In this document: piece by piece, positions 1-64,000 of the stretch | Layout of the letters: every line of letters starts with the position of its first letter | How positions within the stretch are numbered: position 1 is the stretch's first letter | Origin: Arenicellales bacterium | GTDB taxonomy: Bacteria > Pseudomonadota > Gammaproteobacteria > Arenicellales > Poriferihabitantaceae | DNA: 64,000 nt | Direction of reading: 5' to 3' | Assembly (NCBI GenBank): GCA_965116335.1 | Contig: OZ220677.1 | Coordinates: 1,315,933 to 1,379,932 of the forward strand | Position numbers and translations under genes: made by a program | Notes under the pieces: generated by a model | The model's input: only the letters and a program-made list of their open reading frames with translations | The model's database searches: none | Told to the model about the DNA's origin: nothing

Positions 1-437
1 CTGTTTACTTCTACTTCTTCCCCCTGATCAGCTTCCACGCTTCCGGCTTCGGCTGTTACGCTTCCGGCCTCGCCTGCCGGTTCGCTTTCATTGCTGGCCG
101 TTGCTTCGGCTTCGGTTCCTTCCGGTGGACACGGCCCCGCGTCCCCCGCCCGGTAAAAATCCACTTGCGCCAGTAACAGGGTTTTGTCGCCCGTGTTCGG
201 GTTTCCACCATGCGCCCGCACAAAAGCCGCCGCCGCTTGGGTTGTCCGCTTGCCATAGTCCCCATCAATCGCGCCCGCATTAAACCCGCATCCATTCAAC
301 GCTTGTTGAACCTCCCGGATACTGTTCTTTGCCGCTTCGTCCTCGGCATGGCCGGGCATTGTCAACAATAGAAAAGCCGCCATTGTCAGGATTGCCAGCC
401 GTCCAACGGCCAGGGTCTTGATGATTGTTGTTTTCAT
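1..437 (-). CDS. Secreted protein with peptidoglycan-binding (PG_binding_1-like) domain; C-terminus lies beyond the window start
   Basis: Absent from the ORF track because it runs off the edge. Reverse-strand ATG at 437 is preceded by GAGGA. Translation starts MKTTIIKTLAVGRLAILTMAAFLLLTMPGHA (signal peptide), then VQQALNGCGFNAGAIDGDYGKRTTQAAAAFVRAHG, which fits the LxxLGFxxGxxDGxxGxxT motif. Confidence 0.6.
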   Translation of the reverse strand, partial: MKTTIIKTLAVGRLAILTMAAFLLLTMPGHAEDEAAKNSIREVQQALNGCGFNAGAIDGDYGKRTTQAAAAFVRAHGGNPNTGDKTLLLAQVDFYRAGDAGPCPPEGTEAEATASNESEPAGEAGSVTAEAGSVEADQGEEVEVN

Positions 438-466
438 GGTTGAATCCTCGTTATTGGTTGATTGAT

Positions 467-490
467 AAAGCCGGTAATATACCCGGCTTT
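467..490. terminator. Hairpin AAAGCCGG-N8-CCGGCTTT downstream of the 503..862 gene; related to the hairpin at 1305..1326
   Basis: Perfect 8-bp inverted repeat read directly from the sequence. Only a short T/A run follows, so it is a weak intrinsic terminator at best. Confidence 0.35.
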
Positions 491-502
491 ATCTGGTTGC
501 GT

Positions 503-862
503 CTACCAATCACGCCCACGCCGCCACTCGTTAAGGTCTGGTATACATTGCGGCGATCCGCTTCGGTAGCCTGTTATTATTGGATCATGGTTATCTGAAT
601 CGGTCATAACGCTTTCCCTTTCTTGCAAAATTGGAATTATGGGTACAACCCATCTACAGGGTACAAAGTCCTTTATTTTCGGTACATATTCCGGCAAGTC
701 TGCATCCCCTCGTTTTTCTGGTATGGGTACTACTTCGATTACAAAACGGGTTGGTGCTTCTTCTTCGTATTCTTCCCAGTACTCCGGTGGCGCGATTGTT
801 GTCGCGCTTGCGGCCAGTGGCATGATCAGCAATGCCAGCCCCGCCAGTATTTTCAATTTCAT
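503..862 (-). CDS. Small secreted protein, unknown function
   Basis: The track ORF is 503..997, but the internal ATG at 862 has a GAGGA RBS and opens a canonical signal peptide MKLKILAGLALLIMPLAASA. Confidence 0.55.
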   Translation of the reverse strand: MKLKILAGLALLIMPLAASATTIAPPEYWEEYEEEAPTRFVIEVVPIPEKRGDADLPEYVPKIKDFVPCRWVVPIIPILQERESVMTDSDNHDPIITGYRSGSPQCIPDLNEWRRGRDW

Positions 863-1015
863 TATGGATTCCTCGGTTGTAGTGAGATTACCATTAGAAA
901 CCAGGTTACTTAAACCTGCCCTGAACCAATAAAACCGGGTTTTTACCCGCGCCGCCGATTCTGCAAGCTCCTGTAATCGCCTGTATCGGCTTTTCAAGGG
1001 TCGCCCTATATCTGC

Positions 1016-1282
1016 CTATAGGCCAATATCCGGCTTGCCAGCCTGCCACGCGCTGGCCGCGCTGGATGATGATTCAGTGTTAGTCCTTTCCTGTTCTACG
1101 CCGTTTATAAACTGGATTGTGTAACTTGTGCCGTCCGGCCTTGTGTATGTCCATTGCCCGTGTCGTTCACCGTCTACAATCGGGCCTTCCATAACCGTAC
1201 CATCCGGCCATTCAATTACTTCCGCGCTTGCGGCCAGTGGCAGAATCAGCAATGCCAGAATTGCCAGTATTTTCAATTTCAT
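1016..1282 (-). CDS. Small secreted protein with one MORN/YwqK-like repeat
   Basis: ATG at 1282 opens signal peptide MKLKILAILALLILPLAASA. The mature part GPIVDGERHGQWTYTRPDGTSYTIQFINGVEQ fits G..hG.W....G....f.nG. Confidence 0.5.
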   Translation of the reverse strand: MKLKILAILALLILPLAASAEVIEWPDGTVMEGPIVDGERHGQWTYTRPDGTSYTIQFINGVEQERTNTESSSSAASAWQAGKPDIGL

Positions 1283-1304
1283 TGTTATATCCCGGTTATT
1301 GGTC

Positions 1305-1326
1305 AAGCCGGGAATATACCCGGCTT
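1305..1326. terminator. Hairpin AAGCCGGG-N6-CCCGGCTT downstream of 1331..1663; second copy of the 467..490 element
   Basis: Perfect 8-bp inverted repeat. It shares the AAGCCGG.AATATACCCGGCTT core with 467..490. Confidence 0.35.
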
Positions 1327-1330
1327 TGCA

Positions 1331-1663
1331 CTACTGGACAATCAAGCCGTCCCGCTCCATTTCTGCCTGTAACTGTTCCATGCTCTTGCCCTGCCCGGTG
1401 GCCGGTCGATTGCTGGCCGGGGTCGATTGCTCGACCTGGCCGCGCTCGATGTTGGCCGGGTCGATGGTATCCCCCTGGACGGTCTGCCAGGCTGTTTGTA
1501 TCAAGGCTTCAATCATCCTTGACCGGGTTACTTGATGCAGTCGCGCCAGTTCGTCCAGTTCGTCCCGCCTGGCCGGATGGAGTCGGATATTGACTTGTGC
1601 CCGCTTGTCCGCCGGGTCGGTTACGCGCTCCGACCATCGCGCATAATACTTGTGTTTATTCAT
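1331..1663 (-). CDS. Ribbon-helix-helix (CopG/MetJ-like) DNA-binding protein
   Basis: VNIRLHPARRDELDELARLHQVTRSRMIEALI has the strand-helix-helix pattern of RHH proteins. ATG start at 1663. Confidence 0.5.
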   Translation of the reverse strand: MNKHKYYARWSERVTDPADKRAQVNIRLHPARRDELDELARLHQVTRSRMIEALIQTAWQTVQGDTIDPANIERGQVEQSTPASNRPATGQGKSMEQLQAEMERDGLIVQ

Positions 1664-1934
1664 CTACTGATTCCGGCTAATGTGCCAAGTCACAAATGCT
1701 CTTTTGGTCGAGACGTTCGTTTTCGGGGATGATTTTATTAATTTCTCGGAGCTTTTGTAGCGAAATCGGGTGCTGTCCATTCTTTTGCATTTTTCCGCTA
1801 TCCCGCCAGGGAATCTCTCCTTTGCCATTGTATATGATTTCTATTTCACGTTCGGCAATCAAAACTTATTCTGCTATTTAAGCAAAGAGACTTTCTTTCT
1901 TGTTAATTGAAACCTATGAGGTTACAATTCACAG

Positions 1935-1968
1935 ATGATACGGAGCTTTCAGCATAAGAGGCGATGCC
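1935..1968 (+). pseudogene. higB: Vestigial higB (HigB/RelE-type killer toxin); only about 8 N-terminal codons retained
   Basis: ATG at 1935 encodes MIRSFQHK, the typical HigB N-terminus (MIKSFKHKGL...). The frame then reads nonsense, runs into higA and stops at 2024. It sits directly upstream of an intact higA. Confidence 0.5.
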
Positions 1969-2253
1969 ATGCTAATGCACAATCCCCCACATCCCGGCGA
2001 AATGATAAAAGAGCTTTGTCTTGACCCTCTTGGCCTTACCGTCACATCAGCGGCCAGGTCGTTAGGCGTGAGCCGAAAAACACTGAGTCAAATCGTAAAT
2101 GGTCGCACAGGCATCAGCCCGGAAATGGCTGTTCGGCTATCCATCGCCTTCAGTACATCAGCAGAGAGCTGGATCAATCAACAAGGCCATTATGATTTGT
2201 GGCAGGCAGAACAGCGTCGTGAACAGTTACAGGTTCAACCCTTATTTGCCTGA
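1969..2253 (+). CDS. higA: HigA-family antitoxin (XRE-type HTH)
   Basis: [61 protein letters not shown] matches the HigA signature (HNPxHPGExL, LGVSRxxxSxIxNG). Confidence 0.85.
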
Positions 2254-2353
2254 GCGTCATTTCGTGTTTTTCTTATTCAATATGGTTCAAAAATGGTACT
2301 TCTTAAAAACAGTATCTCAAGGTATATTTACCGCTTTGCGATTTTTCCCCTGA

Positions 2354-2375
2354 CAATCATTAGTCAATCATTAGT
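2354..2375 (+). promoter_or_regulatory. Tandem 11-bp direct repeat CAATCATTAGT x2 about 30 bp upstream of the betaine transporter start; candidate operator/promoter element
   Basis: Read directly from the sequence. It is followed by TAGTAT (a possible -10) and a GGAG RBS. Confidence 0.25.
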
Positions 2376-2405
2376 AGTATACAAATACCAACGGAGATCA
2401 TCATT

Positions 2406-3383
2406 ATGAGAAAATCATGTATCAAGCCATTGACAGCCATGCTGTCGGCCTTATGCTTTATCCTGACGGCAACTCCCGCCATGGCTGCGGACAGTAGTGA
2501 ACCGATTAAGATACCGATCAAGAACTGGTCCAGCCAGGTCGTTATGGCGCACGTGATCGGCGGCATATTCGAGAGCATGGGAAACAATGTTGAATATGTT
2601 CCTGTGGACAATCAGGCCAGCTTCGAGGCGGTTCGCGCCGGCGATCTCACCATCGTACACGAGGTCTGGCAATCCACCATGCAGAACGCCTATTACAGCG
2701 CCATGGAAAAAGGCGGGTTGATCGACATGGGCACCCACGCCGCGGAAACCCTGGAAGAGATGGGAGTGCCCAACTGGGTCATCGAAAAGGACCTTTGTCC
2801 GGGCCTGCCAAGCTGGGAGGCGCTGAAAGACTGTCACGCAAATTTCGCGACGCCGGATTCTGACGGCAAGGGCCGCTGGCTGGAAGGCCCGCAAAGCTGG
2901 CATGGTGATGTCATGCCGAATCGTCTCAAGGGTCTCGGTCTGGATGACAAATGGGTGGTCAAGTTCGCGGGCGCTGCAGATGCACTGTGGACCGAGCTCA
3001 AGGCTGCCGAAAAAGAAGGCCGCGGAACCATTATCTTCAACTGGACGCCTAACTTTACGGATGCCTCAGGGTTTACCTTTATCGAGTTTCCACCGTACTA
3101 TGATGGTTGCCGGATGGCAGATGGTGGCGACTTGAGCACGACCGGCTGCGGCTCTCCGGTAGGCTGGCTGAAGAAAGGCGCTAACTACCGCTTCCCGAAA
3201 TCACATCCCCGGGCTTATACGACATTTTCCAAGCTGTCGTTCACCACGCCACAGATCGGGTCGATGGCTGCACTGGTCGATGTCGATGGCATGACCCATG
3301 CAGATGCTGCCGTCAAGTGGCTGGCAGACAATGAGGAAGTCTGGAAACCCTGGACCGTATCCATACTCGGAGAAAGCAACTGA
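2406..3383 (+). CDS. Glycine betaine/proline betaine ABC transporter substrate-binding protein (OpuAC/ProX family)
   Basis: Signal peptide is followed by IKIPIKNWSSQVVMAHVIGGIFESMGNNVEYVPVDNQASFEAVRAGDLTIVHEVWQS, typical of OpuAC. The adjacent genes encode a ProV-like ATPase and a ProW-like permease. Confidence 0.8.
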   Translation: MRKSCIKPLTAMLSALCFILTATPAMAADSSEPIKIPIKNWSSQVVMAHVIGGIFESMGNNVEYVPVDNQASFEAVRAGDLTIVHEVWQSTMQNAYYSAMEKGGLIDMGTHAAETLEEMGVPNWVIEKDLCPGLPSWEALKDCHANFATPDSDGKGRWLEGPQSWHGDVMPNRLKGLGLDDKWVVKFAGAADALWTELKAAEKEGRGTIIFNWTPNFTDASGFTFIEFPPYYDGCRMADGGDLSTTGCGSPVGWLKKGANYRFPKSHPRAYTTFSKLSFTTPQIGSMAALVDVDGMTHADAAVKWLADNEEVWKPWTVSILGESN

Positions 3384-3430
3384 CTCCGGTAGTCCTCCCG
3401 TAAGCCACGGGAGCTTCAAGCAAGACTCTG

Positions 3431-3466
3431 GATTCCCCCCTCCTTGCAGGGGGGAATCTGTTTTTG
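3431..3466 (+). terminator. Rho-independent terminator/attenuator between the binding-protein gene and the ATPase gene
   Basis: GATTCCCCCC-N8-GGGGGGAATC stem followed by TGTTTTTG. Confidence 0.6.
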
Positions 3467-3538
3467 GGCATCGGATTTACAAATCGGACTAAAAATAGGG
3501 TACGCTATCGCACTATAAGGGTAACGATAATTTCGGAT

Positions 3539-4609
3539 ATGTCATCAGCAGAAGAATCGAGCGGTAAAGAGCAATCCATTATACGGTGTGAATCTGTCTA
3601 CAAGATATTTGGCAGTAATGCCAAAAGCACGCTGCGCGAAGCGGGTGGGGTTGTGGATGCCAAACGATTCATGGAGGCCGGACTAATCGTGGGAGTCAAC
3701 AACGTATCCTTCGATGTGATCAAGGGCGAAATCCTGGTGGTTATGGGCTTGTCCGGCTCCGGGAAATCCACCCTGCTACGCTGTATATCGAGATTGACCG
3801 ATGCTACCTCCGGGCAGATTTTCATCGAGGGGCAGGACATCCTGACCATGAATCACAAGCAACTCGTCGAGTTGCGGCGCAACAAGATGGGCATGGTCTT
3901 CCAGAATTTCGGGCTGTTGCCACACAAGACTGTGCTGGAGAATATCGCGTTCCCGTTGCAGGTCAAGGGAATCAGTACCCGGGACAGTGTCAAAAGAGCC
4001 ATGGAAATGGTGCAGCTGGTCGGACTTGAGAGACGCGAGAACTATTTCCCGCGGGAATTATCCGGCGGCCAGCAGCAAAGGGTAGGTATCGCGCGCTCGC
4101 TGGCTGTCGAGCCGGACATCTGGTTTCTGGATGAGCCGTTCTCCGCACTGGACCCGTTGATCCGCAAGGAAATGCAGGATGAGTTCCTGCGCTTGCAGGG
4201 AGTTTTGGGCAAAACCATCCTGTTTGTCACCCATGATTTTGATGAAGCCCTGCGCCTCGCTGACCGCATCGCTATCATGAAGGATGGCGTGGTTGAGCAG
4301 TTGGACACGCCTTCCAGTATCGTACTGAATCCAGCGACCGAATATGTACGCAAGTTCACCGAAGACGTACCGCGAGAAAAAGTGCTGCGAGTGCAATCGG
4401 TAATGGACCCGGTATCCAACACAGAAGTACACGGCGATATCAGAGTTCCCGTGGATGCCGTGATTGAGTCGGTTGCGGAGAATATTCTCGGACAGCAAAA
4501 GCCGGTGGCGGTGGTGGATGCACAAGGCGAAGTAGTCGGTGCCCTGCACGCCTCTCACGTGATCAAGGTGCTGTTCGGAGGAAAGTCCGGTAACCCGGAA
4601 CAGCGCTGA
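3539..4609 (+). CDS. proV: Glycine betaine/L-proline ABC transporter ATP-binding protein with C-terminal CBS region (ProV/OpuAA)
   Basis: Walker A GLSGSGKST, signature LSGGQQQRV, Walker B IWFLDEPFSALD. The track start at 3464 is TTG inside the terminator, so ATG 3539 is preferred. Confidence 0.9.
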   Translation: MSSAEESSGKEQSIIRCESVYKIFGSNAKSTLREAGGVVDAKRFMEAGLIVGVNNVSFDVIKGEILVVMGLSGSGKSTLLRCISRLTDATSGQIFIEGQDILTMNHKQLVELRRNKMGMVFQNFGLLPHKTVLENIAFPLQVKGISTRDSVKRAMEMVQLVGLERRENYFPRELSGGQQQRVGIARSLAVEPDIWFLDEPFSALDPLIRKEMQDEFLRLQGVLGKTILFVTHDFDEALRLADRIAIMKDGVVEQLDTPSSIVLNPATEYVRKFTEDVPREKVLRVQSVMDPVSNTEVHGDIRVPVDAVIESVAENILGQQKPVAVVDAQGEVVGALHASHVIKVLFGGKSGNPEQR

Positions 4610-4619
4610 TACCCAACCA

Positions 4620-6680
4620 ATGACTTTCCTGACCAAACACCCGAAAGTCATTCAGTTTGCCGTCCTTTTGACGGTATTTTTCCTGCTGTGCGTACTGATC
4701 AACCCCTCTGAATCGAGTGTTCTGTGGCGCTTGCCGCCGTTGCTTGCCCAGCTACCCACGCTCATCAACGATTCAGTCCGGCACCTGATGTTTGACTGGT
4801 GGCCAGTAAAGGTATACGACCCGATTATTGAGGACTATGAAGAAGAAGCCCTGTTCCGGGAAATCACCCGTGCAGTATCCGGCCTGTTTCTGTTCGTGAT
4901 CAATCTGGTGCGGGAGATATTTCTCGGCGGCAACAAGACAGTGGTCGCTTTTACCGGCTGGGATTTTATCAGCGAGAACCCCTGGGCACGCTGGCCCGCC
5001 CTGCCCTGGACCGTGATCACCGGCTGGGCCATTATTCTGGGTTACAGACTGCAAGGATTCTGGCTGGCAATACTGGCAGGCCTGTGTACAACATTTATCG
5101 CGATGTTCGGACAGTGGAAACCCTCGATGGAGACGCTGTCATTCATACTGATCGCCGCGCCGGTATCTGTCATTCTCGGGCTAACGCTGGGTATCTGGGC
5201 CTACAAGAGCCGCTTTATTGAGGAAGCACTGAATCCACTCCTCAACATCGCCCAGACCATGCCGCACTATTCCTACCTGGTTCCGGTGATCGTGTTGTTT
5301 GGAGTCGGGGACCATGCCGCCGCGATTGCGACTATCGTGTTCGCTACGCCACCAATGGTTCGGTTGACGCTGTTGGGGTTAAAGAAGGTGCGCCCGGATG
5401 TGGTGGACTCCGGCATGATGAGCGGGTGCAACAAAATCCAGTTGATGTTCCGGGTACTGATCCCCACAGCGCGACGTGACATCCTGATCGGCGTCAACCA
5501 GACCGTCATGCAATGCCTGGCGATGACCGTGATCGCCTCATTTATCGGCGCCCAGGGATTAGGCTCCAACCTGATGATCGCGCTCAACTCCCTCAAGGTC
5601 GGCACCGGCATCGAGATCGGAGTCTGTATCGTACTGATTGCAGTTGTACTGGATAAAATGTCCCTGGCCTGGGCAAACAAGCAGACAGACTACTTCGCCA
5701 ACCTGACATTTGTACAGCGTCACCGATACGGGTTACTGGCTGTGGCTGTCTTTCTGATCGGTACGGTGCTGGCCTGGATTGGCAGTTTCATTTTCCGCGA
5801 GGGCTTTAACTATCTGTATATCGTCCCGCACAACAAGGGCATTACGACTGCGCCATTATGGCAGGCTGCGGTGGATTGGGTATGGGACACGTTCTTCTAC
5901 GCGCTGAACAGCTTCAACGAGTTCCTGATCACGACCATACTGGTGCCTATGAAAAATATGTATCTTGGTATGCCAGTCGCAGCGACCTTTGTCCTGATGA
6001 TGGGCATTGGATACATACTGGCCGGTGTCCGGCAGGCACTGATCATTGGCGGATTCCTGCTTTTCATTGCGCTGTCAGAATACTGGGATCGCGCCCTGAT
6101 TACGGCTTACATGGCCTCGTTCTCCGTGATTGTCTCAACGATTCTCGGTGTAATCATCGGTTCCCTGTGCGCCCAGAATTCCATCGCCAGCAAGAGTGTC
6201 CTGCTGATCTGTGATTTTCTCCAGACCTTCCCCTCGTTCATCTACCTGATCCCGGTGATCATGCTGTTCGGCATCACCGATACCTCCGTGATCATCGCCG
6301 CCGTAGTCTACGCCACCGTCCCGGCGACACGATACACCGTCGAAGGACTTCGCAGTGTGCCGCAGGTTCTGCATGATACCGGCTCCATGCTGGGCGTATC
6401 GCGCACCCAGAGATGGCTCTCGATTGAACTACCTCTGGCATTCCCTCATATCATGCTGGGCGTGAATCAGACCGCGATCTTTGCCTTGTTCATGGTGATC
6501 ATCGGGGCCTTTATCGGCACCACCGATCTTGGACAACTGATCCTGAAAGCCATATCGGATCCACAAGGCACTGGAATCGGGCTGACACTGGGGTTATGCG
6601 TCGCTTTCATGGGGCTTGCGGTTGACCAAATCATACGCACCTGGGCGAATGAGCGCAAAAAGGCACTGGATATGAACTGA
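4620..6680 (+). CDS. Betaine-type ABC transporter permease; two ProW-like permease domains fused in one 686-aa polypeptide
   Basis: Two internally similar halves, each carrying the binding-protein-dependent permease loop: (1) ATPPMVRLTLLGLKKV and (2) ATVPATRYTVEGLRSV. Multiple TM segments. Confidence 0.85.
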   Translation: MTFLTKHPKVIQFAVLLTVFFLLCVLINPSESSVLWRLPPLLAQLPTLINDSVRHLMFDWWPVKVYDPIIEDYEEEALFREITRAVSGLFLFVINLVREIFLGGNKTVVAFTGWDFISENPWARWPALPWTVITGWAIILGYRLQGFWLAILAGLCTTFIAMFGQWKPSMETLSFILIAAPVSVILGLTLGIWAYKSRFIEEALNPLLNIAQTMPHYSYLVPVIVLFGVGDHAAAIATIVFATPPMVRLTLLGLKKVRPDVVDSGMMSGCNKIQLMFRVLIPTARRDILIGVNQTVMQCLAMTVIASFIGAQGLGSNLMIALNSLKVGTGIEIGVCIVLIAVVLDKMSLAWANKQTDYFANLTFVQRHRYGLLAVAVFLIGTVLAWIGSFIFREGFNYLYIVPHNKGITTAPLWQAAVDWVWDTFFYALNSFNEFLITTILVPMKNMYLGMPVAATFVLMMGIGYILAGVRQALIIGGFLLFIALSEYWDRALITAYMASFSVIVSTILGVIIGSLCAQNSIASKSVLLICDFLQTFPSFIYLIPVIMLFGITDTSVIIAAVVYATVPATRYTVEGLRSVPQVLHDTGSMLGVSRTQRWLSIELPLAFPHIMLGVNQTAIFALFMVIIGAFIGTTDLGQLILKAISDPQGTGIGLTLGLCVAFMGLAVDQIIRTWANERKKALDMN

Positions 6681-6756
6681 CCTCAAGGAACCGGCAAGGG
6701 GCGGCATTCCGACAGCGCGAGTCAAAGCCACTTTGACGCGATGGCGTTGATTGGTA

Positions 6757-6833
6757 TGGTCGGGGTGAGTGGATTCGAACCACCGGCCCCTGCCTCCCGA
6801 AGGCAGTACTCTACCAGGCTGAGCTACACCCCG
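6757..6833 (-). tRNA. tRNA-Pro (anticodon CGG), CCA encoded
   Basis: The reverse complement folds as a cloverleaf. Acceptor CGGGGTG/CACCCCG, anticodon stem CTGCC/GGCAG with loop TTCGGGA, T-arm GGTGG TTCGAAT CCACT, 3' ACCA. Confidence 0.95.
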
Positions 6834-6860
6834 ACATCGGTAGAAAGCGCGTATTGTAAC

Positions 6861-7169
6861 TTATCTCAATACCCCATCGTAGTATCCGACTTCTTTCTGA
6901 TGACGTATTGCCAGAATGGTCACAATATCGTCATCCATTTTATATCGCGCCAGATAGCCACTATCACCAAATTTGATTATCCATTCCCGATACTCGTCAG
7001 GCATATCCTCAATCGGGCGACCCAGGCCGGGTTGGTGCGCGATTACCTGTACAGCTTCCCGGATGGTTACACTGGCCCGTCTGGCAGCGGCAGGGTTCCG
7101 GGGTTTCAGAAATTCGTATAGTCGTTGCAGGTCGCGGAGTGCGCCAGGAGCATATATTACCTGTGGCAT
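6861..7169 (-). CDS. RelE/ParE-family type II toxin
   Basis: 102 aa. LRDLQRLYEFLKPRNPAAARRASVTIREAVQVIAHQPGLGRP...YLARYKMDDDIVTILAIRHQKE is typical ParE/RelE. It overlaps the upstream antitoxin by 13 nt. Confidence 0.85.
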   Translation of the reverse strand: MPQVIYAPGALRDLQRLYEFLKPRNPAAARRASVTIREAVQVIAHQPGLGRPIEDMPDEYREWIIKFGDSGYLARYKMDDDIVTILAIRHQKEVGYYDGVLR

Positions 7170-7447
7170 ATCGGGGCAGTCCGTTCATCCCCGGTGCCCC
7201 AACTAGCCAGCCATGCGTCTACTTCTGCGGCAGTCGCGTGCAGACCACTGGCCTGAAACTCATCCCAGGCCCTGAGTGTATCCTGTCGGAAGGTTTCGCG
7301 TTTTTCTTCACGTTCCACATATTGCTGGATTGCCTCGCGCATTATCCAGTGTGCAGTCCGGCGGCGTACTGTGGCCAAACGCTCAATGCGGGTACGCGTA
7401 TCCGTGTCGAGCTTGACCGACATGGGGCGGATTGTGGCAGTTGTCAT
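7157..7447 (-). CDS. Ribbon-helix-helix (CopG/ParD-like) antitoxin
   Basis: MSVKLDTDTRTRIERLATVRRRTAHWIMREAIQQYV is an RHH motif. Sits immediately upstream of the ParE/RelE toxin. Confidence 0.8.
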   Translation of the reverse strand: MTTATIRPMSVKLDTDTRTRIERLATVRRRTAHWIMREAIQQYVEREEKRETFRQDTLRAWDEFQASGLHATAAEVDAWLASWGTGDERTAPICHR

Positions 7448-7509
7448 CAGGGCTCTCTTAATTGATTAGTCACAGGTAATACTATAACATACTTACGATG
7501 GAACCTCAT

Positions 7510-7542
7510 CCAGATTAACACCAGATTAACCACCAGATTAAC
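7510..7542. promoter_or_regulatory. Three direct repeats of CCAGATTAAC spaced 11 and 12 bp apart; candidate operator of the RHH antitoxin
   Basis: Copies at 7510, 7521 and 7533, located 63-95 bp upstream of the antitoxin start at 7447. Confidence 0.35.
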
Positions 7543-7631
7543 CGCCTTTGTTCATTCAATTCAATTTGTCATATTGTGGTATATCCCGTAGAATCGCGCG
7601 GTTCCGGTGATCTTGAGCACAGTATCCGGGA

Positions 7632-8456
7632 ATGGAAAAACAAACTCTAACTCTTGAGAAAGCAATCATGTCAAAATCCTGCAATCCAGACCGTCCTGTT
7701 AGCGTCTCCCGTGTTTCATCCCCCCTCCCCCGCAAGTGGCCGGTTGCAGGACTTGGATGGGCAGTTGCTCTGACAACCTGCCTGTTTGTTCATAGCGCTG
7801 TGGCGCAATCGGGATATTCGACAGTTAAAGGCATTTCCTCCGGCATTCCTGAGGGTGGCCTGATTGCACATAAGGGGGGCTCAGCAGGCTATAGTTGCGG
7901 ACAAAAAACTACGTATGACCCGAAAGGGAGTAGTGAGAGTCAGTCAGATTTCATAAACCGCGTCATGAATTTCTTTTCAAGCGGGGGAGGCGAGAACATT
8001 TACTACTGCGAATATCGGGATATTCCCGATGCTATGGACCGAAGACAGCCTGTATACATCTCCATAGTCAATCCCCCTCAGACACAATGTCAGATCTTTT
8101 TCTCAGCTGCCACCATAAATTTATATAATCAAGGAGGAACCGCACAAACCAGTCCGTTCAACGTCACTGTGAAGACAGGTAAAAGGAACCGCTTCACTTT
8201 TTACGTAACTGGCAAAGCCGACTATATCAGGGAATCAAATGCACTAGGACATGTGGAAGTCTCGACTATCGGATCCACCCCTTGTCCTGGCGGCGGGGTG
8301 CTAACGTTCGATGTGATTGACGATGATAACTCTGCTTACATCGGGTCACTGAATGCGCACCCTTACAGAGAAAGTTGGAATAAGAGACCGCATTGCAAAG
8401 TGACCGATTTGGATAGTACTGGAAAAGATGGGCCGGGTTGCGGCGCAATAGACTGA
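7632..8456 (+). CDS. Hypothetical secreted Cys-containing protein
   Basis: Hydrophobic signal-like segment WPVAGLGWAVALTTCLFVHSAVAQ. I recognise no family motif. The region is visibly more AT-rich than its neighbours. Alternative start ATG 7668. Confidence 0.5.
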   Translation: MEKQTLTLEKAIMSKSCNPDRPVSVSRVSSPLPRKWPVAGLGWAVALTTCLFVHSAVAQSGYSTVKGISSGIPEGGLIAHKGGSAGYSCGQKTTYDPKGSSESQSDFINRVMNFFSSGGGENIYYCEYRDIPDAMDRRQPVYISIVNPPQTQCQIFFSAATINLYNQGGTAQTSPFNVTVKTGKRNRFTFYVTGKADYIRESNALGHVEVSTIGSTPCPGGGVLTFDVIDDDNSAYIGSLNAHPYRESWNKRPHCKVTDLDSTGKDGPGCGAID

Positions 8457-8471
8457 TGCCAGGCGATTAGC

Positions 8472-9338
8472 ATGACCGACCCATCCTGGACACCGCCCAA
8501 AGTCTGGCGACCGGAGCAAGGGGGCGGGGGTCGCTGGGCCGGGATCAACCGTCCCGTTGCCGGTGCTACTCATGAGCGGGAGTTGCCGCGTGGCCGCCAT
8601 CCGATGCAGCTGTATTCTCTGGGCACGCCTAACGGCATCAAGGTCACGGTGATGCTGGAGGAATTGCTGGAATTGGGTCATCCGGGCGCCGAATACGATG
8701 CCTGGTATATTGATATTGGCAAGGGGGATCAGTTCGGCAGCGATTTCGTCTCCATCAATCCCAACTCGAAAATCCCCGCCCTGCTGGACTGTAGCGAACA
8801 ACAACCCGTGCGCGTATTCGAGTCCGGTGCGATTCTCTGGTATCTCGCGAACAAGTTTCAGGTACTGGCGCCAACCGACTCTTCACAACAAGCCGAGTGT
8901 CTGTCGTGGCTTTTCTGGCAGATGGGCAGCGCACCGTATCTCGGTGGCGGCTTCGGCCATTTCTACCGATACGCCCCCTGGCCGATGGAATATCCCATCC
9001 ACCGCTTCACCATGGAGGTCAAGCGGCAGCTGGATGTACTGGACCGCAATCTGGCAGACCGGCGCTATATCTGCGGGGATGAGTACACGGTGGCAGACAT
9101 CGCCATCTGGCCCTGGTACGGTCGGCTGGCGCTCAATTCTGTCTACGAGGCGGCGGAGTTTCTGGATGCAGCCTCCTACCGGCATCTTACCCGCTGGGCC
9201 AGGCAGATCGGCGAGCGGCCCGCAGTAGAGCGCGGCAAGCGTGTCAACCGTTCCTCAGACAACAATCCGGGGCTATTGCGCGAACGCCACGATGCCCGGG
9301 ATTTCGAGAACCCCGGAGAACCGCCCACCGCTTCGTAG
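8472..9338 (+). CDS. yghU: Nu-class glutathione S-transferase, YghU-like
   Basis: Near-colinear with E. coli YghU as I recall it: PPKVW...INRPVAGATHERELPRGRHPMQLYSLGTPNGIKVTVMLEELLELG..AEYDAWYIDIGKGDQFGSDFVSINPNSKIPAL. Confidence 0.9.
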   Translation: MTDPSWTPPKVWRPEQGGGGRWAGINRPVAGATHERELPRGRHPMQLYSLGTPNGIKVTVMLEELLELGHPGAEYDAWYIDIGKGDQFGSDFVSINPNSKIPALLDCSEQQPVRVFESGAILWYLANKFQVLAPTDSSQQAECLSWLFWQMGSAPYLGGGFGHFYRYAPWPMEYPIHRFTMEVKRQLDVLDRNLADRRYICGDEYTVADIAIWPWYGRLALNSVYEAAEFLDAASYRHLTRWARQIGERPAVERGKRVNRSSDNNPGLLRERHDARDFENPGEPPTAS

Positions 9339-9406
9339 ACGCTCGCCGGAACCCCGATCAGGCCGGACGACTTACAAGCTGCTGGTCAGACCCCTGTCTT
9401 CTCCAG

Positions 9407-10843
9407 TCAGGGGGATGACAGGGCCCGGTTGTCGGCGGCGGCTTCCCGGATCAGGTTCCAGAGCGCCTCCACATGGTGTCGTTCGGTCGCCTCGGCGCCG
9501 ATGGAAACCCGTACCATCCAGCGCTCATCAATCTTTGCCGGGGACAGGAATGTGGCCCCGGAACGGTTGATGGCATCTACCCAGCCCAGTGTATGCTCAT
9601 TCAGCGCCCCCCCGGTGAGACCGGGCGGGCGGTGCAGGACACATACGGTTTGCAGGGTGACCGGAGCCACCACCTCCCAATGGGCTTCAGCCATCACCTG
9701 AGCCGCCAGCCAACGGGCATTGTCAAGGTCCCGGCGCAATCGCTGGCGGATCGCTTCGGCACCGTCGAGACGCAGGTGAAACCAGAGCTTCAACGCCCGG
9801 AAGCGCCGTCCCAGCGGGATACCCCAGTCACGGTACTGCTTCACTTCACCGTCCACGCCAGAGCGTAGGTAGCTCGGATTGGTAGACATCACCCGAACCA
9901 GATGTTCGGGGTCACGCACATAGAACAGCGCACAGTCGAGAATGGTGCCCATCCACTTGTGCGGGTTCCATGAGATCGAGTCGGCACTCTCGATACCTTG
10001 CCAAAGGTGGCGACACTCCGGCAGCAACATGGCGGAACCCGCCATGGCGGCATCGACATGGAGCCAGAGGCCGTTGCGTCCAGCACACTCCGCCAGCGCC
10101 GCCACCGGGTCCATCGCGGTGATGCCGGTTGAACCCACCGAGGCCACGATGATGGCGGGCATGGCGCCAGCCGCCAGATCGCGTTCAATCATGGCTTGCA
10201 GGGCTTGCGGCTGCATGGTGCGAGTGCCGGCATCCATCGGCACCCGGCGGATGTTATCTGCGCCGAACCCGGCCAACAACGCCGCCTTGCGAACGGAAGA
10301 ATGCGCCTCGTCCGTGGTGTAGACGGTGAGAGGCGCAGATACCTGCTGAAGCCCGCCCCGGGTCTCACCGTAATCAGTCACCTTTTCCCGCGCCAGTATC
10401 ATGGCACAGAGACAGGCGGTGGATGCGGTATCATGGATCGTACCTTGCCACTCCTCCGACAGCCCAACCAGCTGGCGCATCCAATCACACACTACCTCCT
10501 CCACCTCGGTAAGAGCGGGGCAACTTTCCCAGGAAATGCCCAGAGTAGAGAGACCGGAGCTGGCGAAATCACCCAGCACAGAAGCCAGCGAGGCGTTGCA
10601 GGGAAACCAGCCGAACTGCATGGGATGCTGCATCTGGGTGATGCCCGGCACGATCAGGGTATCCAGGTCGCGCAACACATCGGCGAACGGTTGCGGCTGC
10701 TCCGGCGGAGCGTCCGGCAGTGCTTCGCGGATGTCTCCCGGAGCGACCTGCGCGCGCACGGGCCGCCCTTCAATCTGCTGACGGTAATCACAGACCCAGT
10801 CAATCAGTTCATGCGCTTGCCGCCGGAATTGTTCAGGTTTCAT
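9407..10843 (-). CDS. Group II PLP-dependent amino-acid decarboxylase (aromatic-L-amino-acid/DDC-like)
   Basis: MKPEQFRRQAHELIDWVCDYRQQIEGRPV..., HPMQFGWFPCNASLASVLGD, and the PLP-lysine motif SISWNPHKW. The track ORF extends to 11065, but that would overlap the upstream gene, so ATG 10843 is preferred. Confidence 0.85.
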   Translation of the reverse strand: MKPEQFRRQAHELIDWVCDYRQQIEGRPVRAQVAPGDIREALPDAPPEQPQPFADVLRDLDTLIVPGITQMQHPMQFGWFPCNASLASVLGDFASSGLSTLGISWESCPALTEVEEVVCDWMRQLVGLSEEWQGTIHDTASTACLCAMILAREKVTDYGETRGGLQQVSAPLTVYTTDEAHSSVRKAALLAGFGADNIRRVPMDAGTRTMQPQALQAMIERDLAAGAMPAIIVASVGSTGITAMDPVAALAECAGRNGLWLHVDAAMAGSAMLLPECRHLWQGIESADSISWNPHKWMGTILDCALFYVRDPEHLVRVMSTNPSYLRSGVDGEVKQYRDWGIPLGRRFRALKLWFHLRLDGAEAIRQRLRRDLDNARWLAAQVMAEAHWEVVAPVTLQTVCVLHRPPGLTGGALNEHTLGWVDAINRSGATFLSPAKIDERWMVRVSIGAEATERHHVEALWNLIREAAADNRALSSP

Positions 10844-10878
10844 AGTTTCTTCGTTAAAAGCAAATAGTTGTCCGCCCC

Positions 10879-12288
10879 TCACCCGATCGTGGGAGTAGAT
10901 AATAGCCACAATCCAAACACCGTATAACCCACCATCAGTATGGCCGGGAATACCTGGCTCCTGACCGCGCTTCGGGAATCTCGGCAAATATCCAGCGCGA
11001 TGACATGGGCGATAAAAATACCCATCACATGGCCGAGGACGATGACCGCCGTCTGCACACTCCATATCAGGGCGACCGCATCGAGATAATTAAAAAATGA
11101 AGTGGTCACATGGAAGTGGTTGGCGCCGAGCAGGTTCCATCCTTCGGACAACGGATCATTCCAGGCGAGCACGGCATACTGGATATTGACCAGAACACGG
11201 GTCAGGTAGTGAGCGCAATGAAAAACCAGGGATATGGGGATAATCGAGTATACCAGTCTCCCGGCAACCTCCACAAAACCGACTGTTACGCCCGCCATTT
11301 TCCAGCCCGCATACACGCACGCCAGATACAGCAAAACCAGCAACCCGAATGCGCCCGCCAGCCCCAAAGAATTATCGGGCATCACCGCGCTTCTGCCGGG
11401 AAATTCCAACGGGTTGACTCCAATCAGGCTCAACCAGAAGAAGGTTCCTGAAAGACCGTCAAAAGAAACCGTACTCAAAGTCAACAGCACGAAAAGGACG
11501 CCGGAAAGAGGCAGGGCGGGCAGGGTACTAATGGCAGAACCGGGAGCTACTATGCTGATTTCCCCCCCCCTGCCACCACCGCGCTGAAAGGGTGAAAATC
11601 TGCCGATGAGGCGAAAGAAAATAGCGAACGGCTCGCCACGCTCAAACCATTTTTCCTCACCGTATATCAATACCGCAATCAGGTTGATCAGCCACCATCC
11701 TAGCACTATCCAGGCCAGCCGGTGGGGATCTTCCGGTGCTGGATCAACCAGCTCAAACCAGGCAAACCCCGCGAACAGAAGGATCGCCGGGAAATAACCG
11801 AATCTTTCCGGCAATGCAGTATAGCGGGGTTTGAGGCGAACAATCCGCCGAACTCCCCAGGCTACGCCACTCCACGGATTGAGGTGAGTCCATAGATTGC
11901 CGGTAACGCATTGAAGCAGGGTGAACAGCACCCAGAACAGGGTCCAGACCGTGATCGGCAGTGGGTTGTGCAACGGGTCCCGGGTGCCTTCAAGACCGGC
12001 AACAATCAAGAAGGCAAACAGCACAGCCGACCCCAGGCTGCAAGGAATAACCGGAAGCCCGGAAATCCCCCTGATCGGCTGGCTGTACCCGGACAGTCGC
12101 TTGACAAGGTCCGGGGGAATGACGGCCAGCGCGATAAAAGACAGCAAGACAGCCAGCGCGCCACCGATCATATAAAACTCGGTCGGAAGTAGCAGGATCA
12201 ACCCGCGTTCGGCACTATGAGCCAAAACATCAGCCGGCCAGAAGCTCCAGCCAGGCAGTAATAATCCGGTTGACAGTCTGGTTCTCAA
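10879..12288 (-). CDS. Polytopic integral membrane protein, unknown function
   Basis: About 12 hydrophobic segments. The track start is TTG overlapping the livF-like stop (TTGA), so the true start is uncertain. No recognisable motif. Confidence 0.6.
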   Translation of the reverse strand: MRTRLSTGLLLPGWSFWPADVLAHSAERGLILLLPTEFYMIGGALAVLLSFIALAVIPPDLVKRLSGYSQPIRGISGLPVIPCSLGSAVLFAFLIVAGLEGTRDPLHNPLPITVWTLFWVLFTLLQCVTGNLWTHLNPWSGVAWGVRRIVRLKPRYTALPERFGYFPAILLFAGFAWFELVDPAPEDPHRLAWIVLGWWLINLIAVLIYGEEKWFERGEPFAIFFRLIGRFSPFQRGGGRGGEISIVAPGSAISTLPALPLSGVLFVLLTLSTVSFDGLSGTFFWLSLIGVNPLEFPGRSAVMPDNSLGLAGAFGLLVLLYLACVYAGWKMAGVTVGFVEVAGRLVYSIIPISLVFHCAHYLTRVLVNIQYAVLAWNDPLSEGWNLLGANHFHVTTSFFNYLDAVALIWSVQTAVIVLGHVMGIFIAHVIALDICRDSRSAVRSQVFPAILMVGYTVFGLWLLSTPTIG

Positions 12289-12995
12289 TCCGTTCGTCCG
12301 ATACCGATATAACGCCTGACCAGCTCCTCGTTACGCTCTACCTCCGCCACATCCAGCGGTTCATGCAGAACGCCGTTCTCCATGAATGCGACGCGGTCAG
12401 CGACTCCCAGCACTGCATCAATTCGCTGTTCCACAAGCAGAATACCCACCCCCTCTGTAGCGAGCCGACTAATGACCGCACGGATGGTTGAAATCATCGA
12501 CGGCATCAACCCCTCGGTGGGTTCATCCAGCAAAAGCAGGGCAGGCTGCAAGCATAAGGCTCTGGCCATAGCCAGCATCTGCTGTTCTCCTCCACTCAGC
12601 GTGCCGGAAACCTGGTTAAGCCGCGCCCGCAGAGTCGGGAACAACTCCAATGCCTGATCGAGGAGGCGCTTGTCCTGTTTCTTCAGCAACAGGCCGATCT
12701 CAAGATTCTCCGCCACGGTCAGTTCCGCAAACAGTCGTCTTCCCTGAGGCACATAACCCACTCCAGAGCCAGGAATTTGGTGTGCATCCAGAGTCATCAA
12801 CTCCACTCCGTTCAACCGGATTTCCCCTGAGCGGAACGGCATCAGGCCCATGATCGTTTTTAACAGGGAGGTTTTCCCGGCGCCGTTTCGGCCCAGCAGA
12901 CAAAGCACCTCTCCGGCTTCCAGTCGAAATGAAACACTCCGCACCACATGACTGTCCTGAGTATACCCGGCGCTGACATGGCTGGCTGAAAACAT
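12285..12995 (-). CDS. livF: Branched-chain-amino-acid-type ABC transporter ATP-binding protein (LivF-like)
   Basis: GRNGAGKTSLLKTIMG, LSGGEQQMLAMARAL, LLLLDEPTEGL. ATG at 12995 is preferred over the track start at 13052. Confidence 0.85.
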   Translation of the reverse strand: MFSASHVSAGYTQDSHVVRSVSFRLEAGEVLCLLGRNGAGKTSLLKTIMGLMPFRSGEIRLNGVELMTLDAHQIPGSGVGYVPQGRRLFAELTVAENLEIGLLLKKQDKRLLDQALELFPTLRARLNQVSGTLSGGEQQMLAMARALCLQPALLLLDEPTEGLMPSMISTIRAVISRLATEGVGILLVEQRIDAVLGVADRVAFMENGVLHEPLDVAEVERNEELVRRYIGIGRTD

Positions 12996-12999
12996 ACGC

Positions 13000-13734
13000 T
13001 CACACACGCCCCAGATAAGCAGTCTGGACGGCCTCGTTGCGCTGGATTTCATCGGCAGTGCCCTCGGCCAGGATAGCGCCCTGATTCATGACCGTAATCC
13101 GGTCCGACAGGGCAGTGACCACCGGCACATTATGTTCAATCAGCAGGATGGTGGTAGATTGCCTGATTTCCCGTATCAGGGACTGGAATACTTCCGTCTC
13201 GCCATCAGACAATCCCTGAGTCGGTTCATCCAGTATCAGCAGCAACGGAGACAGCGCCAGTCCCATGGCTATTTCCAGCAATCGCTGGTGACCGTAGGCG
13301 ATTTCTCCCGCCTTTTGCCGCGAGTCAATGCGAAGCCCCACCCGACGCAGACACTCGATCACGACCTCATCCACAGACCGCGCCGGGTTAGCGGCAACCG
13401 GGGGTTGCCGGACTTGCGTGCGAAGCTGCGCGGCGATGGCGACATTCTCAAAAACCGACAGGGCCGGGTAGATGCTGGTGATTTGAAAGGTATAGGCAAT
13501 GCCGAGCCGTACTCTGCGCCAGGTCGGCAAGGATGTGATTTCTTTGCCACAGAGCCGGATGGATCCGTTGTCCGGAGACAATCGCCCGGACAGGAGGCTG
13601 GCCAGAGTGGTTTTTCCGGCGCCATTGGGACCGATGATTGAGCGTACCTCGCCAGTATTCACCGAGAAGTCCACACTGCGAACCGCCTGTAATCCACCAA
13701 ACGACCGCGACAAATTGCGAGTCTCGATCAGCAT
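13000..13734 (-). CDS. livG: Branched-chain-amino-acid-type ABC transporter ATP-binding protein (LivG-like)
   Basis: MLIETRNLSRSFGGLQAV..GPNGAGKTT. ATG 13734 overlaps the livM-like stop (TAATG). An upstream in-frame start at 13755 is also possible. Confidence 0.85.
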   Translation of the reverse strand: MLIETRNLSRSFGGLQAVRSVDFSVNTGEVRSIIGPNGAGKTTLASLLSGRLSPDNGSIRLCGKEITSLPTWRRVRLGIAYTFQITSIYPALSVFENVAIAAQLRTQVRQPPVAANPARSVDEVVIECLRRVGLRIDSRQKAGEIAYGHQRLLEIAMGLALSPLLLILDEPTQGLSDGETEVFQSLIREIRQSTTILLIEHNVPVVTALSDRITVMNQGAILAEGTADEIQRNEAVQTAYLGRV

Positions 13735-14696
13735 TACGGCAACCAGGCTATCCATCGCTCCCGCACGGCACCGAGAATGCCTTTAGGGAAATACAGGATC
13801 AGGAATATCAGTACGACTCCGGCAACCAGCAGCCAGGCGGCGGTATAGTTGCTGGCAATATCAATCAGGTAAAACATCAGGAAGCTGCCCACCAATGGAC
13901 CCAGCACTGTGCCAGCGCCTCCCACCAGAGTGAACAGCAGGGCATCAATGGAATAACTGATACTGGCGAAAGAAGATCCGATATAGGCAAACAACAAGGC
14001 GTAAGCGCCACCGGCGGCAGCGGACAGGGTTCCCGATATGACCACCGCCTTGAGCTTGATGGCAAAGGTATTGTAACCCAGCATACGAGTCCTCTCCTCG
14101 TTTTCACGGATGGCGATCAATATCCTGCCGGTCGGGCCATTGACCAGGCGATAAATAGTAGTCAGACAGACGGTTAGCAGAGCCAACGCGATAAAATACC
14201 GGGTAGCGGGGTCTGTCAGGTTTAATTGCCAGCCCATCCATTGCAGGCTTCGCGCCGACTCAGGCAGAACCAGTCCCTCATCGCCTCGGGTATAGGTGGT
14301 GAAATGCAGGGTGGCCAGGTAAGCCACCTGAGCAAACATCAGGGTAACAATCATGAATGCCACGCCGCGAGTACGCAATGCGATAGCACCGATTACCACC
14401 GAGACCAGAGCGCCTGACAACACGGCAAAAACGAACGCGGCAACCACACCCCACTCCAGATGATAAGCCGTCAGGCCCGCACCATACAGCCCGGTAGCGA
14501 AAAACATGGCATGCCCCAGACTCAGCAATCCGGTATAGCCGAACAGAACATTGAAGCCCATGGCAAAAACCGCCAGCACCATGATCCGGGTCGCGGTCAG
14601 ATGATGATATTCCGGGAGCACGAACTGTAGAACGAAAAGGATCACGATAACCGCACTATGCAGCAGCAGAGACTTGTTTTTAACCAGCCCCCTCAT
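13734..14696 (-). CDS. livM: ABC transporter permease (LivM-like)
   Basis: 320-aa polytopic protein with LivM-type motifs (GYTGLLSLGHAMFFATGLY). ATGA overlap with the livH-like gene. Confidence 0.85.
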   Translation of the reverse strand: MRGLVKNKSLLLHSAVIVILFVLQFVLPEYHHLTATRIMVLAVFAMGFNVLFGYTGLLSLGHAMFFATGLYGAGLTAYHLEWGVVAAFVFAVLSGALVSVVIGAIALRTRGVAFMIVTLMFAQVAYLATLHFTTYTRGDEGLVLPESARSLQWMGWQLNLTDPATRYFIALALLTVCLTTIYRLVNGPTGRILIAIRENEERTRMLGYNTFAIKLKAVVISGTLSAAAGGAYALLFAYIGSSFASISYSIDALLFTLVGGAGTVLGPLVGSFLMFYLIDIASNYTAAWLLVAGVVLIFLILYFPKGILGAVRERWIAWLP

Positions 14697-15574
14697 CGCT
14701 GCTTGACTCCGAACAGCCCTTCGGGCTTGAACACCAGCACCATGGCAACCAGAAATGTAGCGGTCATCTTGGCCAGCGTAGGCGAGAAGAACATGGAAAT
14801 GATGCCATCGCTCATGCCAATCACAATCGCCGCAACCAGGGTGCCACGGATACTGCCGAGTCCGCCGGTTATAACCACGATAAATGACATCAGCAACGGG
14901 TCCAGACCCATCAGGTAGTGCGCCTGTCGAATCGGAACAATCAGCACCGCCGCCAGCGCCGCGAACAGAGCGCCGACAGCGAAAACCCAGCCGTAAACAC
15001 GAGTTACCGGAATACCGAAGGCTTGTGCCATCTCACCATCGACCTGGGTGGCTCGCATGATCAGGCCAGCGCGGGTACGGCTGAGCACATACCAGCTGCC
15101 GAGCAGAATAATAGCAGCCATCACAATCACCAGCAGCTTGTAGCCGGAATAACCGAACCAGGGGAAGTCAACCCGGAAATACAGAGGCGGCTGCACCGGC
15201 CTGGCATCGGGACCGAACAGCAACAAGGCAGACTGCTGCAGAATATACAAAACCCCGATAGTGGCGACGATGGTGGCCTCTGGATTGTAGTCGAGCCTCT
15301 TGAGAACCAGTCGTTCACTGCAAAAGGCAATGACTCCAACCAGAGCCGGGCCAATCACCAGCGCCGCCAGAAATCCGGCCGCAGGATGAAGCGGGAACAA
15401 GCTGGTAATCCACCAGGCCAGAACCGCACCTAGCATATAAAACTCGCCATGCGCGACATTGACGATACGCATGACCCCGAACACCAGACACAATCCCAGC
15501 GCGGTCAGACTCAGCACCGCCGATTGCACCAGCCCTTCCAGAGAAGCGAGCAGCAGGAATGGCCCGAAATCCAT
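14693..15574 (-). CDS. livH: ABC transporter permease (LivH-like)
   Basis: MDFGPFLLLASLEGLVQSAVLSLTALGLCLVFGVMRIVNVAHGEFYMLG is a LivH signature. The track start 15589 is TTG, so ATG 15574 is preferred. Confidence 0.85.
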   Translation of the reverse strand: MDFGPFLLLASLEGLVQSAVLSLTALGLCLVFGVMRIVNVAHGEFYMLGAVLAWWITSLFPLHPAAGFLAALVIGPALVGVIAFCSERLVLKRLDYNPEATIVATIGVLYILQQSALLLFGPDARPVQPPLYFRVDFPWFGYSGYKLLVIVMAAIILLGSWYVLSRTRAGLIMRATQVDGEMAQAFGIPVTRVYGWVFAVGALFAALAAVLIVPIRQAHYLMGLDPLLMSFIVVITGGLGSIRGTLVAAIVIGMSDGIISMFFSPTLAKMTATFLVAMVLVFKPEGLFGVKQR

Positions 15575-15638
15575 GAATGAATCCGCCAAAGACGGCCTAT
15601 CCCGTTGCCGGGGCGAACCGTCTACAATATGCCAATGC

Positions 15639-16943
15639 TTACAGATCCATCAACGTGTAATCGGCCGCGGGTTCGTACAGGCCATCCTCGATAGAGGTCC
15701 GGTGCACTACATTGAGACGGCCACCTTCAACCCGTGAGATACTCTGATGCCCGAAGCTCTGGTGAATCCTGCTATTGAAAACCTTGTCCCCCTGGGGATG
15801 GTTCCTGCCTTCGGGGAATTCCTGTAGTGACTCGGTCGCCTCGATCAACGCTTTTTTATCTGCCGGGGTGGGCGCCGAATAGCCACTCAACTCCATCGCC
15901 TGCTTGATAATGAACAGGGTTTCCCAACAACCGAACATGTGAGAATAAGTCGATACATCGCGGGCATCATTCACGCTGGTGCCATTCTGATCCACTCCCA
16001 CAGCCTGACGATAAAAAGCGTCATGCTCGCTCTGCCCGCTCTGGGCATAACGGGGATAAGCCTCCCAGAAGTGCGTCCCCTCCAGAAATTCAAGCTGGGG
16101 AGTAGACAGATCAACCGCTTCCAGAGAATCTATAAAACCAAAGATTTGCGGACGGTTACTGCCAAAATGCTGCCCCATCTCCTTGACGAAAGTGAGCACG
16201 CCCGGGCCAACCATGACATGGTACAGCACCTCGGTAGCGGAGGGTATTCTGGGCAGATAACGGGTAAACGAAGACTCGGTCGGGGGCACCGCAATCAGTT
16301 CAAGCACCTCACCACCCTGCGCCTCAATAGCGGCAGAAAAATAGTCTCGATGATCATGGCCGAAAGCAAAATCCGGAAAGATCATGGTGACCTTCTTGCC
16401 CAGATTCTCCGCCACCCAGGGCGCCATGGAAATAACCTGGGATCGGACATCGGTTATTCCGGGCTGGAATACATAACGATTCAGGCTGCCCGAAGCGACG
16501 TGATGGCCTTCAGATACCACATAATAGGGCAGTTTCAGTTCTCCGGCCCGGGGTGAGGAGCCGATGACCACATGGGAAAACAGAGTGCCGTAAGCGACAT
16601 CCACCTTATGCAGAGTGGCGAATTTTTCGATCACTTCGGCGCCGCGCTTGGGGTCCGTACCATCGTCCTCGATCACCAGCTCAAGCGGACGGCCATTAAT
16701 CCCGCCCTCGTCATTGATGAGCCGGGCCGCCGCCGATGCAGTGCGCTCATACCACCTGCCATAGGAGGCGCCAATTCCGGTTCTGTGTAATTGCATACCG
16801 ACCTTGATGGGCAGGTCAGAGCCGGATACCCAGGCTGTCATTGCGGGATTGAATTGGGCCGCCGCAGTGAGTGCCGCGATGGTTCCCGCTTTCTTCAGCG
16901 TCGCTCTTTTCGCGGGGTTGATGGATGCATCTTTTGTTTTCAT
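15639..16943 (-). CDS. Periplasmic substrate-binding protein (type-1 PBP, Leu/Ile/Val/amide family), ligand unknown
   Basis: N-terminal signal region and a strong GGAGG RBS. IKVGMQLHRTGIGASYGRWYERTASAAARLINDEGGINGRPLELVIEDDGTDPKRG is typical of LivK-type binding proteins. Confidence 0.8.
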   Translation of the reverse strand: MKTKDASINPAKRATLKKAGTIAALTAAAQFNPAMTAWVSGSDLPIKVGMQLHRTGIGASYGRWYERTASAAARLINDEGGINGRPLELVIEDDGTDPKRGAEVIEKFATLHKVDVAYGTLFSHVVIGSSPRAGELKLPYYVVSEGHHVASGSLNRYVFQPGITDVRSQVISMAPWVAENLGKKVTMIFPDFAFGHDHRDYFSAAIEAQGGEVLELIAVPPTESSFTRYLPRIPSATEVLYHVMVGPGVLTFVKEMGQHFGSNRPQIFGFIDSLEAVDLSTPQLEFLEGTHFWEAYPRYAQSGQSEHDAFYRQAVGVDQNGTSVNDARDVSTYSHMFGCWETLFIIKQAMELSGYSAPTPADKKALIEATESLQEFPEGRNHPQGDKVFNSRIHQSFGHQSISRVEGGRLNVVHRTSIEDGLYEPAADYTLMDL

Positions 16944-16969
16944 CTTTATCTCCTCCAGTCATATAGGAA

Positions 16970-17818
16970 TTATTTGATTGAAATACCCGGTTCATCCGGT
17001 TTCCAGGCTGTAAAACAGACTCCGCCGAGATTGCCTGCCGTAAACAGGTTGACAATCGCATGGTAAAACTCCGACAGGCCATTCACGACTTGCTGCCCGT
17101 GCAGCTTTTCGTTGCGTTGCCTGGCGTTTTCGAAAGCGGCTTGCCGCTCAACCACAAACCGAGTCCATTCGACGGATTTGTCCACCAGTTTGATGCGGGT
17201 GAATCCCGCTTCGGAAAGCTCATCGAAATACTCGTCCAGAGTCGGCACACGGTCACAGCGCACTTCCCGGCTCAACAACCGCTTATCCTGGTCGCTCAGC
17301 GGATTACGCTCGAAATAATCTTCGACATAGAGACCGGCTCCGGGCTTCAAGGCCGAAAAGCAATGACCATAAAGAGCGCGGCGATCCGGGATATGCAAGA
17401 ATGTAAGCCAGCTAACCAGCGCGTCATATTGCCGGTTCCCAGGCGGGCCATCCAGTATATCGCCGCACAGATGAGTCACCTTGTCCACAAGACGGCAGCG
17501 GGCGGTCAGTTTCATCGCCGTCGCATTCAATTCCGGTTGCAACTCCAGAGCCGTTATCCTGCATCCCGAAGTGTGCGCAAGATAACGCGCCGGGCCACCG
17601 ATTCCAGCACCCACCTCCATGATCTCCATGCCCGAATCTATACCCAGCTTTCGGATAGCCTCATCCACAGCATCCGTGCCAAGGTAATGGTATTGATCGA
17701 ATGCGCTCAACACCGACACATCGAGCGGTTCCTGCTCACCGATGCCAAGAGCGGCCAACTCGTTGAATACCCGGTCTACCTGATGGTAGAGCTTCATGTC
17801 CGCTATGTCATCCGTCAT
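16970..17818 (-). CDS. Class I SAM-dependent methyltransferase, phosphoethanolamine/sarcosine N-methyltransferase-like
   Basis: Motif I MEIMEVGAGIGGPARYLA, preceded by FDQYHYLGTDAVDEAI. The C-terminal part resembles PMT-type N-methyltransferases as I recall them. The track start 17887 is TTG, so ATG 17818 is preferred. Confidence 0.7.
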   Translation of the reverse strand: MTDDIADMKLYHQVDRVFNELAALGIGEQEPLDVSVLSAFDQYHYLGTDAVDEAIRKLGIDSGMEIMEVGAGIGGPARYLAHTSGCRITALELQPELNATAMKLTARCRLVDKVTHLCGDILDGPPGNRQYDALVSWLTFLHIPDRRALYGHCFSALKPGAGLYVEDYFERNPLSDQDKRLLSREVRCDRVPTLDEYFDELSEAGFTRIKLVDKSVEWTRFVVERQAAFENARQRNEKLHGQQVVNGLSEFYHAIVNLFTAGNLGGVCFTAWKPDEPGISIK

Positions 17819-17886
17819 GTTGAGTTGTTGGAAGGCTGTTGCTGATGGTTTATTATGGCATAGTTCCAGATAACAGAGATTGTTCA

Positions 17887-18522
17887 ATGAAAAAAATGAT
17901 ACAAAACAACACGGATTGCCTGCTGATTATTGATGTGCAAAACGATTTTTGCACTGGAGGAGCGCTGGAAGTCCCGGATGGGGACGCGGTGGTTCCGGTC
18001 ATCAATGCGGTTTCAAAAGAATTCCAGCACCGCATACTGACTCAGGACTGGCACCCTGCAAACCACAGTTCCTTTGCATCCAGCCATCCCGGACATTCCC
18101 CGTTTGATCCGATCAGTATGCCTTACGGGAACCAGGTTTTATGGCCGGATCATTGTGTCCAGGGTTCTTCAGGAGCCGCCTTCCATCCCCGGCTTGATAT
18201 TACCAACGCAGAGTTGATTCTCCGCAAGGGCTTTCGGGTGGCGATAGATTCCTATTCCGCGTTTTTTGAAAATGACCAGACCACTCCGACCGGACTTACC
18301 GGTTATCTGCGGAGCCGTGGATTCGAGCGCATTTTCATGGCTGGACTGGCGACCGATTTTTGTGTGGCCTGGTCGGCTCTGGATGCCCGGTCAGAAGGTT
18401 TTGATGTAGTCCTGATCGAAGATGCCTGTCGCGCCATTGACATGGAGGGCTCATTGGCGACAGCCATGAAACAAATGGATGACAGGAATGTCATCAGAAT
18501 GCAATCAAATTCCTTGACATAA
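17887..18522 (+). CDS. pncA: Nicotinamidase/pyrazinamidase (isochorismatase family)
   Basis: LLIIDVQNDFCTGGALEVPDGDAVVPVIN, DWHPANHSSF, GLATDFCV (catalytic Cys). Confidence 0.9.
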   Translation: MKKMIQNNTDCLLIIDVQNDFCTGGALEVPDGDAVVPVINAVSKEFQHRILTQDWHPANHSSFASSHPGHSPFDPISMPYGNQVLWPDHCVQGSSGAAFHPRLDITNAELILRKGFRVAIDSYSAFFENDQTTPTGLTGYLRSRGFERIFMAGLATDFCVAWSALDARSEGFDVVLIEDACRAIDMEGSLATAMKQMDDRNVIRMQSNSLT

Positions 18523-18527
18523 GGTGG

Positions 18528-18791
18528 GTGAAATGTAAGTATTGCTTCATGGAAACTGATGCTTTCAACCAACTTTCTGCATGGGCGAGCCCGGCCCTGA
18601 TTGTCGGACTGTTTTATTTTCAATGGCACAACAACAAGGATGTGCAGAACAAGATCGCTGATCTGAATGACAAGATCGCAAGGCTGAATGATAAGGTCGC
18701 CGCATTGGGGGAGCGCATGGCTAAGCTTGAAGGAATGTTTGAGGTTGCGCTACCACGCCCGAAACAATCAGACTCCCCATCCTCGTCCTAG
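18528..18791 (+). CDS. Possible small membrane-anchored coiled-coil protein
   Basis: GTG start. One TM (ASPALIVGLFYFQW) followed by heptads NKIADLNDKIARLNDKVAALGERMAKLEGMF. Weak translation signals. Confidence 0.3.
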   Translation: MKCKYCFMETDAFNQLSAWASPALIVGLFYFQWHNNKDVQNKIADLNDKIARLNDKVAALGERMAKLEGMFEVALPRPKQSDSPSSS

Positions 18792-19069
18792 TGTCCCGGC
18801 TCGGCAGGGCGTACGATGCGATGTCATCTGAGGCGCCAACCGGTTTTTATAAAACTCATAAAAATCATAATAAAAATTGCCAACAGCGGCTGTAATATGT
18901 CAAGATACGGCCTGCAATGGGCTAAAGCCCAGCAAAAGAGTTGTATTTTCGATAGGGTCTGTTCTTTATCGGACCAGTTCTTTTTTGTGTTTCCCCGTGG
19001 TTTTTGGGGAACCAATCTGAAGTCATCTATCAAATATCAAAATTAGCAGTAATCAGGAGACAAAACAAA

Positions 19070-20182
19070 ATGATTAAAACTTTTAAACGAGTGGCAGCCA
19101 CACTGATCGGGCTGTCCATGCTGGCGAGTGCCAGCGCAATCGCGGAGGTAAAAATCCGGGTGCAGTCGGTACTGCCGACCAAGGCGGATGAAATCGTCAT
19201 GCTGAAGGATTTCGCTGCCAACGTCGCCGCCCTGACCAATGGCGAAGTGCAGATTGAAGTATTGCCGGACGGCGCCATCGTGAGTGGACGGGATATCCTG
19301 AACGCAGTGGACAAGGGCCTGGTCGAAGGTGGCTTCGCCTGGACGCATTACTGGTCCGGTCAACATCCCGCCGCCATGCTGTTCGGTTCTCCGGTTGCAG
19401 GCGCTGGCGTGGGTATCGACAACATCGCTTTCATCTCATGGTTCATGAATGGCGGAGGACGCGAGCTGTATGACCGTCTGTGGGACGAAATGGGTCTGAA
19501 TGTGCATGGCGTCATGCTCCAGCCTGTTGGCCCGGAAGCACTGGGCTGGTTCAAGGAACCGATCCACAGTATGGATGATTTCCGTAAATATCGTTTCCGT
19601 ACACCTCCCGGCATTCCCGGACAAACCTACAAGGATATAGGCGTGGCGAGCGTAGCGATGGGAGGCGGTGACATTCTGCCCGCGCTGGAAAAAGGCACGA
19701 TTGACGCTGCCGAATGGTGCTGCCCGAAACCGGATAGTGTGTTCGGCTTCCAGAAAGTGCTGAAACACTACTACCTGCAGGGACTTCATCAGGTCGTGGT
19801 CAACGCGGACCTTTACATCAATGGTGATGTCTGGAACAGCCTGACCGAAGACCAGAAAAACGCGATCAATATCTCTGCCGATGCTTCCCTGATTCGTTCC
19901 ATGAGTTATCGAATCTATGAAAACGGCAAGGCGCTGAAAGACCTGACGGAAAATCACGGTGTTATTCTGCATGATACGCCCGCTGATTATTTCCCGGCAT
20001 ACATGAACGCGGCGAAGGCAAGTCTTGAGAAAAATGCCGCTGAAAATGAGTTCTTTGCTGAAGTCTGGAATTCGCAAAAAGCATTTGCTGATATTGCGGT
20101 TCCGTTCTGGGCTGGCGCGCAAACATCCAATGCCAACCTCGGCCAGGCTTACGCCAAACAATTGCAGCAAATGGCGCAATAA
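19070..20182 (+). CDS. TRAP transporter substrate-binding protein (DctP family; HpsK-like)
   Basis: AGGAG RBS, signal peptide MIKTFKRVAATLIGLSMLASASA, DctP-type sequence. DctQ and DctM genes follow. Confidence 0.85.
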   Translation: MIKTFKRVAATLIGLSMLASASAIAEVKIRVQSVLPTKADEIVMLKDFAANVAALTNGEVQIEVLPDGAIVSGRDILNAVDKGLVEGGFAWTHYWSGQHPAAMLFGSPVAGAGVGIDNIAFISWFMNGGGRELYDRLWDEMGLNVHGVMLQPVGPEALGWFKEPIHSMDDFRKYRFRTPPGIPGQTYKDIGVASVAMGGGDILPALEKGTIDAAEWCCPKPDSVFGFQKVLKHYYLQGLHQVVVNADLYINGDVWNSLTEDQKNAINISADASLIRSMSYRIYENGKALKDLTENHGVILHDTPADYFPAYMNAAKASLEKNAAENEFFAEVWNSQKAFADIAVPFWAGAQTSNANLGQAYAKQLQQMAQ

Positions 20183-20222
20183 ATCTGTGACTTGTGCCCG
20201 GAACCATAAGGCACAATAGCAG

Positions 20223-20260
20223 GATACCGATACGGGCTTATCAAGCCCGTATCTGGTATC
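20223..20260 (+). promoter_or_regulatory. Long intercistronic stem-loop between the TRAP binding-protein gene and the permease genes
   Basis: GATACCGATACGGGCTT-ATC-AAGCCCGTATCTGGTATC. This is a near-perfect 17-bp stem with no T-run. Confidence 0.45.
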
Positions 20261-20333
20261 ACTCTCAAAATAATCACGAATCCAGCTGAAAGCGGGTTAT
20301 ACTGTCCCCTCTACACATTGATGCGTCACAATC

Positions 20334-20948
20334 ATGGCTGAAGAAATCATCCCGGACGATCTCGAGATCGCAGACGAGTTGATCGCCGAGCGGCGTTCCG
20401 CCGACCCGGGTAATCTGCCGGATGACATGCCGTACTGGGTAGCCTGCCTGATCAGCTGGATAGACCGCACCAGTATGCTGGTTGGAAAACTGGTTTGCTG
20501 GTTTCTGGTGCCGATGTGCCTGGCGATGGTATATGAGGTCATCGCCCGCAAGTTCTTCATTGCCCCGACCATGTGGGCCTACGATGTCAGCCGTATGCTA
20601 TACGGCGCGATGTTCATGCTCGGTGCAGGCTATGCCTTGTCACGTGGCGTACACATCCGCGCCGACTTCATATACCGCAACTGGTCGGATCGTACGCAGG
20701 GAATCGTGGACGGCACATTGTATGTACTCTTTTATTTCCCCGGTATGCTGGTTTTCCTGTGGATGTCGATTGATTATGCCTGGACCTCGATTGATCGGGG
20801 AGAACGTGGCATGGACACGGCCTGGATGCCCTACATGGGGCCGATAAAAAGCGCCATCCCGATCGGCATTGTGCTGTTATTAATGCAAGGCATATCCGAG
20901 TTACTGAAATGCTGGTATGCAATTACCCGTGGCAGGTGGCCTGTTTAG
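20334..20948 (+). CDS. TRAP transporter small permease (DctQ family; HpsL-like)
   Basis: 204 aa with four hydrophobic segments. Its stop abuts the DctM start (TAGATG). Confidence 0.8.
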   Translation: MAEEIIPDDLEIADELIAERRSADPGNLPDDMPYWVACLISWIDRTSMLVGKLVCWFLVPMCLAMVYEVIARKFFIAPTMWAYDVSRMLYGAMFMLGAGYALSRGVHIRADFIYRNWSDRTQGIVDGTLYVLFYFPGMLVFLWMSIDYAWTSIDRGERGMDTAWMPYMGPIKSAIPIGIVLLLMQGISELLKCWYAITRGRWPV

Positions 20949-22289
20949 ATGATTGATTTCCTCGCCAACCTGCAACCCGAATATATCGGGCTGATCATGG
21001 TCGCCTGTATGCTGTTTGCCATTTTTATCGGCTTCCCGATTTCATTCACCTTGATTTTCCTCGGCATGACCTTTGGCCTGTGGGGGTTCGGGGAACTGGT
21101 TTTCTATCTGATGACGTTCCAGTTTTCCGGAGTCATGCTGGAACAGACACTGGCCGCGGTGCCATTATTCATTTTCATGGGCATCCTGATGGAGCAGGCC
21201 GGTCTGATGGAGCGGCTGTTTCACGCAGTGCAACTCGCCCTGTCCCGCACTCGTGGCGCCCTCTATATCGCAGTGCTCTTTGTCTCTACCATTTTTGCCG
21301 CCGCCACCGGCATTGTAGGTGCTTCGGTGACCATTCTCGGTATCATGGCAGCCAAAACCATGAATCGCGCCGGTTACGATGTACAACTTTCTGCCGGGTC
21401 AATTACCGCAGGCGGTACATTGGGAATCCTGATCCCGCCGAGTATCATGCTGGTGGTCATGGGGCCAATCCTGGAAGTGCCAGTCACCGACCTTTTCGCT
21501 GCCGCCATCATTCCAGGTTTCATGCTGGCTTTCCTGTACACCGGTTACGCGCTGATCCGCTGCCAGCTCAATCCGTCTCTGGGCCCGCCTCTGCCGGAGG
21601 AATTGCAACCGACCTCCATGTCCCATGTGTGGAAGGAGTTTTTCCTCGGCCTCGTACCGCCCGCGGCGCTGGTTGGTTTCGCGCTGGGCAGCATCCTGCT
21701 CGGATTTGCTACCCCGACAGAAGCCGCCGGTATGGGCGCCTTCGGCTCGTTCCTGCTTGCGGCAGCCTATAAAAAACTGTCCTGGTCCGGTTTCCGGGAT
21801 GCGTTGATCAAAACCCTGGAAATTTCGGCCCTGATACTGGTACTGGTCGCCGCCTCGAATTTCTTTGGCGCTGTATTCGCGCGGCTGGGTACGCCAACCA
21901 TGTTGACTGAGGTTCTGTTATCACTGGATATGTCGCCTTACGCGATCCTCGCATTGGTGATGGTGCTGATATTTCTATTGGGCTGGCCGTTGGAGTGGGT
22001 GCCGATTGTCCTGATCATCGTGCCAATCCTCTTACCGTTGATCGATAAACTTGGATTCAATCTGATCTGGTTCGGAATTCTGGTTGCGGTCAACCTGCAA
22101 ACCGCCTGGCTATCGCCGCCAGTCGCGCTATCGGCCTATTTTCTCAAGGGCGTAGTACCCGAATGGGATTTGAAGGATATCTATATAGGAATGATGCAGT
22201 TCATGGTGATCCAGTTGATCGGGTTGCTATTGATCATTATGTTCCCGCAGATCGCGCTATGGCTGCCGGAATACTTAAGCTCAAGATAG
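20949..22289 (+). CDS. TRAP transporter large permease (DctM family; HpsM-like)
   Basis: 446-aa polytopic protein with typical DctM sequence (VPLFIFMGILMEQAGLMERLF). Confidence 0.9.
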   Translation: MIDFLANLQPEYIGLIMVACMLFAIFIGFPISFTLIFLGMTFGLWGFGELVFYLMTFQFSGVMLEQTLAAVPLFIFMGILMEQAGLMERLFHAVQLALSRTRGALYIAVLFVSTIFAAATGIVGASVTILGIMAAKTMNRAGYDVQLSAGSITAGGTLGILIPPSIMLVVMGPILEVPVTDLFAAAIIPGFMLAFLYTGYALIRCQLNPSLGPPLPEELQPTSMSHVWKEFFLGLVPPAALVGFALGSILLGFATPTEAAGMGAFGSFLLAAAYKKLSWSGFRDALIKTLEISALILVLVAASNFFGAVFARLGTPTMLTEVLLSLDMSPYAILALVMVLIFLLGWPLEWVPIVLIIVPILLPLIDKLGFNLIWFGILVAVNLQTAWLSPPVALSAYFLKGVVPEWDLKDIYIGMMQFMVIQLIGLLLIIMFPQIALWLPEYLSSR

Positions 22290-22327
22290 CCAATTAACAC
22301 AATTCTCAGGAGTTTTCAGTAGTAATC

Positions 22328-23644
22328 ATGGCAATTCACTATATCAGGAAAGCGCCCAGAACGCCGTCCACCGGGCAGGACGACACCCATCAAACCGTTC
22401 GCACCATGTTGCAGGAAATCGAGCAGGGTGGCGAGGAGAAAGTGCGGGAGTATGCACGCAAACTGGATGGTTGGGAGAAGGAAGTCGTAGTAAGCCGGGA
22501 AGAAATCGAGCAGGCAGAAGCATCGCTGCCGGAACAGACCCGGCAGGATATCCGGTTCTCTCACGCACGTGTACAGGAATTCGCCCAGGCTCAACTGGCG
22601 AGTATGAGCGAGTTCGAGACTGAATTATCGCCCGGTCTTTTTTGCGGGCAACGCCTGATTCCGGTACAGACTGCGGGTTGTTACATACCCGGCGGACGCT
22701 ACGCGCATATCGCGTCTGCAATCATGAGCGTCACCACAGCCAAAGTCGCTGGCGTGCGTAACATCATCGCCTGTTCACCAACGCACGGGGAACGCGGTGT
22801 TCACCCCGCGATACTGTATGCGGCGAATTATGCCGGAGCGGATACCATACTCCATCTTGGCGGTGTTCAGGGAGTGGCCGCGCTGGCCTTTGGTCTGTTC
22901 ACCGGCAATCCGGCGGATGTGCTCGCAGGCCCGGGCAACCGCTTTGTAGCGGAGGCTAAACGAATCCTGTTCGGGCAGGTCGGTATCGATATGTTCGCCG
23001 GCCCCACCGAAGTATTAATCATTGCAGATGAGACCGCCGACCCGGAAATCATCGCCTGTGATCTGGCAAGCCAGGCGGAGCACGGCCCGGATTCTCCTGC
23101 ATGGCTGATCAGCACTTCCAGAGCGCTGGCCGAAAAAGTCATCGAACGGATGCCGGAGTATATCGAGAGACTGTCCGAGCCCAATCGTTCGACTGCACAG
23201 AGTGCCTGGCGTGACTATGGCGAAGTCGTTGTGGTTGACTCGCGTGAGGAAGCCGTCGAAGTCAGCGACCGTTACGCCAGCGAACATCTGGAGGTGCACT
23301 GCCGGGACCTCGACTGGTGGCTTGAAAATCTGAGCAACTATGGCTCCCTGTTTCTCGGCGAAGAAACCACGGTTTCTTACGGTGACAAGTGCTCCGGGAC
23401 CAATCATATTCTGCCAACCAAGGGGGCGGCGCGTTATACCGGCGGACTCAGTGTAGCCAAATTCATCAAGGTGCTGACTTATCAGCGGATGAGCCAACAG
23501 GCCAACCGCGATGTCGGCGCGGTAACCGCAAGAATCTCCCGCGCGGAAGGCATGGAAGGCCACGCCCGCAGTGGGGATGACCGCCTCTACAAGTATTTTC
23601 CGGGCGAAAAATTCGATCTGGGGATTGATCGGCAGACGCTGTAG
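22328..23644 (+). CDS. Histidinol-dehydrogenase-family oxidoreductase (HisD paralog; candidate sulfopropanediol 3-dehydrogenase HpsN)
   Basis: HisD-type motifs: CYIPGGRYAHIASAIMSVTTAKVAGV, QAEHGPDSPAWL, SEHLEV. The context is a TRAP transporter rather than his genes. Confidence 0.75.
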   Translation: MAIHYIRKAPRTPSTGQDDTHQTVRTMLQEIEQGGEEKVREYARKLDGWEKEVVVSREEIEQAEASLPEQTRQDIRFSHARVQEFAQAQLASMSEFETELSPGLFCGQRLIPVQTAGCYIPGGRYAHIASAIMSVTTAKVAGVRNIIACSPTHGERGVHPAILYAANYAGADTILHLGGVQGVAALAFGLFTGNPADVLAGPGNRFVAEAKRILFGQVGIDMFAGPTEVLIIADETADPEIIACDLASQAEHGPDSPAWLISTSRALAEKVIERMPEYIERLSEPNRSTAQSAWRDYGEVVVVDSREEAVEVSDRYASEHLEVHCRDLDWWLENLSNYGSLFLGEETTVSYGDKCSGTNHILPTKGAARYTGGLSVAKFIKVLTYQRMSQQANRDVGAVTARISRAEGMEGHARSGDDRLYKYFPGEKFDLGIDRQTL

Positions 23645-23661
23645 GCAGAGCCTGCCCGGAC

Positions 23662-24453
23662 ATGCCAGGCCCGTCACCGATCAAGGATAGTCCACTCGAC
23701 CAGTTTTTACTGGACAATCGGGTTTTCGTGATTACCGGCGCCAGCTCAGGAATCGGCCGTGAGATGACCCGGATTCTGGCTGCAGCAGGAGCCGCCGTGG
23801 TCGGCATCGCCCGCCGCAAAGCCCCGCTCGACGAGGTAGTGGAGGAAATCACAGAAAACGGCGGACGCGCCCGCTCCGTCTGCGCCGACCTGAGTGACCG
23901 ACCTGCAATACCGAATATCGCCGCGCAATGCCGGGCTATATTCGGGCCGGTCGATGGCGTTGTCAATGCTGCCGGAATCAACCTTCGCCAGAGTATCGAG
24001 GAGATCACTATTGAAAGCTGGGACGCGACTGTCAACCTGAATCTTTGCGCGCCGTTTTTTTTCAGCCGGGAGTTTGTGCCCGATATGGTTGAAAATGGCT
24101 ACGGACGCATTATCAACATTGCATCCTTACAATCATTGCGCGCATTTGCCAACAGCCTGCCTTACGGTGCATCAAAAGGCGGCATCTGCCAGTTGACCCG
24201 TGCGATGGCGCAGGCCTGGTCTCCACAGGGCATCACCTGTAACGCGATAGCGCCCGGGTTTTTCCCGACCGAGTTGACCGCCCCCGTGTTTGGCGATGCC
24301 GAGACCGAACAGTGGCGAGCCAGCCAGACGATGTTGGGACGCAACGGCAAGTTAAGCGATCTGTCCGGTATTACTATTTTCTTCGCATCGGCTGCGTCTG
24401 CCTATATCACCGGACAGACACTACACATTGATGGCGGTTTCTCTGCCGGGTAA
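23662..24453 (+). CDS. Short-chain dehydrogenase/reductase (HpsO-like position)
   Basis: VFVITGASSGIGREM (TGxxxGxG), NIAS, YGASKGG (YxxxK). Confidence 0.85.
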   Translation: MPGPSPIKDSPLDQFLLDNRVFVITGASSGIGREMTRILAAAGAAVVGIARRKAPLDEVVEEITENGGRARSVCADLSDRPAIPNIAAQCRAIFGPVDGVVNAAGINLRQSIEEITIESWDATVNLNLCAPFFFSREFVPDMVENGYGRIINIASLQSLRAFANSLPYGASKGGICQLTRAMAQAWSPQGITCNAIAPGFFPTELTAPVFGDAETEQWRASQTMLGRNGKLSDLSGITIFFASAASAYITGQTLHIDGGFSAG

Positions 24454-24467
24454 TACAGGAGGCGAAT

Positions 24468-25457
24468 ATGAAAGCTCTGGTCTATACAGCCAATCAGCAA
24501 ATGACTTACCGAGACGAACCGGACCCGACCCCCGGTCACGATGAAGCGCTGGTCGCCGTTCAATCGGTCGGTATTTGCGGTTCCGACATGCATGCCTGGA
24601 TGGGGCACGACTCGCGCCGTGTACCTCCCTTGATTCTCGGACATGAAGCCGTTGGCGTGGTATTGCATGGACGCAGGCCGGGCAGCAGAGTCGTACTCAA
24701 TCCACTCATCACCTGCGGTATATGCGATGACTGTTCGGGCGGTCGACAGAATCTCTGCGCCGACAGGGATTTGATCGGCATGGTGCGGGCAGGAGCCTTC
24801 GCTGAACAGGTCGCCATCCCGGAAAGAAATCTGATTGAAGTCCCGGACGACATGGATACCGGCAAGGCAGCCTTGACTGAGCCGGGCGCCACCGCGCTGC
24901 ATGCGGTATTGCTTGCCGAGCGCTCCAGTGCCCGCCCGGTCAGTGAAGCCCGCGCTCTGGTCATCGGCGCTGGCTCGGTTGGCCTGCTGACTGCATTGAT
25001 CCTGCTGGACAAGGGGGTGGCACAGGTTGATCTGGCCGAAACCAACCCATTGAGACGGCAAACGGTGATTGACCATACCGATTGCAGGGTTTTTGATCCG
25101 ATCGAAAACCCTCCCGCAGAAAATTACTATGATCTGGTCTTCGATGCTGTTGGAAATGCCAATACCCGCAATACCAGCATAGCCAGCGCTCGTCCGGGAT
25201 CAATCATTGTGCACATCGGGCTGATGGATAATCAGGGCAGCATGGATGTACGGCGCATGACCTTGCAGGAAATTACCCTGATTGGATGTTATACCTATTC
25301 TCCGCTGGACTTGCGAGTCACGCTGCGGAAGCTGCACAGCGGGGCGCTGGGCACACTGGACTGGATAGAGTCCCGTCCGCTCGGTGACGGGGGCGGTGCT
25401 TTTGAAGAAATCCACAATGGATATTGTGCAGCGCCCAAGGTGGTATTGCAGATTTAA
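24468..25457 (+). CDS. Zn-dependent medium-chain alcohol dehydrogenase (HpsP-like position)
   Basis: GICGSDMHAW, GHEAVG, a CGICDDCSGGRQNLC structural-Zn motif, and GAGSVG as the NAD fold. Confidence 0.85.
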   Translation: MKALVYTANQQMTYRDEPDPTPGHDEALVAVQSVGICGSDMHAWMGHDSRRVPPLILGHEAVGVVLHGRRPGSRVVLNPLITCGICDDCSGGRQNLCADRDLIGMVRAGAFAEQVAIPERNLIEVPDDMDTGKAALTEPGATALHAVLLAERSSARPVSEARALVIGAGSVGLLTALILLDKGVAQVDLAETNPLRRQTVIDHTDCRVFDPIENPPAENYYDLVFDAVGNANTRNTSIASARPGSIIVHIGLMDNQGSMDVRRMTLQEITLIGCYTYSPLDLRVTLRKLHSGALGTLDWIESRPLGDGGGAFEEIHNGYCAAPKVVLQI

Positions 25458-25489
25458 CGGCGCACACGGGAATCCACAACCACCATCCA

Positions 25490-25518
25490 CATCATTCCCC
25501 CCTTGAGGGGGGAATGAT
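25490..25518. terminator. Bidirectional hairpin (REP D-type module) between the convergent ADH and csp genes
   Basis: CATCATTCCCCCC-TTGA-GGGGGGAATGAT inverted repeat. Confidence 0.5.
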
Positions 25519-25531
25519 TTCCTGCCCGCAA

Positions 25532-25741
25532 TTACTGGACAGGCACCACATTATTGGCACACGGGCCTTTCTGACCCTGCCCTATCTCGAACTCAACCTC
25601 CTGACCTTCATCCAGCGTCGCATAGCCGCCGCCACTTTGAATCTCAGAATAGTGGACAAAGAGGTCTTTGCCTCCGTCCTGTGGCGTGATAAATCCGAAA
25701 CCCTTAGCGGCGCTGAACCACTTGACCTTACCTTTACTCAT
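25532..25741 (-). CDS. CspA-family cold-shock protein
   Basis: [34 protein letters not shown] contains the RNP1/RNP2 motifs. 69 aa. Confidence 0.95.
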
Positions 25742-26112
25742 TTATTTTCTCTTGAATTAACGGTGAATCAACATAAAATTTCCACATCCAAATTCACCGG
25801 TTTGAAGCAGAAAACAAAAATATGACGATAACCCGTACCGCCAACTTGAAAACCTGCGAACCTTAACACCTAAAGCGGAAAATTTCATAACAATTTCAAA
25901 CGAATATACCCTGAATCGCAAATATGCCCTGAATTGCAGCACTCCGGTCGTATAATCTATCTATAACGAGAATATTGAAATATAACTTCAATATAAATCG
26001 ATCTCCTGTGATTTTAGGATTATTTTATCGTAGAATCCAGTATACAATTTCCTTTCCCGGGTCATCCGCTGCCCTCAGATGACTTATACCATCACTTTTT
26101 TGCGAGGCACCG

Positions 26113-27330
26113 ATGAAAGAAAACTACTATCTGGATAATGCTGCTACTTCCTGGCCGAAACCTGAATGTGTCTATCAATTCATGGATCAGTTCTATCGCG
26201 GCTACGGAGTGAACCCGGGCCGAGCCGGACATGAACTGGCAGTGGAAGCGGAAAAGATGATTTCCCAGACCCGCCGGTTGCTGGGACAGTTCTTCAATTT
26301 CGGTCATGACAGCAGTCGTGTGGTTTTCACCCAGAATGCCTCGGACTCACTCAACATCGCGCTGTTCGGTATGCTTGAACCCGGTGATCATGTAATCAGT
26401 ACCCGTGTGGAACATAATTCTGTTATCCGCCCCTTGAATCATCTGGAGCGAGACCATAACGTCGCCGTCACGCGCGTAGAACATGATGAACAGGGTTATG
26501 TCGATCCACAGGAAGTAAAAAAAGCACTTCGTCCCGAAACAAGAGTGATCGTGGTCAACCATGCTTCCAACGTACTGGGTTCTGTTCAGGACCTGAAATC
26601 AATTGGACAGATTGCGCGTGAAGCGGAAGTGACTTTCGTGGTCGATACCTGCCAGACTGCCGGAGTTTTGACCATCGACATGCAGGACTGTTGCATTGAT
26701 GTCCTGACCTTCACCGGCCACAAGGGTCTGTTTGGCCCTATGGGTGTCGGTGGAATGCTGGTCAATGACGGCATCTGGATTCGTCCGGCGCGGGTAGGTG
26801 GAACCGGCGTTGACTCGATCACCCCGTTCCAGCCTGATGACTATCCCCACCATCTTGAGGCAGGCACAGTCGCGCTACCCGGTATCGCGGGCTTGAATGC
26901 CGCGCAGAAATGGTTCGCGGAACTGGGCAAAGAACAACTGAATGACTCTGGCGGGGATGTCAGCCACACGCAAGCCTGCCGCGCCGCGCTGCAACATATA
27001 GAGGACAAAGAGGTCGCCCATGTGAAAGAGTTGGAGACCGCATTCAGGGATATTGAGACGGTCAAAATCTACGGCCCGCAGGGAGACCGTCACCGGGTTG
27101 CGACACTGTCCATCAATATCGGCGATCTTCCCGCCGATCAGGTCGGCACGATGCTGGATGCAGATTACGCCGTATGCGTCCGCGCCGGTCTGCATTGCGC
27201 GCCACTGGTTCATCAGGATGCCAATACCGTTCCACAAAACGGAACCGTGCGGTTTTCTCCCGGATACTTCACAGACGGGGAAGACCTGGAACAGGCTATC
27301 GAGGGCGTTAAGGAACTGGCAGAAATGTAA
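26113..27330 (+). CDS. Class V aminotransferase-fold PLP enzyme (cysteine desulfurase/selenocysteine lyase-like)
   Basis: YLDNAATSWPKPECV N-terminus, FTGHKGLFGPMGVGGM (PLP lysine), RAGLHCAP near the C-terminus. Confidence 0.8.
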   Translation: MKENYYLDNAATSWPKPECVYQFMDQFYRGYGVNPGRAGHELAVEAEKMISQTRRLLGQFFNFGHDSSRVVFTQNASDSLNIALFGMLEPGDHVISTRVEHNSVIRPLNHLERDHNVAVTRVEHDEQGYVDPQEVKKALRPETRVIVVNHASNVLGSVQDLKSIGQIAREAEVTFVVDTCQTAGVLTIDMQDCCIDVLTFTGHKGLFGPMGVGGMLVNDGIWIRPARVGGTGVDSITPFQPDDYPHHLEAGTVALPGIAGLNAAQKWFAELGKEQLNDSGGDVSHTQACRAALQHIEDKEVAHVKELETAFRDIETVKIYGPQGDRHRVATLSINIGDLPADQVGTMLDADYAVCVRAGLHCAPLVHQDANTVPQNGTVRFSPGYFTDGEDLEQAIEGVKELAEM

Positions 27331-27387
27331 GAAATGTAGCCTGGGAATCCGGTTCAGCTACCGATTCAGCTCCGGCTCAATCGGTAG

Positions 27388-28785
27388 TCATCCGGTAGTC
27401 ATCGGATGAAACCATCCCAGCTTCGAATGCAGGCTGACTACGGAACCGACTATGGTCAGGGTCGGTGCCTGGATATTACTGCTGGCTATGACATCGGGCA
27501 GTTTTTCCAGAGCGCTGATATACACACGCTGATCCGGGGTGGTGCCTTTTTCAATGACTGCGGCCAGAGTATCCGGCGCACAACCATGGGCAATCAATTG
27601 CTCGCAGATGGTCGACAATCCCTGAAGAGCCATATAGAAAACCAGTGTCTGCTCGCGGGCAACCAGACTGCCCCAGTCCAGATTGACGGAACCGTTTTGT
27701 AGTTGCCCGGTGACAAAGCGCACGGATTGTGCATGATCGCGGTGAGTCAGTGGAATGCCCGCATAGCTGGCGCAGCCGTTGGCCGCAGTGATACCGGGAA
27801 TAATCTGGAAGGGAATGTGGTGCTCGGCCAGTTTTTCTATTTCTTCCCCGCCCCGACCAAAAATAAACGGATCACCGCCCTTCAATCTCGCGACTCGCTT
27901 GCCCTGCCGGGCATACTGCACCAGAAGATCATTGATTTGTGTTTGCGGCAGGGTATGTTTCGAGCGCTGCTTGCCGACATAAATCAATTCCTTGTCCTCC
28001 CCCAATCGATCCAGGGTTTCCTTCGACACCAGCCGGTCATAGAGCACAATCTCAGCCTGCTGCAGCAACCGAAATGCCCGCAGGGTCAGCAGGTCCGGGT
28101 CACCCGGTCCGGCTCCGATCAGATAAACCTCGCCACAGTCTGAAAACCCCCGGTGGTCGTCAATCGCCGCCTGCAACCGGGATTCCGCGAGCTCAATGTT
28201 GCCGGATAACGCGCTTTCGGCAATATCACCGTATACCACCTTGTTCCAGAAGTTTCTGCGCTCACCCGGATGTTGTATCTGTTGATTGATCTGTCGGCGA
28301 TATCGCCCGAACAACTCCGCAAGCCTGCCATAACCACTCGGGATGAACAGGTTGATCCGATGACGTAGCAGGTTCGCGAACTGGGGAGAAGCGCTGCCAC
28401 TGGTAATCGCGATCTGCGTAGGCTCACGATTAATAACGGTCGGGAAAATAACATCACACAATGCGGAATCATCCACCACATTGACCGGGATCCCCTGCCG
28501 CTTGCCGGCTTCGGCGATTTGCCGATTGACCTCCCGGTCATTAGTCGCGGCCACCAACAGCCTATAGTGGCTTGCAAGGTCACTCGAACGCCAGCGGCGC
28601 AGCCAGACACTGCCGTTGCCTGCGAGAATAATATCGTTCAGCTCAGGCAGACATTTCACCGCCACCACATCCACCCGTCCGCCTGCTTCCAGTACACGTC
28701 GGGCGCGTCTCAAGGCCACCTTCCCTCCGCCCACCACCAGAGCGCGACAACCGGAGAAATTGTGCATTAACGGCAGATACTTCAT
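27388..28785 (-). CDS. cysG: Siroheme synthase (uroporphyrinogen-III methyltransferase / precorrin-2 dehydrogenase / ferrochelatase)
   Basis: N-terminal ALVVGGGKVALRRARRVLEAGGRV (NAD fold), followed by the methylase domain GEVYLIGAGPGDPDLLTLRAFRLLQQAEIVLYDRLV. ATG 28785 (the track start is GTG 28788). Confidence 0.9.
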   Translation of the reverse strand: MKYLPLMHNFSGCRALVVGGGKVALRRARRVLEAGGRVDVVAVKCLPELNDIILAGNGSVWLRRWRSSDLASHYRLLVAATNDREVNRQIAEAGKRQGIPVNVVDDSALCDVIFPTVINREPTQIAITSGSASPQFANLLRHRINLFIPSGYGRLAELFGRYRRQINQQIQHPGERRNFWNKVVYGDIAESALSGNIELAESRLQAAIDDHRGFSDCGEVYLIGAGPGDPDLLTLRAFRLLQQAEIVLYDRLVSKETLDRLGEDKELIYVGKQRSKHTLPQTQINDLLVQYARQGKRVARLKGGDPFIFGRGGEEIEKLAEHHIPFQIIPGITAANGCASYAGIPLTHRDHAQSVRFVTGQLQNGSVNLDWGSLVAREQTLVFYMALQGLSTICEQLIAHGCAPDTLAAVIEKGTTPDQRVYISALEKLPDVIASSNIQAPTLTIVGSVVSLHSKLGWFHPMTTG

Positions 28786-28815
28786 CACAGTCGCATCGTC
28801 TGTAGCAAAACCGGC

Positions 28816-29904
28816 TCAACAACAGGCCGCCCTGAATCTCGCCAGCGCCTCACCGCTGGCAATCGCTTGTACCGCTTTTGCCGCCGCCTCGCGTGGGTCA
28901 GAAGCCATCCGGAACTGGATCAACCCGATTGCGGCACCATAAATCAGGCTGTCACGCATCGCACCGGGCGTATTGCCGAGTGCCTCAAGTCCCAAGCCGA
29001 CCGTATGCTCCACAACGCCTTGCAATACCTGCGTATTGTCATAAGATGTTTGCTCGATATCCGCCTGCAATGATTCAGGAACCGGAATCGCCCGCTGTTT
29101 GCGTTCTATGCCGAACTCAATCGGTGACAGCTTGTTCATCCTCAATTCCTCCTCTCCCCAACAACCAAAATAGCGGGAAACCTGGCTGAGCGAAGCAATG
29201 CAACCGCCCTCAACACCGCGCACAATGGCACTCGAATCGAATCCGGCATGTCTGGCCAGCATCGCATAAACCGGGGGGTAAGCCTTGTGTACGAAGCCGG
29301 TCATAAGATAGGTGGCGCGGGCACCCCGCAAGGGCTGCAACACCACCTCCAGTGTGGAAATACAGCTTCGTTTTACCATTTCATCACGAAGCGCGATCAG
29401 GTTATTCAGTGCCGGGATATATTGCTCCTGATCCAGATAGCACCATCCGGTATCCGCATCATCCAGTTTTTGTGCAGCGCTGGCCGGACTCAGCCCGACC
29501 TGGACGCCTGCCGCATCCAGCACCATCCGTGCCGTGATGCCGTATTTTGGGCCGACGAACTTCAAGCCGTGCAGGTAGGTGGGCAATCCGCAGGCGGCAT
29601 AGACAGCGGGCAGAAACGGAGTAGCTGGCAGGCTGCGGGTATAACCGTTGAACGGGTCCGCGATCGCCAGGATTTGTGGGCTGCGGGTTACACAGCTCTT
29701 GAGGTTACGCATCAGCGCATTGAGAACGCCGATATTCTCGGCATCGGTTTCTCGTTTCATGCGTAACGCAATCAGAAACAGAGCCGTTCGCACCGGGCTT
29801 ATCTGGCCGCCCAGAATCAGTTCCATGGCATCCTCTGCCTGTGCCTCGGTCAGCGATTTACTCAGTTCCGGCCCGGTTGCGATCAGCTGGATATACCGTC
29901 GCAT
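28816..29904 (-). CDS. Glycosyl transferase family 3 / anthranilate phosphoribosyltransferase-like (TrpD2/YbiB-like) protein
   Basis: LTEAQAEDAMELILGGQISPVRTALFLIALRMKRETDAENIGVL resembles the TrpD-family N-terminal domain. Start is either ATG 29904 or TTG 29961. Confidence 0.6.
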   Translation of the reverse strand: MRRYIQLIATGPELSKSLTEAQAEDAMELILGGQISPVRTALFLIALRMKRETDAENIGVLNALMRNLKSCVTRSPQILAIADPFNGYTRSLPATPFLPAVYAACGLPTYLHGLKFVGPKYGITARMVLDAAGVQVGLSPASAAQKLDDADTGWCYLDQEQYIPALNNLIALRDEMVKRSCISTLEVVLQPLRGARATYLMTGFVHKAYPPVYAMLARHAGFDSSAIVRGVEGGCIASLSQVSRYFGCWGEEELRMNKLSPIEFGIERKQRAIPVPESLQADIEQTSYDNTQVLQGVVEHTVGLGLEALGNTPGAMRDSLIYGAAIGLIQFRMASDPREAAAKAVQAIASGEALARFRAACC

Positions 29905-29957
29905 ACGCGACTGCGCAGCGCTGGATATGTCCACTGTAGCACTCTCAGTGGAGGCAC

Positions 29958-30404
29958 TCAAAGAGAATCCGCCTTGTCATCAAAACCTGCCTTCCGATAC
30001 CACATTTTCGCCTGTTCCAGATCCACCTCACAACCTCGGCCTTCCTCATACATCAGGGCCAGAGTCGCCATTGATCCCACCAGCCCCTGATTCGCCGCCT
30101 GAGTGAACCACCAGGCCGCCTGTACCGAATCCTGATCCACACAATCCCCCTCCATATACATGAACCCCAGCCCGTGTTGAGCCAGGGCCAGTGATTGTTC
30201 GGCAGCCAGCTTCATGTTTTTGAAAGCCATCAGTTCATTCCGCACCACACCGAGCCCATTCTGGTGCATGATCGCCATACGATACTGCGCTTCCGCATTG
30301 CCGCCTTCCGCCAAAGGCGACAGGATACGCAATGCCAAAGCGAAATGCTTTGATTCAAATGCGGAAATGCCGCTGCCCAGAATTACCGAAGAGTCATCGT
30401 TCAT
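29958..30404 (-). CDS. Sel1-repeat (TPR-like) protein
   Basis: Three or four Sel1 units, including GNAEAQYRMAIMHQNGLGV, ALAQHGLGFMYMEGDCV, SMATLALMYEEGRGC and EQAKMWYRKAG. Confidence 0.8.
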   Translation of the reverse strand: MNDDSSVILGSGISAFESKHFALALRILSPLAEGGNAEAQYRMAIMHQNGLGVVRNELMAFKNMKLAAEQSLALAQHGLGFMYMEGDCVDQDSVQAAWWFTQAANQGLVGSMATLALMYEEGRGCEVDLEQAKMWYRKAGFDDKADSL

Positions 30405-30508
30405 AAGACTAACAGCTTACATCGGCGCAAAGCCTGCGGGAATATGGCTAATGGGATATTCGGATTATGCCCGACAAGGCTGGCCATTATATAATACGCC
30501 CCAACCAT

Positions 30509-30650
30509 CCGTCTTTCCCGTGTAAACGGGAATCCACAATAATATGGAGATTGCGATTACCTGTCATCGTAGGGGCGCCCCTCTGTGGGTGCCCGCTATC
30601 GTTGATACCTGTTCCGACATTTGCGGGAGGGCACAAGACCCTCCCCTACG
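30509..30650. repeat. REP-type hairpin cluster: module A (inverted) 30509-30537, module B 30568-30605, module C 30624-30650
   Basis: Modules recur throughout 44-60 kb. A = GTGGATTCCCGCCTGCGCGGGAAnGACGG. B = CGTAGGGGCGACCCTCTGTGGTCGCCCGCTAnCGTTGA. C = CGGGAGGGCACAAGACCCTCCCCTACG. Confidence 0.75.
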
Positions 30651-30809
30651 ATAGCGGTTCGATCACTCCACAAAACCCACAAAACCCACTTGACAGGCGA
30701 TGACTCCTTATAGCAAACTTATACTCTCAATATCCGGCAAAAAACAGGCTAACGCAATGAAAAAAATAGAAATAAATTCGATTAAGTCCTTGATTTATAG
30801 TATAATTGA

Positions 30810-30873
30810 CCGGATTACCGGATTACCGGATTACCGGATTACCGGATTACCGGATTACCGGATTACCGGATTA
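30810..30873 (+). repeat. Perfect octanucleotide tandem repeat (CCGGATTA) x 8
   Basis: Counted base by base: 64 nt with no mismatch. Starts 4 nt after a TATAAT hexamer (30801-30806) and ends 25 nt before the first in-frame ATG (30899) of the autotransporter ORF. Confidence 0.95.
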
Positions 30874-30898
30874 CGCTTGGCGCGTCGGCGTGACGGCC

Positions 30899-33800
30899 AT
30901 GAGCGCGTTCGCCTGGTTGCGCCGTTCCCGAGGTTCGTCCTCCCAGCCTGAATCTTCCGCTCCTGCTGGTTGCCGATCCAACACCCGCAAGCCTGCGCCC
31001 GACAATCATTCCCCTCCCCGATCAAGCCGGGGACAGGCTCTTGAGGGGGAATCCACCTCACCCTCCTGTCGCAACCTTGCCGCTGCCCTGCTCTGCCTGC
31101 CACTGCTGGCGCTGTTCACTACCGGAGCGCAGGCGGTAGTGCTGGTCAGCAATCTTGGCCAGGCGGACGGTGGCACCGGAGGGTTACACAACGATCATGC
31201 CCAAAAGTTCACGACCGGCAGCAACGGCTATAAGCTGACCAGCGTCGAGATGGAGTTCGCCAAACTGAACGACACCGATGCCGCCAGCGTCACCTGGACG
31301 GCCACTATCCGAAAAACCAGCGGAAATCGCCCGTTCAGCGCTGTCGATGGCACCCTGACTAATCCTGCTTTTACGACCTTTACCTCCGACACCACGCTGA
31401 CCTTCACCGCCCCTGCCGGAGGCATCAGCCTGGATGCGAATACCAACTACGCTTTCGTGCTGGACCTGTCAGCGCCAATAAACCAAAACAGAAATGCCGT
31501 GCGCAACACGTCATCGCGAGACGAGGACTCCGGTGCCGCAACCGGCTGGAGCTTTCATGATGGGAGTGTGTACAGGGCAGCCGCCAATAGTTCCGGTGGC
31601 ACGACTTCATGGAGCATCTGGAATCAACCCAAAAAAATCCGCATCAATGGCAGCGACGGCTCTGACACCACCGCTCCCCGCATCACCTCCATCACCCGCC
31701 ATACCCCATCCACTTCACCAACCAATGCCGATACCCTCAAATGGCGCGTCACCTTCAATGAACCCGTACAGAATGTGGACGCAGCAGATTTCTCTATCAC
31801 TGGCACCACCGCTACCGTTAGTAGCGTAGTCGAGACTTCAGGCACAATCTACGACATCAGCATATCCAGCGGCAACCTCGCAAGTTTCAACACGATAGTC
31901 ACTCTGGAACTCGACAATAATAACCAAAACATCCAGGACACCTCCGGCAATGCACTCACTAATCTCACGCCCACCGGCACCAATGAAAATACCTACGAGG
32001 TTGACAACCTGAAACCCCGCGTACAATCCTTCACCCGCCAGAACCCATCCACTCAGTCAACCAGCGCCGATACCCTCAAATGGCGCGTCACCTTCAACGA
32101 ATCCGTGAAGAATGTAGACGCAGCAGATTTCAGAATCGTCCCCAACACCCCTCCCCCTACCACCACCGCCACCATTACCAGCGCAACCCAGGTCACGGGT
32201 AACGACCGGGCCTACGATGTCACCGCATCCGGTGGCAACCTGGACAGCTTCAACGGCACCGTAAGGCTCGGCTTCAATACAGTTGGCCACAACATTCACG
32301 ACATAGCCGGTAACAGACTCACCAGCTATGGGCGCATAGGCGCCAATCACAATACCTTCACAGTGAGCAATACTGTACAGCCAACCAACAACGCCCCCAC
32401 GGTAGCCAATGCCATCCCCAACCAGAGTGCCACAGTCGGCACCGCCTTTACCTATGCCTTCCCGACCAATACCTTCAATGATGCCGATAGCGACAGCCTG
32501 ACCTATAGCGCAACAAAATCCGATGACACTGCCCTGCCATCCTGGCTGACTTTCACTACCGGCACCCGTACCTTCTCCGGTACACCGCAATCCGGCGATG
32601 TGGGCACACTATCGGTCAAGGTAACCGCCAATGATGGCAATAGCGGCAGTATCAGTGATACCTTTAACATCGTAGTCAGTGCAGCGGCACCGATCATCCC
32701 CACAGTAGACTTCTCTTCCTCGTCTTCGAGTGTGCTTGAGGATGCCGGTACGCATAACGTGACCGTCAATCTCTCATCTGCCGCACCTTCCGGGGGGCTT
32801 ACCCTGACCTACACGGTAGGCGGCAATGCTACAGCAGGGAGTGGCAATGACTTCACCATCCAGAACCAGGGTACACTGAACGTTATAGCCGGAGCTACAA
32901 CTGCAACTATCCCGGTGGTTATCATTGACGACAGCAACCCCATCACCGAGCCAGTCGAGACCGTCATCCTGACCCTGACCGATGGTACAGGCTACACGCT
33001 CGGCAGTACAACAATCGTACACACACTCACCATTACCGATAATGATGCGCCACTACCGGGTACGCCCGCACTGACACTCTCACAAAACACACTGACCTTC
33101 ACGGAAGGAACCACCGGCAGTTACACAATAGAACTGGCAACCGAGCCAACCGCTACCGTAACGGTGGCTATTGAATCAGATAACGAGGATATAACCATCA
33201 GTCCATCCTCACCGCTCACCTTCACAACCACCAACTGGGACACCGCACAAACCGTAACGGTCCATGCAGGGCAGGATGACGATACCACCGATGACTCCAC
33301 AATCCTCACCCATACCGCATCCGGCGGGAATTACGGCACGGTGACTGGCTCCGTTACCGTGACCGTCAATGATGACGATACCACGATAAACCCAGGTCCG
33401 ACGACACCAACCACAAACCCCGGCGGTGACAATAACAACGACACGCCCCCGGTAGTCACCCCACCCGTCATCCCCCCGGTCACGGTTTCCGCGCAAGCCT
33501 TGACCCTGACCGAAGGCACGATGGCTGCCTATACCCTGGTACTGGACAGCGCTCCGACTACAAGTGTCACCATCGAGATTACGCCCCTGTTCTCACCGGC
33601 CATGAGTCTGCTGTCCACAGCCAGTGTCGGCAGTACCGCACAAGACAACCCGCGCATTACGGTCACGCCCTCTACGGTAGTCTTTACCCCGGATAACTGG
33701 CAAACCCCGCAAAGCATCACCGTAAGTGCAATGGCGAACCAGAATACAACCGAACAAACCGTTCAACTGATTCATCGCATAAAGGGAAGCAATCAACGCG

Positions 33801-35515
33801 TAGCCTCGGTCACCATCACCATACAAGAGCGAGTCATTACGGTCAGCCTGTCTACTCCCGCCCAAGTCACCGAAGGGCAAACCCTGACCGTAACCGTCAC
33901 TGCTGATACCACTCCGACGGTTGATCTGCCGATTGATGTATTGATTCGTGAAACATCCGATACCGACTATATAGAGGATACAGAAGAAGGCACCAAGCGC
34001 GTGACCCTGCCCGCTGGACAAGATCGTATTCGCTATAGCCTCCCGATACGGGATAATGATACAGAAGATACCCAGGCAGGCCGAGTCACCCTCACCATTC
34101 AACCCGGCACCGGCTATACGGTAGCAGGCGGCACGGCGCAGGTCGTCATTACCGATGATGAAGGACAGATTGCCACCACCCCCTGGCTTTCCCGCATGGG
34201 ACGTACACTGGCCGAACAAGCCATAGAGGGTATCAGCGCAAGAATCCATGCTGCACGCACCCCCGGACTGAACGCAACCCTGGCCGGTTGGTCGGTTCCC
34301 ATGAACCCGTCATCAGGAGAATCCCTGGATTCTGAAATCCATACCCTGAACCCGGCTTCTCAAAACCCGGCTTCCGGTCAAACCCTGAATGCACAGGATA
34401 TACTCTCCAACAGTCAGTTTCTCCATACCACCGGCATAGACCTTCGAGGCGGCAATACCGCATGGTGGGGACAAGTCTCTGAAACCGACTTTGCGGGTGT
34501 ACAACACGATATACACACACAAGGAGAAAGCCGAACCATTCAGTTAGGGGGTGACTATGCGGTCAATGACTGGCTGATGGGCATGAGTGTATTGCACAAC
34601 AGCGCAGAAGGAGACAGTCAAAGACGGGGTAATACAGAGCGTCTGGAATCCAATGTAACGGCTTTAATCCCGTACAGCGCCAGAGACCTGGGAAATACCC
34701 ATCTGTGGGGTGCATTGGGCATTGGGCAAGGACAGGTTAGCCGCTACCGGGATAACATTCAACGATCAGAAACCGATATGACCTGGCGGATGATAAGTGC
34801 AGGCACACGCAGTGAATTGAAACAAACCGAAACCACCTCCATGGCACTCATCAGTGATGCCCTGTGGGTGCGTACCGAGTCCGATGAGAGCAAACAAGAC
34901 AATATGAATCCACAAGTCAGTCGCATACGGGCGGGCCTGGAAAGTACATGGAATAAAAGCATTCGGGATATACAGATACAACCCACCTTCACGATAGGCG
35001 CAAGACATGATTCGGGCGGTGCAGAGAGTGGCTTTGGCCTCTATGCCGGTAGTGGACTGCACTGGACTTCTTCTACACTACAAATAGACATAGAAGGGCA
35101 ATATCTTCTGTCTCATCAACAAGAGATAGAAGAAAAAGGGTTCTCGGCTTCACTGATCCATGATCGCAACCCGAACAGTGACTTGGGATTGTCTGTATCC
35201 TTATCGCAACGCAGTATAGCGTCTGGTGGACTTCCATCATTATTTACCCCACAACCTCTGAACATTACCGAATCGAGACCGCGCTGGATGATAGATGCAC
35301 AGTATGGGATGCCTGCATTCAATGGCAGATTTACCGGCAGTCCGCATATCGGGTTGGGACTGGATGGAGATACGACCGATATAGAGCTGGGCTGGCGCAT
35401 GACGCCCCTGACCTATAACAAGAATCTGTCATTGGGTATTCAGGCGACCCGATTGACACAAGAACAAACCGCACCGAAACATTGGTTCGGCGTGGAGGCA
35501 CGGGTGCGGTGGTAG
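30899..35515 (+). CDS. Large type Va autotransporter adhesin with Ig-like, cadherin-like and Calx-beta-like passenger modules
   Basis: C-terminal ~280 aa look like an autotransporter beta-barrel ending FGVEARVRW. The passenger carries 2 tandem ~110-aa repeats (ADTLKWRVTFNE.V.NVDAADF), a cadherin-like module (NNAPTVANAIPNQSATVGTAFTYAFP..DADSDSLTY) and several Calx-beta-like modules (GNDFT...ATIPVVIIDD). Start is uncertain: the track start is TTG 30806 inside the repeat. Confidence 0.85.
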   Translation: MSAFAWLRRSRGSSSQPESSAPAGCRSNTRKPAPDNHSPPRSSRGQALEGESTSPSCRNLAAALLCLPLLALFTTGAQAVVLVSNLGQADGGTGGLHNDHAQKFTTGSNGYKLTSVEMEFAKLNDTDAASVTWTATIRKTSGNRPFSAVDGTLTNPAFTTFTSDTTLTFTAPAGGISLDANTNYAFVLDLSAPINQNRNAVRNTSSRDEDSGAATGWSFHDGSVYRAAANSSGGTTSWSIWNQPKKIRINGSDGSDTTAPRITSITRHTPSTSPTNADTLKWRVTFNEPVQNVDAADFSITGTTATVSSVVETSGTIYDISISSGNLASFNTIVTLELDNNNQNIQDTSGNALTNLTPTGTNENTYEVDNLKPRVQSFTRQNPSTQSTSADTLKWRVTFNESVKNVDAADFRIVPNTPPPTTTATITSATQVTGNDRAYDVTASGGNLDSFNGTVRLGFNTVGHNIHDIAGNRLTSYGRIGANHNTFTVSNTVQPTNNAPTVANAIPNQSATVGTAFTYAFPTNTFNDADSDSLTYSATKSDDTALPSWLTFTTGTRTFSGTPQSGDVGTLSVKVTANDGNSGSISDTFNIVVSAAAPIIPTVDFSSSSSSVLEDAGTHNVTVNLSSAAPSGGLTLTYTVGGNATAGSGNDFTIQNQGTLNVIAGATTATIPVVIIDDSNPITEPVETVILTLTDGTGYTLGSTTIVHTLTITDNDAPLPGTPALTLSQNTLTFTEGTTGSYTIELATEPTATVTVAIESDNEDITISPSSPLTFTTTNWDTAQTVTVHAGQDDDTTDDSTILTHTASGGNYGTVTGSVTVTVNDDDTTINPGPTTPTTNPGGDNNNDTPPVVTPPVIPPVTVSAQALTLTEGTMAAYTLVLDSAPTTSVTIEITPLFSPAMSLLSTASVGSTAQDNPRITVTPSTVVFTPDNWQTPQSITVSAMANQNTTEQTVQLIHRIKGSNQRVASVTITIQERVITVSLSTPAQVTEGQTLTVTVTADTTPTVDLPIDVLIRETSDTDYIEDTEEGTKRVTLPAGQDRIRYSLPIRDNDTEDTQAGRVTLTIQPGTGYTVAGGTAQVVITDDEGQIATTPWLSRMGRTLAEQAIEGISARIHAARTPGLNATLAGWSVPMNPSSGESLDSEIHTLNPASQNPASGQTLNAQDILSNSQFLHTTGIDLRGGNTAWWGQVSETDFAGVQHDIHTQGESRTIQLGGDYAVNDWLMGMSVLHNSAEGDSQRRGNTERLESNVTALIPYSARDLGNTHLWGALGIGQGQVSRYRDNIQRSETDMTWRMISAGTRSELKQTETTSMALISDALWVRTESDESKQDNMNPQVSRIRAGLESTWNKSIRDIQIQPTFTIGARHDSGGAESGFGLYAGSGLHWTSSTLQIDIEGQYLLSHQQEIEEKGFSASLIHDRNPNSDLGLSVSLSQRSIASGGLPSLFTPQPLNITESRPRWMIDAQYGMPAFNGRFTGSPHIGLGLDGDTTDIELGWRMTPLTYNKNLSLGIQATRLTQEQTAPKHWFGVEARVRW

Positions 35516-35523
35516 TAGGGAAA

Positions 35524-35785
35524 TGGGAATCCACAACCATTCGGATGCTGCGCTTAATATCATCGTAGGGGTGCCCCTTGTGGGTGCCCGGTATCGTTGA
35601 TACCCGTTCCGATCATTTGCGGGAGGGTACAAGACCCTCCCCTACGACGTCATTTCGATTCATGCACCAACATCATTCCCCCGCAGACCGGGGAGTCCGC
35701 GATACAAGGGCGAAGCCCGCCGGAGAGCGGGTGGGGGGCACAACCGTCATTCCACGTACCAACCAACCGTCTTTCCCGCAGAGCC
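35524..35785. repeat. REP-type hairpin cluster (truncated A, B variant 35564-35600, C 35620-35646, D-like, truncated A)
   Basis: Same modules as 30509-30650, so the autotransporter gene is bracketed by REP clusters. Confidence 0.7.
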
Positions 35786-35837
35786 TGCCACCGGCCACGG
35801 ATCAAAAAAATCCTTGACTTGGAAAAGGCAAATAGGA

Positions 35838-35859
35838 TTAAATCAATTAAGTTGATTAA
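35838..35859. promoter_or_regulatory. Imperfect AT-rich palindrome TTAAATCAA-TTAAG-TTGATTAA upstream of the polyol operon; candidate operator
   Basis: Read directly from the sequence, 23 bp upstream of the 35882 start. A ROK regulator is encoded at the end of the operon. Confidence 0.25.
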
Positions 35860-35881
35860 TTCGTGAACTCCGGGAGATAAC

Positions 35882-37192
35882 ATGAACTTGAAGACCATTC
35901 TTTGTGCAGTGGGTACACTTGCACTCGTCGCGACAGCCGGCACCCACGCTGCCACCACCGTCACCATTGCAACCGTCAACAACGGCGACATGATCCGAAT
36001 GCAGGGGCTGACAGAGGATTTCACATCCAGCAATCCCGACATTACCCTGGAATGGGTCACGTTGGAAGAGAACGTACTGCGCCAGCGTGTGACCCAGGAC
36101 ATTGCCACCAAAGGCGGCCAATTCGATGTGCTGACCATCGGCACCTACGAGGTTCCGATCTGGAGCAAGAACGGCTGGCTCGTATCATTGAACGACCTGC
36201 CCGCCGGATGGGATGCCGATGACCTGCTTCCCGCGATACGCTCCGGCCTGACCGTCGATGGCGAGCTGTACGCCGCACCGTTCTACGGGGAGAGTTCCAT
36301 GGTCATGTACCGCACCGACCTGATGAAGAAAGCCGGCCTCGAAATGCCCGAAGCGCCGACCTGGGATTTCATCAGGCAAGCGGCGGCAGCGATGACCGAC
36401 CGCGACAACGAGATCTACGGCGTCTGCCTCCGCGGAAAGGCCGGTTGGGGCGAGAACATGGCATTTCTGACCGCCACCGCGAACTCCTTCGGCGCGCGCT
36501 GGTTTGACGAGAACTGGAAACCCCGGTTCGACAGCGAAGCCTGGGCCGACACGCTCAACTACTACATGGACCTGATGACCAACTATGGTCCTCCGGGAGC
36601 CTCGACCAACGGATTCAACGAGAACCTGTCCCTCTTCCAGCAAGGCAAGTGCGGCATGTGGATTGATGCAACCGTGGCAGCCTCTTTCGTGACCAACCCG
36701 AACGACTCGACAGTGGCCGACAGTGTCGGATTCGCTCTGGCTCCTGATAAGGGTCTCGGCAAGCGCGGCAACTGGCTGTGGGCCTGGTCGCTGGCCATCC
36801 CGGCCGGTTCCGACTCGACGGATGCGGCAAAGAAGTTCATCGCCTGGGCAACCAGCAAGGAATACACGGCGCTCGTAGCATCGAAAGAAGGCTGGGCTAA
36901 TGTCCCGCCCGGCACCCGAACCTCGCTGTACGAGAATCCCGCTTATCTGGAGGCTGCGCCCTTCGCCCGGATGACACTGAACTCGATCAACGCAGCCAAC
37001 CCGAAGCAACCGACCGTCGATCCGGTGCCCTATACCGGTGTCCAGTTCGTCGCCATTCCAGAGTTCGCGGGCATTGCCACGCAAGTGGGACAGGAATTCT
37101 CGGCTGCGCTGGCCGGTCAGCAGACCGTCGAGCAGGCACTCGAGAAGGCACAGGCCCTGACCGCCGAGGAGATGGAGGCTGCCGGCTACTGA
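35882..37192 (+). CDS. Sugar-alcohol ABC transporter substrate-binding protein (SmoE/MtlE-like)
   Basis: Signal peptide MNLKTILCAVGTLALVATAGTHA and a family-1 solute-binding sequence. Operon context includes mannitol dehydrogenase and fructokinase. Confidence 0.8.
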   Translation: MNLKTILCAVGTLALVATAGTHAATTVTIATVNNGDMIRMQGLTEDFTSSNPDITLEWVTLEENVLRQRVTQDIATKGGQFDVLTIGTYEVPIWSKNGWLVSLNDLPAGWDADDLLPAIRSGLTVDGELYAAPFYGESSMVMYRTDLMKKAGLEMPEAPTWDFIRQAAAAMTDRDNEIYGVCLRGKAGWGENMAFLTATANSFGARWFDENWKPRFDSEAWADTLNYYMDLMTNYGPPGASTNGFNENLSLFQQGKCGMWIDATVAASFVTNPNDSTVADSVGFALAPDKGLGKRGNWLWAWSLAIPAGSDSTDAAKKFIAWATSKEYTALVASKEGWANVPPGTRTSLYENPAYLEAAPFARMTLNSINAANPKQPTVDPVPYTGVQFVAIPEFAGIATQVGQEFSAALAGQQTVEQALEKAQALTAEEMEAAGY

Positions 37193-37228
37193 TGACGGCA
37201 TCAGCCTGACCTGAAAAGGAACGGCGTC

Positions 37229-38095
37229 ATGGCAACCCTGCACGCAAGGTCCGCCGCCCGCCTGATGATGGCGCCCGCGGTTGTCCTGCTGCTTGGCTGG
37301 ATGCTCGTGCCCCTGACCATGACGCTCTACTTTTCGTTCAAGCGCTACCTGCCGCTGCGAGGCGGCGACCTGGGGTGGGTCGGGTTCGAGAACTATATCC
37401 GCTTTGTCAGCTCAAGCTCGTTCTGGCCGAGTGTGCAGGCGACACTCATTATCGTCGGTGGCGTGCTGCTTACCACCGTGGTTCTGGGCATCCTGCTCGC
37501 GCTGCTGCTGGATCAGCCGATGTGGGGGCAGGGCATCGTCCGGATACTGGTCATCGCGCCGTTCTTCGTGATGCCGACCGTTTCGGCGCTGGTCTGGAAG
37601 AATATGTTCATGGATCCGGTGAACGGGCTGTTCGCGCATCTCTGGAAATTCTTCGGCCTGATACCGCTGGAATGGCTGAGTCAGGCATCACTCTTTTCCA
37701 TCACCCTGATCGTCTCGTGGCAATGGCTGCCCTTCGCAACGCTGATCCTGCTGACCGCGATCCAGTCGCTGGATCGCGAGCAACTGGAAGCTGGCGAGAT
37801 GGACGGCGCCCCGCCCCTGGCCCGCTTCCGCCATATCATCCTGCCGCACCTCGGTCAGGCCATTACCATCGTCATCCTGATCCAGACGATATTCCTGTTG
37901 TCGATTTTCGCCGAAATCTTCGTGACGACGCAGGGTTCATTCGGTACCCGGACGCTGACCTATCTGATCTTCCAGCGTGTGTTGGAAAGTCAGAATGTGG
38001 GGCTCGGTTCGGCCGGCGGCATCTACGCGGTCATCCTCGCCAACATTGTGGCGCTCTTCCTGATGCGCATCGTCGGCAAGAATCTGGATACGTGA
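37229..38095 (+). CDS. Sugar ABC transporter permease (SmoF/MtlF-like)
   Basis: Six TM segments. EAA-type loop LDREQLEAGEMDGAPPLARFRHIILP. Confidence 0.85.
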   Translation: MATLHARSAARLMMAPAVVLLLGWMLVPLTMTLYFSFKRYLPLRGGDLGWVGFENYIRFVSSSSFWPSVQATLIIVGGVLLTTVVLGILLALLLDQPMWGQGIVRILVIAPFFVMPTVSALVWKNMFMDPVNGLFAHLWKFFGLIPLEWLSQASLFSITLIVSWQWLPFATLILLTAIQSLDREQLEAGEMDGAPPLARFRHIILPHLGQAITIVILIQTIFLLSIFAEIFVTTQGSFGTRTLTYLIFQRVLESQNVGLGSAGGIYAVILANIVALFLMRIVGKNLDT

Positions 38096-38105
38096 GGGGC
38101 AGAGC

Positions 38106-38936
38106 ATGGCGCGCACGGTTACCAGCAAGCGGAAGGCCGTCAACACCGCCGTCGCCTGGGGGATCGGCCTGCTGATCTTCTTCCCGGTACTGTGGACCAT
38201 CCTGACCAGCTTCAAGACCGAATCACAGGCAATTGCCGACCCGCCGGTTTTCCTGTTCTTCGACTGGACGCTGGAGAATTATGCGATCGTGCAGGAGCGC
38301 TCGGACTATATGCGCTATCTCTGGAACTCGGTGATCATCGCCGGCGCCTCCACGCTGCTCGGCATCCTCATCGCGGTTCCCGCCGCATGGTCCATGGCCT
38401 TCGTGCCATCGAAACGGACCAAAGACATCCTGCTCTGGATGCTTTCCACCAAGATGCTGCCGGCGGTCGGCGTACTCTACCCGGTCTACCTGATCTTCAT
38501 CGAGTTCGGACTCCTCGACACGCGCTCCGGTCTTGTCATCGTCATGATGCTGATCAACCTGCCGATCATCGTCTGGATGCTGTACACCTATTTCCGGGAA
38601 ATTCCCGGCGAGATCCTGGAAGCCGCGCGCATGGACGGCGCATCACTGCGCAATGAAATCCTGTATGTACTGACCCCCATGGCCGTACCGGGTATCGCCT
38701 CAACCATGCTGCTGAACTTCATCCTGGCCTGGAACGAGGCGTTCTGGACGCTGAACCTGACGGCGGCGAAAGCCGCTCCGCTGACCGCCTTCATCGCCAG
38801 TTATTCAAGCCCCGAGGGTCTGTTCTACGCCAAGCTGAGCGCGGCATCAACCATGGCCATCGCGCCGATCCTGATCCTGGGATGGTTCAGCCAGAAACAA
38901 CTGGTGCGCGGCCTGACTTTCGGCGCGGTCAAGTGA
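38106..38936 (+). CDS. Sugar ABC transporter permease (SmoG/MtlG-like)
   Basis: EAA loop [28 protein letters not shown]. Polytopic. Confidence 0.85.
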
Positions 38937-38946
38937 GGATAGAGAG

Positions 38947-39951
38947 ATGGGACACATCGTACTGGACAAGGTGAAGAAGAGTTTCAATGATCTCACCGTC
39001 ATTCCTCCCCTGGATCTCGAGATGGAGGATGGTGAGTTCGTCGTTTTCGTCGGCCCCTCCGGTTGCGGCAAATCGACTCTCCTGCGGCTGATTGCGGGGC
39101 TTGAGGATGTCACTGGCGGCACGATCAGGATCGACGGGCAGGACGCGACCGCCGTACCGCCCGCCAGGCGCGGACTCGCCATGGTTTTTCAGTCCTACGC
39201 GCTCTATCCCCACATGACGGTTCGCAAGAACATCAGTTTTCCCCTTCGGATGGCGAAGCTGGATCAGGCCGAGCAGGAGCGGCGAGTGCAACAGGCAGCC
39301 GAGGTCCTGAACCTCACCGAATACCTCGACCGGCGACCCGGCCAGCTTTCCGGCGGCCAGCGCCAGCGCGTGGCTATCGGCCGTGCCATCGTGCGTGAAC
39401 CATCCGCTTTCCTGTTCGACGAGCCGCTCTCTAATCTCGACGCAGCGCTCCGCGTCGGCATGCGTCTTGAAATCAGCGAACTGCATAAGCGGCTGAAAAC
39501 GACCATGATCTACGTCACCCACGACCAGGTCGAGGCGATGACCATGGCGGACAAGATCGTCGTCCTCCAGGCCGGGAGGATAGAGCAGGTGGGCTCGCCA
39601 CTGGAACTCTACCGGACACCCCGCAACCGGTTCGTTGCCGGGTTCATCGGCTCCCCCGGAATGAACTTCCTGGAAGGGATTGAAGCCAGCAAGCACGATG
39701 CAACTATGATCGGCATCCGCCCCGAACACATCACGCCGTCACCGGATGAGGGCATCTGGAAGGGGCGAGTGGGCGTCGCCGAACATCTCGGTTCGGACAC
39801 GTTCTTCCACGTCCATATAGAGGAATGCGCCGAACCAGTCACCGTGAGATCAGGCGGCGAGGTGGACATGCACCACGGTGACACGATCTATTTGACCCCG
39901 GATGCCCAACAGATCCATCGGTTCGACGAGCGGGGTCTGCGCATTGGGTGA
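38947..39951 (+). CDS. Sugar ABC transporter ATP-binding protein (MalK/UgpC/SmoK-like)
   Basis: [37 protein letters not shown], and a MalK-type C-terminal domain. Confidence 0.9.
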
Positions 39952-39953
39952 AG

Positions 39954-41444
39954 ATGATCCGTCTATCGAACGCCACGCTGAGCGACCTGCCGGAAACGAT
40001 TGCCCGGCCAGGCTATGACCGAACCTCCCTGACTCCGGGGATCATTCATGTCGGGGTCGGAAATTTCCATCGGGCGCATCAGGCGTGGTATCTGCATCGG
40101 CTGTTGCAGATGGGTCTCAACCACGATTGGGCGATCATTGGCGCCGGTATCCGCCCCTACGATGCCACGCAACGAAGCAAGCTCAGGCAGCAGGATTACC
40201 TGTCGACGCTGATTGAGCTGGATTCATCAGGCATATCGGCAGAGGTGATTGGCGCGATGATTGACTATATTCCAGTCGAGCAGGGCAACGCCGCCCTGAT
40301 CCGCCGGATGACCGATCCGGCGATCCGGATTGTCGAGCTGACGGTGACCGTAGGAGGCTACTACATTGATCCCGCGACCCATGGTTTCGACACGGCGCAT
40401 CCCGACATACTGCACGACGTCGCCAATCCAGAGCGCCCGCGCACCGTGTTTGGCGCGATGGTTGCAGCGCTCAGGTGCAGACGCGATCAGGGGTTCGGCC
40501 CGTTCACCGGCCAGAGTTGCGACAACCTCCGGAACAATGGCGCGGTGCTCCGCCAGACCCTGGTTTCACTCGCACAGGCAACCGACCCGGACCTTGCCAG
40601 ATGGATTGACTCGAACTGCACGTTCCCGAACTCGATGGTCGACTGTATCGTGCCCGCCACCGGCCCGGACGAACTCACACTGGCACGCAAATTCGGCATT
40701 GATGATCAGGTTCCGGTCACACATGAGAGCTTCCGCCAGTGGGTTATCGAGGATGACTTCTGCGCCGGGCGTCCGGACTGGGAGCGGGTCGGCGCCACTT
40801 TTTCGGACAGCGTCCATGGCCATGAGGCGATGAAGATCCGCATCCTGAATGCCGGTCACCAGGTCATTGCCAATCCCGGTGAAATCCTGTCCATCGAAAC
40901 CATTTCGGACTGCATGGCACAGCCCCTGATTCGCGATCTATTCTACAAGGTGCTACATGAGGAAATCCTTCCCCATGTAAAATCGGTTCCGAATCTCACG
41001 AAAGAAGACTACCTGGATCGGATCAGTCGGAGATTCTCCAACACCGCTATCGCCGATACGCCACGGCGCGTTGCCGCCGAGGGATCGGCACGCCATACCT
41101 GCTTTATTCTGCCGATCCTGCGTGACGGGCTTAAGGTCGGCACACCGATCGAGGGACTCGCACTGGTCGAGGCATTGTGGGCGCGGATGTGTGCGGGGCA
41201 ACGAGAGGACGGCACCGTCATCGAGCCGAACGACCCGCTCTGGGACAGCCTTCTGGAGGCGGCCAATGTGGCACGAGAACATCCGCGCGCCTGGCTGGAA
41301 CAACGCCAGTTCTACGGTGACCTGGTGGAGGCGCCCCGTTTCGTCGATGCCTTCGAACGCTGGCTCAACAAGCTCTGGTCGGATGGGTGCGAGGCGACCC
41401 TGCAGACCTATGTGGCCGCCTGTCCGGCACGTTCATGCAACTAA
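39954..41444 (+). CDS. Long-chain mannitol dehydrogenase family enzyme (mannitol 2-dehydrogenase / polyol dehydrogenase)
   Basis: PGYDRTSLTPGIIHVGVGNFHRAHQAWY is the family N-terminal signature. GTG 39948 (a GTGA overlap with the upstream gene) is an alternative start. Confidence 0.85.
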   Translation: MIRLSNATLSDLPETIARPGYDRTSLTPGIIHVGVGNFHRAHQAWYLHRLLQMGLNHDWAIIGAGIRPYDATQRSKLRQQDYLSTLIELDSSGISAEVIGAMIDYIPVEQGNAALIRRMTDPAIRIVELTVTVGGYYIDPATHGFDTAHPDILHDVANPERPRTVFGAMVAALRCRRDQGFGPFTGQSCDNLRNNGAVLRQTLVSLAQATDPDLARWIDSNCTFPNSMVDCIVPATGPDELTLARKFGIDDQVPVTHESFRQWVIEDDFCAGRPDWERVGATFSDSVHGHEAMKIRILNAGHQVIANPGEILSIETISDCMAQPLIRDLFYKVLHEEILPHVKSVPNLTKEDYLDRISRRFSNTAIADTPRRVAAEGSARHTCFILPILRDGLKVGTPIEGLALVEALWARMCAGQREDGTVIEPNDPLWDSLLEAANVAREHPRAWLEQRQFYGDLVEAPRFVDAFERWLNKLWSDGCEATLQTYVAACPARSCN

Positions 41445-41466
41445 CCCATTCTTTCGAGGCACCCCC

Positions 41467-42399
41467 ATGTTTCTGAGTTGCGGCGAAGCACTCTATGACC
41501 TCTTCCTTTCAACCGAAGCGGACAGCGATGTCACTTTCGATGCTCGCATCGGCGGCTCGCCCTTCAACGTCGCGGTCGGTCTCTCCCGCCTGGGGCGTAG
41601 CGCTGCCCTGTTCACCGGCATCTCCAGCGACCCCTTGGGCCGTCGGCTGGAACAGGCACTGGAGAACGAGGGGGTGAAAACCGATTATCTGGTCAGAAAA
41701 CAGAACCCGACAACCCTGGCATTGGTTACCCTGGGCTCCCGGGGCCTCCCTCATTACAGCTTCTACGGCCACGATGCGGCCGACAGTTCGGTTACCGAAA
41801 CTGACTTGCCTGAAATACCCCGGTCGGTGCCCACCATACACTTCGGCTCATACTCCCTGGTGGTGGAGCCGACCGGCTCCTCGTTACTCCGGCTTGCCCA
41901 ACGCCATCATGACCGGAGACTGGTCTCGTTCGACCCCAACCTCCGCCTCAATGTCGAGCCGGATCTGGGCAAGTGGCGTGAGCGGGTCGAGGCCTTCACC
42001 GAGATCGCCGATCTGATCAAGGTGAGTGACGAGGACCTGGAATTGCTGTTCCCCGGCGACGAGATCGAAAGCTCGATCTACCGCTGGAATTCCCGCGGAG
42101 TCCATCTCATCGTAGTGACCCGCGGCGATGGTGGGGCCCTGGTTTCTCTCCGCGGAGAAGTCTTTGAAACCACCGGACGCCAGGTGGAGGTGATGGATAC
42201 GGTAGGGGCCGGTGACAGTTTCCAGGCAGGGCTTCTTTGCGCACTGGATGAACTCGGCAAGGCAACCAAATCGGGACTGTCCCGGATTTCGCTGGACGAA
42301 TGCCGCCAGGTCGTGGATTTTGCCACGGCGGCAGCGGCAATCACCTGCACGCGCCGCGGCGCCGACCTGCCCTTTCGTTCCGAACTGCCGGATCTCTAG
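41467..42399 (+). CDS. PfkB-family carbohydrate kinase (fructokinase)
   Basis: MFLSCGEALYDLF...GGSPFNVAVGLSRLG (N-terminal motif) and DTVGAGDSFQAGLL (PfkB signature 2). The track ORF start at 41071 overlaps the dehydrogenase gene in another frame. Confidence 0.85.
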   Translation: MFLSCGEALYDLFLSTEADSDVTFDARIGGSPFNVAVGLSRLGRSAALFTGISSDPLGRRLEQALENEGVKTDYLVRKQNPTTLALVTLGSRGLPHYSFYGHDAADSSVTETDLPEIPRSVPTIHFGSYSLVVEPTGSSLLRLAQRHHDRRLVSFDPNLRLNVEPDLGKWRERVEAFTEIADLIKVSDEDLELLFPGDEIESSIYRWNSRGVHLIVVTRGDGGALVSLRGEVFETTGRQVEVMDTVGAGDSFQAGLLCALDELGKATKSGLSRISLDECRQVVDFATAAAAITCTRRGADLPFRSELPDL

Positions 42400-42411
42400 T
42401 ATACCGGCGCC

Positions 42412-43647
42412 ATGCCACCCTTATCGAATATGCGAACCGGAGAGTCGATCGGGCTCAGAGCCTTCAACGAGCGTTTGATGATCACTGCCATACGGCAGGC
42501 AAGCGCACTATCAAAAGCGGAAATCGCACGTGCCACCGGACTCAGCGGCCAGGCCGCGACTGTGATCGTCAATTCGCTGCTTGACGAGGGACTTCTGGTC
42601 AAGTGCGAGAAGGTTCGGGGCAGAGTGGGCAAACCTTTCACTCCGGTCGCGCTCAACCCCGAAGGCGCCTTTTCCCTGGGTGTCAAGATTGGGCGCCGCA
42701 GTCTCGAGGCTCTTCTCGTCGATTTCTGTGGCAGCATCGTGGCTTCCCGGTCAACGGCCTATCACGCCCCGCTCCCGGCGCAGACCATGGCCATGGCGAC
42801 CGACCTTACTCTGGAACTCATGAGTGGACTTGATCGTGACCTGCGCGCCCGCATCGTCGGCCTCGGTGTCGCGATGCCCTGGGTTCTGCATGAATGGTCG
42901 GATGTCCTGAGTCTGGAACGCGAGGCGATCGCCGCATGGCGCGAGATCGATGTCGTCGCCGAACTCGAAGCGGCGACCGGCCTTTCGGTGTCGCTGTACA
43001 ACGATGCCACAGCCGCCTGTGCCGCGGAGATGATTGCCGGCGATCAAATTAACTGGCACAGCGCACTATATATCTACCTGGGCACTTTCGTCGGCGGTGG
43101 CGTTGTCATCAATAGCCGTCTCTACCGGGGTGAACAGCTCAATGCGGGCGCCCTGGGTTCGATGCCGATCGGCGGCACGGATGGAGTCGAAAAACCGCAA
43201 CAGCTCATTCACCGGGCATCAGTCATTGATCTGGAACGTGCACTGGTCGCCGCCGGTTTCGACGAATCGGAAATGCTGAGCCCCCTCGGCACACGGGACC
43301 CCGAGGAGGTTTTCTCTACCTGGCTGAATCGGGCAGTAGAAGCCCTGTCCCGTGCGGTAGTGTCAGCAATGAGTGTGGTTGACTTTGAGGCGGTGATCAT
43401 TGATGGACTTCTGCGACCCGACTGGCGCCGCCGCGTGGTCGATGGAGTGGGGAGTACCTACGGCAAGCTCGATTGCACGGGCCTTTCGCCCATCGAGGTC
43501 GCAACAGGCTCCATCGGACCGAAGGCACGTGTCCTCGGGGCTGCACTGCTGCCACTCATCAGGCGGTTCTCGCCGGACACGGAACTACTCGCCCCACCCA
43601 AGACAACCCGACCCACTCCTGATCCGAGAAAACACTGCAATGATTAA
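42412..43647 (+). CDS. ROK-family transcriptional regulator
   Basis: N-terminal wHTH (LSKAEIARATGLSGQAATVIVNSLLDEGLL) followed by a ROK sugar-kinase-like domain (NDATAACAAE, GTFVGGGVV). Confidence 0.85.
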   Translation: MPPLSNMRTGESIGLRAFNERLMITAIRQASALSKAEIARATGLSGQAATVIVNSLLDEGLLVKCEKVRGRVGKPFTPVALNPEGAFSLGVKIGRRSLEALLVDFCGSIVASRSTAYHAPLPAQTMAMATDLTLELMSGLDRDLRARIVGLGVAMPWVLHEWSDVLSLEREAIAAWREIDVVAELEAATGLSVSLYNDATAACAAEMIAGDQINWHSALYIYLGTFVGGGVVINSRLYRGEQLNAGALGSMPIGGTDGVEKPQQLIHRASVIDLERALVAAGFDESEMLSPLGTRDPEEVFSTWLNRAVEALSRAVVSAMSVVDFEAVIIDGLLRPDWRRRVVDGVGSTYGKLDCTGLSPIEVATGSIGPKARVLGAALLPLIRRFSPDTELLAPPKTTRPTPDPRKHCND

Positions 43648-44260
43648 TCTATATACCTGGAGTACCCCGAACGGACGTAAAGTGTCCATCATGCTTGAGG
43701 AAACCGGCCTGCCCTACCAGGTTCACCCGGTCGACATCGGCAAGAATGATCAATTCGATGAAGATTTCCTGAAAATAAGCCCGAACAACAAGATTCCGGC
43801 TATCGTCGATGAAGAAAATGGCTTGAGCATGATGGAATCCGGCGCCATCCTGATTTATCTGGCCGACAAAACCGGGATGCTGATGCCACAGGCCAGGCGC
43901 TGGCAAATCCTGGAATGGCTGATGTTCCAGATGGGCGGTTTCGGCCCGATGCTCGGACAAGCCCATCACTTCCTGCACTTCAAGCCCGGAGCCAGTGAAT
44001 ACGCCGAGAAAAGATACAAGGTCGAAGCCCAGCGTCTCTATGCCGTACTCGACGACCACCTGGAAGACCATGAATACGTCGCTGGCGATTACTCAATCGC
44101 CGATATCGCACTATGGCCCTGGGCCTCCCGGTTCGAGTGGCAAAAAGTTGACATGACCGACTTCCCCAACATCAAACGCTGGTACACCCAAATAGCCACC
44201 CGCCCCGCTGTACAAAAAGGCTACCGCATCCCGGTAGATACAGAAATACCAATGCCGTAG
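43640..44260 (+). CDS. Glutathione S-transferase, YfcG-like (Nu class)
   Basis: MINLYTWSTPNGRKVSIMLEETGLPYQVHPVDIGKNDQFDEDFLKISPNNKIPAIVD is colinear with E. coli YfcG as I recall it. The ATG overlaps the ROK gene's end by 8 nt. Confidence 0.85.
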   Translation: MINLYTWSTPNGRKVSIMLEETGLPYQVHPVDIGKNDQFDEDFLKISPNNKIPAIVDEENGLSMMESGAILIYLADKTGMLMPQARRWQILEWLMFQMGGFGPMLGQAHHFLHFKPGASEYAEKRYKVEAQRLYAVLDDHLEDHEYVAGDYSIADIALWPWASRFEWQKVDMTDFPNIKRWYTQIATRPAVQKGYRIPVDTEIPMP

Positions 44261-44261
44261 T

Positions 44262-44315
44262 ATCACTCCCCCCTTGAGGGGGAGTCAAATCGTGCGAAGC
44301 GGATTTGGTGGGGGG
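44262..44315. repeat. REP double-hairpin module DE (reverse orientation); left border of the repeat-rich island
   Basis: ATCACTCCCCCCTTGAGGGGGAGTCAAATCG.GCGAAGCGGATTTGGTGGGGGG. The same element recurs at 47747, 48821, 50086 and 53911. Confidence 0.7.
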
Positions 44316-44321
44316 TTGTTT

Positions 44322-45887
44322 TCAGGCCGGGATTACTTTCACTGCGGCCAGATTCCGGTCTTTGGCACTGAACGCTATGCCGATCAGATGGATGGGTTGG
44401 TTTTGGCTGCGGTACTTGTCGGCATAACCTTTCTCCTGTATCTGTTCAATCGCCTGTTGTGCCGTATCCTCACTATTGCTGTCTGTATCTGACATCTTGA
44501 ACTCAAATACGAATACCTGATCTCCATGCAATACCACCATATCTGCCCGACCCCGGCTGCTGGAATCCTCTACCCGAAGGGTAAGACCAATCGTACAAAA
44601 GCAGGCATATAACATCCCCGCATACCAGGCTTCATATCGAGCCGGACTCCGGGTGGACTGCCACTGATACGGAATCCCGGCGAAGAATGATTGTAGATGC
44701 TCCGTGAATCCATCGAAGTCATTGGCTACCAGCAGACGCGCCAGTTGATCGCCCTGATCTGCTGTTTCGATTCTGCGTCCTGTGATATAACCGAGCAATC
44801 CATGGTTCAGACTCTGTCGCACCTCGAAGTTCGGATAATCCAGCGTGTAGAGAGTCCGTGCACCATCCCATTCTCGTTCGACAAGGGTTAAGTAGCCGGT
44901 CTGAAACAACAGGGCATCAATGGTGATGTCATCTATATCGAAGGTGGAGAGTAAGTCTTCATCAGAGATACGATTCTCCAGTTCCAGTGGACTGATTTCC
45001 CGATCCATCATGACGCGAAACAGGAAAGTCGGGGAACCGGTCTCAAACCAATGCGACTTGAACTGGCGTTTGCGGAACAACAGCAATAGATCAAATGGAT
45101 TGTACAGTTTCTCTTCTCCGAGCCAGTGATAGCCGTTATACCATTTACGGATTTCATCCCGGTCAAGACCGGGTAACTCCGGGGCGAATACGGTGTCGAG
45201 GTCTTTGTCGGTATAGCCGCAGATCGTAGCAAACTCTGGATCCAGGCTGATATTGTCCAGGTTGTTGAGGCCGGAGAACAAACTCACTTTCGAGAACATA
45301 CTGATGCCGGTGACGAAGACGAAGCGGACATCCCGGGCACTGTCCTTGATGATGCCGTAGAAGCCACGCAGGTAATCCCGGTTGGCTCTGGCCATTTCCG
45401 GGTTATCCAGTACATCCAGAATCGGTTTGTCGTATTCGTCTACCAGAATGACGACCTTTCGCCCGGTCTGTGCATGCAGGCGATTCAGTATGTTTCTCAG
45501 ACGGCGGGGGCCGGTGTGCGACTCAGTGGCTTGAGTAAGTCCGTAACGACGTTCTACACTTTCCAACTGCTCGATAATGTCGCCATCCAGTTCGCCAGGC
45601 TCGTTGTACTTGCCACCAAAGCTCAATCGCACCACGGGATGTTTGACCGACCAATCCCAGTGCGGATGGATATGCAACCCCTGAAACAGGACTTCATTGC
45701 CCTCGAACAGTTCCTGTAATGTATCGATCAGCAGACTCTTGCCGAATCGACGTGGGCGAGACAGGAAATAGAAACTCCCCATTTCGACCAGTCGCTGGAT
45801 ATGAGGGGTCTTATCGACGTAGTAGCAGTCCTGTTCCCGAATGGTACGGAAATCCTGGATACCGATGGGGAGTCTATGGCGAGTCAT
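44322..45887 (-). CDS. AAA-ATPase_like domain + PD-(D/E)XK (PDDEXK_9-like) protein
   Basis: N-terminus LPIGIQDFRTIREQDCYYVDKTPHIQRLVEMGSFYFLSRPRRFGKSLLIDTL is the hallmark of this family. The C-terminus RGRADMVVLHGDQVFVFEFK looks like a nuclease core. Confidence 0.8.
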   Translation of the reverse strand: MTRHRLPIGIQDFRTIREQDCYYVDKTPHIQRLVEMGSFYFLSRPRRFGKSLLIDTLQELFEGNEVLFQGLHIHPHWDWSVKHPVVRLSFGGKYNEPGELDGDIIEQLESVERRYGLTQATESHTGPRRLRNILNRLHAQTGRKVVILVDEYDKPILDVLDNPEMARANRDYLRGFYGIIKDSARDVRFVFVTGISMFSKVSLFSGLNNLDNISLDPEFATICGYTDKDLDTVFAPELPGLDRDEIRKWYNGYHWLGEEKLYNPFDLLLLFRKRQFKSHWFETGSPTFLFRVMMDREISPLELENRISDEDLLSTFDIDDITIDALLFQTGYLTLVEREWDGARTLYTLDYPNFEVRQSLNHGLLGYITGRRIETADQGDQLARLLVANDFDGFTEHLQSFFAGIPYQWQSTRSPARYEAWYAGMLYACFCTIGLTLRVEDSSSRGRADMVVLHGDQVFVFEFKMSDTDSNSEDTAQQAIEQIQEKGYADKYRSQNQPIHLIGIAFSAKDRNLAAVKVIPA

Positions 45888-46035
45888 TATCCATGTTCTT
45901 TGAGGAAGGGTTCAGCCATCATGCCACCCAATGCAGGCGTATGCAAGTACGCTAAGATCAATCTACATGGTAATCATCCCTGCAGCCACACGAACAATGT
46001 ATAATGGAATCACAATCAGACAAGTAATCAGGATT

Positions 46036-46257
46036 ATGGGTAGACAATTCACAGCGATCATTGAAAAAGAAGAAGGCGGATATGTATCGTTATGTCCGCA
46101 GTTGGATATTGCAAGCCAGGGTGATACTGTTGCTCAGGCGAGAATGAATCTCCAGGAAGCATTAGAGCTTTTTTTTGAGACGGCATCTACCGAAGAAATC
46201 ACACAGCGGCTGCATTCGGAAGTCTATATTACCCAAATAGAGGCAGCGGTTGGCTAA
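46036..46257 (+). CDS. hicB: HicB-family antitoxin (short, UPF0150-type)
   Basis: MGRQFTAIIEKEEGGYVSLCPQLDIASQGDTVAQARMNLQEALELFFE matches the HicB N-domain pattern. Confidence 0.8.
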   Translation: MGRQFTAIIEKEEGGYVSLCPQLDIASQGDTVAQARMNLQEALELFFETASTEEITQRLHSEVYITQIEAAVG

Positions 46258-46366
46258 ATTAAAAGTGCTGTCCGGTCAGCAAGTTTGTCAGATACTCAGT
46301 GGATTCGGGTTTGAGAAGGTAAGACAACGGGGAAGTCATGCAATAATGCAAAAAGCGGGGAAATGA
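46250..46366 (+). pseudogene. hicA: Truncated hicA toxin gene (N-terminal ~37 codons only)
   Basis: (L)AKLKVLSGQQVCQILSGFGFEKVRQRGSHAIMQKAGK* matches the HicA KLPxxSGxE...GF...RQxGSH pattern but lacks the C-terminal half. The break coincides with the first base of the sequence shared by all four downstream tandem units (GGGGAAATGATTGGCCTG). Confidence 0.7.
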
Positions 46367-46375
46367 TTGGCCTGT

Positions 46376-47026
46376 TCAGGAGAAAATCTGTGGTTTGAAA
46401 TTGTCCTTGTTGATAATGCTGGCGCTGTTGCCGGTGGCTCTGATTACGAATAATCCCTGTTTCTCTGCGTAGACATGCGCTTGTTCATCAGATTTTAACC
46501 AGGCCATCGCTCCATAGACGGTGTTTTTCTTAAAACGCGGCATGCGAGTCGTAACCTTACCCACACTGACCAGGAAATCCTTGACATCCTGCGCCTTCAA
46601 GGTGGTCTTGACTTCAACCACTACAATTTCCTGACCATTGGCCGCAATAATGTCATATTCAAAGTTATCATCGGAGCCGCTTTGTGAAATATTCCGGTAA
46701 ATCTGGTAAACATGAACGCCCTTCTCCTGTAACATCGCAACCAAATCCCCCTCTACCAGACTCTCCACCAACCGTCCCCACCGGCTGTTAAAAGAAGCTT
46801 CGTTCTTTTTAATCTGCTTGTCGGTTTCTTTCATTCGTCTGTCGGTTTCCTTCATTTCCTGCATGAGCCTTTCATGGTCGGCGGCCTGCCTGGCAGCGAT
46901 TTCTGCTATTTCCTGCATGGCTTTTTCATGTCTGGCAGCTTCTCTGGCAGCACCTTCCTCCTGGGCAGCGGCAGTTCTTTCCAAAATCGCCCAGATTTCG
47001 TCTGGAGTGGGTACGGTGGTGGTCAT
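46376..47026 (-). CDS. Coiled-coil + PD-(D/E)XK nuclease-fold protein (DUF3782-like), paralog P1
   Basis: 216 aa. Has a Glu/Ala/Arg-rich N-terminal coiled coil. The C-terminal FEYDIIAANGQEIVVVEVKTTL gives a D-x12-E-V-K motif. Reverse-strand TATAAT (47057-47062) and an AAGGA RBS lie upstream. Confidence 0.8.
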   Translation of the reverse strand: MTTTVPTPDEIWAILERTAAAQEEGAAREAARHEKAMQEIAEIAARQAADHERLMQEMKETDRRMKETDKQIKKNEASFNSRWGRLVESLVEGDLVAMLQEKGVHVYQIYRNISQSGSDDNFEYDIIAANGQEIVVVEVKTTLKAQDVKDFLVSVGKVTTRMPRFKKNTVYGAMAWLKSDEQAHVYAEKQGLFVIRATGNSASIINKDNFKPQIFS

Positions 47027-47132
47027 TTTGATATTCCTTACGGGTAGCGATTGCGGATTATAGCAGAATCGGGGTTGGAGGCGGAGACTGTTCGGGTCTA
47101 TGACATCATTTAATCACAAAGCCCATATTGTT

Positions 47133-47242
47133 GTGGATTCCCGCCTGCGCGGGAAGGACGGGTTGGGGCGGGGGTTGATGGTTGGGTCCCCCCATCACAC
47201 CCGCTTTGCGGGATGTGATTCCCCCTCAAGGGGGGAATGATG
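47133..47242. repeat. REP cluster: module A 47133-47161, module DE 47186-47242
   Basis: Direct reading: hairpins TTCCCGC/GCGGGAA and ATTCCCCC/GGGGGGAAT. Confidence 0.7.
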
Positions 47243-47257
47243 TGATGGTGGGTTGTG

Positions 47258-47566
47258 TCAATCCGTAATTACCGGCCACTGCTCTACCACGCCGGATAAA
47301 TGCCCTATCTGTTGCGTAAGCTGGTTAATTTGCTGGTTGCCCTGATACACAAACCCCAGTATGACCAGTGTCAAAACAAAATGTAATCCGAACATCCAGC
47401 GCAATCCGGCTACATCTCGCTGGACTCCGGCAATGTCAGACTTTGTTGCTAACTGTTCGCCCTGATGCGCGACTGCCTCGGCTACCGCTTCGGCCTGGCT
47501 TGATTCAAACCCGGCTGCTTGCAGTTTTCGTGCTGTCGCCAGTGTGTCGATGGTATACGCTGCCAT
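47258..47566 (-). CDS. DUF1640/CCDC90-like tail-anchored coiled-coil protein, paralog D1 (head N1, tail C1)
   Basis: MAAYTIDTLATARKLQAAGFESSQAEAVAEAV...LATKSDI fits the FDTLxxxxxLxxAGxxxxQAEA...LATKxDL pattern. One C-terminal TM, MFGLHFVLTLVILGFVY. Confidence 0.75.
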   Translation of the reverse strand: MAAYTIDTLATARKLQAAGFESSQAEAVAEAVAHQGEQLATKSDIAGVQRDVAGLRWMFGLHFVLTLVILGFVYQGNQQINQLTQQIGHLSGVVEQWPVITD

Positions 47567-47636
47567 GTCTGTTTCTCCGCTTGTTATTTTATATGTGTCC
47601 TCTGTGGATGGATTCTGCCTGAATCCGTCCGCCCGG

Positions 47637-47800
47637 TCAACGGTAGCGGGCGACCACAGAGGGTCGCCCCTACGATGACTTTACGTGCGGTATCTGAATG
47701 GTTGTGGATTCCCGCCTGCGCGGGAAAGACGGGTTGGGACGAGAAAATCACTCCCCCCTTGAGGGGGAGTCAAATCCGCTTGCGGATTTGGTGGGGGGAC
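47637..47800. repeat. REP cluster: B 47637-47674, A 47704-47732, DE (reverse) 47747-47800
   Basis: Direct reading. The same B-A-DE order recurs at 48711-48874. Confidence 0.75.
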
Positions 47801-47823
47801 GTCGGGGGAAATGATTGGCCTGT

Positions 47824-48627
47824 TCAGGAGAAAATCTGTGGTTTGAAATTGTCCTTGTTGATGATGCTGGCACTGTTGCCGGTGGCTCTGATTACAAATA
47901 ATCCCTGTTTCTCTGCATAGACATGCGCTTGCTCATCAGACTTTAACCAGGCGATCGCTCCATAGACGGTTTTGTCCTTAAAACTCTGCATTCGAGTCGT
48001 AACCTTACCCACACTGACCAGGAAATCCTTGACATCCTGCGCCTTCAAGGTGGTCTTGACTTCAACCACTACAATTTCCTGACCATTGGCCGCAATAATG
48101 TCATATTCAAAGTTATCATCGGAGCCGCTTTGTGAAATATTCCGGTAAATCTGGTAAACATGAACGCCCTTCTCCTGTAACATCGCAACCAAATCCCCCT
48201 CTACCAGACTCTCCACCAACCGTCCCCACCGGCTGTTAAAAGAAGCTTCGTTCTTTTTAATCTGCTTGTCGGTTTCTTTCATTCGTCTGTCGGTTTCCTT
48301 CATTTCCTGCATGAGCTCTTCATGGTCGGCGGCCTGCCTGGCAGCGATTTCTGCTATTTCCTGCATGGATTTTTCATGTCTGGCATCCTCTCTGGCGGCA
48401 GCTTCCTTCCGCCTGGCATCTTCTATGGCGGCGGCTTCCTTCCGCCTGGCATCCTCTATAGCGGCGGCTTCCTCCTGTCTGGCAGCAGCAGCTTCCTCTC
48501 TGGCAGCAGCAGCTTCCTGTCTGGCAGCGGTTTCTTTGCTGATGGCGGCGGTTTCTTCCAGGTTGGCGGAAACTTCTTTCAGAATCGCCCAGATTTCGTC
48601 TGGAGTGGGTACGGTGGTGGTGGTCAT
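47824..48627 (-). CDS. Coiled-coil + PD-(D/E)XK nuclease-fold protein, paralog P2 (longest coiled coil)
   Basis: 267 aa from ATG 48627 (MTTTTVPTPDEIW). The track ORF extends to 48825 only by reading through REP hairpins. The C-terminal ~150 aa are nearly identical to P1, P3 and P4. Confidence 0.8.
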   Translation of the reverse strand: MTTTTVPTPDEIWAILKEVSANLEETAAISKETAARQEAAAAREEAAAARQEEAAAIEDARRKEAAAIEDARRKEAAAREDARHEKSMQEIAEIAARQAADHEELMQEMKETDRRMKETDKQIKKNEASFNSRWGRLVESLVEGDLVAMLQEKGVHVYQIYRNISQSGSDDNFEYDIIAANGQEIVVVEVKTTLKAQDVKDFLVSVGKVTTRMQSFKDKTVYGAIAWLKSDEQAHVYAEKQGLFVIRATGNSASIINKDNFKPQIFS

Positions 48628-48710
48628 TTCGACATTCCTTACAGGTAGCGATTGCGGATTATAGCAGAATCGGGGTTGGAGGCGGAGACTGTTCGGGATC
48701 GGAACGGGTG

Positions 48711-48874
48711 TCAACGATAGCGGGCGACCACAGAGGGTCGCCCCTACGATGACTTTACGTGCGGTATCTGAATGGGTGTGGATTCCCGCTTGTGCGGGAA
48801 TGACGGGTTGGGACGAGAAAATCACTCCCCCCTTGAGGGGGAGTCAAGTCCGCTTGCGGATTTGGTGGGGGGAC
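48711..48874. repeat. REP cluster: B 48711-48748, A 48778-48806, DE (reverse) 48821-48874
   Basis: Direct reading. Confidence 0.75.
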
Positions 48875-48897
48875 GTCGGGGGAAATGATTGGCCTGT

Positions 48898-49647
48898 TCA
48901 GGAGAAAATCTGTGGTTTGAAATTGTCCTTATTGATGATGCTGGCGCTGTTGCCGGTGGCTCTGATCACGAATAATCCCTGTTTCTCTGCATAAACATGC
49001 GCTTGTTCATCAGATTTTAACCAGGCTATCGCTCCATACACGGTGTTATCCTTGAAACGCGGCATGCGAGTCGTAACCTTACTCATACTCACCAGGAAAT
49101 CCTTGACATCCTGCGCCTTCAGGGTGGTCTTGACTTCAACCACTACAATTTCCTGACCATTGGCCGCAATAATGTCATATTCAAAGTTATCATCGGAGCC
49201 GCTTTGTGAAATATTCCGGTAAATCTGGTAAACGTGAACGCCCTTCTCCTGTAACATCGCAACCAAATCCCCCTCTACCAGACTCTCCACCAACCGTCCC
49301 CACCGGCTGTTAAAAGAAGCTTCGTTCTTTTTAATCTGCTTGTCGGTTTCTTTCATTCGTCTGTCGGTTTCCTTCATTTCCTGCATGAGCTCTTCATGGT
49401 CGGCGGCCTGCCTGGCAGCGATTTCTGCTATTTCCTGCATGGCTTTTTCATGTCTGGCATCTTCTATGGCGGCGGCTTCCTTCCGCCTGGCATCCTCTAT
49501 AGCGGCGATTTCTTTTTGGCTGGCGCGAAATTCTGCCATTTCCTGTCTGCCTTTTTCATGGGCCGCGGCGGTTTCCTCCTGGGCAGCGGCGGTTCTTTCC
49601 AAAATCGCCCAGATTTCGTCTGGAGTGGGTACGGTGGTGGTGGTCAT
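48898..49647 (-). CDS. Coiled-coil + PD-(D/E)XK nuclease-fold protein, paralog P3
   Basis: 249 aa from ATG 49647. Same leader, RBS and C-terminal domain as the other paralogs, with a different coiled-coil insert (HEKGRQEMAEFRASQKEIAAIEDARRKE...). Confidence 0.8.
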   Translation of the reverse strand: MTTTTVPTPDEIWAILERTAAAQEETAAAHEKGRQEMAEFRASQKEIAAIEDARRKEAAAIEDARHEKAMQEIAEIAARQAADHEELMQEMKETDRRMKETDKQIKKNEASFNSRWGRLVESLVEGDLVAMLQEKGVHVYQIYRNISQSGSDDNFEYDIIAANGQEIVVVEVKTTLKAQDVKDFLVSMSKVTTRMPRFKDNTVYGAIAWLKSDEQAHVYAEKQGLFVIRATGNSASIINKDNFKPQIFS

Positions 49648-49730
49648 TTCGACATTCCTTACAGGTAGCGATTGCGGATTATAGCAGAATTGGGGTTGGA
49701 GGCGGAGACTGTTCGGGATCGGAACGGGTG

Positions 49731-50139
49731 TCAACGATAGCGGGCGACCACAGAGGGTCGCCCCTACGATGACTTTACGTGCGGTATCTGAATGGTTGTG
49801 GATTCCCGCCTGCGCGGGAAAGACGGATTGGGGCATGCGATGACGGTTGGGTCCCCCCATCCAATCCGGCTGCGGATTGGATTCCCCCTCAAGGGGGGAA
49901 TGATGTTGTAGAGCCTGCGCCTGACCGTTATCGTAGGGGAGGGTCTTGTGCCCTCCCGGGAATGTCGGGCGGGTATCAACGGTAGCGGGCGACCACAGAG
50001 GGTCGCCCCTACGATGACTTTACGTGCGGTATCTGAATGGGTGTGGATTCCCGCTTGTGCGGGAATGACGGGTTGGGACGAGAAAATCACTCCCCCCTTG
50101 AGGGGGAGTCAAGTCCGCTTGCGGATTTGGTGGGGGGAC
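49731..50139. repeat. REP cluster: B 49731-49768, A 49798-49826, DE 49851-49905, C (reverse) 49932-49958, B 49976-50013, A 50043-50071, DE (reverse) 50086-50139
   Basis: Direct reading. Seven modules in 409 bp. Confidence 0.75.
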
Positions 50140-50162
50140 GTCGGGGGAAATGATTGGCCTGT

Positions 50163-50879
50163 TCAGGAGAAAATCTGTGGTTTGAAATTGTCCTTATTGA
50201 TGATGCTGGCGCTGTTGCCGGTGGCTCTGATTACGAATAATCCCTGTTTCTCTGCATAAACATGCGCTTGTTCATCAGACTTTAACCAGGCGGTCGCTCC
50301 ATAGACGGTTTTGTCCTTAAAACTCTGCATTCGAGTCGTAACCTTACCCACACTGACCAGGAAATCCTTGACATCCTGCGCCTTCAAGGTGGTCTTGACT
50401 TCAACCACTACAATTTCCTGACCATTGGCCGCAATGATGTCATATTCAAAGTTATCATCGGAGCCGCTTTGTGAAATATTCCGGTAAATCTGGTAAACAT
50501 GAACGCCCTTCTCCTGTAACATCGCAACCAAATCCCCCTCTACCAGACTCTCCACCAACCGTCCCCACCGGCTGTTAAAAGAAGCTTCGTTCTTTTTAAT
50601 CTGCTTGTCGGTTTCTTTCATTCGTCTGTCGGTTTCCTTCATTTCCTGCATGAGCTCTTCATGGTCGGCGGCCTGCCTGGCAGCGATTTCTGCTATTTCC
50701 TGCATGGCTTTTTCATGTCTGGCATCCTCTATGGCGGCGGCTTCCTCCTGTCTGGCAGCAGCAGCTTCCTGTCTGGCAGCGGTTTCTTTGCTGATGGCGG
50801 CGGTTTCTTCCAGGTTGGCGGAAACTTCTTTCAGAATCGCCCAGATTTCGTCTGGAGTGGGTACGGTGGTGGTGGTCAT
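50163..50879 (-). CDS. Coiled-coil + PD-(D/E)XK nuclease-fold protein, paralog P4
   Basis: 238 aa from ATG 50879. Matches P2 but lacks two internal repeat units. Confidence 0.8.
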   Translation of the reverse strand: MTTTTVPTPDEIWAILKEVSANLEETAAISKETAARQEAAAARQEEAAAIEDARHEKAMQEIAEIAARQAADHEELMQEMKETDRRMKETDKQIKKNEASFNSRWGRLVESLVEGDLVAMLQEKGVHVYQIYRNISQSGSDDNFEYDIIAANGQEIVVVEVKTTLKAQDVKDFLVSVGKVTTRMQSFKDKTVYGATAWLKSDEQAHVYAEKQGLFVIRATGNSASIINKDNFKPQIFS

Positions 50880-50962
50880 TTCGACATTCCTTACAGGTAG
50901 CGATTGCGGATTATAGCAGAATTGGGGTTGGAGGCGGAGACTGTTCGGGATCGGAACGGGTG

Positions 50963-51290
50963 TCAACGATAGCGGGCGACCACAGAGGGTCGCCCCTACG
51001 ATGACTTTACGTGCGGTATCTGAATGGTTGTGGATTCCCGCCTGCGCGGGAAGGACGGGTTGGGGCGTAGGAGGACGGGTGGTTGGGGTGTGGGTTGGCG
51101 GATGGTTGGGGCGTGGGATTACGGTTGTGCCCCCCCATCCAATCCGGTTGCGGATTGGATTCCCCCTCAAGGGGGGAATGATGTTGTAGAGCCTGCTCCC
51201 GAACGTTATCGTAGGGGAGGGTCTTGTGCCTTCCCGCGAATGTCGGGCGGGTATCAACGGTAGCGGGCACCCACAAGGGGCACCCCTACG
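50963..51290. repeat. REP cluster: B 50963-51000, A 51030-51058, DE 51128-51183, C (reverse) 51210-51236, B variant 51254-51290
   Basis: Direct reading. The B variant has stem GGGCACCC/GGGTGCCC in place of GGGCGACC/GGTCGCCC. Confidence 0.75.
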
Positions 51291-51318
51291 ACCAAGCCGG
51301 GGGCAGGCGGCTTACGCT

Positions 51319-53766
51319 TTACTCCTTCTCTGCGTGATAAAAGCCTGCGGCTGCGCCGACGACGCTTGGGTCGTCCAGTTCGCCGGCATTGTAAAACAGT
51401 GCTTCGAAATCACCGAAGAAGCCGGTCGGGCGTTGTTCGAAGCGTTGGCCCTGGTCGTTCCCCATCTCGCCGTAAGCTTGCCAGCCCCAACGGCCACTTA
51501 CTGTTTTGCCGCCATCGTAAGTAGCGCCTCTTACGCCATTGGCGCCAATATATCCAGCAGTTCTTTCATCTAAAACAGTTGTAGGGAAAGCGTCCATGGT
51601 TGTCAGAGGGATACTCCATGCAGGATCGACATGACCTTCGCCTGCCACCGCCCTGAAATTGTCAATCGTGCCATTAAGGGTCGGAGTCGTGCCGAAGGTC
51701 GCATTTAGTGTCACGTCCGCCTCGAAGTGGCCGGATGCAGTGGTCATGGCGTCTCCGGCGCCGGTCCTGCGTGCAGACAGGCCGTGTGCATCTCCGCTGT
51801 AGGTGGCGCTGCCAGCAAGGCCACGGTCACTGTCACCAAAGTTCAGGTTGCTCACTGATACGTCTGCTGTCCCAACCCAGCCGATGCGACCCTGGAGCGT
51901 GAGGCTGTTGACGTCGTCGTCAATTCCCTCCAGCCACAAGCCGTAATCGACGTAGTTATCGACTAACTCATAGACACCGTCTCCGTCTGAATCCATATAA
52001 CGGGACATCTCGGTGTTGTAGCCAAGCTCGCCCTGCCGGTCGCTATCCACAACAGGGCTGAAGTAAAAGCCATCACCCAAGTACTTCACCTTCACAACCT
52101 CATTCTCACCCTCACCATTAATAATCGTAATCGTATTCTCATTCAAATCACAGCCACCACTCCGATCACAGTAAAGCGTCCCTGCCATGCCGTTCAGCTG
52201 ACCGTGAAAGAAACCATACTGGCTAACCTGGTTGAGGACACTTATGCCGCCCGCGGGGGCGCCGCCCTCACCGAACGTGCCTTCCGCCCTGACGACGAAA
52301 TCAGACAATTTCGGACGGGTCTGAAAATTGATGGCATAATGATTCTGCGGAAGGCCTGTTTCGGCGTGCTTAGTAGCATTTATCGTATTGTCTGGATTGC
52401 GGAAAGTCCGACGACTGAGCCCCCAGTCATTGTTGTCTTCGGCGATCTGCCTGAACGTCATGGTTCCTTCCGGGGCGGCGCGGAGAAAGACATGGGCACT
52501 GGTATCGAGATCCATGAGGTCGCCGGTGGTGTTGATAACAGGGTCAGAATCAGACCCTCGTATCTGTGCATTTGCTCTTGGCCTATCATAAGCGAGCAAT
52601 GCAAACACCATCTCCGCTTTTTCCTGCTCGCTGACATCGCCCAGCGCGGTCTCCCAACGCGTAATGTCCTTATTAAGGGCAGTCTTGAGATTTTCGAGGG
52701 AGGTTGTGATCTCCTCAACCAACCCACCCTCTCCATTCTCTCCACCAACCACTACCGCTTCAGCCTCCTTAGCCTCCTGATCGCTTCTCTTATCATTCTC
52801 GGCGGTCGTAAGCCGCTCGGCTTCCTCGCTGGCTTCCGCCTCCGCCCGGGTCGCGGCTTCGAACTCCTGCTTCGCCTCTATGTATGCTTCTGCCATCCTT
52901 TTTTCAGCCGCTTCCATCCGATATCTAGCGGCTGCCTCACTCGCAGCCTCAATCTCAATCTCCTTGTCCATAATATCCTGGTTGGTAGCATCAGGGCTTT
53001 GTTGAGGGTCTTTCAACACTGCCAATTCTAACCTAGCATCGGCGGCGTGGGCATCGGACTCAAGAGCATCCTGCTCAAGCTCCATGATTTCCATGTTCAG
53101 AGGATTGTACACTGCCTCTTTCTGACCAAGAGCCTGTACGGCTGTTGCGTACACCGTATTGGCCTCACTCGCTTCTCCAGCAAGACCCTCCGCTTCTTCA
53201 GCAAGACCTGCGGCTTCGGCACCTAAATCACTGTATATCTGCTTGGCAGTCTTAAGATCTTCCTCAACTTTCGCAATCCCGGCCTTCATCGCGTCGACCT
53301 GCGATTGCGCTTCTGCCGTGATGCCCGCGGATACGCCCATGGCAGCGGCGATGACCTGGTTGGATTCCAGATAGATAAGGTTAGCGCCGGTCTCCACTGC
53401 CGCTCTGTTCAATATATCAGGCACCTCTGTTACGGCTTCTTGCGCTTCATCTCTGGCCGTCATTGCATCCTCCACCGGGTCATCACTGGGCGTAACAGGG
53501 TCCGGGGTGTCGCCTCCGCCAGGGCTGGTTGGGCTGGTTCCACCACCACCGCCACCACCGGCCGTGCTTCCATCTCCACTGTCCGTATCGCCGCCTCCGT
53601 TGTCGCCGCCGGTATTGCCGTCCATATTTCCGGTGTTGGGTTGTTCAGGAGCTACCGCTGTGCCTCCCCCACCTCCGCAGGCGGTCAGCAGCAGGCTCAG
53701 GCTCACTGCAACCAGAACGGATACTATCGAATTGATTTTGTTTGTCTCTTGACCCAGATTACTCAT
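51319..53766 (-). CDS. Large lipoprotein with coiled-coil region and C-terminal TbpB/fHbp-like beta-barrel domain (putative surface lipoprotein), paralog L1
   Basis: Lipobox SLSLLLTAC followed by GGGGG. A Gly/Asp/Thr/Pro-rich linker precedes an Ala/Glu-rich helical region. The C-terminus SATYSGDAHG..GHFEADVTLNATF..LNGTIDNF..GFFGDFEALFY..GFYHAE resembles the 8-stranded barrel of transferrin-binding-protein-B-like lipoproteins. Confidence 0.7.
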   Translation of the reverse strand: MSNLGQETNKINSIVSVLVAVSLSLLLTACGGGGGTAVAPEQPNTGNMDGNTGGDNGGGDTDSGDGSTAGGGGGGGTSPTSPGGGDTPDPVTPSDDPVEDAMTARDEAQEAVTEVPDILNRAAVETGANLIYLESNQVIAAAMGVSAGITAEAQSQVDAMKAGIAKVEEDLKTAKQIYSDLGAEAAGLAEEAEGLAGEASEANTVYATAVQALGQKEAVYNPLNMEIMELEQDALESDAHAADARLELAVLKDPQQSPDATNQDIMDKEIEIEAASEAAARYRMEAAEKRMAEAYIEAKQEFEAATRAEAEASEEAERLTTAENDKRSDQEAKEAEAVVVGGENGEGGLVEEITTSLENLKTALNKDITRWETALGDVSEQEKAEMVFALLAYDRPRANAQIRGSDSDPVINTTGDLMDLDTSAHVFLRAAPEGTMTFRQIAEDNNDWGLSRRTFRNPDNTINATKHAETGLPQNHYAINFQTRPKLSDFVVRAEGTFGEGGAPAGGISVLNQVSQYGFFHGQLNGMAGTLYCDRSGGCDLNENTITIINGEGENEVVKVKYLGDGFYFSPVVDSDRQGELGYNTEMSRYMDSDGDGVYELVDNYVDYGLWLEGIDDDVNSLTLQGRIGWVGTADVSVSNLNFGDSDRGLAGSATYSGDAHGLSARRTGAGDAMTTASGHFEADVTLNATFGTTPTLNGTIDNFRAVAGEGHVDPAWSIPLTTMDAFPTTVLDERTAGYIGANGVRGATYDGGKTVSGRWGWQAYGEMGNDQGQRFEQRPTGFFGDFEALFYNAGELDDPSVVGAAAGFYHAEKE

Positions 53767-53910
53767 CTACCCAGACTCCAGATTGTTGGTTGGTTCAGCA
53801 TCAGCGCAGGCGCCAACGCCCGAATTAGCAATATCCAGCGATATTAAACGCAACAATAAACAAAGTCAAACAAAAGAACATCCAATCATTGCCCGGTCTG
53901 CGGCAAGAAA

Positions 53911-54060
53911 ATCACTCCCCCCTTGAGGGGGAGTCAAATCCGCTCACGGATTTGGTGGGGGGAATTGACGAGTGGGGCTGGGGATGATGGTAGCGGGAGG
54001 GCACAAGACCCTCCCCTACGCATCGGTAATTGCGGATTTCGTATGGTTGTGGATTCCTGT
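53911..54060. repeat. REP cluster: DE (reverse) 53911-53963, C 53994-54020, truncated A from 54049
   Basis: Direct reading. Confidence 0.7.
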
Positions 54061-54104
54061 CATCGTTCGTTGTTTGACGGATTGTGTCAATTCTCCCTGA
54101 TGCG

Positions 54105-54506
54105 CTACTGCCTCGGCCATTGTTCTACTACGCCGGATAAATGTCCTACCTGTTGCGTAAGCTGGGTGATTTGCTGGTTAATTTGCTGGTTGCCTTGATA
54201 CACAAACCCTAATATGACCAGCGTCAAAACAAAATGTAATCCGAACATCCAGCGCAACCCGACTACATCTTGCCGGACTCCTGCCACTTCCCCCCGGACT
54301 CCGGCAATTTCCTGGCGTAGTGATTTTTCCACCGCTTTCAGGTCGGACTGTACCAGTTTCAGGTCGGCCTTTGTTGCCAGGTCGTCTCCATGGCTTCCTA
54401 CTACTTCGGCGACTGTCTCGGCCACCGCCTCAGCCTGGATAGTCTCAAAACCTGCCTTTTCCAACTTCCGCATGGTGGCCAGGGTATCAATCGCTATGGT
54501 TGTCAT
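54105..54506 (-). CDS. DUF1640-like tail-anchored coiled-coil protein, paralog D2 (head N2, tail C1)
   Basis: MTTIAIDTLATMRKLEKAGFETIQAEAVAETVAEVVG...LATKADLKLVQSDLKAVEKSLRQEIAGVRGEVAGVRQDVVGLRW, then a TM segment and YQGNQQINQQITQLTQQVGHLSGVVEQWPRQ. Confidence 0.75.
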   Translation of the reverse strand: MTTIAIDTLATMRKLEKAGFETIQAEAVAETVAEVVGSHGDDLATKADLKLVQSDLKAVEKSLRQEIAGVRGEVAGVRQDVVGLRWMFGLHFVLTLVILGFVYQGNQQINQQITQLTQQVGHLSGVVEQWPRQ

Positions 54507-54561
54507 GATTCTTTCCTGATGTTTATTTGTATTGGTTCCTGTTATTGTTCGCCCTGATACG

Positions 54562-55026
54562 CTATTGCTTCGTCCACTGTTCTACTACGCCGGATAAATG
54601 CCCTACCTGTTGCGTAAGCTGGGTGATTTGCTGGTTAATTTGCTGGTTGCCTTGATACATAAACCCGAATATAACCAGATTCAAAGCAACCACAAACCCG
54701 GCAACAATCCCGAATGTCCAGCGCAATCCGGCTACTTCCCCTCGGACTCCGGCAATTTCCTGGCGTAGTGATTTTTCTACCGCTTTCAGGTCGGACTGTA
54801 CTACTTTCAAGTCGGACTGTACTACTTTCAGGTCAGACTGTACTACTTTCAAGTCGGACTTCACTACTTTCAGGTCGGACTGTACCAGTTTCAGGTCGGC
54901 CTTTGTTGCCAGGTCGTCTCCCTGGCGTCCTACTACTTCGGCCACCGCCTCAGCCTGGACAGTCTCAAACCCTGCCTTTTCCAGCTTCCGCATGGTGGCC
55001 AGGGTATCAATCGCTATGGTTGCCAT
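54562..55026 (-). CDS. DUF1640-like tail-anchored coiled-coil protein, paralog D3 (head N2, expanded heptad array, tail C2)
   Basis: 154 aa. Contains DLKLVQSDLKVVKSDLKVVQSDLKVVQSDLKVVQSDLKAVEK. Tail is TFGIVAGFVVALNLVIFGFMYQGNQQ...EQWTKQ. Confidence 0.75.
   Translation of the reverse strand: MATIAIDTLATMRKLEKAGFETVQAEAVAEVVGRQGDDLATKADLKLVQSDLKVVKSDLKVVQSDLKVVQSDLKVVQSDLKAVEKSLRQEIAGVRGEVAGLRWTFGIVAGFVVALNLVIFGFMYQGNQQINQQITQLTQQVGHLSGVVEQWTKQ
54783..54900. repeat. 21-bp tandem repeat (CTTTCArGTCrGACTGTACTA, 5-6 units) encoding the heptad VVQSDLK inside D3
   Basis: Units at 54783, 54804, 54825, 54846 and 54867, with a partial unit at 54888. The other paralogs carry 0-1 units. Confidence 0.9.
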
Positions 55027-55083
55027 GAGCCTTTCCTGATGTTGATTGGTATTGGTTCGAAGATTACTGCACGGCTTGCTCGG

Positions 55084-55422
55084 TCAACCTGCCGTCAAGA
55101 TGGCCATTATTCCGGCCACTTCCTGTCCGATAGTGAATACCTGCCACGTCAGGGCAGCCATAATCCCCAACATAGCCAGCGTAAAGGCAAAATGTAATCC
55201 GAACATCCAGCGCAATCCGGCAATTTCCTGGCGTAGTGATTTTTCCACCGCTTTCAGGTCGGACTGTACCAGTTTCAGGTCGGCCTTTGTTGCCAGGTCG
55301 TCTCCCTGGCTTCCTACTACTTCGGCGACTGTCTCGGCCACCGCCTCAGCCTGGACAGTCTCAAAACCTGCCTTTTCCAGCTTCCGCATGGTGGCCAGGG
55401 TATCAATCGCTATAGTTGTCAT
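55084..55422 (-). CDS. DUF1640-like tail-anchored coiled-coil protein, paralog D4 (head N2, tail C3)
   Basis: Tail MFGLHFAFTLAMLGIMAALTWQVFTIGQEVAGIMAILTAG. Confidence 0.75.
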   Translation of the reverse strand: MTTIAIDTLATMRKLEKAGFETVQAEAVAETVAEVVGSQGDDLATKADLKLVQSDLKAVEKSLRQEIAGLRWMFGLHFAFTLAMLGIMAALTWQVFTIGQEVAGIMAILTAG

Positions 55423-55479
55423 GATCCTTTCCTGATGTTGGTTGGTATTGGTTCGAAGATTACTGCACGGCTTGCTCGG

Positions 55480-55752
55480 TCAACCTGCCGTCAAGATGGC
55501 CATTATTCCGGCCACTTCCTGTCCGATAGTGAATACCTGCCACGTCAGGGCAGCCATAATCCCCAACATAGCCAGCGTAAAGGCAAAATGTAATCCGAAC
55601 ATCCAGCGCAATCCGGCAATGTCGGACTTTGTTGCTAACTGTTCGCCTTGATGCGCTACTGCCTCGGCTACCGCTTCGGCCTGGCTTGATTCAAACCCGG
55701 CTGCTTGCAGTTTTCGTGCTGTCGCCAGTGTGTCGATGGTATACGCTGCCAT
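55480..55752 (-). CDS. DUF1640-like tail-anchored coiled-coil protein, paralog D5 (head N1, tail C3)
   Basis: Head is identical to D8 and D1. Tail is identical to D4. Confidence 0.75.
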   Translation of the reverse strand: MAAYTIDTLATARKLQAAGFESSQAEAVAEAVAHQGEQLATKSDIAGLRWMFGLHFAFTLAMLGIMAALTWQVFTIGQEVAGIMAILTAG

Positions 55753-55790
55753 GTCTGTTTCTCCGCTTGGTATTTCCTTATGTATCCTCT

Positions 55791-55819
55791 ATGGATGGAT
55801 TGTGCCTGAATCCATCCAT
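55791..55819. repeat. Leader hairpin ATGGATGGATT-N7-AATCCATCCAT specific to N1-type DUF1640 genes (also at 57126-57154; degenerate copy near 47607-47630)
   Basis: 11-bp perfect stem about 37 nt upstream of the D5 start, followed by a truncated REP A module. Confidence 0.6.
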
Positions 55820-55916
55820 CCGGTCAATGATCCGTATGGTTGTGGATTCCTGTCATCGTTCGTTATTTGACGGATTGTGTCAATTCTCCCTGATGCGCTA
55901 CTGCCTCGGCCACTCC

Positions 55917-56243
55917 TCAGCCTGCCGTCAAGATGGCTACATCGCGCCAGATAGCGAACAGAAAGCCCAACATAATCAGCGTAAAGGCAAAATGTAATCC
56001 GAACATCCAGCGCAATCCTGCCACTTCCCCCCGGACTCCGGTAATTTCCCCCCGGACTCCGGCAATTTCCTGGCGTAGTGATTTTTCTACCGCTTTCAGG
56101 TCGGCCTTTGTTGCCAGGTCGTCTCCCTGGCGTCCTACTACTTCGGCGACTGTCTCGGCCACCGCCTCAGCCTGGACAGTCTCAAACCCTGCCTTTTCCA
56201 GCTTCCGCATGGTGGCCAGGGTATCAATCGCTATGGTTGTCAT
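55917..56243 (-). CDS. DUF1640-like tail-anchored coiled-coil protein, paralog D6 (head N2, tail C4)
   Basis: Tail MFGLHFAFTLIMLGFLFAIWRDVAILTAG. The middle has a duplicated GVRGEI/GVRGEV unit. Confidence 0.75.
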   Translation of the reverse strand: MTTIAIDTLATMRKLEKAGFETVQAEAVAETVAEVVGRQGDDLATKADLKAVEKSLRQEIAGVRGEITGVRGEVAGLRWMFGLHFAFTLIMLGFLFAIWRDVAILTAG

Positions 56244-56343
56244 GAGCCTTTCCTGATGTTGATTGGTATTGGTTCCTATTGCGTCAAGGCAAAATGTAAT
56301 CCGGTAATGTCGGACTTCGTCGCTAACTGTTCGCCTTGATGCG

Positions 56344-56694
56344 CTACTGCCTCGGCCATTGCTCTACTACGCCGGATAAATGCCCTACCTGTTGCGTAAG
56401 CTGGGTGATTTGCTGGTTAATTTGCTGGTTGCCTTGATACATAAACCCGAATATGACCAGATTCAAAGCAACCACAAACCCGGCGACAATCCCGAATGTC
56501 CAGCGCAATCCGGCTATTTCCTGGCGTAGTGATTTTTCTACCACTTTCAGGTCGGCCTTTGTTGCCAGGTCGTCTCCCTGGCGTCCTACTACTTCGGCGA
56601 CTGTCTCGGCCACCGCCTCAGCCTGGACAGTCTCAAACCCTGCCTTTTCCAGCTTCCGCATGGTGGCCAGGGTATCAATCGCTATGGTTGTCAT
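56344..56694 (-). CDS. DUF1640-like tail-anchored coiled-coil protein, paralog D7 (head N2, tail C2)
   Basis: Head as in D6, tail as in D3. Confidence 0.75.
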   Translation of the reverse strand: MTTIAIDTLATMRKLEKAGFETVQAEAVAETVAEVVGRQGDDLATKADLKVVEKSLRQEIAGLRWTFGIVAGFVVALNLVIFGFMYQGNQQINQQITQLTQQVGHLSGVVEQWPRQ

Positions 56695-56794
56695 GATCCT
56701 TTCCTGATGTTGGTTGGTATTGGTTCCTATTGCGTCAAGGCAAAATGTAATCCGTCAATGTCGGACTTCGTCGCTAACTGTTCGCCTTGATACG

Positions 56795-57088
56795 CTACTG
56801 CCTCGGCCATTGTTCTACTACGCCGGACAAATGTCCTACCTGTTGCGTAAGATGGGTGATTTGCTGGTTAATTTGCTGGTTGCCTTGATACACAAACGCC
56901 AGTATGACCAGTGTCAAAGCAACGTGTAATCCGAACATCCAGCGCAATCCGGCAATGTCGGACTTTGTTGCTAACTGTTCGCCTTGATGCGCTACTGCCT
57001 CGGCTACCGCTTCGGCCTGGCTTGATTCAAACCCGGCTGCTTGCAGTTTTCGTGCTGTCGCCAGTGTGTCGATGGTATACGCTGCCAT
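56795..57088 (-). CDS. DUF1640-like tail-anchored coiled-coil protein, paralog D8 (head N1, tail C1)
   Basis: Head as in D5 and D1, tail as in D2. Confidence 0.75.
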   Translation of the reverse strand: MAAYTIDTLATARKLQAAGFESSQAEAVAEAVAHQGEQLATKSDIAGLRWMFGLHVALTLVILAFVYQGNQQINQQITHLTQQVGHLSGVVEQWPRQ

Positions 57089-57125
57089 GTCTGTTTCTCC
57101 GCTTGTTATTTCCTTATGTATCCTC

Positions 57126-57469
57126 TATGGATGGATTGTGCCTGAATCCATCCATCCGGTCAATGATCCGTATGGTTGTGGACTCCCGTTTGCGGATTGG
57201 ATTCCCCCTCAAGGGGGGAATGATTTGGATACATGGATCGAAATGATGTTGTAGGGGAGGGTCTCTGTGCCCTCCCGCGAATGATCGAACAGGAATCAAC
57301 GGTAGCGGACAGGCACAGAGGCCTGTCCCTACGATGACAGTAGGTACACCATCCGTATGGTTGTGGATTCCCGCTTGCGCGGGAAAGACGGTTGGGGCGG
57401 GGGGATTACGGTTGTGTCCCCCCATCCAATCCGTTTGCGGATTGGATTCCCCCTCAAGGGGGGAATGAT
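57126..57469. repeat. REP cluster: N1 leader hairpin 57126-57154, A/E hybrid + D about 57177-57225, C (reverse) 57250-57276, B variant 57295-57332, A 57362-57390, DE 57415-57469
   Basis: Direct reading. The B variant has stem GGACAGGC/GCCTGTCC. Confidence 0.7.
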
Positions 57470-57492
57470 TTGATGATGGTTGTGGATTGCGG

Positions 57493-59616
57493 TTATTTGC
57501 TCGCTTCGTAAACGCCTGCGGCTACGCCGCCGATGACGACTTCATTATTGTCATCAACGCCATCGTAGAACTCGGCCTCGAAGCCGCCGTAAAAACCGGT
57601 GGGGCGTTGCCCGGAGTCACCATACGAGTCCGCGCTCCATCGGCCATCACCATCGCCATTGGTGATGGTGATTGTACTGTCTATGGTCTCATCGCTGAGT
57701 CCCGCCGCCTGTAGCTCGAGACTCCAGCCGGTATCTACATGGCCGCTGCCTCCGACGGACCGGAAGTTGTCAATCGTGCCCTCCAGCATCGGGTCAGCGT
57801 CGAAAGTCGCCCGTAGTTCCACATCCGCCGCGAAGTGGCCGGATGCGAATACCTCATCGTCTCCGGCGCCGGTCTTGCGCGCTGAGAGGCCGACGGCCTT
57901 GCCGGTATAGGTGGCGCTGCCATCCAGAGTGGTACTGGCACCGAATTCCAGAGTGTTCGCTGGTGAGCGTGGCCCGACCCAGTTGATTCGACGGTGGAGT
58001 CCCAGGTTGTTGTCGTCTCCGTCCAGCCACATACCGTAATCAATGTATCCGACTGCCTCCCAGATGTCATCTTCATCGGAGTCCTGATAGCCGGCCACTG
58101 TCGTGTCATATCCAACACTACTCTGCTTGCTACTCACAACAGGCGTGAAGTACCAGCCTGAGCCGAGGCGTCCAGTGCTACCATGTGTACAGCCGCCGGC
58201 GCGGTCACAGTAGAGCGAGCCGACAATGCCGTTCCATCGAACAATTTGGGGGACAGCATCACGGGCTACAGATGCAGTCAGCGTATCACCCGGAGTGTAC
58301 GGGACAAATTCAGTCGTTTTCTTGAACTCCACAAGCATCGCAGGATGATTTTCCGGCAGGCCCGTTGAGGTATGTGTAGCAGTATCTACCGTGCTATCTG
58401 ATTGAAGAAAATTTTTCATGGCCCGGAAGTCATTATCCTCGCTGTATATGTCGACAAAAGTCATCCGTGTTCCTGTCGGTTGGTCGGCGCGGGCGAAGAC
58501 GTGATAGTCCGGGTTATCAAGATCGGCAACATCGGAGGTGAAAATGTCGGAGTCGGGATTGTCAGGCAAACCCTCAAGCAAGTCGAACACCAACTCCGCT
58601 TTTTCAGTTTCGGTGGCGGCCTCATCATCGCCTACTGCCCGTTTCCACTCTGCGAGGTCTATCTGGAACTGGTCCCGGATGCGTTCAATCTCATCAACAT
58701 GACCTGCGGCCGTATCCGCTTCCGTGCGCTTGGCAGTGGCTGCTGTGTCCGCATTGTCGGCATCGGTTTGAAGTTGAGTGGCTTTTGTTTCTTTGTTATC
58801 CGCTTCCGTGCGCTTGGCAGTGGCTTCTGCCTTCGCGGTTTCCAGATCACTCTTTAGTTGTATGTACGCGTCACCCATCCTGATGGCATCCGCCTGCGCC
58901 CGCTGGACCTCGATCTGCGGGTCAGTCGGGTCAAGGCCTTTCAAGCGTTCCGCTTCTGCTTCATAGCCGGCGATAAGATCGTTCTGAATATTGAGATCGT
59001 CCTGAAGTCTGTCACGCTTCCCTTCGGCATCAGAAGCAGCAGTCTTGAGACCGGGCACAGGCATCATGGCTTCATCCGCATCGTCCTGGAGATCATCCGC
59101 TACCTCCTTGAGATCGTCGGCTTCGTCTGCTAAAGCACTCTGTGCCTTCTCGGCTTCCGTAAAAGCTTTCTTGATTTTCTCAACTTCGGTCTCAATCGTG
59201 GCTATGTCTTCGTAGGCGCCTGTCGCAATGCCTGCGGATACACCCATGGCAGGGCTTATGGTATTGGACGGGAAATCGTGGATGGGAGAACCCTCAATCG
59301 TAGCTAATATCGCTGTCTGTGCGGTTTTCGTATCCATCTCGGCATCTGCCGCCTTATGAATGTCGGGGCGTGTATCTTTGGGAGGAGGAGGAGGAGGAGG
59401 ATTGCGGCTACTACTACCAGAACCGCCGCTACCGGCCATGTTTTCCTCTCCGTTGTCGGTATCCTCGCCTGTGCCGTCGTCTTCTGTATTTCCGGTGTCG
59501 GGGTCTTCAACGGGGGGGGGTACGGGTGTGCTTACAGCCGCGCTTCCCCCGCCTCCGCAGGCGGTCAGTAACAGGCTCAGGCTCGCTGCAATAAAAATGG
59601 ATGCTATCGGGTTCAT
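57493..59616 (-). CDS. Large lipoprotein with coiled-coil region and C-terminal TbpB/fHbp-like beta-barrel domain, paralog L2
   Basis: MNPIASIFIAASLSLLLTAC followed by GGGG (lipobox), a poly-Pro/Gly/Asp linker, an Ala/Glu/Asp-rich helical region, and C-terminus GSATYTGKAVG..GHFAADVELRATF..LEGTIDNF..GFYGGFEAEFY. The track start 59643 is TTG, so ATG 59616 with an AGGAAA RBS is preferred. Confidence 0.7.
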   Translation of the reverse strand: MNPIASIFIAASLSLLLTACGGGGSAAVSTPVPPPVEDPDTGNTEDDGTGEDTDNGEENMAGSGGSGSSSRNPPPPPPPKDTRPDIHKAADAEMDTKTAQTAILATIEGSPIHDFPSNTISPAMGVSAGIATGAYEDIATIETEVEKIKKAFTEAEKAQSALADEADDLKEVADDLQDDADEAMMPVPGLKTAASDAEGKRDRLQDDLNIQNDLIAGYEAEAERLKGLDPTDPQIEVQRAQADAIRMGDAYIQLKSDLETAKAEATAKRTEADNKETKATQLQTDADNADTAATAKRTEADTAAGHVDEIERIRDQFQIDLAEWKRAVGDDEAATETEKAELVFDLLEGLPDNPDSDIFTSDVADLDNPDYHVFARADQPTGTRMTFVDIYSEDNDFRAMKNFLQSDSTVDTATHTSTGLPENHPAMLVEFKKTTEFVPYTPGDTLTASVARDAVPQIVRWNGIVGSLYCDRAGGCTHGSTGRLGSGWYFTPVVSSKQSSVGYDTTVAGYQDSDEDDIWEAVGYIDYGMWLDGDDNNLGLHRRINWVGPRSPANTLEFGASTTLDGSATYTGKAVGLSARKTGAGDDEVFASGHFAADVELRATFDADPMLEGTIDNFRSVGGSGHVDTGWSLELQAAGLSDETIDSTITITNGDGDGRWSADSYGDSGQRPTGFYGGFEAEFYDGVDDNNEVVIGGVAAGVYEASK

Positions 59617-59710
59617 TTTGTTTGTTTCCTGGTAGATCAGCAATGGTCAGCAATTCTGCCCAACCTGAAAACTACTGTCAACCGTCGGGACAGGAATTAC
59701 CGGTACAGGA

Positions 59711-59935
59711 ATCCAACGGTAGCGGGAGGGTACAAGACCCTCCCTTACGATTACGTTACGCACAGCATCTGAATGGTTGTGGATTCCCGTTTGCACGGGA
59801 AAGACGGATTGGAGCGTGGGTGGCGATTGTGTCCCCCCATCCAATCCGTTTGCGGATTGGATTCCCCCTCAAGGGGGGAATGATATGAGGGCGGATTGGG
59901 GCGTGGGGTGGCGATTGCGGGAGGGTACAAGACCC
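59711..59935. repeat. REP cluster: B/C hybrid 59711-59749, A 59779-59807, DE 59831-59884, partial C 59918-59935; right border of the island
   Basis: Direct reading. Confidence 0.7.
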
Positions 59936-59942
59936 ACCACTG

Positions 59943-60968
59943 TCAACCGCCGATATACGACATTTCCACCTTTTGGGAGTGACTGTGCGCCGGGGCGATG
60001 GATGTCGATCGACTCCTTCGCATCGAATACTGGTCATCCCGGTTCAACCAGATCGCCTCGATTCGCTGCCGGATTACGGCGTCTGAATCATGCGCCTTGA
60101 GCAAGCCTTTCAAATCAGTGCCACGGGTCGCGAACAGACAGGTGAACAATTCTCCAATGGCGGAAAGCCGGGCGCGGACACAGTGATTGCAAAAGGGCTG
60201 GGTGATGGAAGAAATAACGCCAATCTCACCCGAACCATCGGCAAACCGCCATCGCTTGGCAACTTCCGACCGGGAATCCAGGTCTATCGGTTCGATCGGA
60301 TAGCGGGACTGAACCAGATCAATGATTTCCCCAGCGCCAAAAACAAGGTCACGTCGCCATTGATTATAATTCCCCACGTCCATGAATTCGATAAATCGTA
60401 AAATCACGCCGGTGCCCTTAAAATACTCGACCATCGGCAATATGTCGGGGACGTTGATCTCCTTCTGTACCACCATATTTACCTTGACCGCATCAAAACC
60501 GGCGGTAACCGCATTGTCCACTCCCTGCAACACGTCTTCCATCGGGAAGGAAACCTGATTGATGCGCTGGTAGATTTCCGGCGTCAGCGCGTCCAGGCTG
60601 ATGTTGATCCGTTTTACTCCGGCCTCCCTGAGCGCCCGCGCCCGCGCGCCGCTCAACAGAGAAGCATTGGTGGTAATCGCAATATCCCTGATTCCATCCA
60701 CCTTGTGAATCTTTTCAATCAGCGTCTCCAGGTCCTTTCTCAACAACGGCTCGCCGCCGGTCAGCCGGATCTTCTCGACACCCAGACTGGCAAATATCCG
60801 CACCAGCCTTTCGATTTCCCCATAGCTTAACAGGGTGCTGGATTTCAAAAACGGGTAGCCCTTGCCGAACACGTCTTTCGGCATGCAGTAACCACAACGA
60901 AAATTGCATCGGTCGGTAACCGATATGCGTAAATCATGCAACGACCGCCGGAGTTTGTCTTTGGGCAC
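59943..60968 (-). CDS. moaA: GTP 3',8-cyclase (molybdenum/tungsten cofactor biosynthesis protein A), radical SAM
   Basis: LRISVTDRCNFRCGYCMP (CxxxCxxC cluster), GVEKIRLTGGEPLL, and a C-terminal CNHCVRARLSA cluster motif. GTG start. Confidence 0.9.
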   Translation of the reverse strand: MPKDKLRRSLHDLRISVTDRCNFRCGYCMPKDVFGKGYPFLKSSTLLSYGEIERLVRIFASLGVEKIRLTGGEPLLRKDLETLIEKIHKVDGIRDIAITTNASLLSGARARALREAGVKRINISLDALTPEIYQRINQVSFPMEDVLQGVDNAVTAGFDAVKVNMVVQKEINVPDILPMVEYFKGTGVILRFIEFMDVGNYNQWRRDLVFGAGEIIDLVQSRYPIEPIDLDSRSEVAKRWRFADGSGEIGVISSITQPFCNHCVRARLSAIGELFTCLFATRGTDLKGLLKAHDSDAVIRQRIEAIWLNRDDQYSMRRSRSTSIAPAHSHSQKVEMSYIGG

Positions 60969-60973
60969 GGCGG

Positions 60974-61222
60974 CTAACCTCCCTGAATCGCGGGCCAGAC
61001 CGTCAACACGTCGCCCTCTTCCAGCTCCACATCCCGTGCCTCGACCGAGAGAAATACACCATTTCGCATCACCGTTCGTATCTCTGCATCCGGCACATTG
61101 AAGCGTTTGAGCACCTGATTCGGCGTAATCGCATCCGGTTCGTCCAATACAATGGCGTTTCCCTCAATGCTTTTCGGCAGATACTCCATCAGGCTGGAGA
61201 AAAGTTTGACTGTGATTTTCAT
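60974..61222 (-). CDS. MoaD/ThiS-family ubiquitin-like sulfur-carrier protein
   Basis: 82 aa with a beta-grasp-like pattern, ending DVLTVWPAIQGG (C-terminal Gly-Gly). Confidence 0.8.
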   Translation of the reverse strand: MKITVKLFSSLMEYLPKSIEGNAIVLDEPDAITPNQVLKRFNVPDAEIRTVMRNGVFLSVEARDVELEEGDVLTVWPAIQGG

Positions 61223-61246
61223 GTCATCCTGCCTGAGACCCGCCCT

Positions 61247-61579
61247 CTATCCGCCACCGCGATGAAGATATTTCTTGAATTTGTCGAGGAATTCATGACG
61301 CTCGGTCTGTGAGAAGTGTTCAAACCGGATTCTAACATCGACAACCGGCAATTCCAGCGAAGCAATACGGCGGATTTTCTCCTCGCCGATGGTCAGATGC
61401 GCCGTTCTGGTATCCAGTGTGATGGTAAATCCGCGCTCTCCCCGGCTTGCAGCCTGAGCCTTTGAGACCCGGTAGGGGGCAACCGCAGAAGCCAGACTCC
61501 TGGTAAGTTCGAGATGGCTGAATCCCATCTGTGCATAGTAATCGGGTGCGGTATAATCAGCCGCGGCAGGCTCGCTCAT
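61247..61579 (-). CDS. Hypothetical 110-aa protein ending in GGG, sandwiched between two MoaD-like genes
   Basis: ATG 61579 forms an ATGA overlap with the upstream MoaD-like stop. C-terminus ...KKYLHRGGG. No recognisable motif. Confidence 0.5.
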   Translation of the reverse strand: MSEPAAADYTAPDYYAQMGFSHLELTRSLASAVAPYRVSKAQAASRGERGFTITLDTRTAHLTIGEEKIRRIASLELPVVDVRIRFEHFSQTERHEFLDKFKKYLHRGGG

Positions 61580-61824
61580 CCTCCGGCAACCGGAGGCCAT
61601 ATCGCAACCGTGTCATTGGCTTGTAACGGAGTATCCCGCTCCGCCGCAGTCAGATACACTCCGTTCAACAATACCAGATGCACCTCGTGACGGGGTACAA
61701 AGTGCTGATCAATCAACTGGTTCGGAGTCGTGTCGGCGTCCACTTCCAGAACCACCACATTTTTTATCGCATTCGCTGGCAAATAGCCCGACAAGGTTGC
61801 GAACAGCTTGAAGTGAACCTGCAT
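61576..61824 (-). CDS. MoaD/ThiS-family ubiquitin-like sulfur-carrier protein (second copy)
   Basis: 82 aa ending DTVAIWPPVAGG. Colinear with 60974..61222. Confidence 0.8.
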   Translation of the reverse strand: MQVHFKLFATLSGYLPANAIKNVVVLEVDADTTPNQLIDQHFVPRHEVHLVLLNGVYLTAAERDTPLQANDTVAIWPPVAGG

Positions 61825-61890
61825 CTGTCATTGCCTCCAACCCGGATTGCCGAGGGAAAACCCGTGCCCGTACCTGTAACCGGCCCAGCC

Positions 61891-63135
61891 TTACCCCTGA
61901 GTCACAGCCAGATAAGCCTCCATGATCATCAACGGGTTATCCATCAGCCGGTCTTTCCATTTGCCCAGAGCAAACCGGCCCTGTACCAGTCCTCGAATGA
62001 CTCCGATATGCTGAGTCAGGCCCAGCGTATTGGCTCCGATCAGGCGATCTCCTTCAAACTGAAGCTGGATATAGCGGAAATTCCTCTCATCGACCAGTCT
62101 CGCCGTGTCACCGCCCGCGACTCCCTGCCATTGACCATAGGAAGCGGATATCAGGCCGATGGTGTCCAGCACGTTCATCAATACACTGCCGCGATGATGG
62201 ATGGAGCCCTGTTCGACCATGTTGGCGGCAGCCGTATAACCATGCTCGACCGCGGTCGGCTGAATCGCCTGCACACTGTATTCGCCGGTAGAAAAATCCC
62301 GTCCGCAAGCTACATCGCCCGCTGCGTAAATGTCCTCAATGGAGGAACGCATACAGTCATCTATGACAATCGCCCCATTGGACATTTGGATGTCGGAATC
62401 TGCCAGAAAACCGGCATTGCCCTGTACGCCGGTAGCGGAAATCACCAACTCCGCCTCGACTGACCCGTGACCACTGACCTGGACCCTGACCTTGTCGCCA
62501 GAAGACTCGATGGCTTCCACCTGACAGCCAGTCATCACGTTGACCCCTTTTTCGGCACACCATCTCTCCAGCAATGTACCGCAGGTCTGGTCCAGCATTC
62601 TGGGCACCATCCGGTCTCCCATCTCGACCACTGTCAGCTTCGCGCCGGAGGAAACCAGCGCCTCCAGAATGATACAGCCGATGAAACCGGCACCGATCAA
62701 TACAACGGATGCGCCTGGACGGATTGTGCCGGATATTTTCCTGGCATCCGCCAGCGTCCAGCAACTGGTCACTCTGGCATGGTCAATACCCGGAATCGGC
62801 GGGGTGATCGGTCGTGACCCGGTCGCGACCAGCAGCCGGTCATAATCCCGATGCCCCCCGCTGGCGAGCGCAACCGTTCTGGCTACAGAGTCTACCGACT
62901 CGACCGTATCCACCACGACCTCAATTCCCTGACTGGGGAAATGGTCTTCCTGCCTTCTCAGATACGTGCCGGACTCGTCAATATTTTCTCTTAACAGATA
63001 GGGAATCGCCATTCTGGAATAGGGCGGCTCCGGCTCGTCTCCAATGAGGGTGATACGGGCGGACGGATCCCGTTTGTGCAGGGTCTCAGCCGCCACCACG
63101 CCTGCGGGGCCGGCGCCAATGATGACATGATTCAT
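61891..63135 (-). CDS. FAD-dependent pyridine nucleotide-disulfide oxidoreductase (AorC-like electron-transfer subunit candidate)
   Basis: MNHVIIGAGPAGVVAAE (FAD GxGxxG), VVLIGAGFIGCIILE (NAD fold), YAAGDVA. ATGA overlap with the AOR gene's stop. Confidence 0.8.
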   Translation of the reverse strand: MNHVIIGAGPAGVVAAETLHKRDPSARITLIGDEPEPPYSRMAIPYLLRENIDESGTYLRRQEDHFPSQGIEVVVDTVESVDSVARTVALASGGHRDYDRLLVATGSRPITPPIPGIDHARVTSCWTLADARKISGTIRPGASVVLIGAGFIGCIILEALVSSGAKLTVVEMGDRMVPRMLDQTCGTLLERWCAEKGVNVMTGCQVEAIESSGDKVRVQVSGHGSVEAELVISATGVQGNAGFLADSDIQMSNGAIVIDDCMRSSIEDIYAAGDVACGRDFSTGEYSVQAIQPTAVEHGYTAAANMVEQGSIHHRGSVLMNVLDTIGLISASYGQWQGVAGGDTARLVDERNFRYIQLQFEGDRLIGANTLGLTQHIGVIRGLVQGRFALGKWKDRLMDNPLMIMEAYLAVTQG

Positions 63136-64000
63136 GCGGGCAGCGCGAACTTCTCACGCACTTCGTCGGTCAACTCACCCTCTTTGTTCCAACCGCGCAG
63201 GGAATAATATTCCGGCAACATTTCATCCAGACCACATACTCTGCCCTCCGCCGGCCCGGTTTTGGCCGCTTCCTTGAGCAGTCTGGGTGGCAATGTGTCA
63301 TCCTTGCCTGTCAATCCGGCCCTGATATTGTAGTCCCGCTCCAGATTCCAGATACGTTCACCGGCTTCCAGCAACCGTTCCACAGACCAGTCACCCTGGC
63401 AGGCCGCGTCAATCTGCGGCGCCATGTTATCCAGTGACCAGGCGAAGGTAGTGAAGACACACAATCCCATCGATCGACCGCCGCGGTCGCATCCTGGAAC
63501 GCCTTGACCAATCCAGCCTTGCCTTCAGTCACCAGTGGATCGGTTTTCTCCGGGATGCCCAGCACTTCAGAGGCTACGGTATAGCTGCGTAAATGGCAGG
63601 CGCCGCGATTGGAAGTCGCATAAGTCAGCCCCATGCCCTGAATGCCACGCGGGTCGTAGGCTGGAAATTCCTGCCCCTTGACCGTCATCGACAACTCCGG
63701 GTGACCGTACTTTTCGCACAGTCTCTTTGATCCCATGCCGAGCTCCTTGCCGAAACCCTGGCCGGTTGCGACCTGATCCACGCACCAGGTCAGTGCCCGT
63801 GCCGAGCCGAAATTGAGCTCCATGCCTCCGGTATGTTCAGTGGTAATGACCCCCATATCGAACAGTTCCATGGCGGCAGCCACCGTAGCGCCGAAAGAGA
63901 TCGGGTCCACGCCGTCCTCGTTACAGATGAAATTGGCGTAGGTCAGCGCGTCCAGGTCACCAACGCCGGTGTCAGCGCCGAGCGCCCAGGCCGCCTCATA
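63132..64000 (-). pseudogene. Tungsten-type aldehyde:ferredoxin oxidoreductase (AOR family), 5' end outside the window, interrupted by a 1-nt frameshift near 63471-63476
   Basis: Frame A (down to ~63480) reads YEAAWALGADTGVGDLDALTYANFICNEDGVDPISFGATVAAAMEL...TYATSNRGACHLRSY...KAFQDATAAVD. Frame B continues as (S)MGLCVFTTFAW...LPEYYSLRGWNKEGELT. Both parts are typical AOR sequence. The join is GTCGAT-CG-ATGGGA. Confidence 0.6.

Follow-up and report, generated by a model that had tools for sequence, protein, structure and literature searches.

The window, by which we mean the whole 64,000-nucleotide stretch of an Arenicellales genome analysed here, contains a long reading frame that is open from a TTG at 30806 to 35515 (1569 codons; this and all features described below lie on the forward strand). 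Visual inspection of the translation shows a Sec-type signal peptide (..CRNLAAALLCLPLLALFTTGAQA/VV (..LLCLPLLALFTTGAQA/VV)) at 31067-31135. A homologous signal peptide, RRLRSGLxRFLLALPLLLGxAAGAQA/Q, is found in all relatives, which are contigs encoding homologs of the adhesin or of its neighbours, retrieved from ENA assemblies via protein look-ups. Based on Pfam, AlphaFold, and Foldseek, the mature product (31136-35515) consists of a passenger followed by a C-terminal beta-barrel at about 34457-35512. The passenger matches He_PIG with E=1.5e-19 and Calx-beta with E=3.4e-5, although the latter lies under the curated cut-off (24.3 vs 27 bits). By sequence, the C-terminus of the adhesin has no match to Pfam PF03797 and none in a PDB sequence search; a weak BLASTP match of the adhesin (E=0.05) covers the PF03797 region of the protein P0074. 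The AlphaFold model of 34310-35515 (the last 401 residues) is all-beta and of moderate confidence (pLDDT 58), and its best 16 Foldseek matches in the PDB are all autotransporter beta-domains, including Hbp (3aeh, E=1.5e-11) and EspP (2qom, TM 0.77, target-normalised), then BrkA, AIDA-I, EstA, and NalP. The first-pass annotation had called this gene an autotransporter, an assignment that the fold confirms even though PF03797 is unmatched: with its modelled C-terminal beta-barrel, Sec signal peptide, and large passenger, the predicted product is a type Va (classical) autotransporter.

The present annotation cuts this gene in two. The database protein P0016 (1458 aa) begins at GTG 31139, 3' of the signal peptide, and is thus an adhesin stripped of its secretion signal, whereas the ORF from ATG 30757 is a separate entry, the 64-aa hypothetical protein P0173. 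Split in this way, the family and its signal peptide are concealed in databases.

Upstream of the signal peptide, positions 30810-30873 read (CCGGATTA)x8 without a single mismatch, as the first-pass annotation had reported. Tandem Repeats Finder calls the tract at 30809-30874 with a period of 8, 8.2 copies, 100% matches, and a score of 132, and the 16-mer CCGGATTACCGGATTA (up to 2 mismatches) occurs seven times in the window, always within the tract, where shuffles give 0.03 expected occurrences. The unit is free of stop codons in every frame, also as first described, because all eight of its cyclic codons are sense codons, and whichever frame is read, the window tract specifies (RITGLPDY)n-type repeats. 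A perfect tandem repeat in enough copies, with a unit length not divisible by 3, is what a contingency locus is expected to contain. The spacings given earlier likewise stand, with a TATAAT hexamer (30801-30806) 4 nt 5' of the tract and ATG 30899 located 25 nt 3' of it. Scanning a genome collection for (CCGGATTA)x3 returned 19 loci, among which the sole member of this system is L008, found by this genome-wide pattern scan on OZ243941.1, a sequence labelled Ca. Poriferihabitaceae, Arenicellales; the remaining matches come from unrelated taxa and lie in ordinary intergenic DNA with no tie to secreted proteins.

The tract is the last element of a cassette of ~120 bp that precedes paralogous autotransporter genes, seven copies of which were aligned (alignment A2). 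In order, the cassette comprises CACTTGACAGG, N18, and TACATT; CTCAATATCCGGCAAAAA(A)CAGGCT; ATGA plus about 18 codons; CTTGATTTnTnGTATAATTGA (TATAATTGA); and the octamer tract. At least six copies are present in the window genome, with further copies in related genomes; the window genome is a 2,987,679-bp contig carrying these additional copies. Two JGI metagenome scans with the cassette patterns GTCCTTGATTTATNGTATAATTGA and CTCAATATCCGGCAAAAAN{0,3}CAGGCT gave no match.

In the window, the cassette alignment places a candidate promoter, P1, at 30690-30719, composed of TTGACA (30690-30695), an 18-nt spacer, and CAAACT (30714-30719). TTGAC is invariant in the seven aligned cassettes, and CAAACT is a weak, degenerate version of the family -10 TACATT, with which the window copy fails a promoter scan; the family form TTGACA-18-TACATT scores 10/12 in L024 and L023. 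Conserved ~110 nt 5' of the tract, this TTGACA-N18-TACATT-like element is probably the main promoter. Next comes a conserved leader (CTCAATATCCGGCAAAAAACAGGCT..; 30723-30756), with a mean column identity of 84% in alignment A2, an A-run of varying length, and a weak AGG 10-12 nt 5' of the ATG. A stretch of this leader, ATCCGGCAA (30732-30740), is complementary at 8/9 positions to every TTACCGGAT of the tract. The cassette ATG and its frame, hereafter frame c, yield a 64-aa ORF at eight units (30757-30951, with the stop at 30949-30951). ATGA is invariant across the seven cassettes. A conserved peptide was considered and rejected, as substitutions between copies are mostly non-synonymous and just the ATG and the frame are retained. 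We also dropped the idea of a CsrA/RsmA sponge exploiting one GGA per unit, because the CCGACTTA and CCGGCTTA units of other loci are without GGA.

REP-like palindromic elements flank this arrangement. One lies just 5' of the cassette (30510-30665; inverted repeats I3-I5), and its core occurs in six copies in the window. On the other side of the tract, the relatives share a conserved 50-nt segment (..GACCAGCCTGCGCCTGCTTCATCGAACCCTGACCGTTTAAC..) followed by 1-4 REP-like palindromic elements and then the signal peptide. The corresponding stretch of the window (30874-31066), stop-free by frame stop counts, includes ATG 30899, in frame, together with a REP-like piece (..CTCTTGAGGGGGAATCC..), and we presume that it is a translated N-terminal extension. 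Read in the equivalent frame, the intergenic REP-like copy at 30510-30665 has stops.

Unit number varies from 3 to 30 across the family loci. Against the eight CCGGATTA units of the window, L008 has 16 units (15 x CCGGATTA plus CCGGATTG), L022 has 7 x CCGGATCA, L023 has 30 units that are CCGGATTA for the most part, L024 and L027 have six units each (5 x CCGGATCA plus CCGGATTG), and L025 has three. For the paralogs in the window genome, unit counts and frames were taken from the annotated proteins, giving 9, 12, and 13 units for P0158, P0142, and P0141, respectively, 7 for P0023, and 13 x CCGGATCA for P0019. P0184 carries a CCGGCTTA tract, and two loci of a sister group with another upstream region, L029 and L030, carry (CCGGATCA)x16 and x18 at the same tract position. 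In the paralog L026, a tetramer, (GCCA)x~14, occupies the position of the tract. The tract is thus perfect, long, and constant in position in at least 15 loci from several species, with four unit variants among them (CCGGATTA, CCGGATCA, CCGACTTA, and CCGGCTTA). The predicted N-terminal extensions of the family would contain peptides such as ITGLPDYR, ITGSPDHR, IDQPAPASSNPDR, and MSAFAWLR.

Two pairs of orthologous loci illustrate how sharply the tract departs from its surroundings. Window positions 31660-40000 and L020 share 99.16% identity over 8349 bp, including the same downstream ABC-transporter genes, yet the window has 8 x CCGGATTA and L020 has 20 units, 18 x CCGACTTA plus two variant units (CCGGCTTA and CCGGCTTG); in L020, an insertion sequence also separates the tract from the gene. 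The second pair, L023 and L027, is located 3' of queG with upstream flanks that are 97.6% identical, and has 30 and 6 units, respectively. Conserved flanks combined with a unit number that differs between orthologs and between paralogs are characteristic of contingency loci. Furthermore, units are uniform within each tract despite differing between loci, as expected for an actively slipping repeat.

Several observations bear on translation of the tract. In the 86-422 nt separating tract and signal peptide, the signal-peptide frame has zero stops in all seven uninterrupted loci and stays open through the tract, whereas the other two frames of the same loci contain 30 stops in 14 frames; in the window, 30874-31066 has no stop in the signal-peptide frame and two in each of the others. 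Shuffle probabilities per locus range from 0.025 to 0.45 and multiply to 1.7e-7, a figure that is too extreme because the loci are paralogous. REP-like insertions vary in number and length between loci; with L025 as the reference, L023 has about 37 and L027 about 62 extra codons, and the frame is kept in every case. Start codons are scarce in this stretch. L008, L024, L025, and L026 have no ATG, GTG, or TTG immediately 5' of the charged start of the signal peptide, so gene callers place the starts of these genes within the signal peptide or beyond it. The closest in-frame canonical start 5' of the signal peptide lies 24 nt away in L022 (GTG), 81 nt away in L008, and 105 nt away in L023, L025, and L027, always in the REP-derived stretch, and L024 and L026 have no canonical in-frame start anywhere 3' of the tract. 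In relatives lacking a start by the signal peptide, translation would therefore begin at or 5' of the tract. Annotated paralogs fit this arrangement: P0019 and P0023 in the window genome, as well as P0184, each form a single ORF that starts at the cassette ATG, crosses the tract and the signal peptide, and continues into the adhesin, and the cassette ATG frame of L008 likewise crosses the tract without interruption and enters the signal peptide.

Taken together, the open signal-peptide frame, the absence of nearby starts, and the fused paralogs make it most likely that the tract of the window family is translated and that unit number sets the frame. An extension of 50-230 residues before a Sec signal peptide is unusual, and this counts against translation of the tract. 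In L028, a low-quality contig of 3x coverage that we set aside, the tract and the signal peptide are not in one frame. A programmed +1 frameshift at GAU UGA C, where the tract ends, was judged unlikely because tRNA-Asp cannot re-pair on AUU.

The position of the signal peptide relative to the sequence 5' of the tract is also non-random. Just 5' of the tract, the three frames read TAA/TTG ACC GGA (frame a), AAT TGA CCG (frame b), and ATA ATT GAC CGG (frame c); frame c runs uninterrupted from the conserved cassette ATG to this point. For loci with the common flank, the signal peptide falls in frame a when the unit number n is 0 mod 3, in frame c at n=1, and in frame b at n=2. Among 13 intact loci, nine are in frame a (the window, L022, L023, L024, L025, L027, and P0141, P0142, and P0158, the last three inferred from small ORFs), four are in frame c (L008, P0019, P0023, and P0184), and none is in frame b; the sole frame-b locus is L020, which is disrupted by its insertion sequence. 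The probability of finding no frame b among 13 loci is (2/3)^13, or ~0.005, a value that overstates the evidence because the loci are paralogous. In four paralogs of the window genome, flank indels of 1 nt and 8 nt offset the unit changes, such that tract plus flank measures 89 nt in the window and 98, 122, and 122 nt in the other three, all equal mod 3. This phase preference implies that something 5' of the tract defines the frame and argues for initiation upstream. The sister-group loci behave differently: relative to the upstream sequence, the signal-peptide frames of L029 and L030 differ in phase from each other, and neither coincides with the frame of the single upstream ATG.

We favour, with a probability of roughly 0.6, a model of a contingency (phase-variation) locus operating at the level of translation, with the tract as its variable element. 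From the comparisons above, we infer the starts of transcription and translation, read-through of the tract, switching within populations, and an adaptive role. Transcription would start 5' of the cassette, probably from the TTGACA-N18-TACATT-like promoter at 30690-30719, and translation would start 5' of the tract or at its edge, the candidates being ATG 30757 in frame c and TTG 30806 in frame a. Ribosomes would then cross the octamer tract and a disordered, stop-free extension before reaching the signal peptide (31067-31135) and the adhesin. Since the unit is 8 bp long, gaining or losing one or two units by strand slippage would put the adhesin in or out of the frame of the start codon. A change of three units would leave the frame unchanged and make the cleaved N-terminal extension longer or shorter by eight residues.

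Under this model, the ON or OFF state of the window copy depends on the start codon in use. The frame arithmetic of the first-pass annotation is correct in that the upstream ORF spans 30700-30951 (83 aa), includes ATG 30757, crosses the tract, and stops at 30949-30951. The starts at 30700 and 30757 belong to frame 1 and those at 30806 and 30899 to frame 2, and +8 nt or -16 nt unites the two; from ATG 30757, the adhesin would thus be in frame at 9 or 6 units. With the eight units now present, ATG 30757 does not share the frame of the adhesin, whereas TTG 30806 and ATG 30899 do. The comparative evidence favours the fusion of frames that was envisaged on this basis, and P0019 and P0023 are annotated as precisely such fusions. 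If translation begins at ATG 30757, the window copy would be OFF and a single unit away from ON, and about 30% of loci would be ON, near the expected one third and similar to the ON fraction of autA in Neisseria meningitidis (PMC5118866). A mutational bias would then be needed to account for the excess of frame a over frame b. If TTG 30806 (30806-30808) initiates too or instead, the window copy would be ON. This TTG is the only canonical start of frame a, directly 3' of the stop TAA and in frame with the adhesin. Both codons may also serve as starts, in which case two of the three phases would be productive with different N-termini and only frame b would be OFF. Neither candidate has a convincing ribosome-binding site, TTG 30806 having no Shine-Dalgarno and ATG 30757 just AGG at -12 to -10, unlike other window genes, which are preceded by GGAG/AGGAG motifs.

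The principal competing explanations move initiation downstream of the tract. In one, which we regard as unlikely, the tract is a promoter-proximal leader that works as a rheostat: TATAAT would be the -10, transcription would start in the first unit, the untranslated tract would tune mRNA or translation, and the adhesin would start at ATG 30899, which is indeed in frame 25 nt 3' of the tract. Octamers have been described in such a position, as (GCATCATC)12-15 5' of hmw1A/hmw2A in H. influenzae biogroup aegyptius (PMC3309571). A -10-like hexamer adjoins the tract, 3-4 nt 5' of it, in three unrelated contexts (TATAAT-tga; TACAAT-cta in L029/L030; GACAAT-attt in L026), which hints at a transcription start at the tract. 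The L024 version, TCGACT-17-TATAAT with an upstream (extended) TG, scores 10/12, and the consensus promoter of L029, TTGACA-16-GACAAT, overlaps the one ATG located upstream in the open frame. The window hexamer itself, embedded in an invariant GTATAATTG, may be a secondary -10 or part of a translated AT-rich region; it overlaps TTG 30806, falls within the 30757 ORF, and would be internal to the mRNA should translation of the tract begin upstream. It has neither a -35 nor a TG, it fails the promoter scan, and a better conserved promoter lies upstream, leaving its earlier designation as the promoter doubtful and the related suggestion, that the tract forms the extreme 5' end of the transcript, less likely. 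An untranslated leader would moreover have no need for a signal-peptide frame that alone is stop-free up to the tract. The phase also avoids frame b in 13 of 13 intact loci, and most relatives have no canonical start between tract and signal peptide. The leader has no Rfam match and folds no better than shuffles (z = -1.08), results on which an RNA element was rejected as well.

It is similarly improbable that the repeat is neutral, a mutational hotspot in a recombining 5' cassette whose unit number has no regulatory effect, with the adhesin expressed constitutively from ATG 30899 or, in relatives, from a non-canonical start close to the signal peptide. Window-type loci do have ATG 30899, whose use would make expression independent of unit number, and the CCGGATTA octamer does arise sporadically in the ordinary intergenic DNA of unrelated bacteria. 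A neutral repeat would hardly be kept perfect, long, and in position in at least 15 loci of several species through four unit variants, nor would flank indels be expected to compensate for unit changes or the frame to stay open to the signal peptide in 7/7 loci. As for a non-canonical start, the ATC beside the signal peptide was examined and rejected, being out of frame in the window and replaced by ACC in L027. Initiation could also take place inside the tract, where each unit would offer a weak site, with GGA 7 nt before AUU or AUC, on an mRNA issuing from the abutting -10. Since one third of the units would then always share the frame of the signal peptide, expression would be scaled by unit number and not switched. 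The adjoining -10-like hexamer, the ATT or ATC in the units of most intact loci, and the relatives without a canonical downstream start are compatible with this arrangement. It is nevertheless highly improbable: AUU and AUC initiate poorly, near-cognate start codons are missing from both the CCGGCTTA tract of P0184 and the GCCA tract of L026, and initiation in every unit predicts no phase preference, yet frame b is absent from the 13 intact loci. We regard as very improbable, too, a length-tunable initiation region in which mRNA would start in the tract from the -10 set against it (TATAAT, TACAAT, or GACAAT), ribosomes would initiate at the AUU or AUC of any unit sharing the signal-peptide frame, 7 nt after the GGA of the preceding unit, copy number would scale the amount of adhesin, and the REP-derived stretch would be a disposable translated extension.

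Contingency loci are a textbook trait of host-adapted pathogens such as Neisseria, Haemophilus, Campylobacter, and Helicobacter. If the tract is indeed a translational switch, the same logic appears here as a multi-copy cassette placed before an autotransporter family in uncultured, host-associated, non-pathogenic gammaproteobacteria known from metagenome assemblies. Ca. Poriferihabitaceae MAGs have been reported from sponge HiFi metagenomes (PMC12859430), and a literature search for simple-repeat phase variation in sponge symbionts returned nothing relevant. Were the switch real, symbionts would vary their surface adhesins stochastically, which would point to fluctuating selection by the host (through recognition or phagocytosis), by phages, or by neighbouring cells.

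Among known systems, the closest relatives of a translational switch of this kind are found in Neisseria. Stern and colleagues are said to have described, in 1986, CTCTT pentamer repeats in the leader-peptide coding region of the Neisseria opa genes. Like the window family, opa is a multigene family of outer-membrane adhesins in which each copy has its own 5' coding repeat, frames switch independently, and 5' ends recombine between paralogs. The Opa proteins differ in being small 8-stranded barrels and not autotransporters, their unit is 5 bp long, and the repeat codes for part of the hydrophobic core of the signal peptide. Together with opa, the autA/autB genes of N. meningitidis are by analogy the best mechanistic match to the window family. 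They carry an AAGC tract in the DNA of the N-terminal signal region, with 2-32 units between isolates, and the unit number sets the reading frame, such that most copies can be out of phase (PMC5118866). What autA/autB, along with the H. influenzae homolog lav, share with the window family is a repeat that is not a multiple of 3, its location in the 5' region of a type Va autotransporter gene, and a variable unit number. The unit is 4 bp there and 8 bp here, and whereas the AAGC repeat lies inside the signal-region DNA, the octamer tract lies 5' of the signal peptide, with 86-422 nt of REP-derived spacer, free of stops, in between. Also unlike autA/autB, one cassette is common to at least six loci in each genome, and the organism is an uncultured, probable sponge symbiont.

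The hmw1A/hmw2A genes of H. influenzae, which in biogroup aegyptius have the octamer GCATCATC x12-15 in the putative promoter region (PMC3309571), resemble the window family in having a repeat of 7-8 bp (the 7-bp ATCTTTC or GCATCATC) by promoter elements, 5' of a gene for a large secreted adhesin. HMW repeats are untranslated and grade transcription, whereas the open frame and fused paralogs of the window family point to a translated tract, and HMW adhesins use two-partner secretion in place of the autotransporter route. Compared with all these systems, the window family differs in its 8-bp unit within a probable coding region, the position of the tract 5' of the signal peptide, the presumably translated spacers derived from REP-like elements, the cassette common to six or more loci in each genome, and its uncultured, host-associated, non-pathogenic lineage.

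The translational model, in which unit number sets the reading frame of the adhesin relative to an upstream start codon, leaves one feature of the octamer tract unexplained: in three upstream contexts that are otherwise unlike, a -10-like hexamer lies 3-4 nt 5' of the repeat tract. The hexamer is TATAAT in the window (30801-30806), TACAAT at the sister-group locus L029 (2304-2309), and GACAAT at L026 (1983-1988), a paralog in a 2.70-Mb relative. At L026, the position of the octamer tract is taken by a tetranucleotide tract, (GCCA)x~14 (1991-2045), directly 3' of TTGACA-N18-GACAAT. The signal-peptide frame of L026 is open backwards through this tract, yet it has no canonical start codon in frame at any position.

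Within the cassette, the conserved module of promoter-like elements, leader, ATG, about 18 codons and octamer tract, two A-runs vary in length among the loci of alignment A2, which comprises seven cassettes. One lies in the leader, as GGC(A)5-7CAGG (window 30741-30746), and the other immediately follows the start codon, as ATG(A)7-8 (30760-30766). At L023, an additional A leaves the first ATG in the wrong frame, with another ATG downstream of no fixed distance given taking its place. These runs could be further slippage sites or could reflect mere drift. The tracts of L022, L024, L027, L029, L030 and P0019, the last a paralog in the window genome, carry the unit CCGGATCA; the string GGAUCACC, which spans such units, matches a portion of the 3' end of E. 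coli 16S rRNA (..GGAUCACCUCCUUA) by identity rather than by complementarity, and the match is probably a coincidence.

Database annotation splits the tract from the adhesin. The window adhesin, P0016, is assigned a GTG start at 31139, 3' of the signal-peptide cleavage site, while the tract-containing ORF at 30757-30951 is entered separately as P0173, a 64-aa hypothetical protein. The annotated starts of the paralogs P0020, P0021, P0024 and P0027 fall within the signal peptide, or within REP or insertion-sequence DNA.

A REP-like palindromic element adjoins the cassette upstream (window 30510-30665) and belongs to a family with the sequence GTAGGGGCG(C/A)CCCTCTGTGG(G/T)(T/C)GCCCGCTA.., whose six copies within the window have cores at 30569, 47644, 48718, 49738, 49983 and 50970 and stems that differ by compensatory changes. 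In relatives, REP-like elements of the same and related types separate the octamer tract from the signal peptide; in every case they are in frame and free of stop codons, and they therefore appear to be translated. An insertion sequence (HTH_Tnp_1 + rve) occupies the equivalent interval, between tract and adhesin gene, at L020 (707-1870), the window-orthologous locus in a strain 99.2% identical. P0021, in the window genome, carries an insertion-sequence-derived N-terminus identical to that at L020, and this paralog has therefore been disrupted in the same way. Such disruption suggests permanent inactivation, added to any phase switching.

Elsewhere in the window, REP-like elements also stand between four paralogous genes arranged in tandem (46376-50879, minus strand). 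These encode Hjc-like proteins of the PD-(D/E)XK type, 216-267 aa long, and they share an identical ribosome-binding region and have variable N-terminal regions made of 21-nt and 33-nt repeats. No ORF reaches 180 aa in the region at 53850-57500 and 54783-56923, but it contains large tandem repeats with units of 396 bp and 451 bp (95% identity) as well as repeats of 21 nt, CTTTCAGGTCGGACTGTACTA. Neither of the ORFs on its two sides (51319-53766 and 57493-59643) matches a Pfam family. Comparable arrays of 21-, 54- and 417-nt repeats, which encode small ORFs, precede the adhesin at L029. Just 5' of the cassette is a divergent gene for a 148-aa Sel1-repeat protein (29958-30404, minus strand), a eukaryote-like repeat class often reported from sponge symbionts.

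The octamer itself, CCGGATTA, occurs in 3-8 copies in 18 unrelated genomes (at loci including L001, L003, L004, L012, L013, L015 and L017), and at these loci we saw no association with secreted proteins. In the Rhodobacter MAG CAZRLO01, it follows cTTGAAAACAC..TATT on four contigs (L001, L004, L015 and L017); at L001 and L015, the two with downstream sequence to read, it gives way to extended arrays of degenerate octamers such as CTGGTCCA and CCGGTCTA. Repeats of a similar kind probably underlie the (TGLPDYRT)n or (ITGLQDYR)n peptides of small ORFs from Salmonella and metagenomes.

Follow-up and report, generated by a model that had tools for sequence, protein, structure and literature searches.

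A putative REP-rich recombination hotspot with separately amplified nuclease, coiled-coil and lipoprotein families in an Arenicellales genome

Arrays of size-variable surface-protein paralogs are represented by Vlp/Vsa of Mycoplasma, the M proteins of streptococci and pilE/pilS of Neisseria, and the Rpn (YhgA-like) proteins of enterobacteria are PD-(D/E)XK nucleases that occur dispersed and in multiple copies and have been suggested to take part in recombination and in conflict. Coiled-coil PD-(D/E)XK endonucleases form the DUF3782/DUF8196 group (PF12644, PF26618), which has been described together with a beta-layer motif and a link between DUF3782 and DUF1640 (Hartmann et al., 2016; PMC4786415); the nonad periodicity seen in its crenarchaeal members is missing from the bacterial ones. 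DUF1640 (PF07798) includes the eukaryotic proteins MCUR1/CCDC90B (PDB entries 6h9m and 6h9l) with their mitochondrial scaffold role. A cargo design has been published for the type 11 secretion system (T11SS; Slam/DUF560), whose cargo includes TbpB, fHbp, NHBA and HpuA (PMC12282271, PMC8406197), and DUF1703 (AAA-ATPase_like plus PDDEXK_9), a multi-copy family of recombining nucleases in host-associated bacteria, has expanded in symbionts, among them Cardinium cCpun (PMC6387759).

The locus described here lies on a contig of 2.99 Mb and appears to belong to a sponge-associated gammaproteobacterium (Arenicellales/'Ca. Poriferihabitaceae'-like). We analyzed a stretch of 64,000 nucleotides from its genome (the window), in which 15 co-directional minus-strand genes lie between the end of a GST gene (44260) and the end of moaA (59943), flanks that a preliminary description had named correctly according to Pfam. 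As it had also stated, these genes comprise one DUF1703 protein (A), four coiled-coil PD-(D/E)XK nucleases (P1-P4), eight DUF1640-like tail-anchored coiled coils (D1-D8) and two lipoproteins (L1, L2), and no integrase, transposase or phage gene is found between GST and moaA. The P, D and L genes lie in a 13.6-kb part of the chromosome. With a probability of roughly 0.55, we read this array as a lineage-specific, REP-rich recombination hotspot at which three unrelated families would have been tandemly amplified and would now be shuffled as separate entities, not as one obligate three-part system, with P plausibly serving as a conflict nuclease and L presumably facing the host or the environment.

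The left boundary of the array can be placed precisely. A REP hairpin (GACTCCCCCTCAAGGGGGGAGTGAT; 44262-44286, minus strand) separates the GST stop codon from that of A (44322-45887, minus strand; Pfam 6.4e-63 and 1.6e-22), which has the exact DUF1703 architecture but, unlike the Cardinium family, is present in a single copy outside the repeat array and is under purifying selection (dN/dS of 0.12 versus the sister genome described below). On the plus strand follow an intact hicB-like antitoxin gene (46036-46254; weak UPF0150/HicB_lk matches) and a truncated hicA (46250-46363), which covers positions 1-29 of the 58 in the HicA_toxin profile (1.9e-07, 31.5 bits) and sits inside the interval and not at its left edge, where it had previously been located. 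About 12 nt separate the end of the hicA remnant from the P1 stop codon (46376), so that the repeat array begins near 46373, and A and hicB are outside it. The truncated hicA marks where the array actually begins on the left, and the same hicA/array junction is present in the sister genome at 97.8% identity.

The four P genes, all on the minus strand, differ in the length of their stalks. P1 (46376-47026; 216 amino acids) has the shortest and P2 (47824-48627; 267 amino acids from Met) the longest, in which a 33-nt repeat occurs 3.2 times alongside 21-nt repeats; P3 (48898-49647) and P4 (50163-50879) comprise 249 and 238 amino acids. All four have precomputed hits to PF26618/DUF8196 as well as Hjc-like PD-(D/E)XK matches, and like the DUF3782/DUF8196 proteins they consist of an N-terminal coiled-coil stalk and a restriction-endonuclease fold in which D...E-x-K is conserved. 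About 150 amino acids of the constant region are identical between the copies, a state that would be maintained through gene conversion or reflect recent duplication of the nuclease module. The residues E123, D125, E138 and K140 are invariant in 23 diverse members of a family with more than 2,641 homologues and are intact in each of the copies studied here. An AF2 model of P shows a 95-amino-acid helix and a nuclease fold, for which EndoMS/NucS, XisH, Cdn1 and MspJI were the top Foldseek matches, and the protein is predicted to be a cytoplasmic enzyme without a signal peptide. Neither P nor D matched a PADLOC system, and P is only weakly similar to the CARF-nuclease domain. A plausible role for P, perhaps together with D, is that of a conflict nuclease; it would then act as an oligomerising DNA nuclease against phages or mobile DNA, and in Arenicellales it would often have an inner-membrane D protein as its partner.

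Tandem P arrays with variable heptad-repeat stalks occur in at least four phyla, mostly in sponge or coral MAGs (Gammaproteobacteria, Thermoanaerobaculia and Vicinamibacteraceae of the Acidobacteriota, Spirochaetia, Bdellovibrionales). The nearest loci are found in MAGs of Arenicellales and of Ca. Poriferihabitaceae, a taxon recovered from HiFi sponge metagenomes. Our literature search returned no report of DUF3782/DUF8196 tandem arrays with graded stalk lengths, nor of these proteins being abundant in MAGs of sponge or coral symbionts from several phyla. P resembles Rpn in being a stand-alone, dispersed, multi-copy PD-(D/E)XK protein without a fixed gene partner; however, Rpn represents another PD-(D/E)XK family, with neither coiled-coil stalk nor tandem arrays. 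The immediate neighbors of P at 57 loci are heterogeneous housekeeping genes, usually with no conserved neighbor. Multi-copy, dispersed genes that many genomes carry as single insertions between unrelated housekeeping genes might also be selfish nuclease genes, spreading through their own breaks or REP-mediated recombination without benefit to the cell and leaving the array as a by-product. Frameshifted or fragmentary copies in several arrays (loci L024, L071, L075 and L026), a population variant with an IS element at the array and the truncation of hicA by the array fit this proposal as well. We nevertheless consider it quite unlikely: terminal repeats, a transposase and a target-site pattern are all absent, no P relatives were found in phage and plasmid collections, the nuclease module is strictly conserved with its catalytic residues intact in four of four copies, and cross-phylum homologues are only 41-50% identical, so that recent transfer is not evident.

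The hotspot reading draws on the repeats between and within the genes. REP motifs exceed chance by far, with none expected from shuffled sequences, and 8 of 9 and 11 of 12 matches in the window fall within the island. REP clusters occupy the gaps P1-D1 (47027-47257), D1-P2 (47567-47823), P2-P3 (48628-48897), P3-P4 (49648-50162, with three hairpin types), P4-L1 (50880-51318), D8-L2 (57089-57492) and L2-moaA (59617-59942). It had been claimed that every gap is filled in this way, but the six gaps between D2 and D8 (55-164 nt) contain no REPs at all, which gives this part of the locus an operon-like appearance. Terminator scoring of the REP hairpins was positive 3' of P2 (47770-47750, about 55 nt downstream), P3 (48844-48824), P4 (50109-50089) and the D2-D8 array, which is closed by a hairpin at 53934-53914 in the L1-D2 gap (53767-54104); P2, P3 and P4 each possess their own terminator-like hairpin. 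The open reading frame at 57114-57425 was rejected as coding sequence, as were the long extensions at the N termini of the P reading frames ('PAQAGIH...'); both represent read-through of REP DNA. Within the genes, the paralogs are mosaics of a few modules, and the 21- and 33-nt repeats are all in frame, so that only the length of the protein changes. P stalk length would shift through these repeats by slippage. Near-identical modules and REP clusters would in addition undergo unequal crossing-over and gene conversion with one another. This layout of a constant module with in-frame, length-variable repeats and recombination among tandem paralogs is shared with Vlp/Vsa, the M proteins and pilE/pilS. 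In contrast to these surface proteins, P is predicted to be cytoplasmic and D tail-anchored, and no on/off repeats were found; contingency in the sense of phase-variable switching is therefore not supported.

We compared the GST-to-moaA interval with that of one related genome, an independently assembled, circular sister. Its flanks are 93% identical and the order moaA-L-D array-L-P array-A is kept, but the interval is not invariant: six D genes instead of seven lie between the L genes, two P genes are present instead of four, and the D module combinations differ (one D carries 7 LKVVQSD heptads versus 6). Of the two L genes, one is split, and a 3' fragment of the other is duplicated. A metagenome contig that is 100% identical to the window diverges at 47640 into an rve transposase. 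Copy numbers, repeat counts and module order that differ between the two genomes, together with the mosaic paralogs, support the earlier proposal of a recombination-driven hypervariable locus. Assembly is difficult across repeats that are 1.07-1.45 kb long and 95-99% identical, and a short-read contig (L002) breaks at the REP cluster beside moaA, so that one might suspect repeat collapse or expansion during metagenome assembly. Such an artefact is extremely improbable given that the sister has the same architecture, that an independent contig is 100% identical over 4.6 kb, that the copies can be told apart by diagnostic indels and substitutions, and that contig naming at related loci and the published pipeline for the taxon point to HiFi metaMDBG assemblies.

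D1 (47258-47566; 102 amino acids) combines an N2 head with a C1 tail, and seven further D genes follow in tandem at 54105-57088 (D2, 54105-54506; D3, 54562-55026; D4, 55084-55422; D5, 55480-55752; D6, 55917-56243; D7, 56344-56694; D8, 56795-57088), all on the minus strand. The proteins are CCDC90-like/DUF1640 but remain under the Pfam cut-off; their best PDB match is CCDC90B (6h9m), aligned over the head domain, and the D3 tail matches MbeD/MobD above the cut-off. D2 is 100% identical to the protein P0121. As in MCUR1/CCDC90B, a head motif (F/I-D-T...G-F...Q-A-E) is followed by an L-A-T-K-x-D beta-layer at the start of the coiled-coil stalk and by a C-terminal transmembrane anchor, and the bulk of D is predicted to reside in the cytoplasm. 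The D proteins differ in being bacterial, 90-154 amino acids long and present in eight copies, which are assembled from two kinds of head module and three kinds of tail module, with heads and tails swapped between copies and heptads in varying number; the mitochondrial scaffold role is inapplicable to them.

P and D could form a two-component conflict system, in which an inner-membrane D trimer docks or regulates the coiled-coil nuclease, graded stalks set working distance or specificity, and L proteins are passengers. In favor of this, one locus (L011) shows a strict P-D-P-D-P-D-P alternation on one strand, and P precedes D in locus L003 and in the window; among 57 P loci, the two families directly adjoin in Arenicellales and, outside Arenicellales, only in a Vicinamibacteraceae (acidobacterial) MAG (locus L030). 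Both families have length-variable coiled coils and were already connected by the shared beta-layer stalk motif (PMC4786415), and phage homologues of D occupy moron-like positions next to repressor genes, in the immunity regions of temperate phages. However, about 9 of the 57 P loci have a D gene within 10 kb and roughly 48 have none, the immediate neighbors of P are heterogeneous, and the enrichment of D near P outside Arenicellales appears modest; D arrays without P exist (locus L086, and D2-D8 in the window), as do sister P genes with no D among them. The P-D gaps measure about 150-260 nt and that in the window holds a terminator-like hairpin, which argues against coupling of the genes, and a PADLOC match is absent. 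We regard such a two-component system as rather unlikely.

The two lipoproteins share an LLLTAC lipobox. L1 (51319-53766, minus strand; 815 amino acids) continues with a Gly-rich linker, long helices, a beta pedestal and a C-terminal barrel. L2 (57493-59616, minus strand; 707 amino acids) is a predicted T11SS/Slam-type cargo, the top Foldseek hit of its AF2 model being the NHBA C-terminal barrel (1.6e-4). L resembles cargo of type 11 secretion (Slam) and its architecture matches the published design, with which it shares an SPII lipobox, a disordered linker, an N-terminal 'effector' region and rapid sequence evolution; one homologue (P0177) has a SlipAM (Slam/T11SS) gene two genes away. L departs from this cargo in matching neither TbpB_B_D nor lipoprotein C, or any other Pfam model, in an effector part formed by a helical or coiled-coil region of about 220 amino acids, and in its host, a marine sponge symbiont instead of an animal pathogen. 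The L profile recovered no TbpB, fHbp or NHBA by sequence, and the window contains no Slam gene. L1 and L2 are 36% identical overall; a near-identical constant part had been claimed for each family, and this is correct for P and D and wrong for L. The initial observations stand in large part, apart from this point, the D-D gaps and the hicA position.

P, D and L genes share a single co-directional block and the L-D array-L-P array order is kept in the sister, which could suggest one envelope-spanning system of cytosolic nuclease, inner-membrane coiled coil and surface lipoprotein. Co-occurrence speaks largely against it: the window and the sister are the only cases in which L (386 representative clusters) occurs near P, it is absent from all 78 P loci outside this lineage, the five other homologues looked up in further genomes lie among unrelated genes without P or D nearby, one homologue is near a Slam gene instead, and one sister copy is split. 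A single P-D-L system is very unlikely; of the earlier interpretation, recombination-driven hypervariability is supported, and the joint system and on/off switching are not. The two L genes flank the D array in the window as well as in the sister, and a local L-D link may therefore exist. Under the hotspot reading, L proteins would diversify because they are exposed to the host or the environment; they evolve several times faster than neighboring genes, with dN/dS values of 0.62 for L1 (versus the sister) and 0.78-0.86 for L2, compared with 0.12-0.14 for moaA and A.

The gene content of the GST-moaA interval (44262-59942) fits a hotspot of recombination, specific to this lineage, at which separate gene families have expanded. 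Pfam searches placed its edges at the end of the GST gene (44260) and at the end of moaA (59943; Radical_SAM and Mob_synth_C), and all 15 genes of the island itself lie on the minus strand. The gene nearest to GST, referred to here as A (44322-45887), is of the DUF1703 type (AAA-ATPase_like, 6e-63; PDDEXK_9, 2e-22; Pfam); the others belong to three families, the coiled-coil nuclease genes P1-P4, the tail-anchored genes D1-D8 and the lipoprotein genes L1 and L2. On the plus strand, an intact hicB-like gene (46036-46254) is followed by a truncated hicA (46250-46363), which ends after position 29 of the 58 positions of its profile. This hicA fragment had been assigned to the left edge of the island; it sits inside the interval, and because it stops about 12 nt short of the P1 stop codon, we place the start of the repeat array near 46373. 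A and hicB are outside this array.

Gene calls and Pfam bear out the preliminary description in that the interval contains neither an integrase nor a transposase gene. Other hallmarks of genomic islands (a tRNA target, direct-repeat ends, a deviant composition) were likewise not found: there is no tRNA gene at either boundary, the single one of the window being located at 6757, and the GC content of the island (0.51-0.55) compares with values of 0.60 in the left and 0.54 in the right flank. A promoter scan returned no more sites than were found in shuffled sequence. The PADLOC component models recognized no defence system; D and L2 had no match, while A and P had weak domain-level matches to LmuA (4e-4) and CARF_PDDEXK (2e-6), respectively.

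The island occupies the same site in the genome of a sister organism, a circular chromosome of 2.70 Mb whose flanks are 93% identical to those of the window. In this genome, the order is moaA, L (434 plus 283 amino acids), six D genes, L (822 amino acids), two P genes, hicB and A. The moaA-proximal L gene is split, and behind the other L gene lies a second copy of its last ~100 codons (8684-10852 and 16561-17082 of the sister locus L004). The D modules occur in other combinations, and one D gene possesses seven heptads in place of six. A 12.8-kb contig from another assembly (L001) is 100% identical to the window from 43000 to 47640 and then carries an rve-family transposase gene instead of P2; this segment (1-2195 of the contig, joining the window at 47640) is either a structural variant present in the population or an insertion sequence that entered a REP cluster. 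Collectively, these two comparisons reveal a locus that is syntenic yet structurally variable. These differences support the earlier notion of a hypervariable locus between GST and moaA: the gene order is kept, and copy numbers, module order and repeat counts vary. An assembly artefact might produce a repetitive structure of this type; it is an unlikely explanation, since the structure of the island is matched by a circular genome and a contig that were each obtained independently. Ca. Poriferihabitaceae have been reported from sponge metagenomes built with metaMDBG from HiFi reads. None of 78 related metagenome loci carries P, L, A or GST beside moaA, and a short DUF1640-type gene is found beside it in one of them (L114); with moaA proteins 25-70% identical to that of the window, these loci are too distant for dating the insertion. 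The gene in L114 (~540-794; head, LATKAD motif and transmembrane anchor) is positioned directly upstream of moaA (961-1998; 49% identical), which is probably a coincidence.

If the island is a recombination hotspot, its variation would stem from exchange between near-identical modules and REP clusters, by unequal crossing-over as well as by gene conversion, and in-frame repeats that are gained or lost would add to it. The four P genes (46376-47026, 47824-48627, 48898-49647 and 50163-50879, minus strand) illustrate the kind of differences to be accounted for. Their products consist of a long helix and, C-terminal to it, a PD-(D/E)XK domain, and the last ~150 residues are identical save for a few substitutions, most of them in a single patch (MPRFKKN, MQSFKDK or MPRFKDN). 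The copies differ in which of two alternative N-proximal segments they carry and in the length of the stalk, where 0-50 residues correspond to in-frame repeats of 33 and 21 nt. Each family had been credited with a near-identical constant part; this description is accurate for P and does not apply to L, whose two members are 36% identical.

In an AlphaFold2 (AF2) model of P (pLDDT 78), a single helix covers residues 8-101 and is accompanied by a compact alpha/beta domain (domain pLDDT >85). The Foldseek matches of the model are weak; EndoMS/NucS ranks first (E 4.5e-3, probability 1.00), ahead of XisH, Cdn1 and MspJI. The Pfam Hjc model scores 26.6 bits (cut-off 21.1) and DUF3782 scores 16.3 bits, below its cut-off of 24.4; PF26618 (DUF8196) is a precomputed annotation of P and of many of its homologues and was not recovered by the local Pfam scan. 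The modeled domain has the restriction-endonuclease-like fold of the PD-(D/E)XK superfamily and probably belongs to its DUF3782/DUF8196 branch. The D ... (D/E)-x-K signature of predicted catalytic residues is conserved: E123, D125, E138 and K140 do not vary among 23 diverse members that were aligned, nor among the six copies of the window and the sister genome. The ESLVEGDL segment at the junction of stalk and enzyme is likewise invariant among the 23 members. A search of the P profile against PDB sequences returned designed coiled coils only, and the comparison of the model with viral structures yielded nothing informative. Family membership and genomic context point to P as a putative conflict nuclease.

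Homologues of P are numerous (at least 2,641 matches), and a scan of GTDB with one genome per species confirmed 523 stretches, the best 78 of which were grouped by record title. These best loci belong to Arenicellales and other Gammaproteobacteria, Ca. Multivorans, Bdellovibrionales, Spirochaetia, Thermoanaerobaculia and other Acidobacteriota, and a few lake Bacteroidota; the nearest ones are found in metagenome-assembled genomes (MAGs) labelled Ca. Poriferihabitaceae or Arenicellales. Judging by their isolate names, many of these genomes probably come from sponge or coral binning studies. No P relatives were recovered by tblastn from phage and plasmid collections. Several of these phyla possess tandem P arrays whose copies have different numbers of KETDRxM-type heptads. 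The largest one that we found, in a gammaproteobacterial MAG (L024, 4797-12389), comprises eight co-directional genes in 7.6 kb, one of them frameshifted; smaller arrays with differing heptad numbers have four (L041, L030) and five or more copies (L071). Hence, the combination of a constant nuclease, a variable stalk and tandem copies is a property of the family and not of the window.

The eight D genes (47258-47566 and seven within 54105-57088, minus strand) encode proteins of 90-154 amino acids whose conserved head is followed by a coiled coil and, at the C terminus, by a hydrophobic anchor. They are combinations of two head modules, one to six LKVVQSD heptads with zero to two GVRGEV units, and three tail modules. 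All eight copies share an invariant head motif and, where the stalk begins, the invariant sequence L-A-T-K-A/S-D. For DUF1640, Hartmann et al. defined the beta-layer motif [aliphatic]-A-T-K-[polar]-[D/E]; according to these authors, stalks of DUF3782 nucleases contain it as well (PMC4786415). Residues 4-73 of the D profile, its head, align to CCDC90B (6h9m), the best PDB match, with a weak E-value of 0.027. By reading of the sequences, a hydrophobic stretch of ~20 residues follows G-L-R-W in every copy. With homology in the head, the beta-layer motif and a C-terminal transmembrane anchor, D would qualify, as judged from sequence, as a member of the MCUR1/CCDC90B group. PF07798 (CCDC90-like) scores 28.2 bits on the best window copy, below the gathering cut-off of 33.5, and is a precomputed annotation of many D homologues, including P0121, which is encoded on a 2.99-Mb contig and is 100% identical to D2.

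A word-indexed search produced 42 D relatives, largely on large contigs that also carry close P relatives. An array of three tandem D genes without P is present in JGI metagenome 3300003251 (contig prefix IrcVar; L086, 3953-5136); its head and tail modules are those of the window copies, and its neighbours are genes for CbbQ, ribose-5-phosphate isomerase and an M48 peptidase, so that D arrays exist at more than one chromosomal site. D is the sole island family that matches phage families, these being without assigned function (PHROG 17872, 3.8e-12). D-like genes of Bordetella phages vB_BaM-IFTN and of APSE-7 (L165, 3501-3887; L166, 3501-3866) adjoin repressor/antirepressor genes in opposite orientation, a position typical of accessory genes expressed during lysogeny (lysogenic conversion or exclusion). 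The MbeD/MobD model matches the tail of D3 with a score exceeding the Pfam cut-off; together with the phage positions, this match hints at an exclusion-type role. Both family membership and context suggest that D is either a membrane partner or an exclusion-type protein.

The two L genes (51319-53766 and 57493-59616, minus strand) encode lipoproteins; L1, L2 and most of their homologues possess a signal peptidase II lipobox, LLLTAC, followed by GGGG. The AF2 model of L2 (pLDDT 68) starts with a disordered linker and continues with helices (~130-348), a beta region and a strand-rich C-terminal segment; for residues 566-706, eight strands are listed in a block with pLDDT mostly 77-91. The top Foldseek matches in the PDB are to the C-terminal barrel of neisserial NHBA (6cuj; E 1.6e-4, target TM-score 0.46-0.50). 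This layout agrees with the design described for cargo proteins of the type 11 secretion system (T11SS), in which a lipobox, a disordered part, long helices and a beta pedestal are combined with a barrel (PMC12282271; PMC8406197). Searches at the level of sequence did not retrieve these proteins: L1, L2 and ten relatives match no Pfam model, TbpB_B_D and lipoprotein C included, L has no NCBIfam match, the family profile did not find TbpB, fHbp or NHBA among PDB sequences, and PDB searches with L2 alone or a 43-member profile gave coiled-coil noise only. When the C-terminal 370 residues were searched exhaustively, 386 representative clusters emerged; given this number and the lack of a Pfam model, L constitutes a moderately large, unnamed family. 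Relative to the sister genome, dN/dS amounts to 0.62 for L1 and 0.78-0.86 for L2, as compared with 0.14 for moaA and 0.12 for A. Context and family membership would make L a secreted lipoprotein of the cell surface on which selection is either diversifying or relaxed.

In one of six contexts outside the window (L085), the L homologue P0177 is found two genes away from a downstream SlipAM gene (PF04575), which specifies a DUF560/SlipAM outer-membrane protein of the T11SS type; SlipAM is absent near L in the sister locus, in the four other contexts and in the window itself. The four other homologues lie among unrelated genes, with neither P nor D nearby, and a conserved L partner did not emerge, the ~350-amino-acid genes downstream of three homologues being mutually unrelated. 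In locus L167 (1372-4649 and 6678-9593), an L homologue is positioned directly 3' of a Porin_4 gene, and a pair of AAA_21/OLD-TOPRIM and UvrD-helicase genes with a Gabija-like look is located ~3 kb from the L homologue.

P, D and L had been suggested as a possible single functional system, for example an envelope-linked one. This model is unsupported because L travels without P or D elsewhere and P is mostly solitary. A looser partnership of P and D is possible, although we rate it as unlikely. D occurs within 10 kb of P in about nine of 57 independent loci, the two genes strictly alternate and are directly adjacent in an Arenicellales MAG (L011, L003), and they also adjoin each other in one Vicinamibacteraceae locus; against a partnership stands the finding that no family recurs in more than two cases among the immediate neighbours of P in the 57 loci, which are mostly housekeeping genes with a few transposase and toxin genes. 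Quite improbable is a further reading, in which P, with D as a frequent partner, would be an undescribed conflict system that is particularly frequent in sponge and coral symbionts of multiple phyla: tandem copies of an identical nuclease on graded stalks would be re-dealt by recombination, and the length of the stalk or docking to a D trimer might set the target or the working distance.

Sponge symbionts are known for extensive families of genes for defence and host interaction, whose expansion is poorly understood, and a constant module joined to a length-variable stalk in tandem copies is usual in surface antigens and not in enzymes. Each family of the island is of a recognized, mostly uncharacterized kind, and variable paralog arrays are an established phenomenon. 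What is unusual here is the antigen-like length variation in arrays of a predicted nuclease, together with the DUF1640 arrays. In the P family, with more than 2,600 relatives and a predicted cytoplasmic location, at least four phyla possess tandem arrays in which the enzyme is constant and the length of the stalk varies, and we found no literature report of a cytoplasmic nuclease family with such variation in tandem arrays across phyla of host-associated bacteria. If P, with or without D, defends the cell, it would represent a new defence system; otherwise, the locus still provides a clear example of the dynamics of paralog arrays. L extends the candidate T11SS cargo to marine sponge symbionts, including its helical 'effector' region. 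As a recombination hotspot, the island would exemplify REP-rich gene shuffling in an uncultured symbiont that can be traced directly in long-read metagenomes.

Two REP motifs are present in 9 and 12 copies in the window, 8 and 11 of which are inside the island (expectation from shuffled sequence, 0), and all four copies of a third hairpin type, with the stem ATCCAATCCG, lie inside the island. It is the larger gaps, of 231-515 nt, that such hairpins fill; the statement that every intergenic gap contains them was too broad, since the six gaps between D2 and D8 (55-164 nt) are free of REP. Long N-terminal extensions of the P reading frames and an ORF at 57114-57425 were rejected as coding sequence; they are translated REP DNA. 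One hairpin type, a 9-bp stem followed by GATTTTCT, has a terminator-like score in that orientation and is found ~55 nt 3' of P2, P3 and P4 and ~170 nt 3' of the last D gene of the array. The positions of these terminator-like hairpins suggest that the P genes are separate transcription units and that D8-D2 form one operon-like unit. The only Rfam matches, to whalefall-1 (RF01762), fall on the REP hairpin 3' of P2, P3 and P4 (47748-47800, 48822-48874 and 50087-50139, plus strand), all of them sub-threshold (27-29.5 bits; gathering score 37); REP-type elements and the metagenome-derived whalefall-1 'sRNA' motif may be related to each other. Outside the island, a REP copy (30515-30535) is located just upstream of a gene (30806-35515, plus strand) for a 1,569-amino-acid protein with a He_PIG Ig-like domain, the remainder of which has no Pfam match.

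Follow-up and report, generated by a model that had tools for sequence, protein, structure and literature searches.

A tandem array of predicted coiled-coil PD-(D/E)XK endonuclease genes with stalks of stepped length in an Arenicellales genome

In Type I restriction systems, the number of in-frame repeats in the coiled-coil spacer of HsdS varies by slippage (EcoR124I versus EcoR124II), and the length of this spacer sets a physical distance with a functional read-out. A second relevant group is a family of endonucleases whose coiled coils have been grouped in DUF3782 (Hartmann et al., eLife 2016, PMC4786415). There, the Lupas laboratory tied this family to DUF1640 via a shared beta-layer stalk motif. 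A literature search found the family mentioned only in passing, in that paper; tandem arrays, quantisation of length in steps of 7 and 11 residues, and genomic linkage to DUF1640 genes were not described in the literature searched.

The window (the whole 64,000-nucleotide stretch analysed) carries four paralogous genes for coiled-coil PD-(D/E)XK nucleases on the minus strand, as a sequence-only reading of this DNA had proposed. The genes were delimited by ORF calling and alignment, and stalk length was taken as the distance from a tryptophan at the tip to one in the nuclease domain.

46376-47026, minus strand: P1, 216 aa, stalk distance 71 residues
47824-48627, minus strand: P2, 267 aa, stalk distance 121 residues
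48898-49647, minus strand: P3, 249 aa, stalk distance 103 residues
50163-50879, minus strand: P4, 238 aa, stalk distance 92 residues

The four copies share a TGnTATAAT promoter, a leader, an N-terminal motif (MTTT(T)VPTPDEIWAIL, confirmed by alignment), 183 near-identical C-terminal codons and an 18-bp tail; no signal peptide was apparent in any of them. The main difference between them lies in in-frame repeat units of 21 bp and 33 bp within the helical stalk. Stalk length had been read as the sole variable, which goes too far, as the N-proximal block comes in two versions (ERTAAAQEE in P1/P3, KEVSANLEETAAISKE in P2/P4) and non-synonymous changes cluster at residues 155-174. The repeat units themselves, first read as about 10 aa, are really of 11 and 7 aa.

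48380-48484, minus strand: 33-bp tandem repeat in the P2 stalk, 3.2 copies, 11-aa unit AAIEDARRKEA (Tandem Repeats Finder: period 33, 88% matches, score 161)
48473-48569, minus strand: P2 stalk, 21-bp tandem repeats encoding heptad units (2.3-3.0 copies of period 21 by Tandem Repeats Finder)
50725-50821, minus strand: equivalent 21-bp repeats in the P4 stalk

Over 549 shared nucleotides the copies differ at 8-21 sites, with pN/pS of 0.08-0.33. They are therefore distinct copies and not the collapsed repeat against which the sequence-only reading had cautioned, and all four are under purifying selection. Codons 54-104 are without any difference (153 nt identical in all four) and the variant sites form a mosaic pattern, P1 resembling P3 and P2 resembling P4. 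Together with the stalk repeats, this fits the slipped or unequal recombination suggested earlier. Records for this 2.99-Mb contig include at least nine paralogues of the family, in keeping with a multi-copy family. In a 99%-identical strain, the array is bordered by an IS element.

The elements surrounding the genes are as follows.

47057-47065 (P1), 48658-48666 (P2), 49678-49686 (P3), 50910-50918 (P4), minus strand: extended -10 box TGCTATAAT
47071-47096 (P1), 48672-48697, 49692-49717, 50924-50949, minus strand: start of the homogenised 5' leader, CCCGAACAGTCTCCGCCTCCAACCCC (nucleotide alignment and regular expression)
46357-46374 (P1), 47805-47822, 48879-48896, 50144-50161, minus strand: 18-bp 3' tail CAGGCCAATCATTTCCCC, past the stop codons
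47750-47770 (after P2), 48824-48844 (P3), 50089-50109 (P4), minus strand: terminator-like hairpin ACTCCCCCTCAAGGGGGGAGT, then a T-rich run (terminator scan)
49648-50162, minus strand: P4-P3 spacer of REP-like palindromic units (fuzzy-match unit counts and sequence)
47027-47257, 47567-47823, 48628-48897, 50880-51318: other spacers

Each TATAAT lies 30 nt upstream of its ATG and each AAGGA 8 nt upstream, which bears out the earlier description of the leaders and extends the TATAAT to an extended -10 box. A regular-expression search of the minus strand between 46 and 58 kb returned the box exactly four times, once per gene; a two-hexamer sigma-70 scan missed all four because a -35 element is absent. 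With its own TGnTATAAT box and AAGGA, each copy is probably expressed independently. The hairpin after P1 differs from the one common to P2-P4, whilst the 18-bp tail follows every stop codon, as had been noted. The spacers of 231, 257, 270 and 515 bp are filled with REP-like palindromes, again as first read, and by fuzzy matching such units are concentrated at 44-60 kb of the window. In a related genome, the stretch common to dispersed copies begins with the -10 box and ends shortly after the stop codon, with no likeness further out; they are preceded by the same TGATATAAT, leader and AAGGAG and followed by a similar tail (AACAGACCCAATCATTCCCCC), which there forms the first arm of a hairpin.

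The C-terminal 134 aa form a PD-(D/E)XK nuclease fold, modelled by AlphaFold with a pLDDT of 91 for P1 and 89 for P2. The P1 model consists of a helix at residues 8-101 followed by the nuclease core, and that of P2 of a single helix at residues 9-143 with a low-confidence hinge at residues 121-130; the order of the core after the helix is alpha-beta-beta-beta-alpha-beta. Foldseek matched the domain to Cdn1, AF1548, Can2, Card1, NucS and the R2 endonuclease domain (probability 1.0). The D-x12-E-V-K motif picked out in the sequence-only reading corresponds to D125-x12-E138-V-K140, and these residues, together with the upstream E88, are invariant in two sets of 45 and 54 diverse homologues. The Pfam model for Hjc passes its cut-off (25.6-26.6 bits against 21.1; P1 scores 26.6), whereas that for DUF3782 stays below (14-16 bits against 24.4), and precomputed Pfam annotation assigns PF26618 (DUF8196) to P1 and many homologues. 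The earlier DUF3782-type label thus agrees with the grouping in PMC4786415 but not with the PF12644 score. Neither NCBIfam nor the PADLOC defence library gave a full-length or above-cut-off match for the nuclease; the PADLOC matches, CARF_PDDEXK and Csx1 models among them, cover only the nuclease domain and the adjoining stalk. The family is an uncharacterised group that joins a Pfam Hjc-like/DUF8196 domain to a DUF3782-type stalk.

Stalks of 35-126 residues were measured across 228 family members; the nuclease domain is constant at 133-139 aa (134 in most). When the 228 lengths are sorted by their remainder modulo 7, the classes contain 79 (remainder 0), 76 (4), 41 (1), 22 (5), 9 (2), 1 (6) and 0 (3) members, so that 227/228 fall into five of the seven classes, as expected for lengths of the form 7a+11b. 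Within the window, the values of 71, 92, 103 and 121 are separated by steps of 21, 11 and 18 (7+11). The hydrophobic periodicity of the stalks is 3.45-3.59 residues, which is no more than a moderate signal. Stalk sequence is highly variable between lineages and the nuclease domain is conserved, as are W12 and L15 at the tip, in at least 90% of homologues; this conservation of the tip motif suggests a role for the distal end.

Among the best 80 loci, the closest relatives come from sponge-symbiont Arenicellales (for sponge symbionts, PMC12859430), Bdellovibrionales, Acidobacteriota and Spirochaetia, and the more distant include a purple sulfur bacterium and a Competibacter. Of the cyanobacteria and sulfur bacteria named in the sequence-only reading, only the latter are thus represented, distantly; Cyanobacteria are absent from these 80 loci. 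Tandem arrays of 3-9 copies with differing stalk lengths recur in several phyla, mostly in sponge-symbiont genomes. Same-strand arrays of unlike lengths were found at loci L003 (4 copies), L023 (4), L027 (3), L038 (6), L051 and L059 (an archaeon); a further such array, at L011, holds nine family ORFs, one a short fragment. The six copies of L038 lie 13 bp apart and are without REP elements. Nuclease domains from one and the same array are 96-100% identical in four cases and 69-87% identical in three, the median between loci being 53%. Searches of 72,556 plasmids and 2.9 million viral contigs yielded no relatives, so that the genes seem to belong to the host. Among the 123 flanking ORFs, 171 Pfam families are represented, each in at most three ORFs; no conserved operon partner was found among them, and the nuclease is a stand-alone gene in this sense.

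The neighbour met most often is a membrane-anchored coiled-coil protein of the DUF1640 type. Genes of this kind also occur in the window, one of them in the P2-P1 interval, where the sequence-only reading had omitted it.

47258-47566, minus strand: 102-aa DUF1640-like tail-anchored coiled-coil gene, between P2 and P1 (Pfam CCDC90-like 20.5 bits, below cut-off)
54105-57088, minus strand: second tandem array, seven DUF1640-like genes (jackhmmer, ORF list, module dissection)

The seven genes, 3 kb upstream of the nuclease array on the same strand, encode proteins of 133, 154, 112, 90, 108, 116 and 97 aa with heptad-stepped stalks of 34, 55, 20, 2, 27, 13 and 2 residues, respectively. For two of them the Pfam CCDC90-like score, 38.9 and 38.6 bits, exceeds the cut-off of 33.5, and the 102-aa gene shares head and tail modules with such above-cut-off copies. 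It also bears the beta-layer motif LATKSD, as described in PMC4786415.

Our preferred reading, held with somewhat better than even confidence, is that the locus consists of tandemly amplified, concertedly evolving genes for a stand-alone cytoplasmic coiled-coil PD-(D/E)XK endonuclease whose stalk is varied by repeat slippage. The protein comprises a conserved tip motif (TP[DE]EIWxIL), one long helix, a short conserved hinge (KK.E..F..W) and the constant nuclease domain, whose first helix runs on from the stalk without a break. Slippage and unequal recombination at the 21-bp and 33-bp repeats would lengthen or shorten the stalk by complete heptads (7 aa) or hendecads (11 aa), so that the coiled-coil register between tip and nuclease would be kept as length changed. 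Judging by their position, the REP-like clusters of the spacers are plausible sites for the unequal crossing-over that would have doubled a unit of gene and spacer, about 1 kb long. Gene conversion would keep promoter, leader, tip, hinge and nuclease domain near-identical. The stalk presumably oligomerises the enzyme and may serve as a rigid spacer, some 10-18 nm long. If this is true, the cell expresses, from four separate strong promoters, predicted active nucleases that differ in reach.

Quantised lengths and arrays of unlike length are compatible with a ruler or sensor, as first suggested, and are also to be expected of a mere oligomerisation rod that tolerates register-preserving indels. 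Since the 7/11 quantisation is expected from repeat slippage alone, following directly from the size of the repeat units, it does not show that length matters. A reading that we consider less probable, yet take seriously, is neutral instability of the repeats: the stalk would be no more than an oligomerisation rod, its repetitive DNA would slip, any register-preserving indel would be tolerated, the differing lengths within an array would be without function, and the array would reflect selection for dosage or proneness to duplication. The units of change are indeed the 21-bp and 33-bp repeats, stalks diverge strongly between lineages whose nuclease domains are conserved, and some arrays contain copies of identical length (82/82 in L011, 42/42 in L023). 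Against this, lengths differ in nearly all arrays despite gene conversion on both sides, even where domains are 98-100% identical, and the same quantisation is seen across phyla with differing repeat sequences. Retention of W12 and L15 at the tip, and the same stepped series in the neighbouring DUF1640 family, also argue against neutrality.

Sponge-symbiont genomes, in which the closest relatives reside, are rich in defence genes. It is conceivable, if improbable, that the proteins are anti-phage or anti-plasmid nucleases whose amplification and stalk variation stem from an arms race with mobile-element inhibitors. The likeness of the nuclease domain to the CRISPR-associated effectors Can2, Card1 and Cdn1, the apparent host origin of the genes and a few flanking genes matching defence models (PDC-S01, DpdF, AbiEii, DrmD and a methyltransferase) point in this direction. 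However, besides the lack of qualifying PADLOC and NCBIfam matches, the protein has no sensor domain, its neighbours are mostly housekeeping genes, and no mechanism for telling self from non-self, such as a methylase partner, is evident.

Slightly less probable again is a partnered system, in which the nuclease acts with DUF1640-like membrane proteins (for example, positioned at the inner membrane against incoming DNA) and the two stepped series are functionally matched. Beyond the genes inside and upstream of the array, 9/79 loci, from four phyla, have DUF1640-like ORFs at most 6 kb from the nuclease, and in L017, L033, L048 and L066 the distance is 44 bp or less. Two such adjacent ORFs pass the CCDC90-like cut-off (43.1 and 48.6 bits), and each Pfam family matches at most three of the 123 flanking ORFs. 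The gene order at L066, in a spirochaete, alternates between DUF1640-like genes and three other kinds of gene: two paralogous coiled-coil proteins with a weak nuclease-profile match, one family member and one unrelated protein. The published beta-layer link would also fit a partnership. Nevertheless, 70/79 loci are without a DUF1640-like ORF nearby, a comparison of the two kinds of stalk revealed no similarity in sequence, and pair orientation varies, being same-strand upstream in some loci and convergent in others. It may simply be that genomes in which one family has expanded have expanded the other too, and that both accumulate in shared variable regions.

A selfish or mobile nuclease cassette that spreads inside genomes as homing endonucleases do is a very unlikely explanation: the family is multi-copy and dispersed, the dispersed copies of the related genome share only the stretch from -10 box to just past the stop, and an IS element borders the array in one strain, but terminal inverted repeats, target duplications and a transposase were not found within the unit, viral and plasmid collections yielded no relatives, and all four copies are under purifying selection. 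Mis-expansion of one gene to four during assembly can practically be dismissed, for although P2-P4 are recorded on one contig only and record look-up for P3 and a further paralogue (P0004) gave no encoding contig, the copies differ from one another in SNP pattern, stalk structure and spacer, an independent contig (L001) carries P1 and its flanks at 98.97% identity, and comparable arrays occur in many unrelated assemblies.

Among known systems, the DUF3782/DUF8196 endonucleases (PF12644, PF26618) have the same N-terminal coiled-coil stalk and PD-(D/E)XK domain as P1-P4, and their bacterial members are likewise without nonad beta-layers (PMC4786415); one difference is the sub-threshold PF12644 score. 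Archaeal Holliday-junction resolvase Hjc (PF01870) shares the fold and the E...D...ExK signature. However, its profile is matched over the first half only (positions 3-52 of 93), the score for the NCBIfam Hjc equivalog is 21.9 where 70 would be needed, and Hjc is a single domain of about 120-140 aa without a stalk, whereas the present family is mostly bacterial and multi-copy. The best structural matches are the nuclease domains of Can2, Card1, Cdn1 and NucS/EndoMS (Foldseek E 1e-4 to 3e-3), at 12-23% identity; unlike these, P1-P4 lack a CARF or other ligand-sensing domain and have a single long helix at the N-terminus. The small neighbouring genes resemble DUF1640/CCDC90-like proteins (MCUR1 family), which are built of head, neck, stalk and anchor, and the stalks of trimeric autotransporters in their CCDC90-like match, LATK[SA]D beta-layer motif, heptad stalk and C-terminal membrane anchor; they have no nuclease domain and are tied to the nuclease by genomic proximity only. 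Lastly, the HsdS spacer parts two DNA-recognition domains and alters the sequence recognised, whereas no recognition domain is known in P1-P4, and HsdS variants are alleles, whereas the nuclease stalks of 35-126 residues stand side by side as separate genes.

The four coiled-coil nuclease genes lie head to tail, all on the reverse strand:

46376-47026, reverse strand, P1 (216 aa)
47824-48627, reverse strand, P2 (267 aa)
48898-49647, reverse strand, P3 (249 aa)
50163-50879, reverse strand, P4 (238 aa)

Nucleotide alignment of the four units, which the sequence-only reading had suggested as a way of finding where their identity breaks, mapped a homogenised block running from about 70 nt before the ATG to 20 nt past the stop, with CCCGAACAGTCTCC... 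at its 5′ edge and CAGGCCAATCATTTCCCC at its 3′ edge. Every P gene carries the extended -10 box TGCTATAAT 30 nt before its ATG, and an AAGGA 8 nt before it. A two-hexamer sigma-70 scan missed these promoters, which were recovered by a regular expression for the extended -10 box (TGnTATAAT); on the reverse strand between 46 and 58 kb this pattern has exactly four matches, one per P gene. The same hairpin and T-rich run is found 3′ of P2, P3 and P4, and a different one 3′ of P1. With its own extended -10 box, AAGGA and hairpin, each gene looks, as judged from sequence, like a separate transcription unit.

The spacers between the genes are made of short palindromic REP-like units that are concentrated at 44-60 kb and scarce elsewhere in the window. 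At least seven unit kinds (e.g. GTAGGGGCGACCCTCTGTGGTCGCCC, TTCCCGCGCAGGCGGGAATCCA and ATTCCCCCCTTGAGGGGGAAT) are chained intergenically between 44260 and 60040, strongly concentrated around the nuclease array and an array of DUF1640-like genes, and also turn up sporadically at about 25.5, 30.6 and 35.6 kb. A search of 44-60 kb against Rfam gave no match, so the units do not belong to any curated RNA family. The chains also create long spurious ORFs, which extend real genes upstream. Opposite each stalk region there is an antisense ORF of 81-132 aa on the forward strand (46818-47063, 48266-48664, 49340-49684 and 50605-50916), whose translation is of low complexity and rich in Ser, Ala and Cys; these are most likely by-products of repetitive GC-rich codons and not genes.

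Over their last 183 codons P1-P4 differ pairwise at 8-21 of 549 nt, with zero differences among them in codons 54-104, and pN/pS is 0.08-0.33. The pN/pS values point to purifying selection on all four copies, ruling out pseudogenes and collapsed repeats, the latter having been raised in the sequence-only reading as a possible source of the variation. Non-synonymous changes are clustered at residues 155-174. Variants are distributed as a mosaic, ERTAAAQEE and MPRFK.N being common to P1 and P3, and KEVSANLEETAAISKE and MQSFKDK to P2 and P4, a distribution indicative of gene conversion, of two genes having been duplicated together, or of both. Length differences are located in the stalk, where the first reading had placed them; its units of about 10 aa, however, were resolved by Tandem Repeats Finder into 7-aa units encoded by 21-bp repeats and an 11-aa unit, AAIEDARRKEA, encoded by a 33-bp repeat (3.2 copies).

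This stepwise variation extends to the whole family. Among sequences with a locatable domain-start motif, the catalytic domain, counted from its conserved Trp onwards, spans 134 residues in most members and 133-139 in all except one truncated entry, whereas the stalk distance, counted from the tip Trp to the nuclease-domain Trp, ranges from 35 to 126 residues (71, 92, 103 and 121 in the window). Taken modulo 7, the stalk distances of 228 sequences, which are related and whose counts are not independent, fall at 0 (79), 4 (76), 1 (41), 5 (22), 2 (9), 6 (1) and 3 (0), the series expected for 7a + 11b with zero to five hendecads. The pattern is seen across phyla with differing repeat sequences.

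Arrays are not confined to this genome: at least two family ORFs occur within 6 kb in 25 of the 79 related loci, on the same strand throughout except at one locus (L063).

Stalk distances (residues) in five multi-copy related loci
L003: 67, 74, 88, 114
L011: 67, 74, 78, 81, 82, 82, 85
L023: 35, 42, 42, 49
L027: 42, 56, 67
L038: 64, 68, 75, 78, 82, 110

Domains within one array are 96-100% identical in the window, in L011 and L038 and in a further related locus, L051, and 69-87% identical in L003, L023 and L027, against a median of 53% for comparisons between loci. Near-identical catalytic domains bearing unlike stalks have therefore arisen repeatedly and are no peculiarity of the window genome.

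The largest nuclease arrays seen are those of L038 (5050-9840, Bdellovibrionales), with six copies, and L011 (797-8389, Gammaproteobacteria), with eight complete or nearly complete copies and a fragment; in both, stalks differ by 7-aa and 11-aa units. The L038 spacers are only about 13 bp long and hold no REP, and REP elements were therefore rejected as a family-wide feature.

AlphaFold models built with homologue alignments (pLDDT 91 for P1, 89 for P2) predict a single continuous N-terminal helix, residues 8-101 in P1 and 9-143 in P2, that runs into the nuclease core, with a low-confidence hinge at an invariant K..F..W segment between the two. The modelled C-terminal core has the alpha-beta-beta-beta-alpha-beta order of the PD-(D/E)XK superfamily, and Foldseek matched it with probability 1.0 to Cdn1, AF1548, Can2, Card1, NucS/EndoMS and the R2 endonuclease domain. 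The signature E ... D ... (D/E)xK is present in the P1-P4 family as residues E88, D125, E138 and K140 of P1, none of which varies across two homologue alignments, of 45 and 54 sequences at 41-98% identity. Both the fold and the D...EVK residues first picked out by eye were borne out. The models and the conserved residues suggest that P1-P4 are PD-(D/E)XK nucleases of active appearance. No signal peptide is apparent by inspection, the N-terminus being polar, in agreement with the first reading. Hydrophobic periodicity of the stalks gave a moderate coiled-coil signal and was for that reason kept out of the main evidence.

The family is sizeable and without assigned function. A word-indexed search returned 2,641 matches, and an exhaustive profile search over 50%-identity clusters returned 569 at E≤1e-30 and 2,490 at E≤1e-10. 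Genome scanning with patterns from P1 alone, which were too specific, yielded no confirmed relative, and scanning from the alignment yielded at least 572. The same 2.99-Mb contig has at least nine paralogues on record. Nearest among the genomic relatives, at 41-61% identity, are MAGs of Candidatus Poriferihabitaceae, whose genomes come from sponge metagenomes (PMC12859430), and of other Arenicellales, Bdellovibrionales, Thermoanaerobaculia and other Acidobacteriota, and Spirochaetia; more distantly, the family is represented in Thiorhodospira sibirica, Candidatus Competibacter, Bacteroidota and Methanospirillum.

Dispersed copies in the related genome CBDBQH01 are alike from the -10 box to a point shortly after the stop and have no sequence in common beyond, which identifies the copied unit as promoter plus gene. 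The ORFs flanking the arrays (n = 123) spread over 171 different Pfam families with at most three ORFs per family, and a conserved operon partner was rejected on this ground. Directly downstream of P1, on the reverse strand at 44322-45887, is a 521-aa protein with AAA-ATPase_like and PDDEXK_9 domains (Pfam E 6e-63 and 2e-22), another uncharacterised nuclease-domain family; a small forward-strand ORF adjoining it (45931-46257) has weak HicB/UPF0150-like antitoxin matches.

L001, the contig of a near-identical strain in an independent metagenome assembly, runs colinear with window 47640-37006 (98.97% identity) and spans P1 and a 102-aa DUF1640-like gene. Just upstream of the latter, L001 carries an IS element that encodes an rve transposase (766-2195) and replaces one REP unit at a break corresponding to window 47640; a REP chain of 765 bp follows, after which the contig ends. 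At that border the window has a 184-bp REP stretch followed by P2, and thus the edge of the array differs structurally between near-identical strains. As homology to the window stops at the IS element, L001 is only partial proof of copy-number polymorphism.

A DUF1640-like gene is a recurrent neighbour of the nuclease. In the window these genes, and two paralogous lipoproteins that bracket their array, are placed as follows:

47258-47566, DUF1640-like copy (102 aa) between P2 and P1
54105-57088, reverse strand, second tandem array, seven DUF1640-like genes (133, 154, 112, 90, 108, 116 and 97 aa)
51319-53766, reverse strand, large lipoprotein (815 aa)
57493-59643, reverse strand, large lipoprotein (716 aa)

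Two copies pass the CCDC90-like (PF07798) cut-off of 33.5, at 38.9 bits (54105-54506) and 38.6 bits (55917-56243); the 154-aa and 102-aa copies fall below it (28.2 and 20.5 bits) and have head and tail modules in common with those that pass. All eight copies begin the stalk with LATKSD or LATKAD and end in a hydrophobic C-terminal stretch after GLRW, taken as their membrane anchor. The beta-layer motif is [aliphatic]-A-T-K-[polar]-[DE] (PMC4786415), and it is by this motif, not by genomic proximity, that the same paper ties these endonucleases to DUF1640. Measured from LATK[SA]D to GLRW, the stalks form two exact heptad series, 2, 2 and 9 residues with one head type (9 being the 102-aa copy) and 13, 20, 27, 34 and 55 with the other; two head types and three tail types occur in mosaic combinations. 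Some of the tails match Pfam MbeD/MobD weakly (24.4 bits against 21.6).

The lipoproteins are 36% identical and have no significant Pfam match; each comprises a lipobox (LLLTACGGGG), a linker rich in Gly and Asp, a long helical region rich in Ala and Glu, and a C-terminal part that is conserved. In a Spirochaetia locus (L066, OZ241879.1, 600-10300), four DUF1640-like genes with unlike stalk lengths are interleaved with three gene kinds: two coiled-coil paralogues (288 and 248 aa), without a Pfam match and weakly like the nuclease profile; a nuclease-family member; and an unrelated protein of 369 aa whose tail is rich in Glu, Arg and Gln. One more tail-anchored coiled-coil gene is located at 9838-10302.

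Together, these observations establish that nuclease genes of active appearance, each with its own promoter, form a tandem array and evolve in concert, and that their stalks change in length by whole heptads or hendecads via DNA repeats, with the same pattern across phyla. We give somewhat better than an even chance to the descriptive and mechanistic core, which comprises the concerted array, the repeat-driven stepped stalks and a rod-like spacer. The stalk would then oligomerise the enzyme and serve as a rigid spacer, about 10-18 nm long with 71-121 residues contributing 1.5 Å each, and the REP clusters may promote unequal exchange.

Three regularities can be tested: heptad and hendecad stalk steps across phyla against a constant catalytic domain, the repeated retention by genomes of tandem near-identical enzymes with unlike stalk lengths, and recurrent adjacency to DUF1640 proteins, bacterial relatives of mitochondrial MCUR1/CCDC90B. 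If length is functional, the family would be a natural nuclease example of a molecular ruler diversified through repeat slippage, and a route to the function of two DUF families. Stalk length may, with appreciable but clearly smaller probability, be merely tolerated and no ruler at all; the array would still illustrate cleanly how structure limits the allowed indels during concerted evolution.

Two further proposals partly overlap and would refine this core of concerted array and stepped spacer, not strictly replace it. That the enzymes are defence nucleases appears unlikely. A few of the flanking ORFs match defence models. Slightly less probable again is a partnership with DUF1640 proteins. 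In 9 of the 79 loci a DUF1640-like ORF lies no more than 6 kb from the nuclease, and in four (Bdellovibrionales, Acidobacteriota, Spirochaetia) at most 44 bp from it; by a rough estimate, immediate adjacency in 4/79 loci would exceed chance unless these genomes hold around a hundred DUF1640 copies. A literature search for a prokaryotic function of DUF1640 found none.

More doubtful still is a two-part coiled-coil system in which the nuclease and the membrane-anchored DUF1640-like proteins, each a heptad-stepped stalk series, act as a ruler cutting DNA. Active sites would be held at graded distances from the inner membrane or, should the stalk form antiparallel pairs, from one another, and DNA, for instance DNA entering the cell, would be cut at defined spacings, with length encoded genetically and diversified by slippage. 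Stepped-length arrays, 7/11 quantisation and linkage to a second stepped DUF1640 array were not found in the literature searched. The probability that the array is a mobile cassette is low, and a phage or plasmid origin of the nuclease is disfavoured, since searches of 2.9 million viral contigs and the PLSDB plasmids found no relative; that of an assembly artefact is likewise low, the four copies being distinct.

Lastly, P1-P4 were compared with known nuclease families. In the literature searched, the protein family is known only as DUFs and from a passing remark in PMC4786415, with DUF8196 unmentioned. DUF8196 (PF26618) is assigned to P1 (marked weak) and to many homologues in precomputed annotation; a local Pfam scan gave no such row. 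A sequence search of solved structures returned designed coiled coils only, and Hjc at E = 0.92. The HMM comparison proposed from the sequence divided, with Pfam Hjc (PF01870) matching at 25.6-26.6 bits against 21.1 and DUF3782 (PF12644) falling short at 14.3-16.3 bits against 24.4. However, the Hjc match spans only profile positions 3-52 of 93, the NCBIfam equivalog NF040854 scores 21.9 bits against a cut-off of 70, and P1-P4 add an N-terminal stalk of 80-130 residues to what is in Hjc a single domain of about 130 aa. NCBIfam and PADLOC matches are weak and confined to the nuclease domain, the PADLOC matches to P1-P4 covering that part alone; unlike the CARF effectors Can2, Card1 and Cdn1, which have an N-terminal CARF domain binding cyclic oligoadenylate, P1-P4 have one continuous helix there. 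The architecture predicted in the P1 and P2 models, a coiled-coil stalk N-terminal to a PD-(D/E)XK endonuclease, is that of the endonucleases described in PMC4786415, whose N-terminal coiled coils are grouped in DUF3782.
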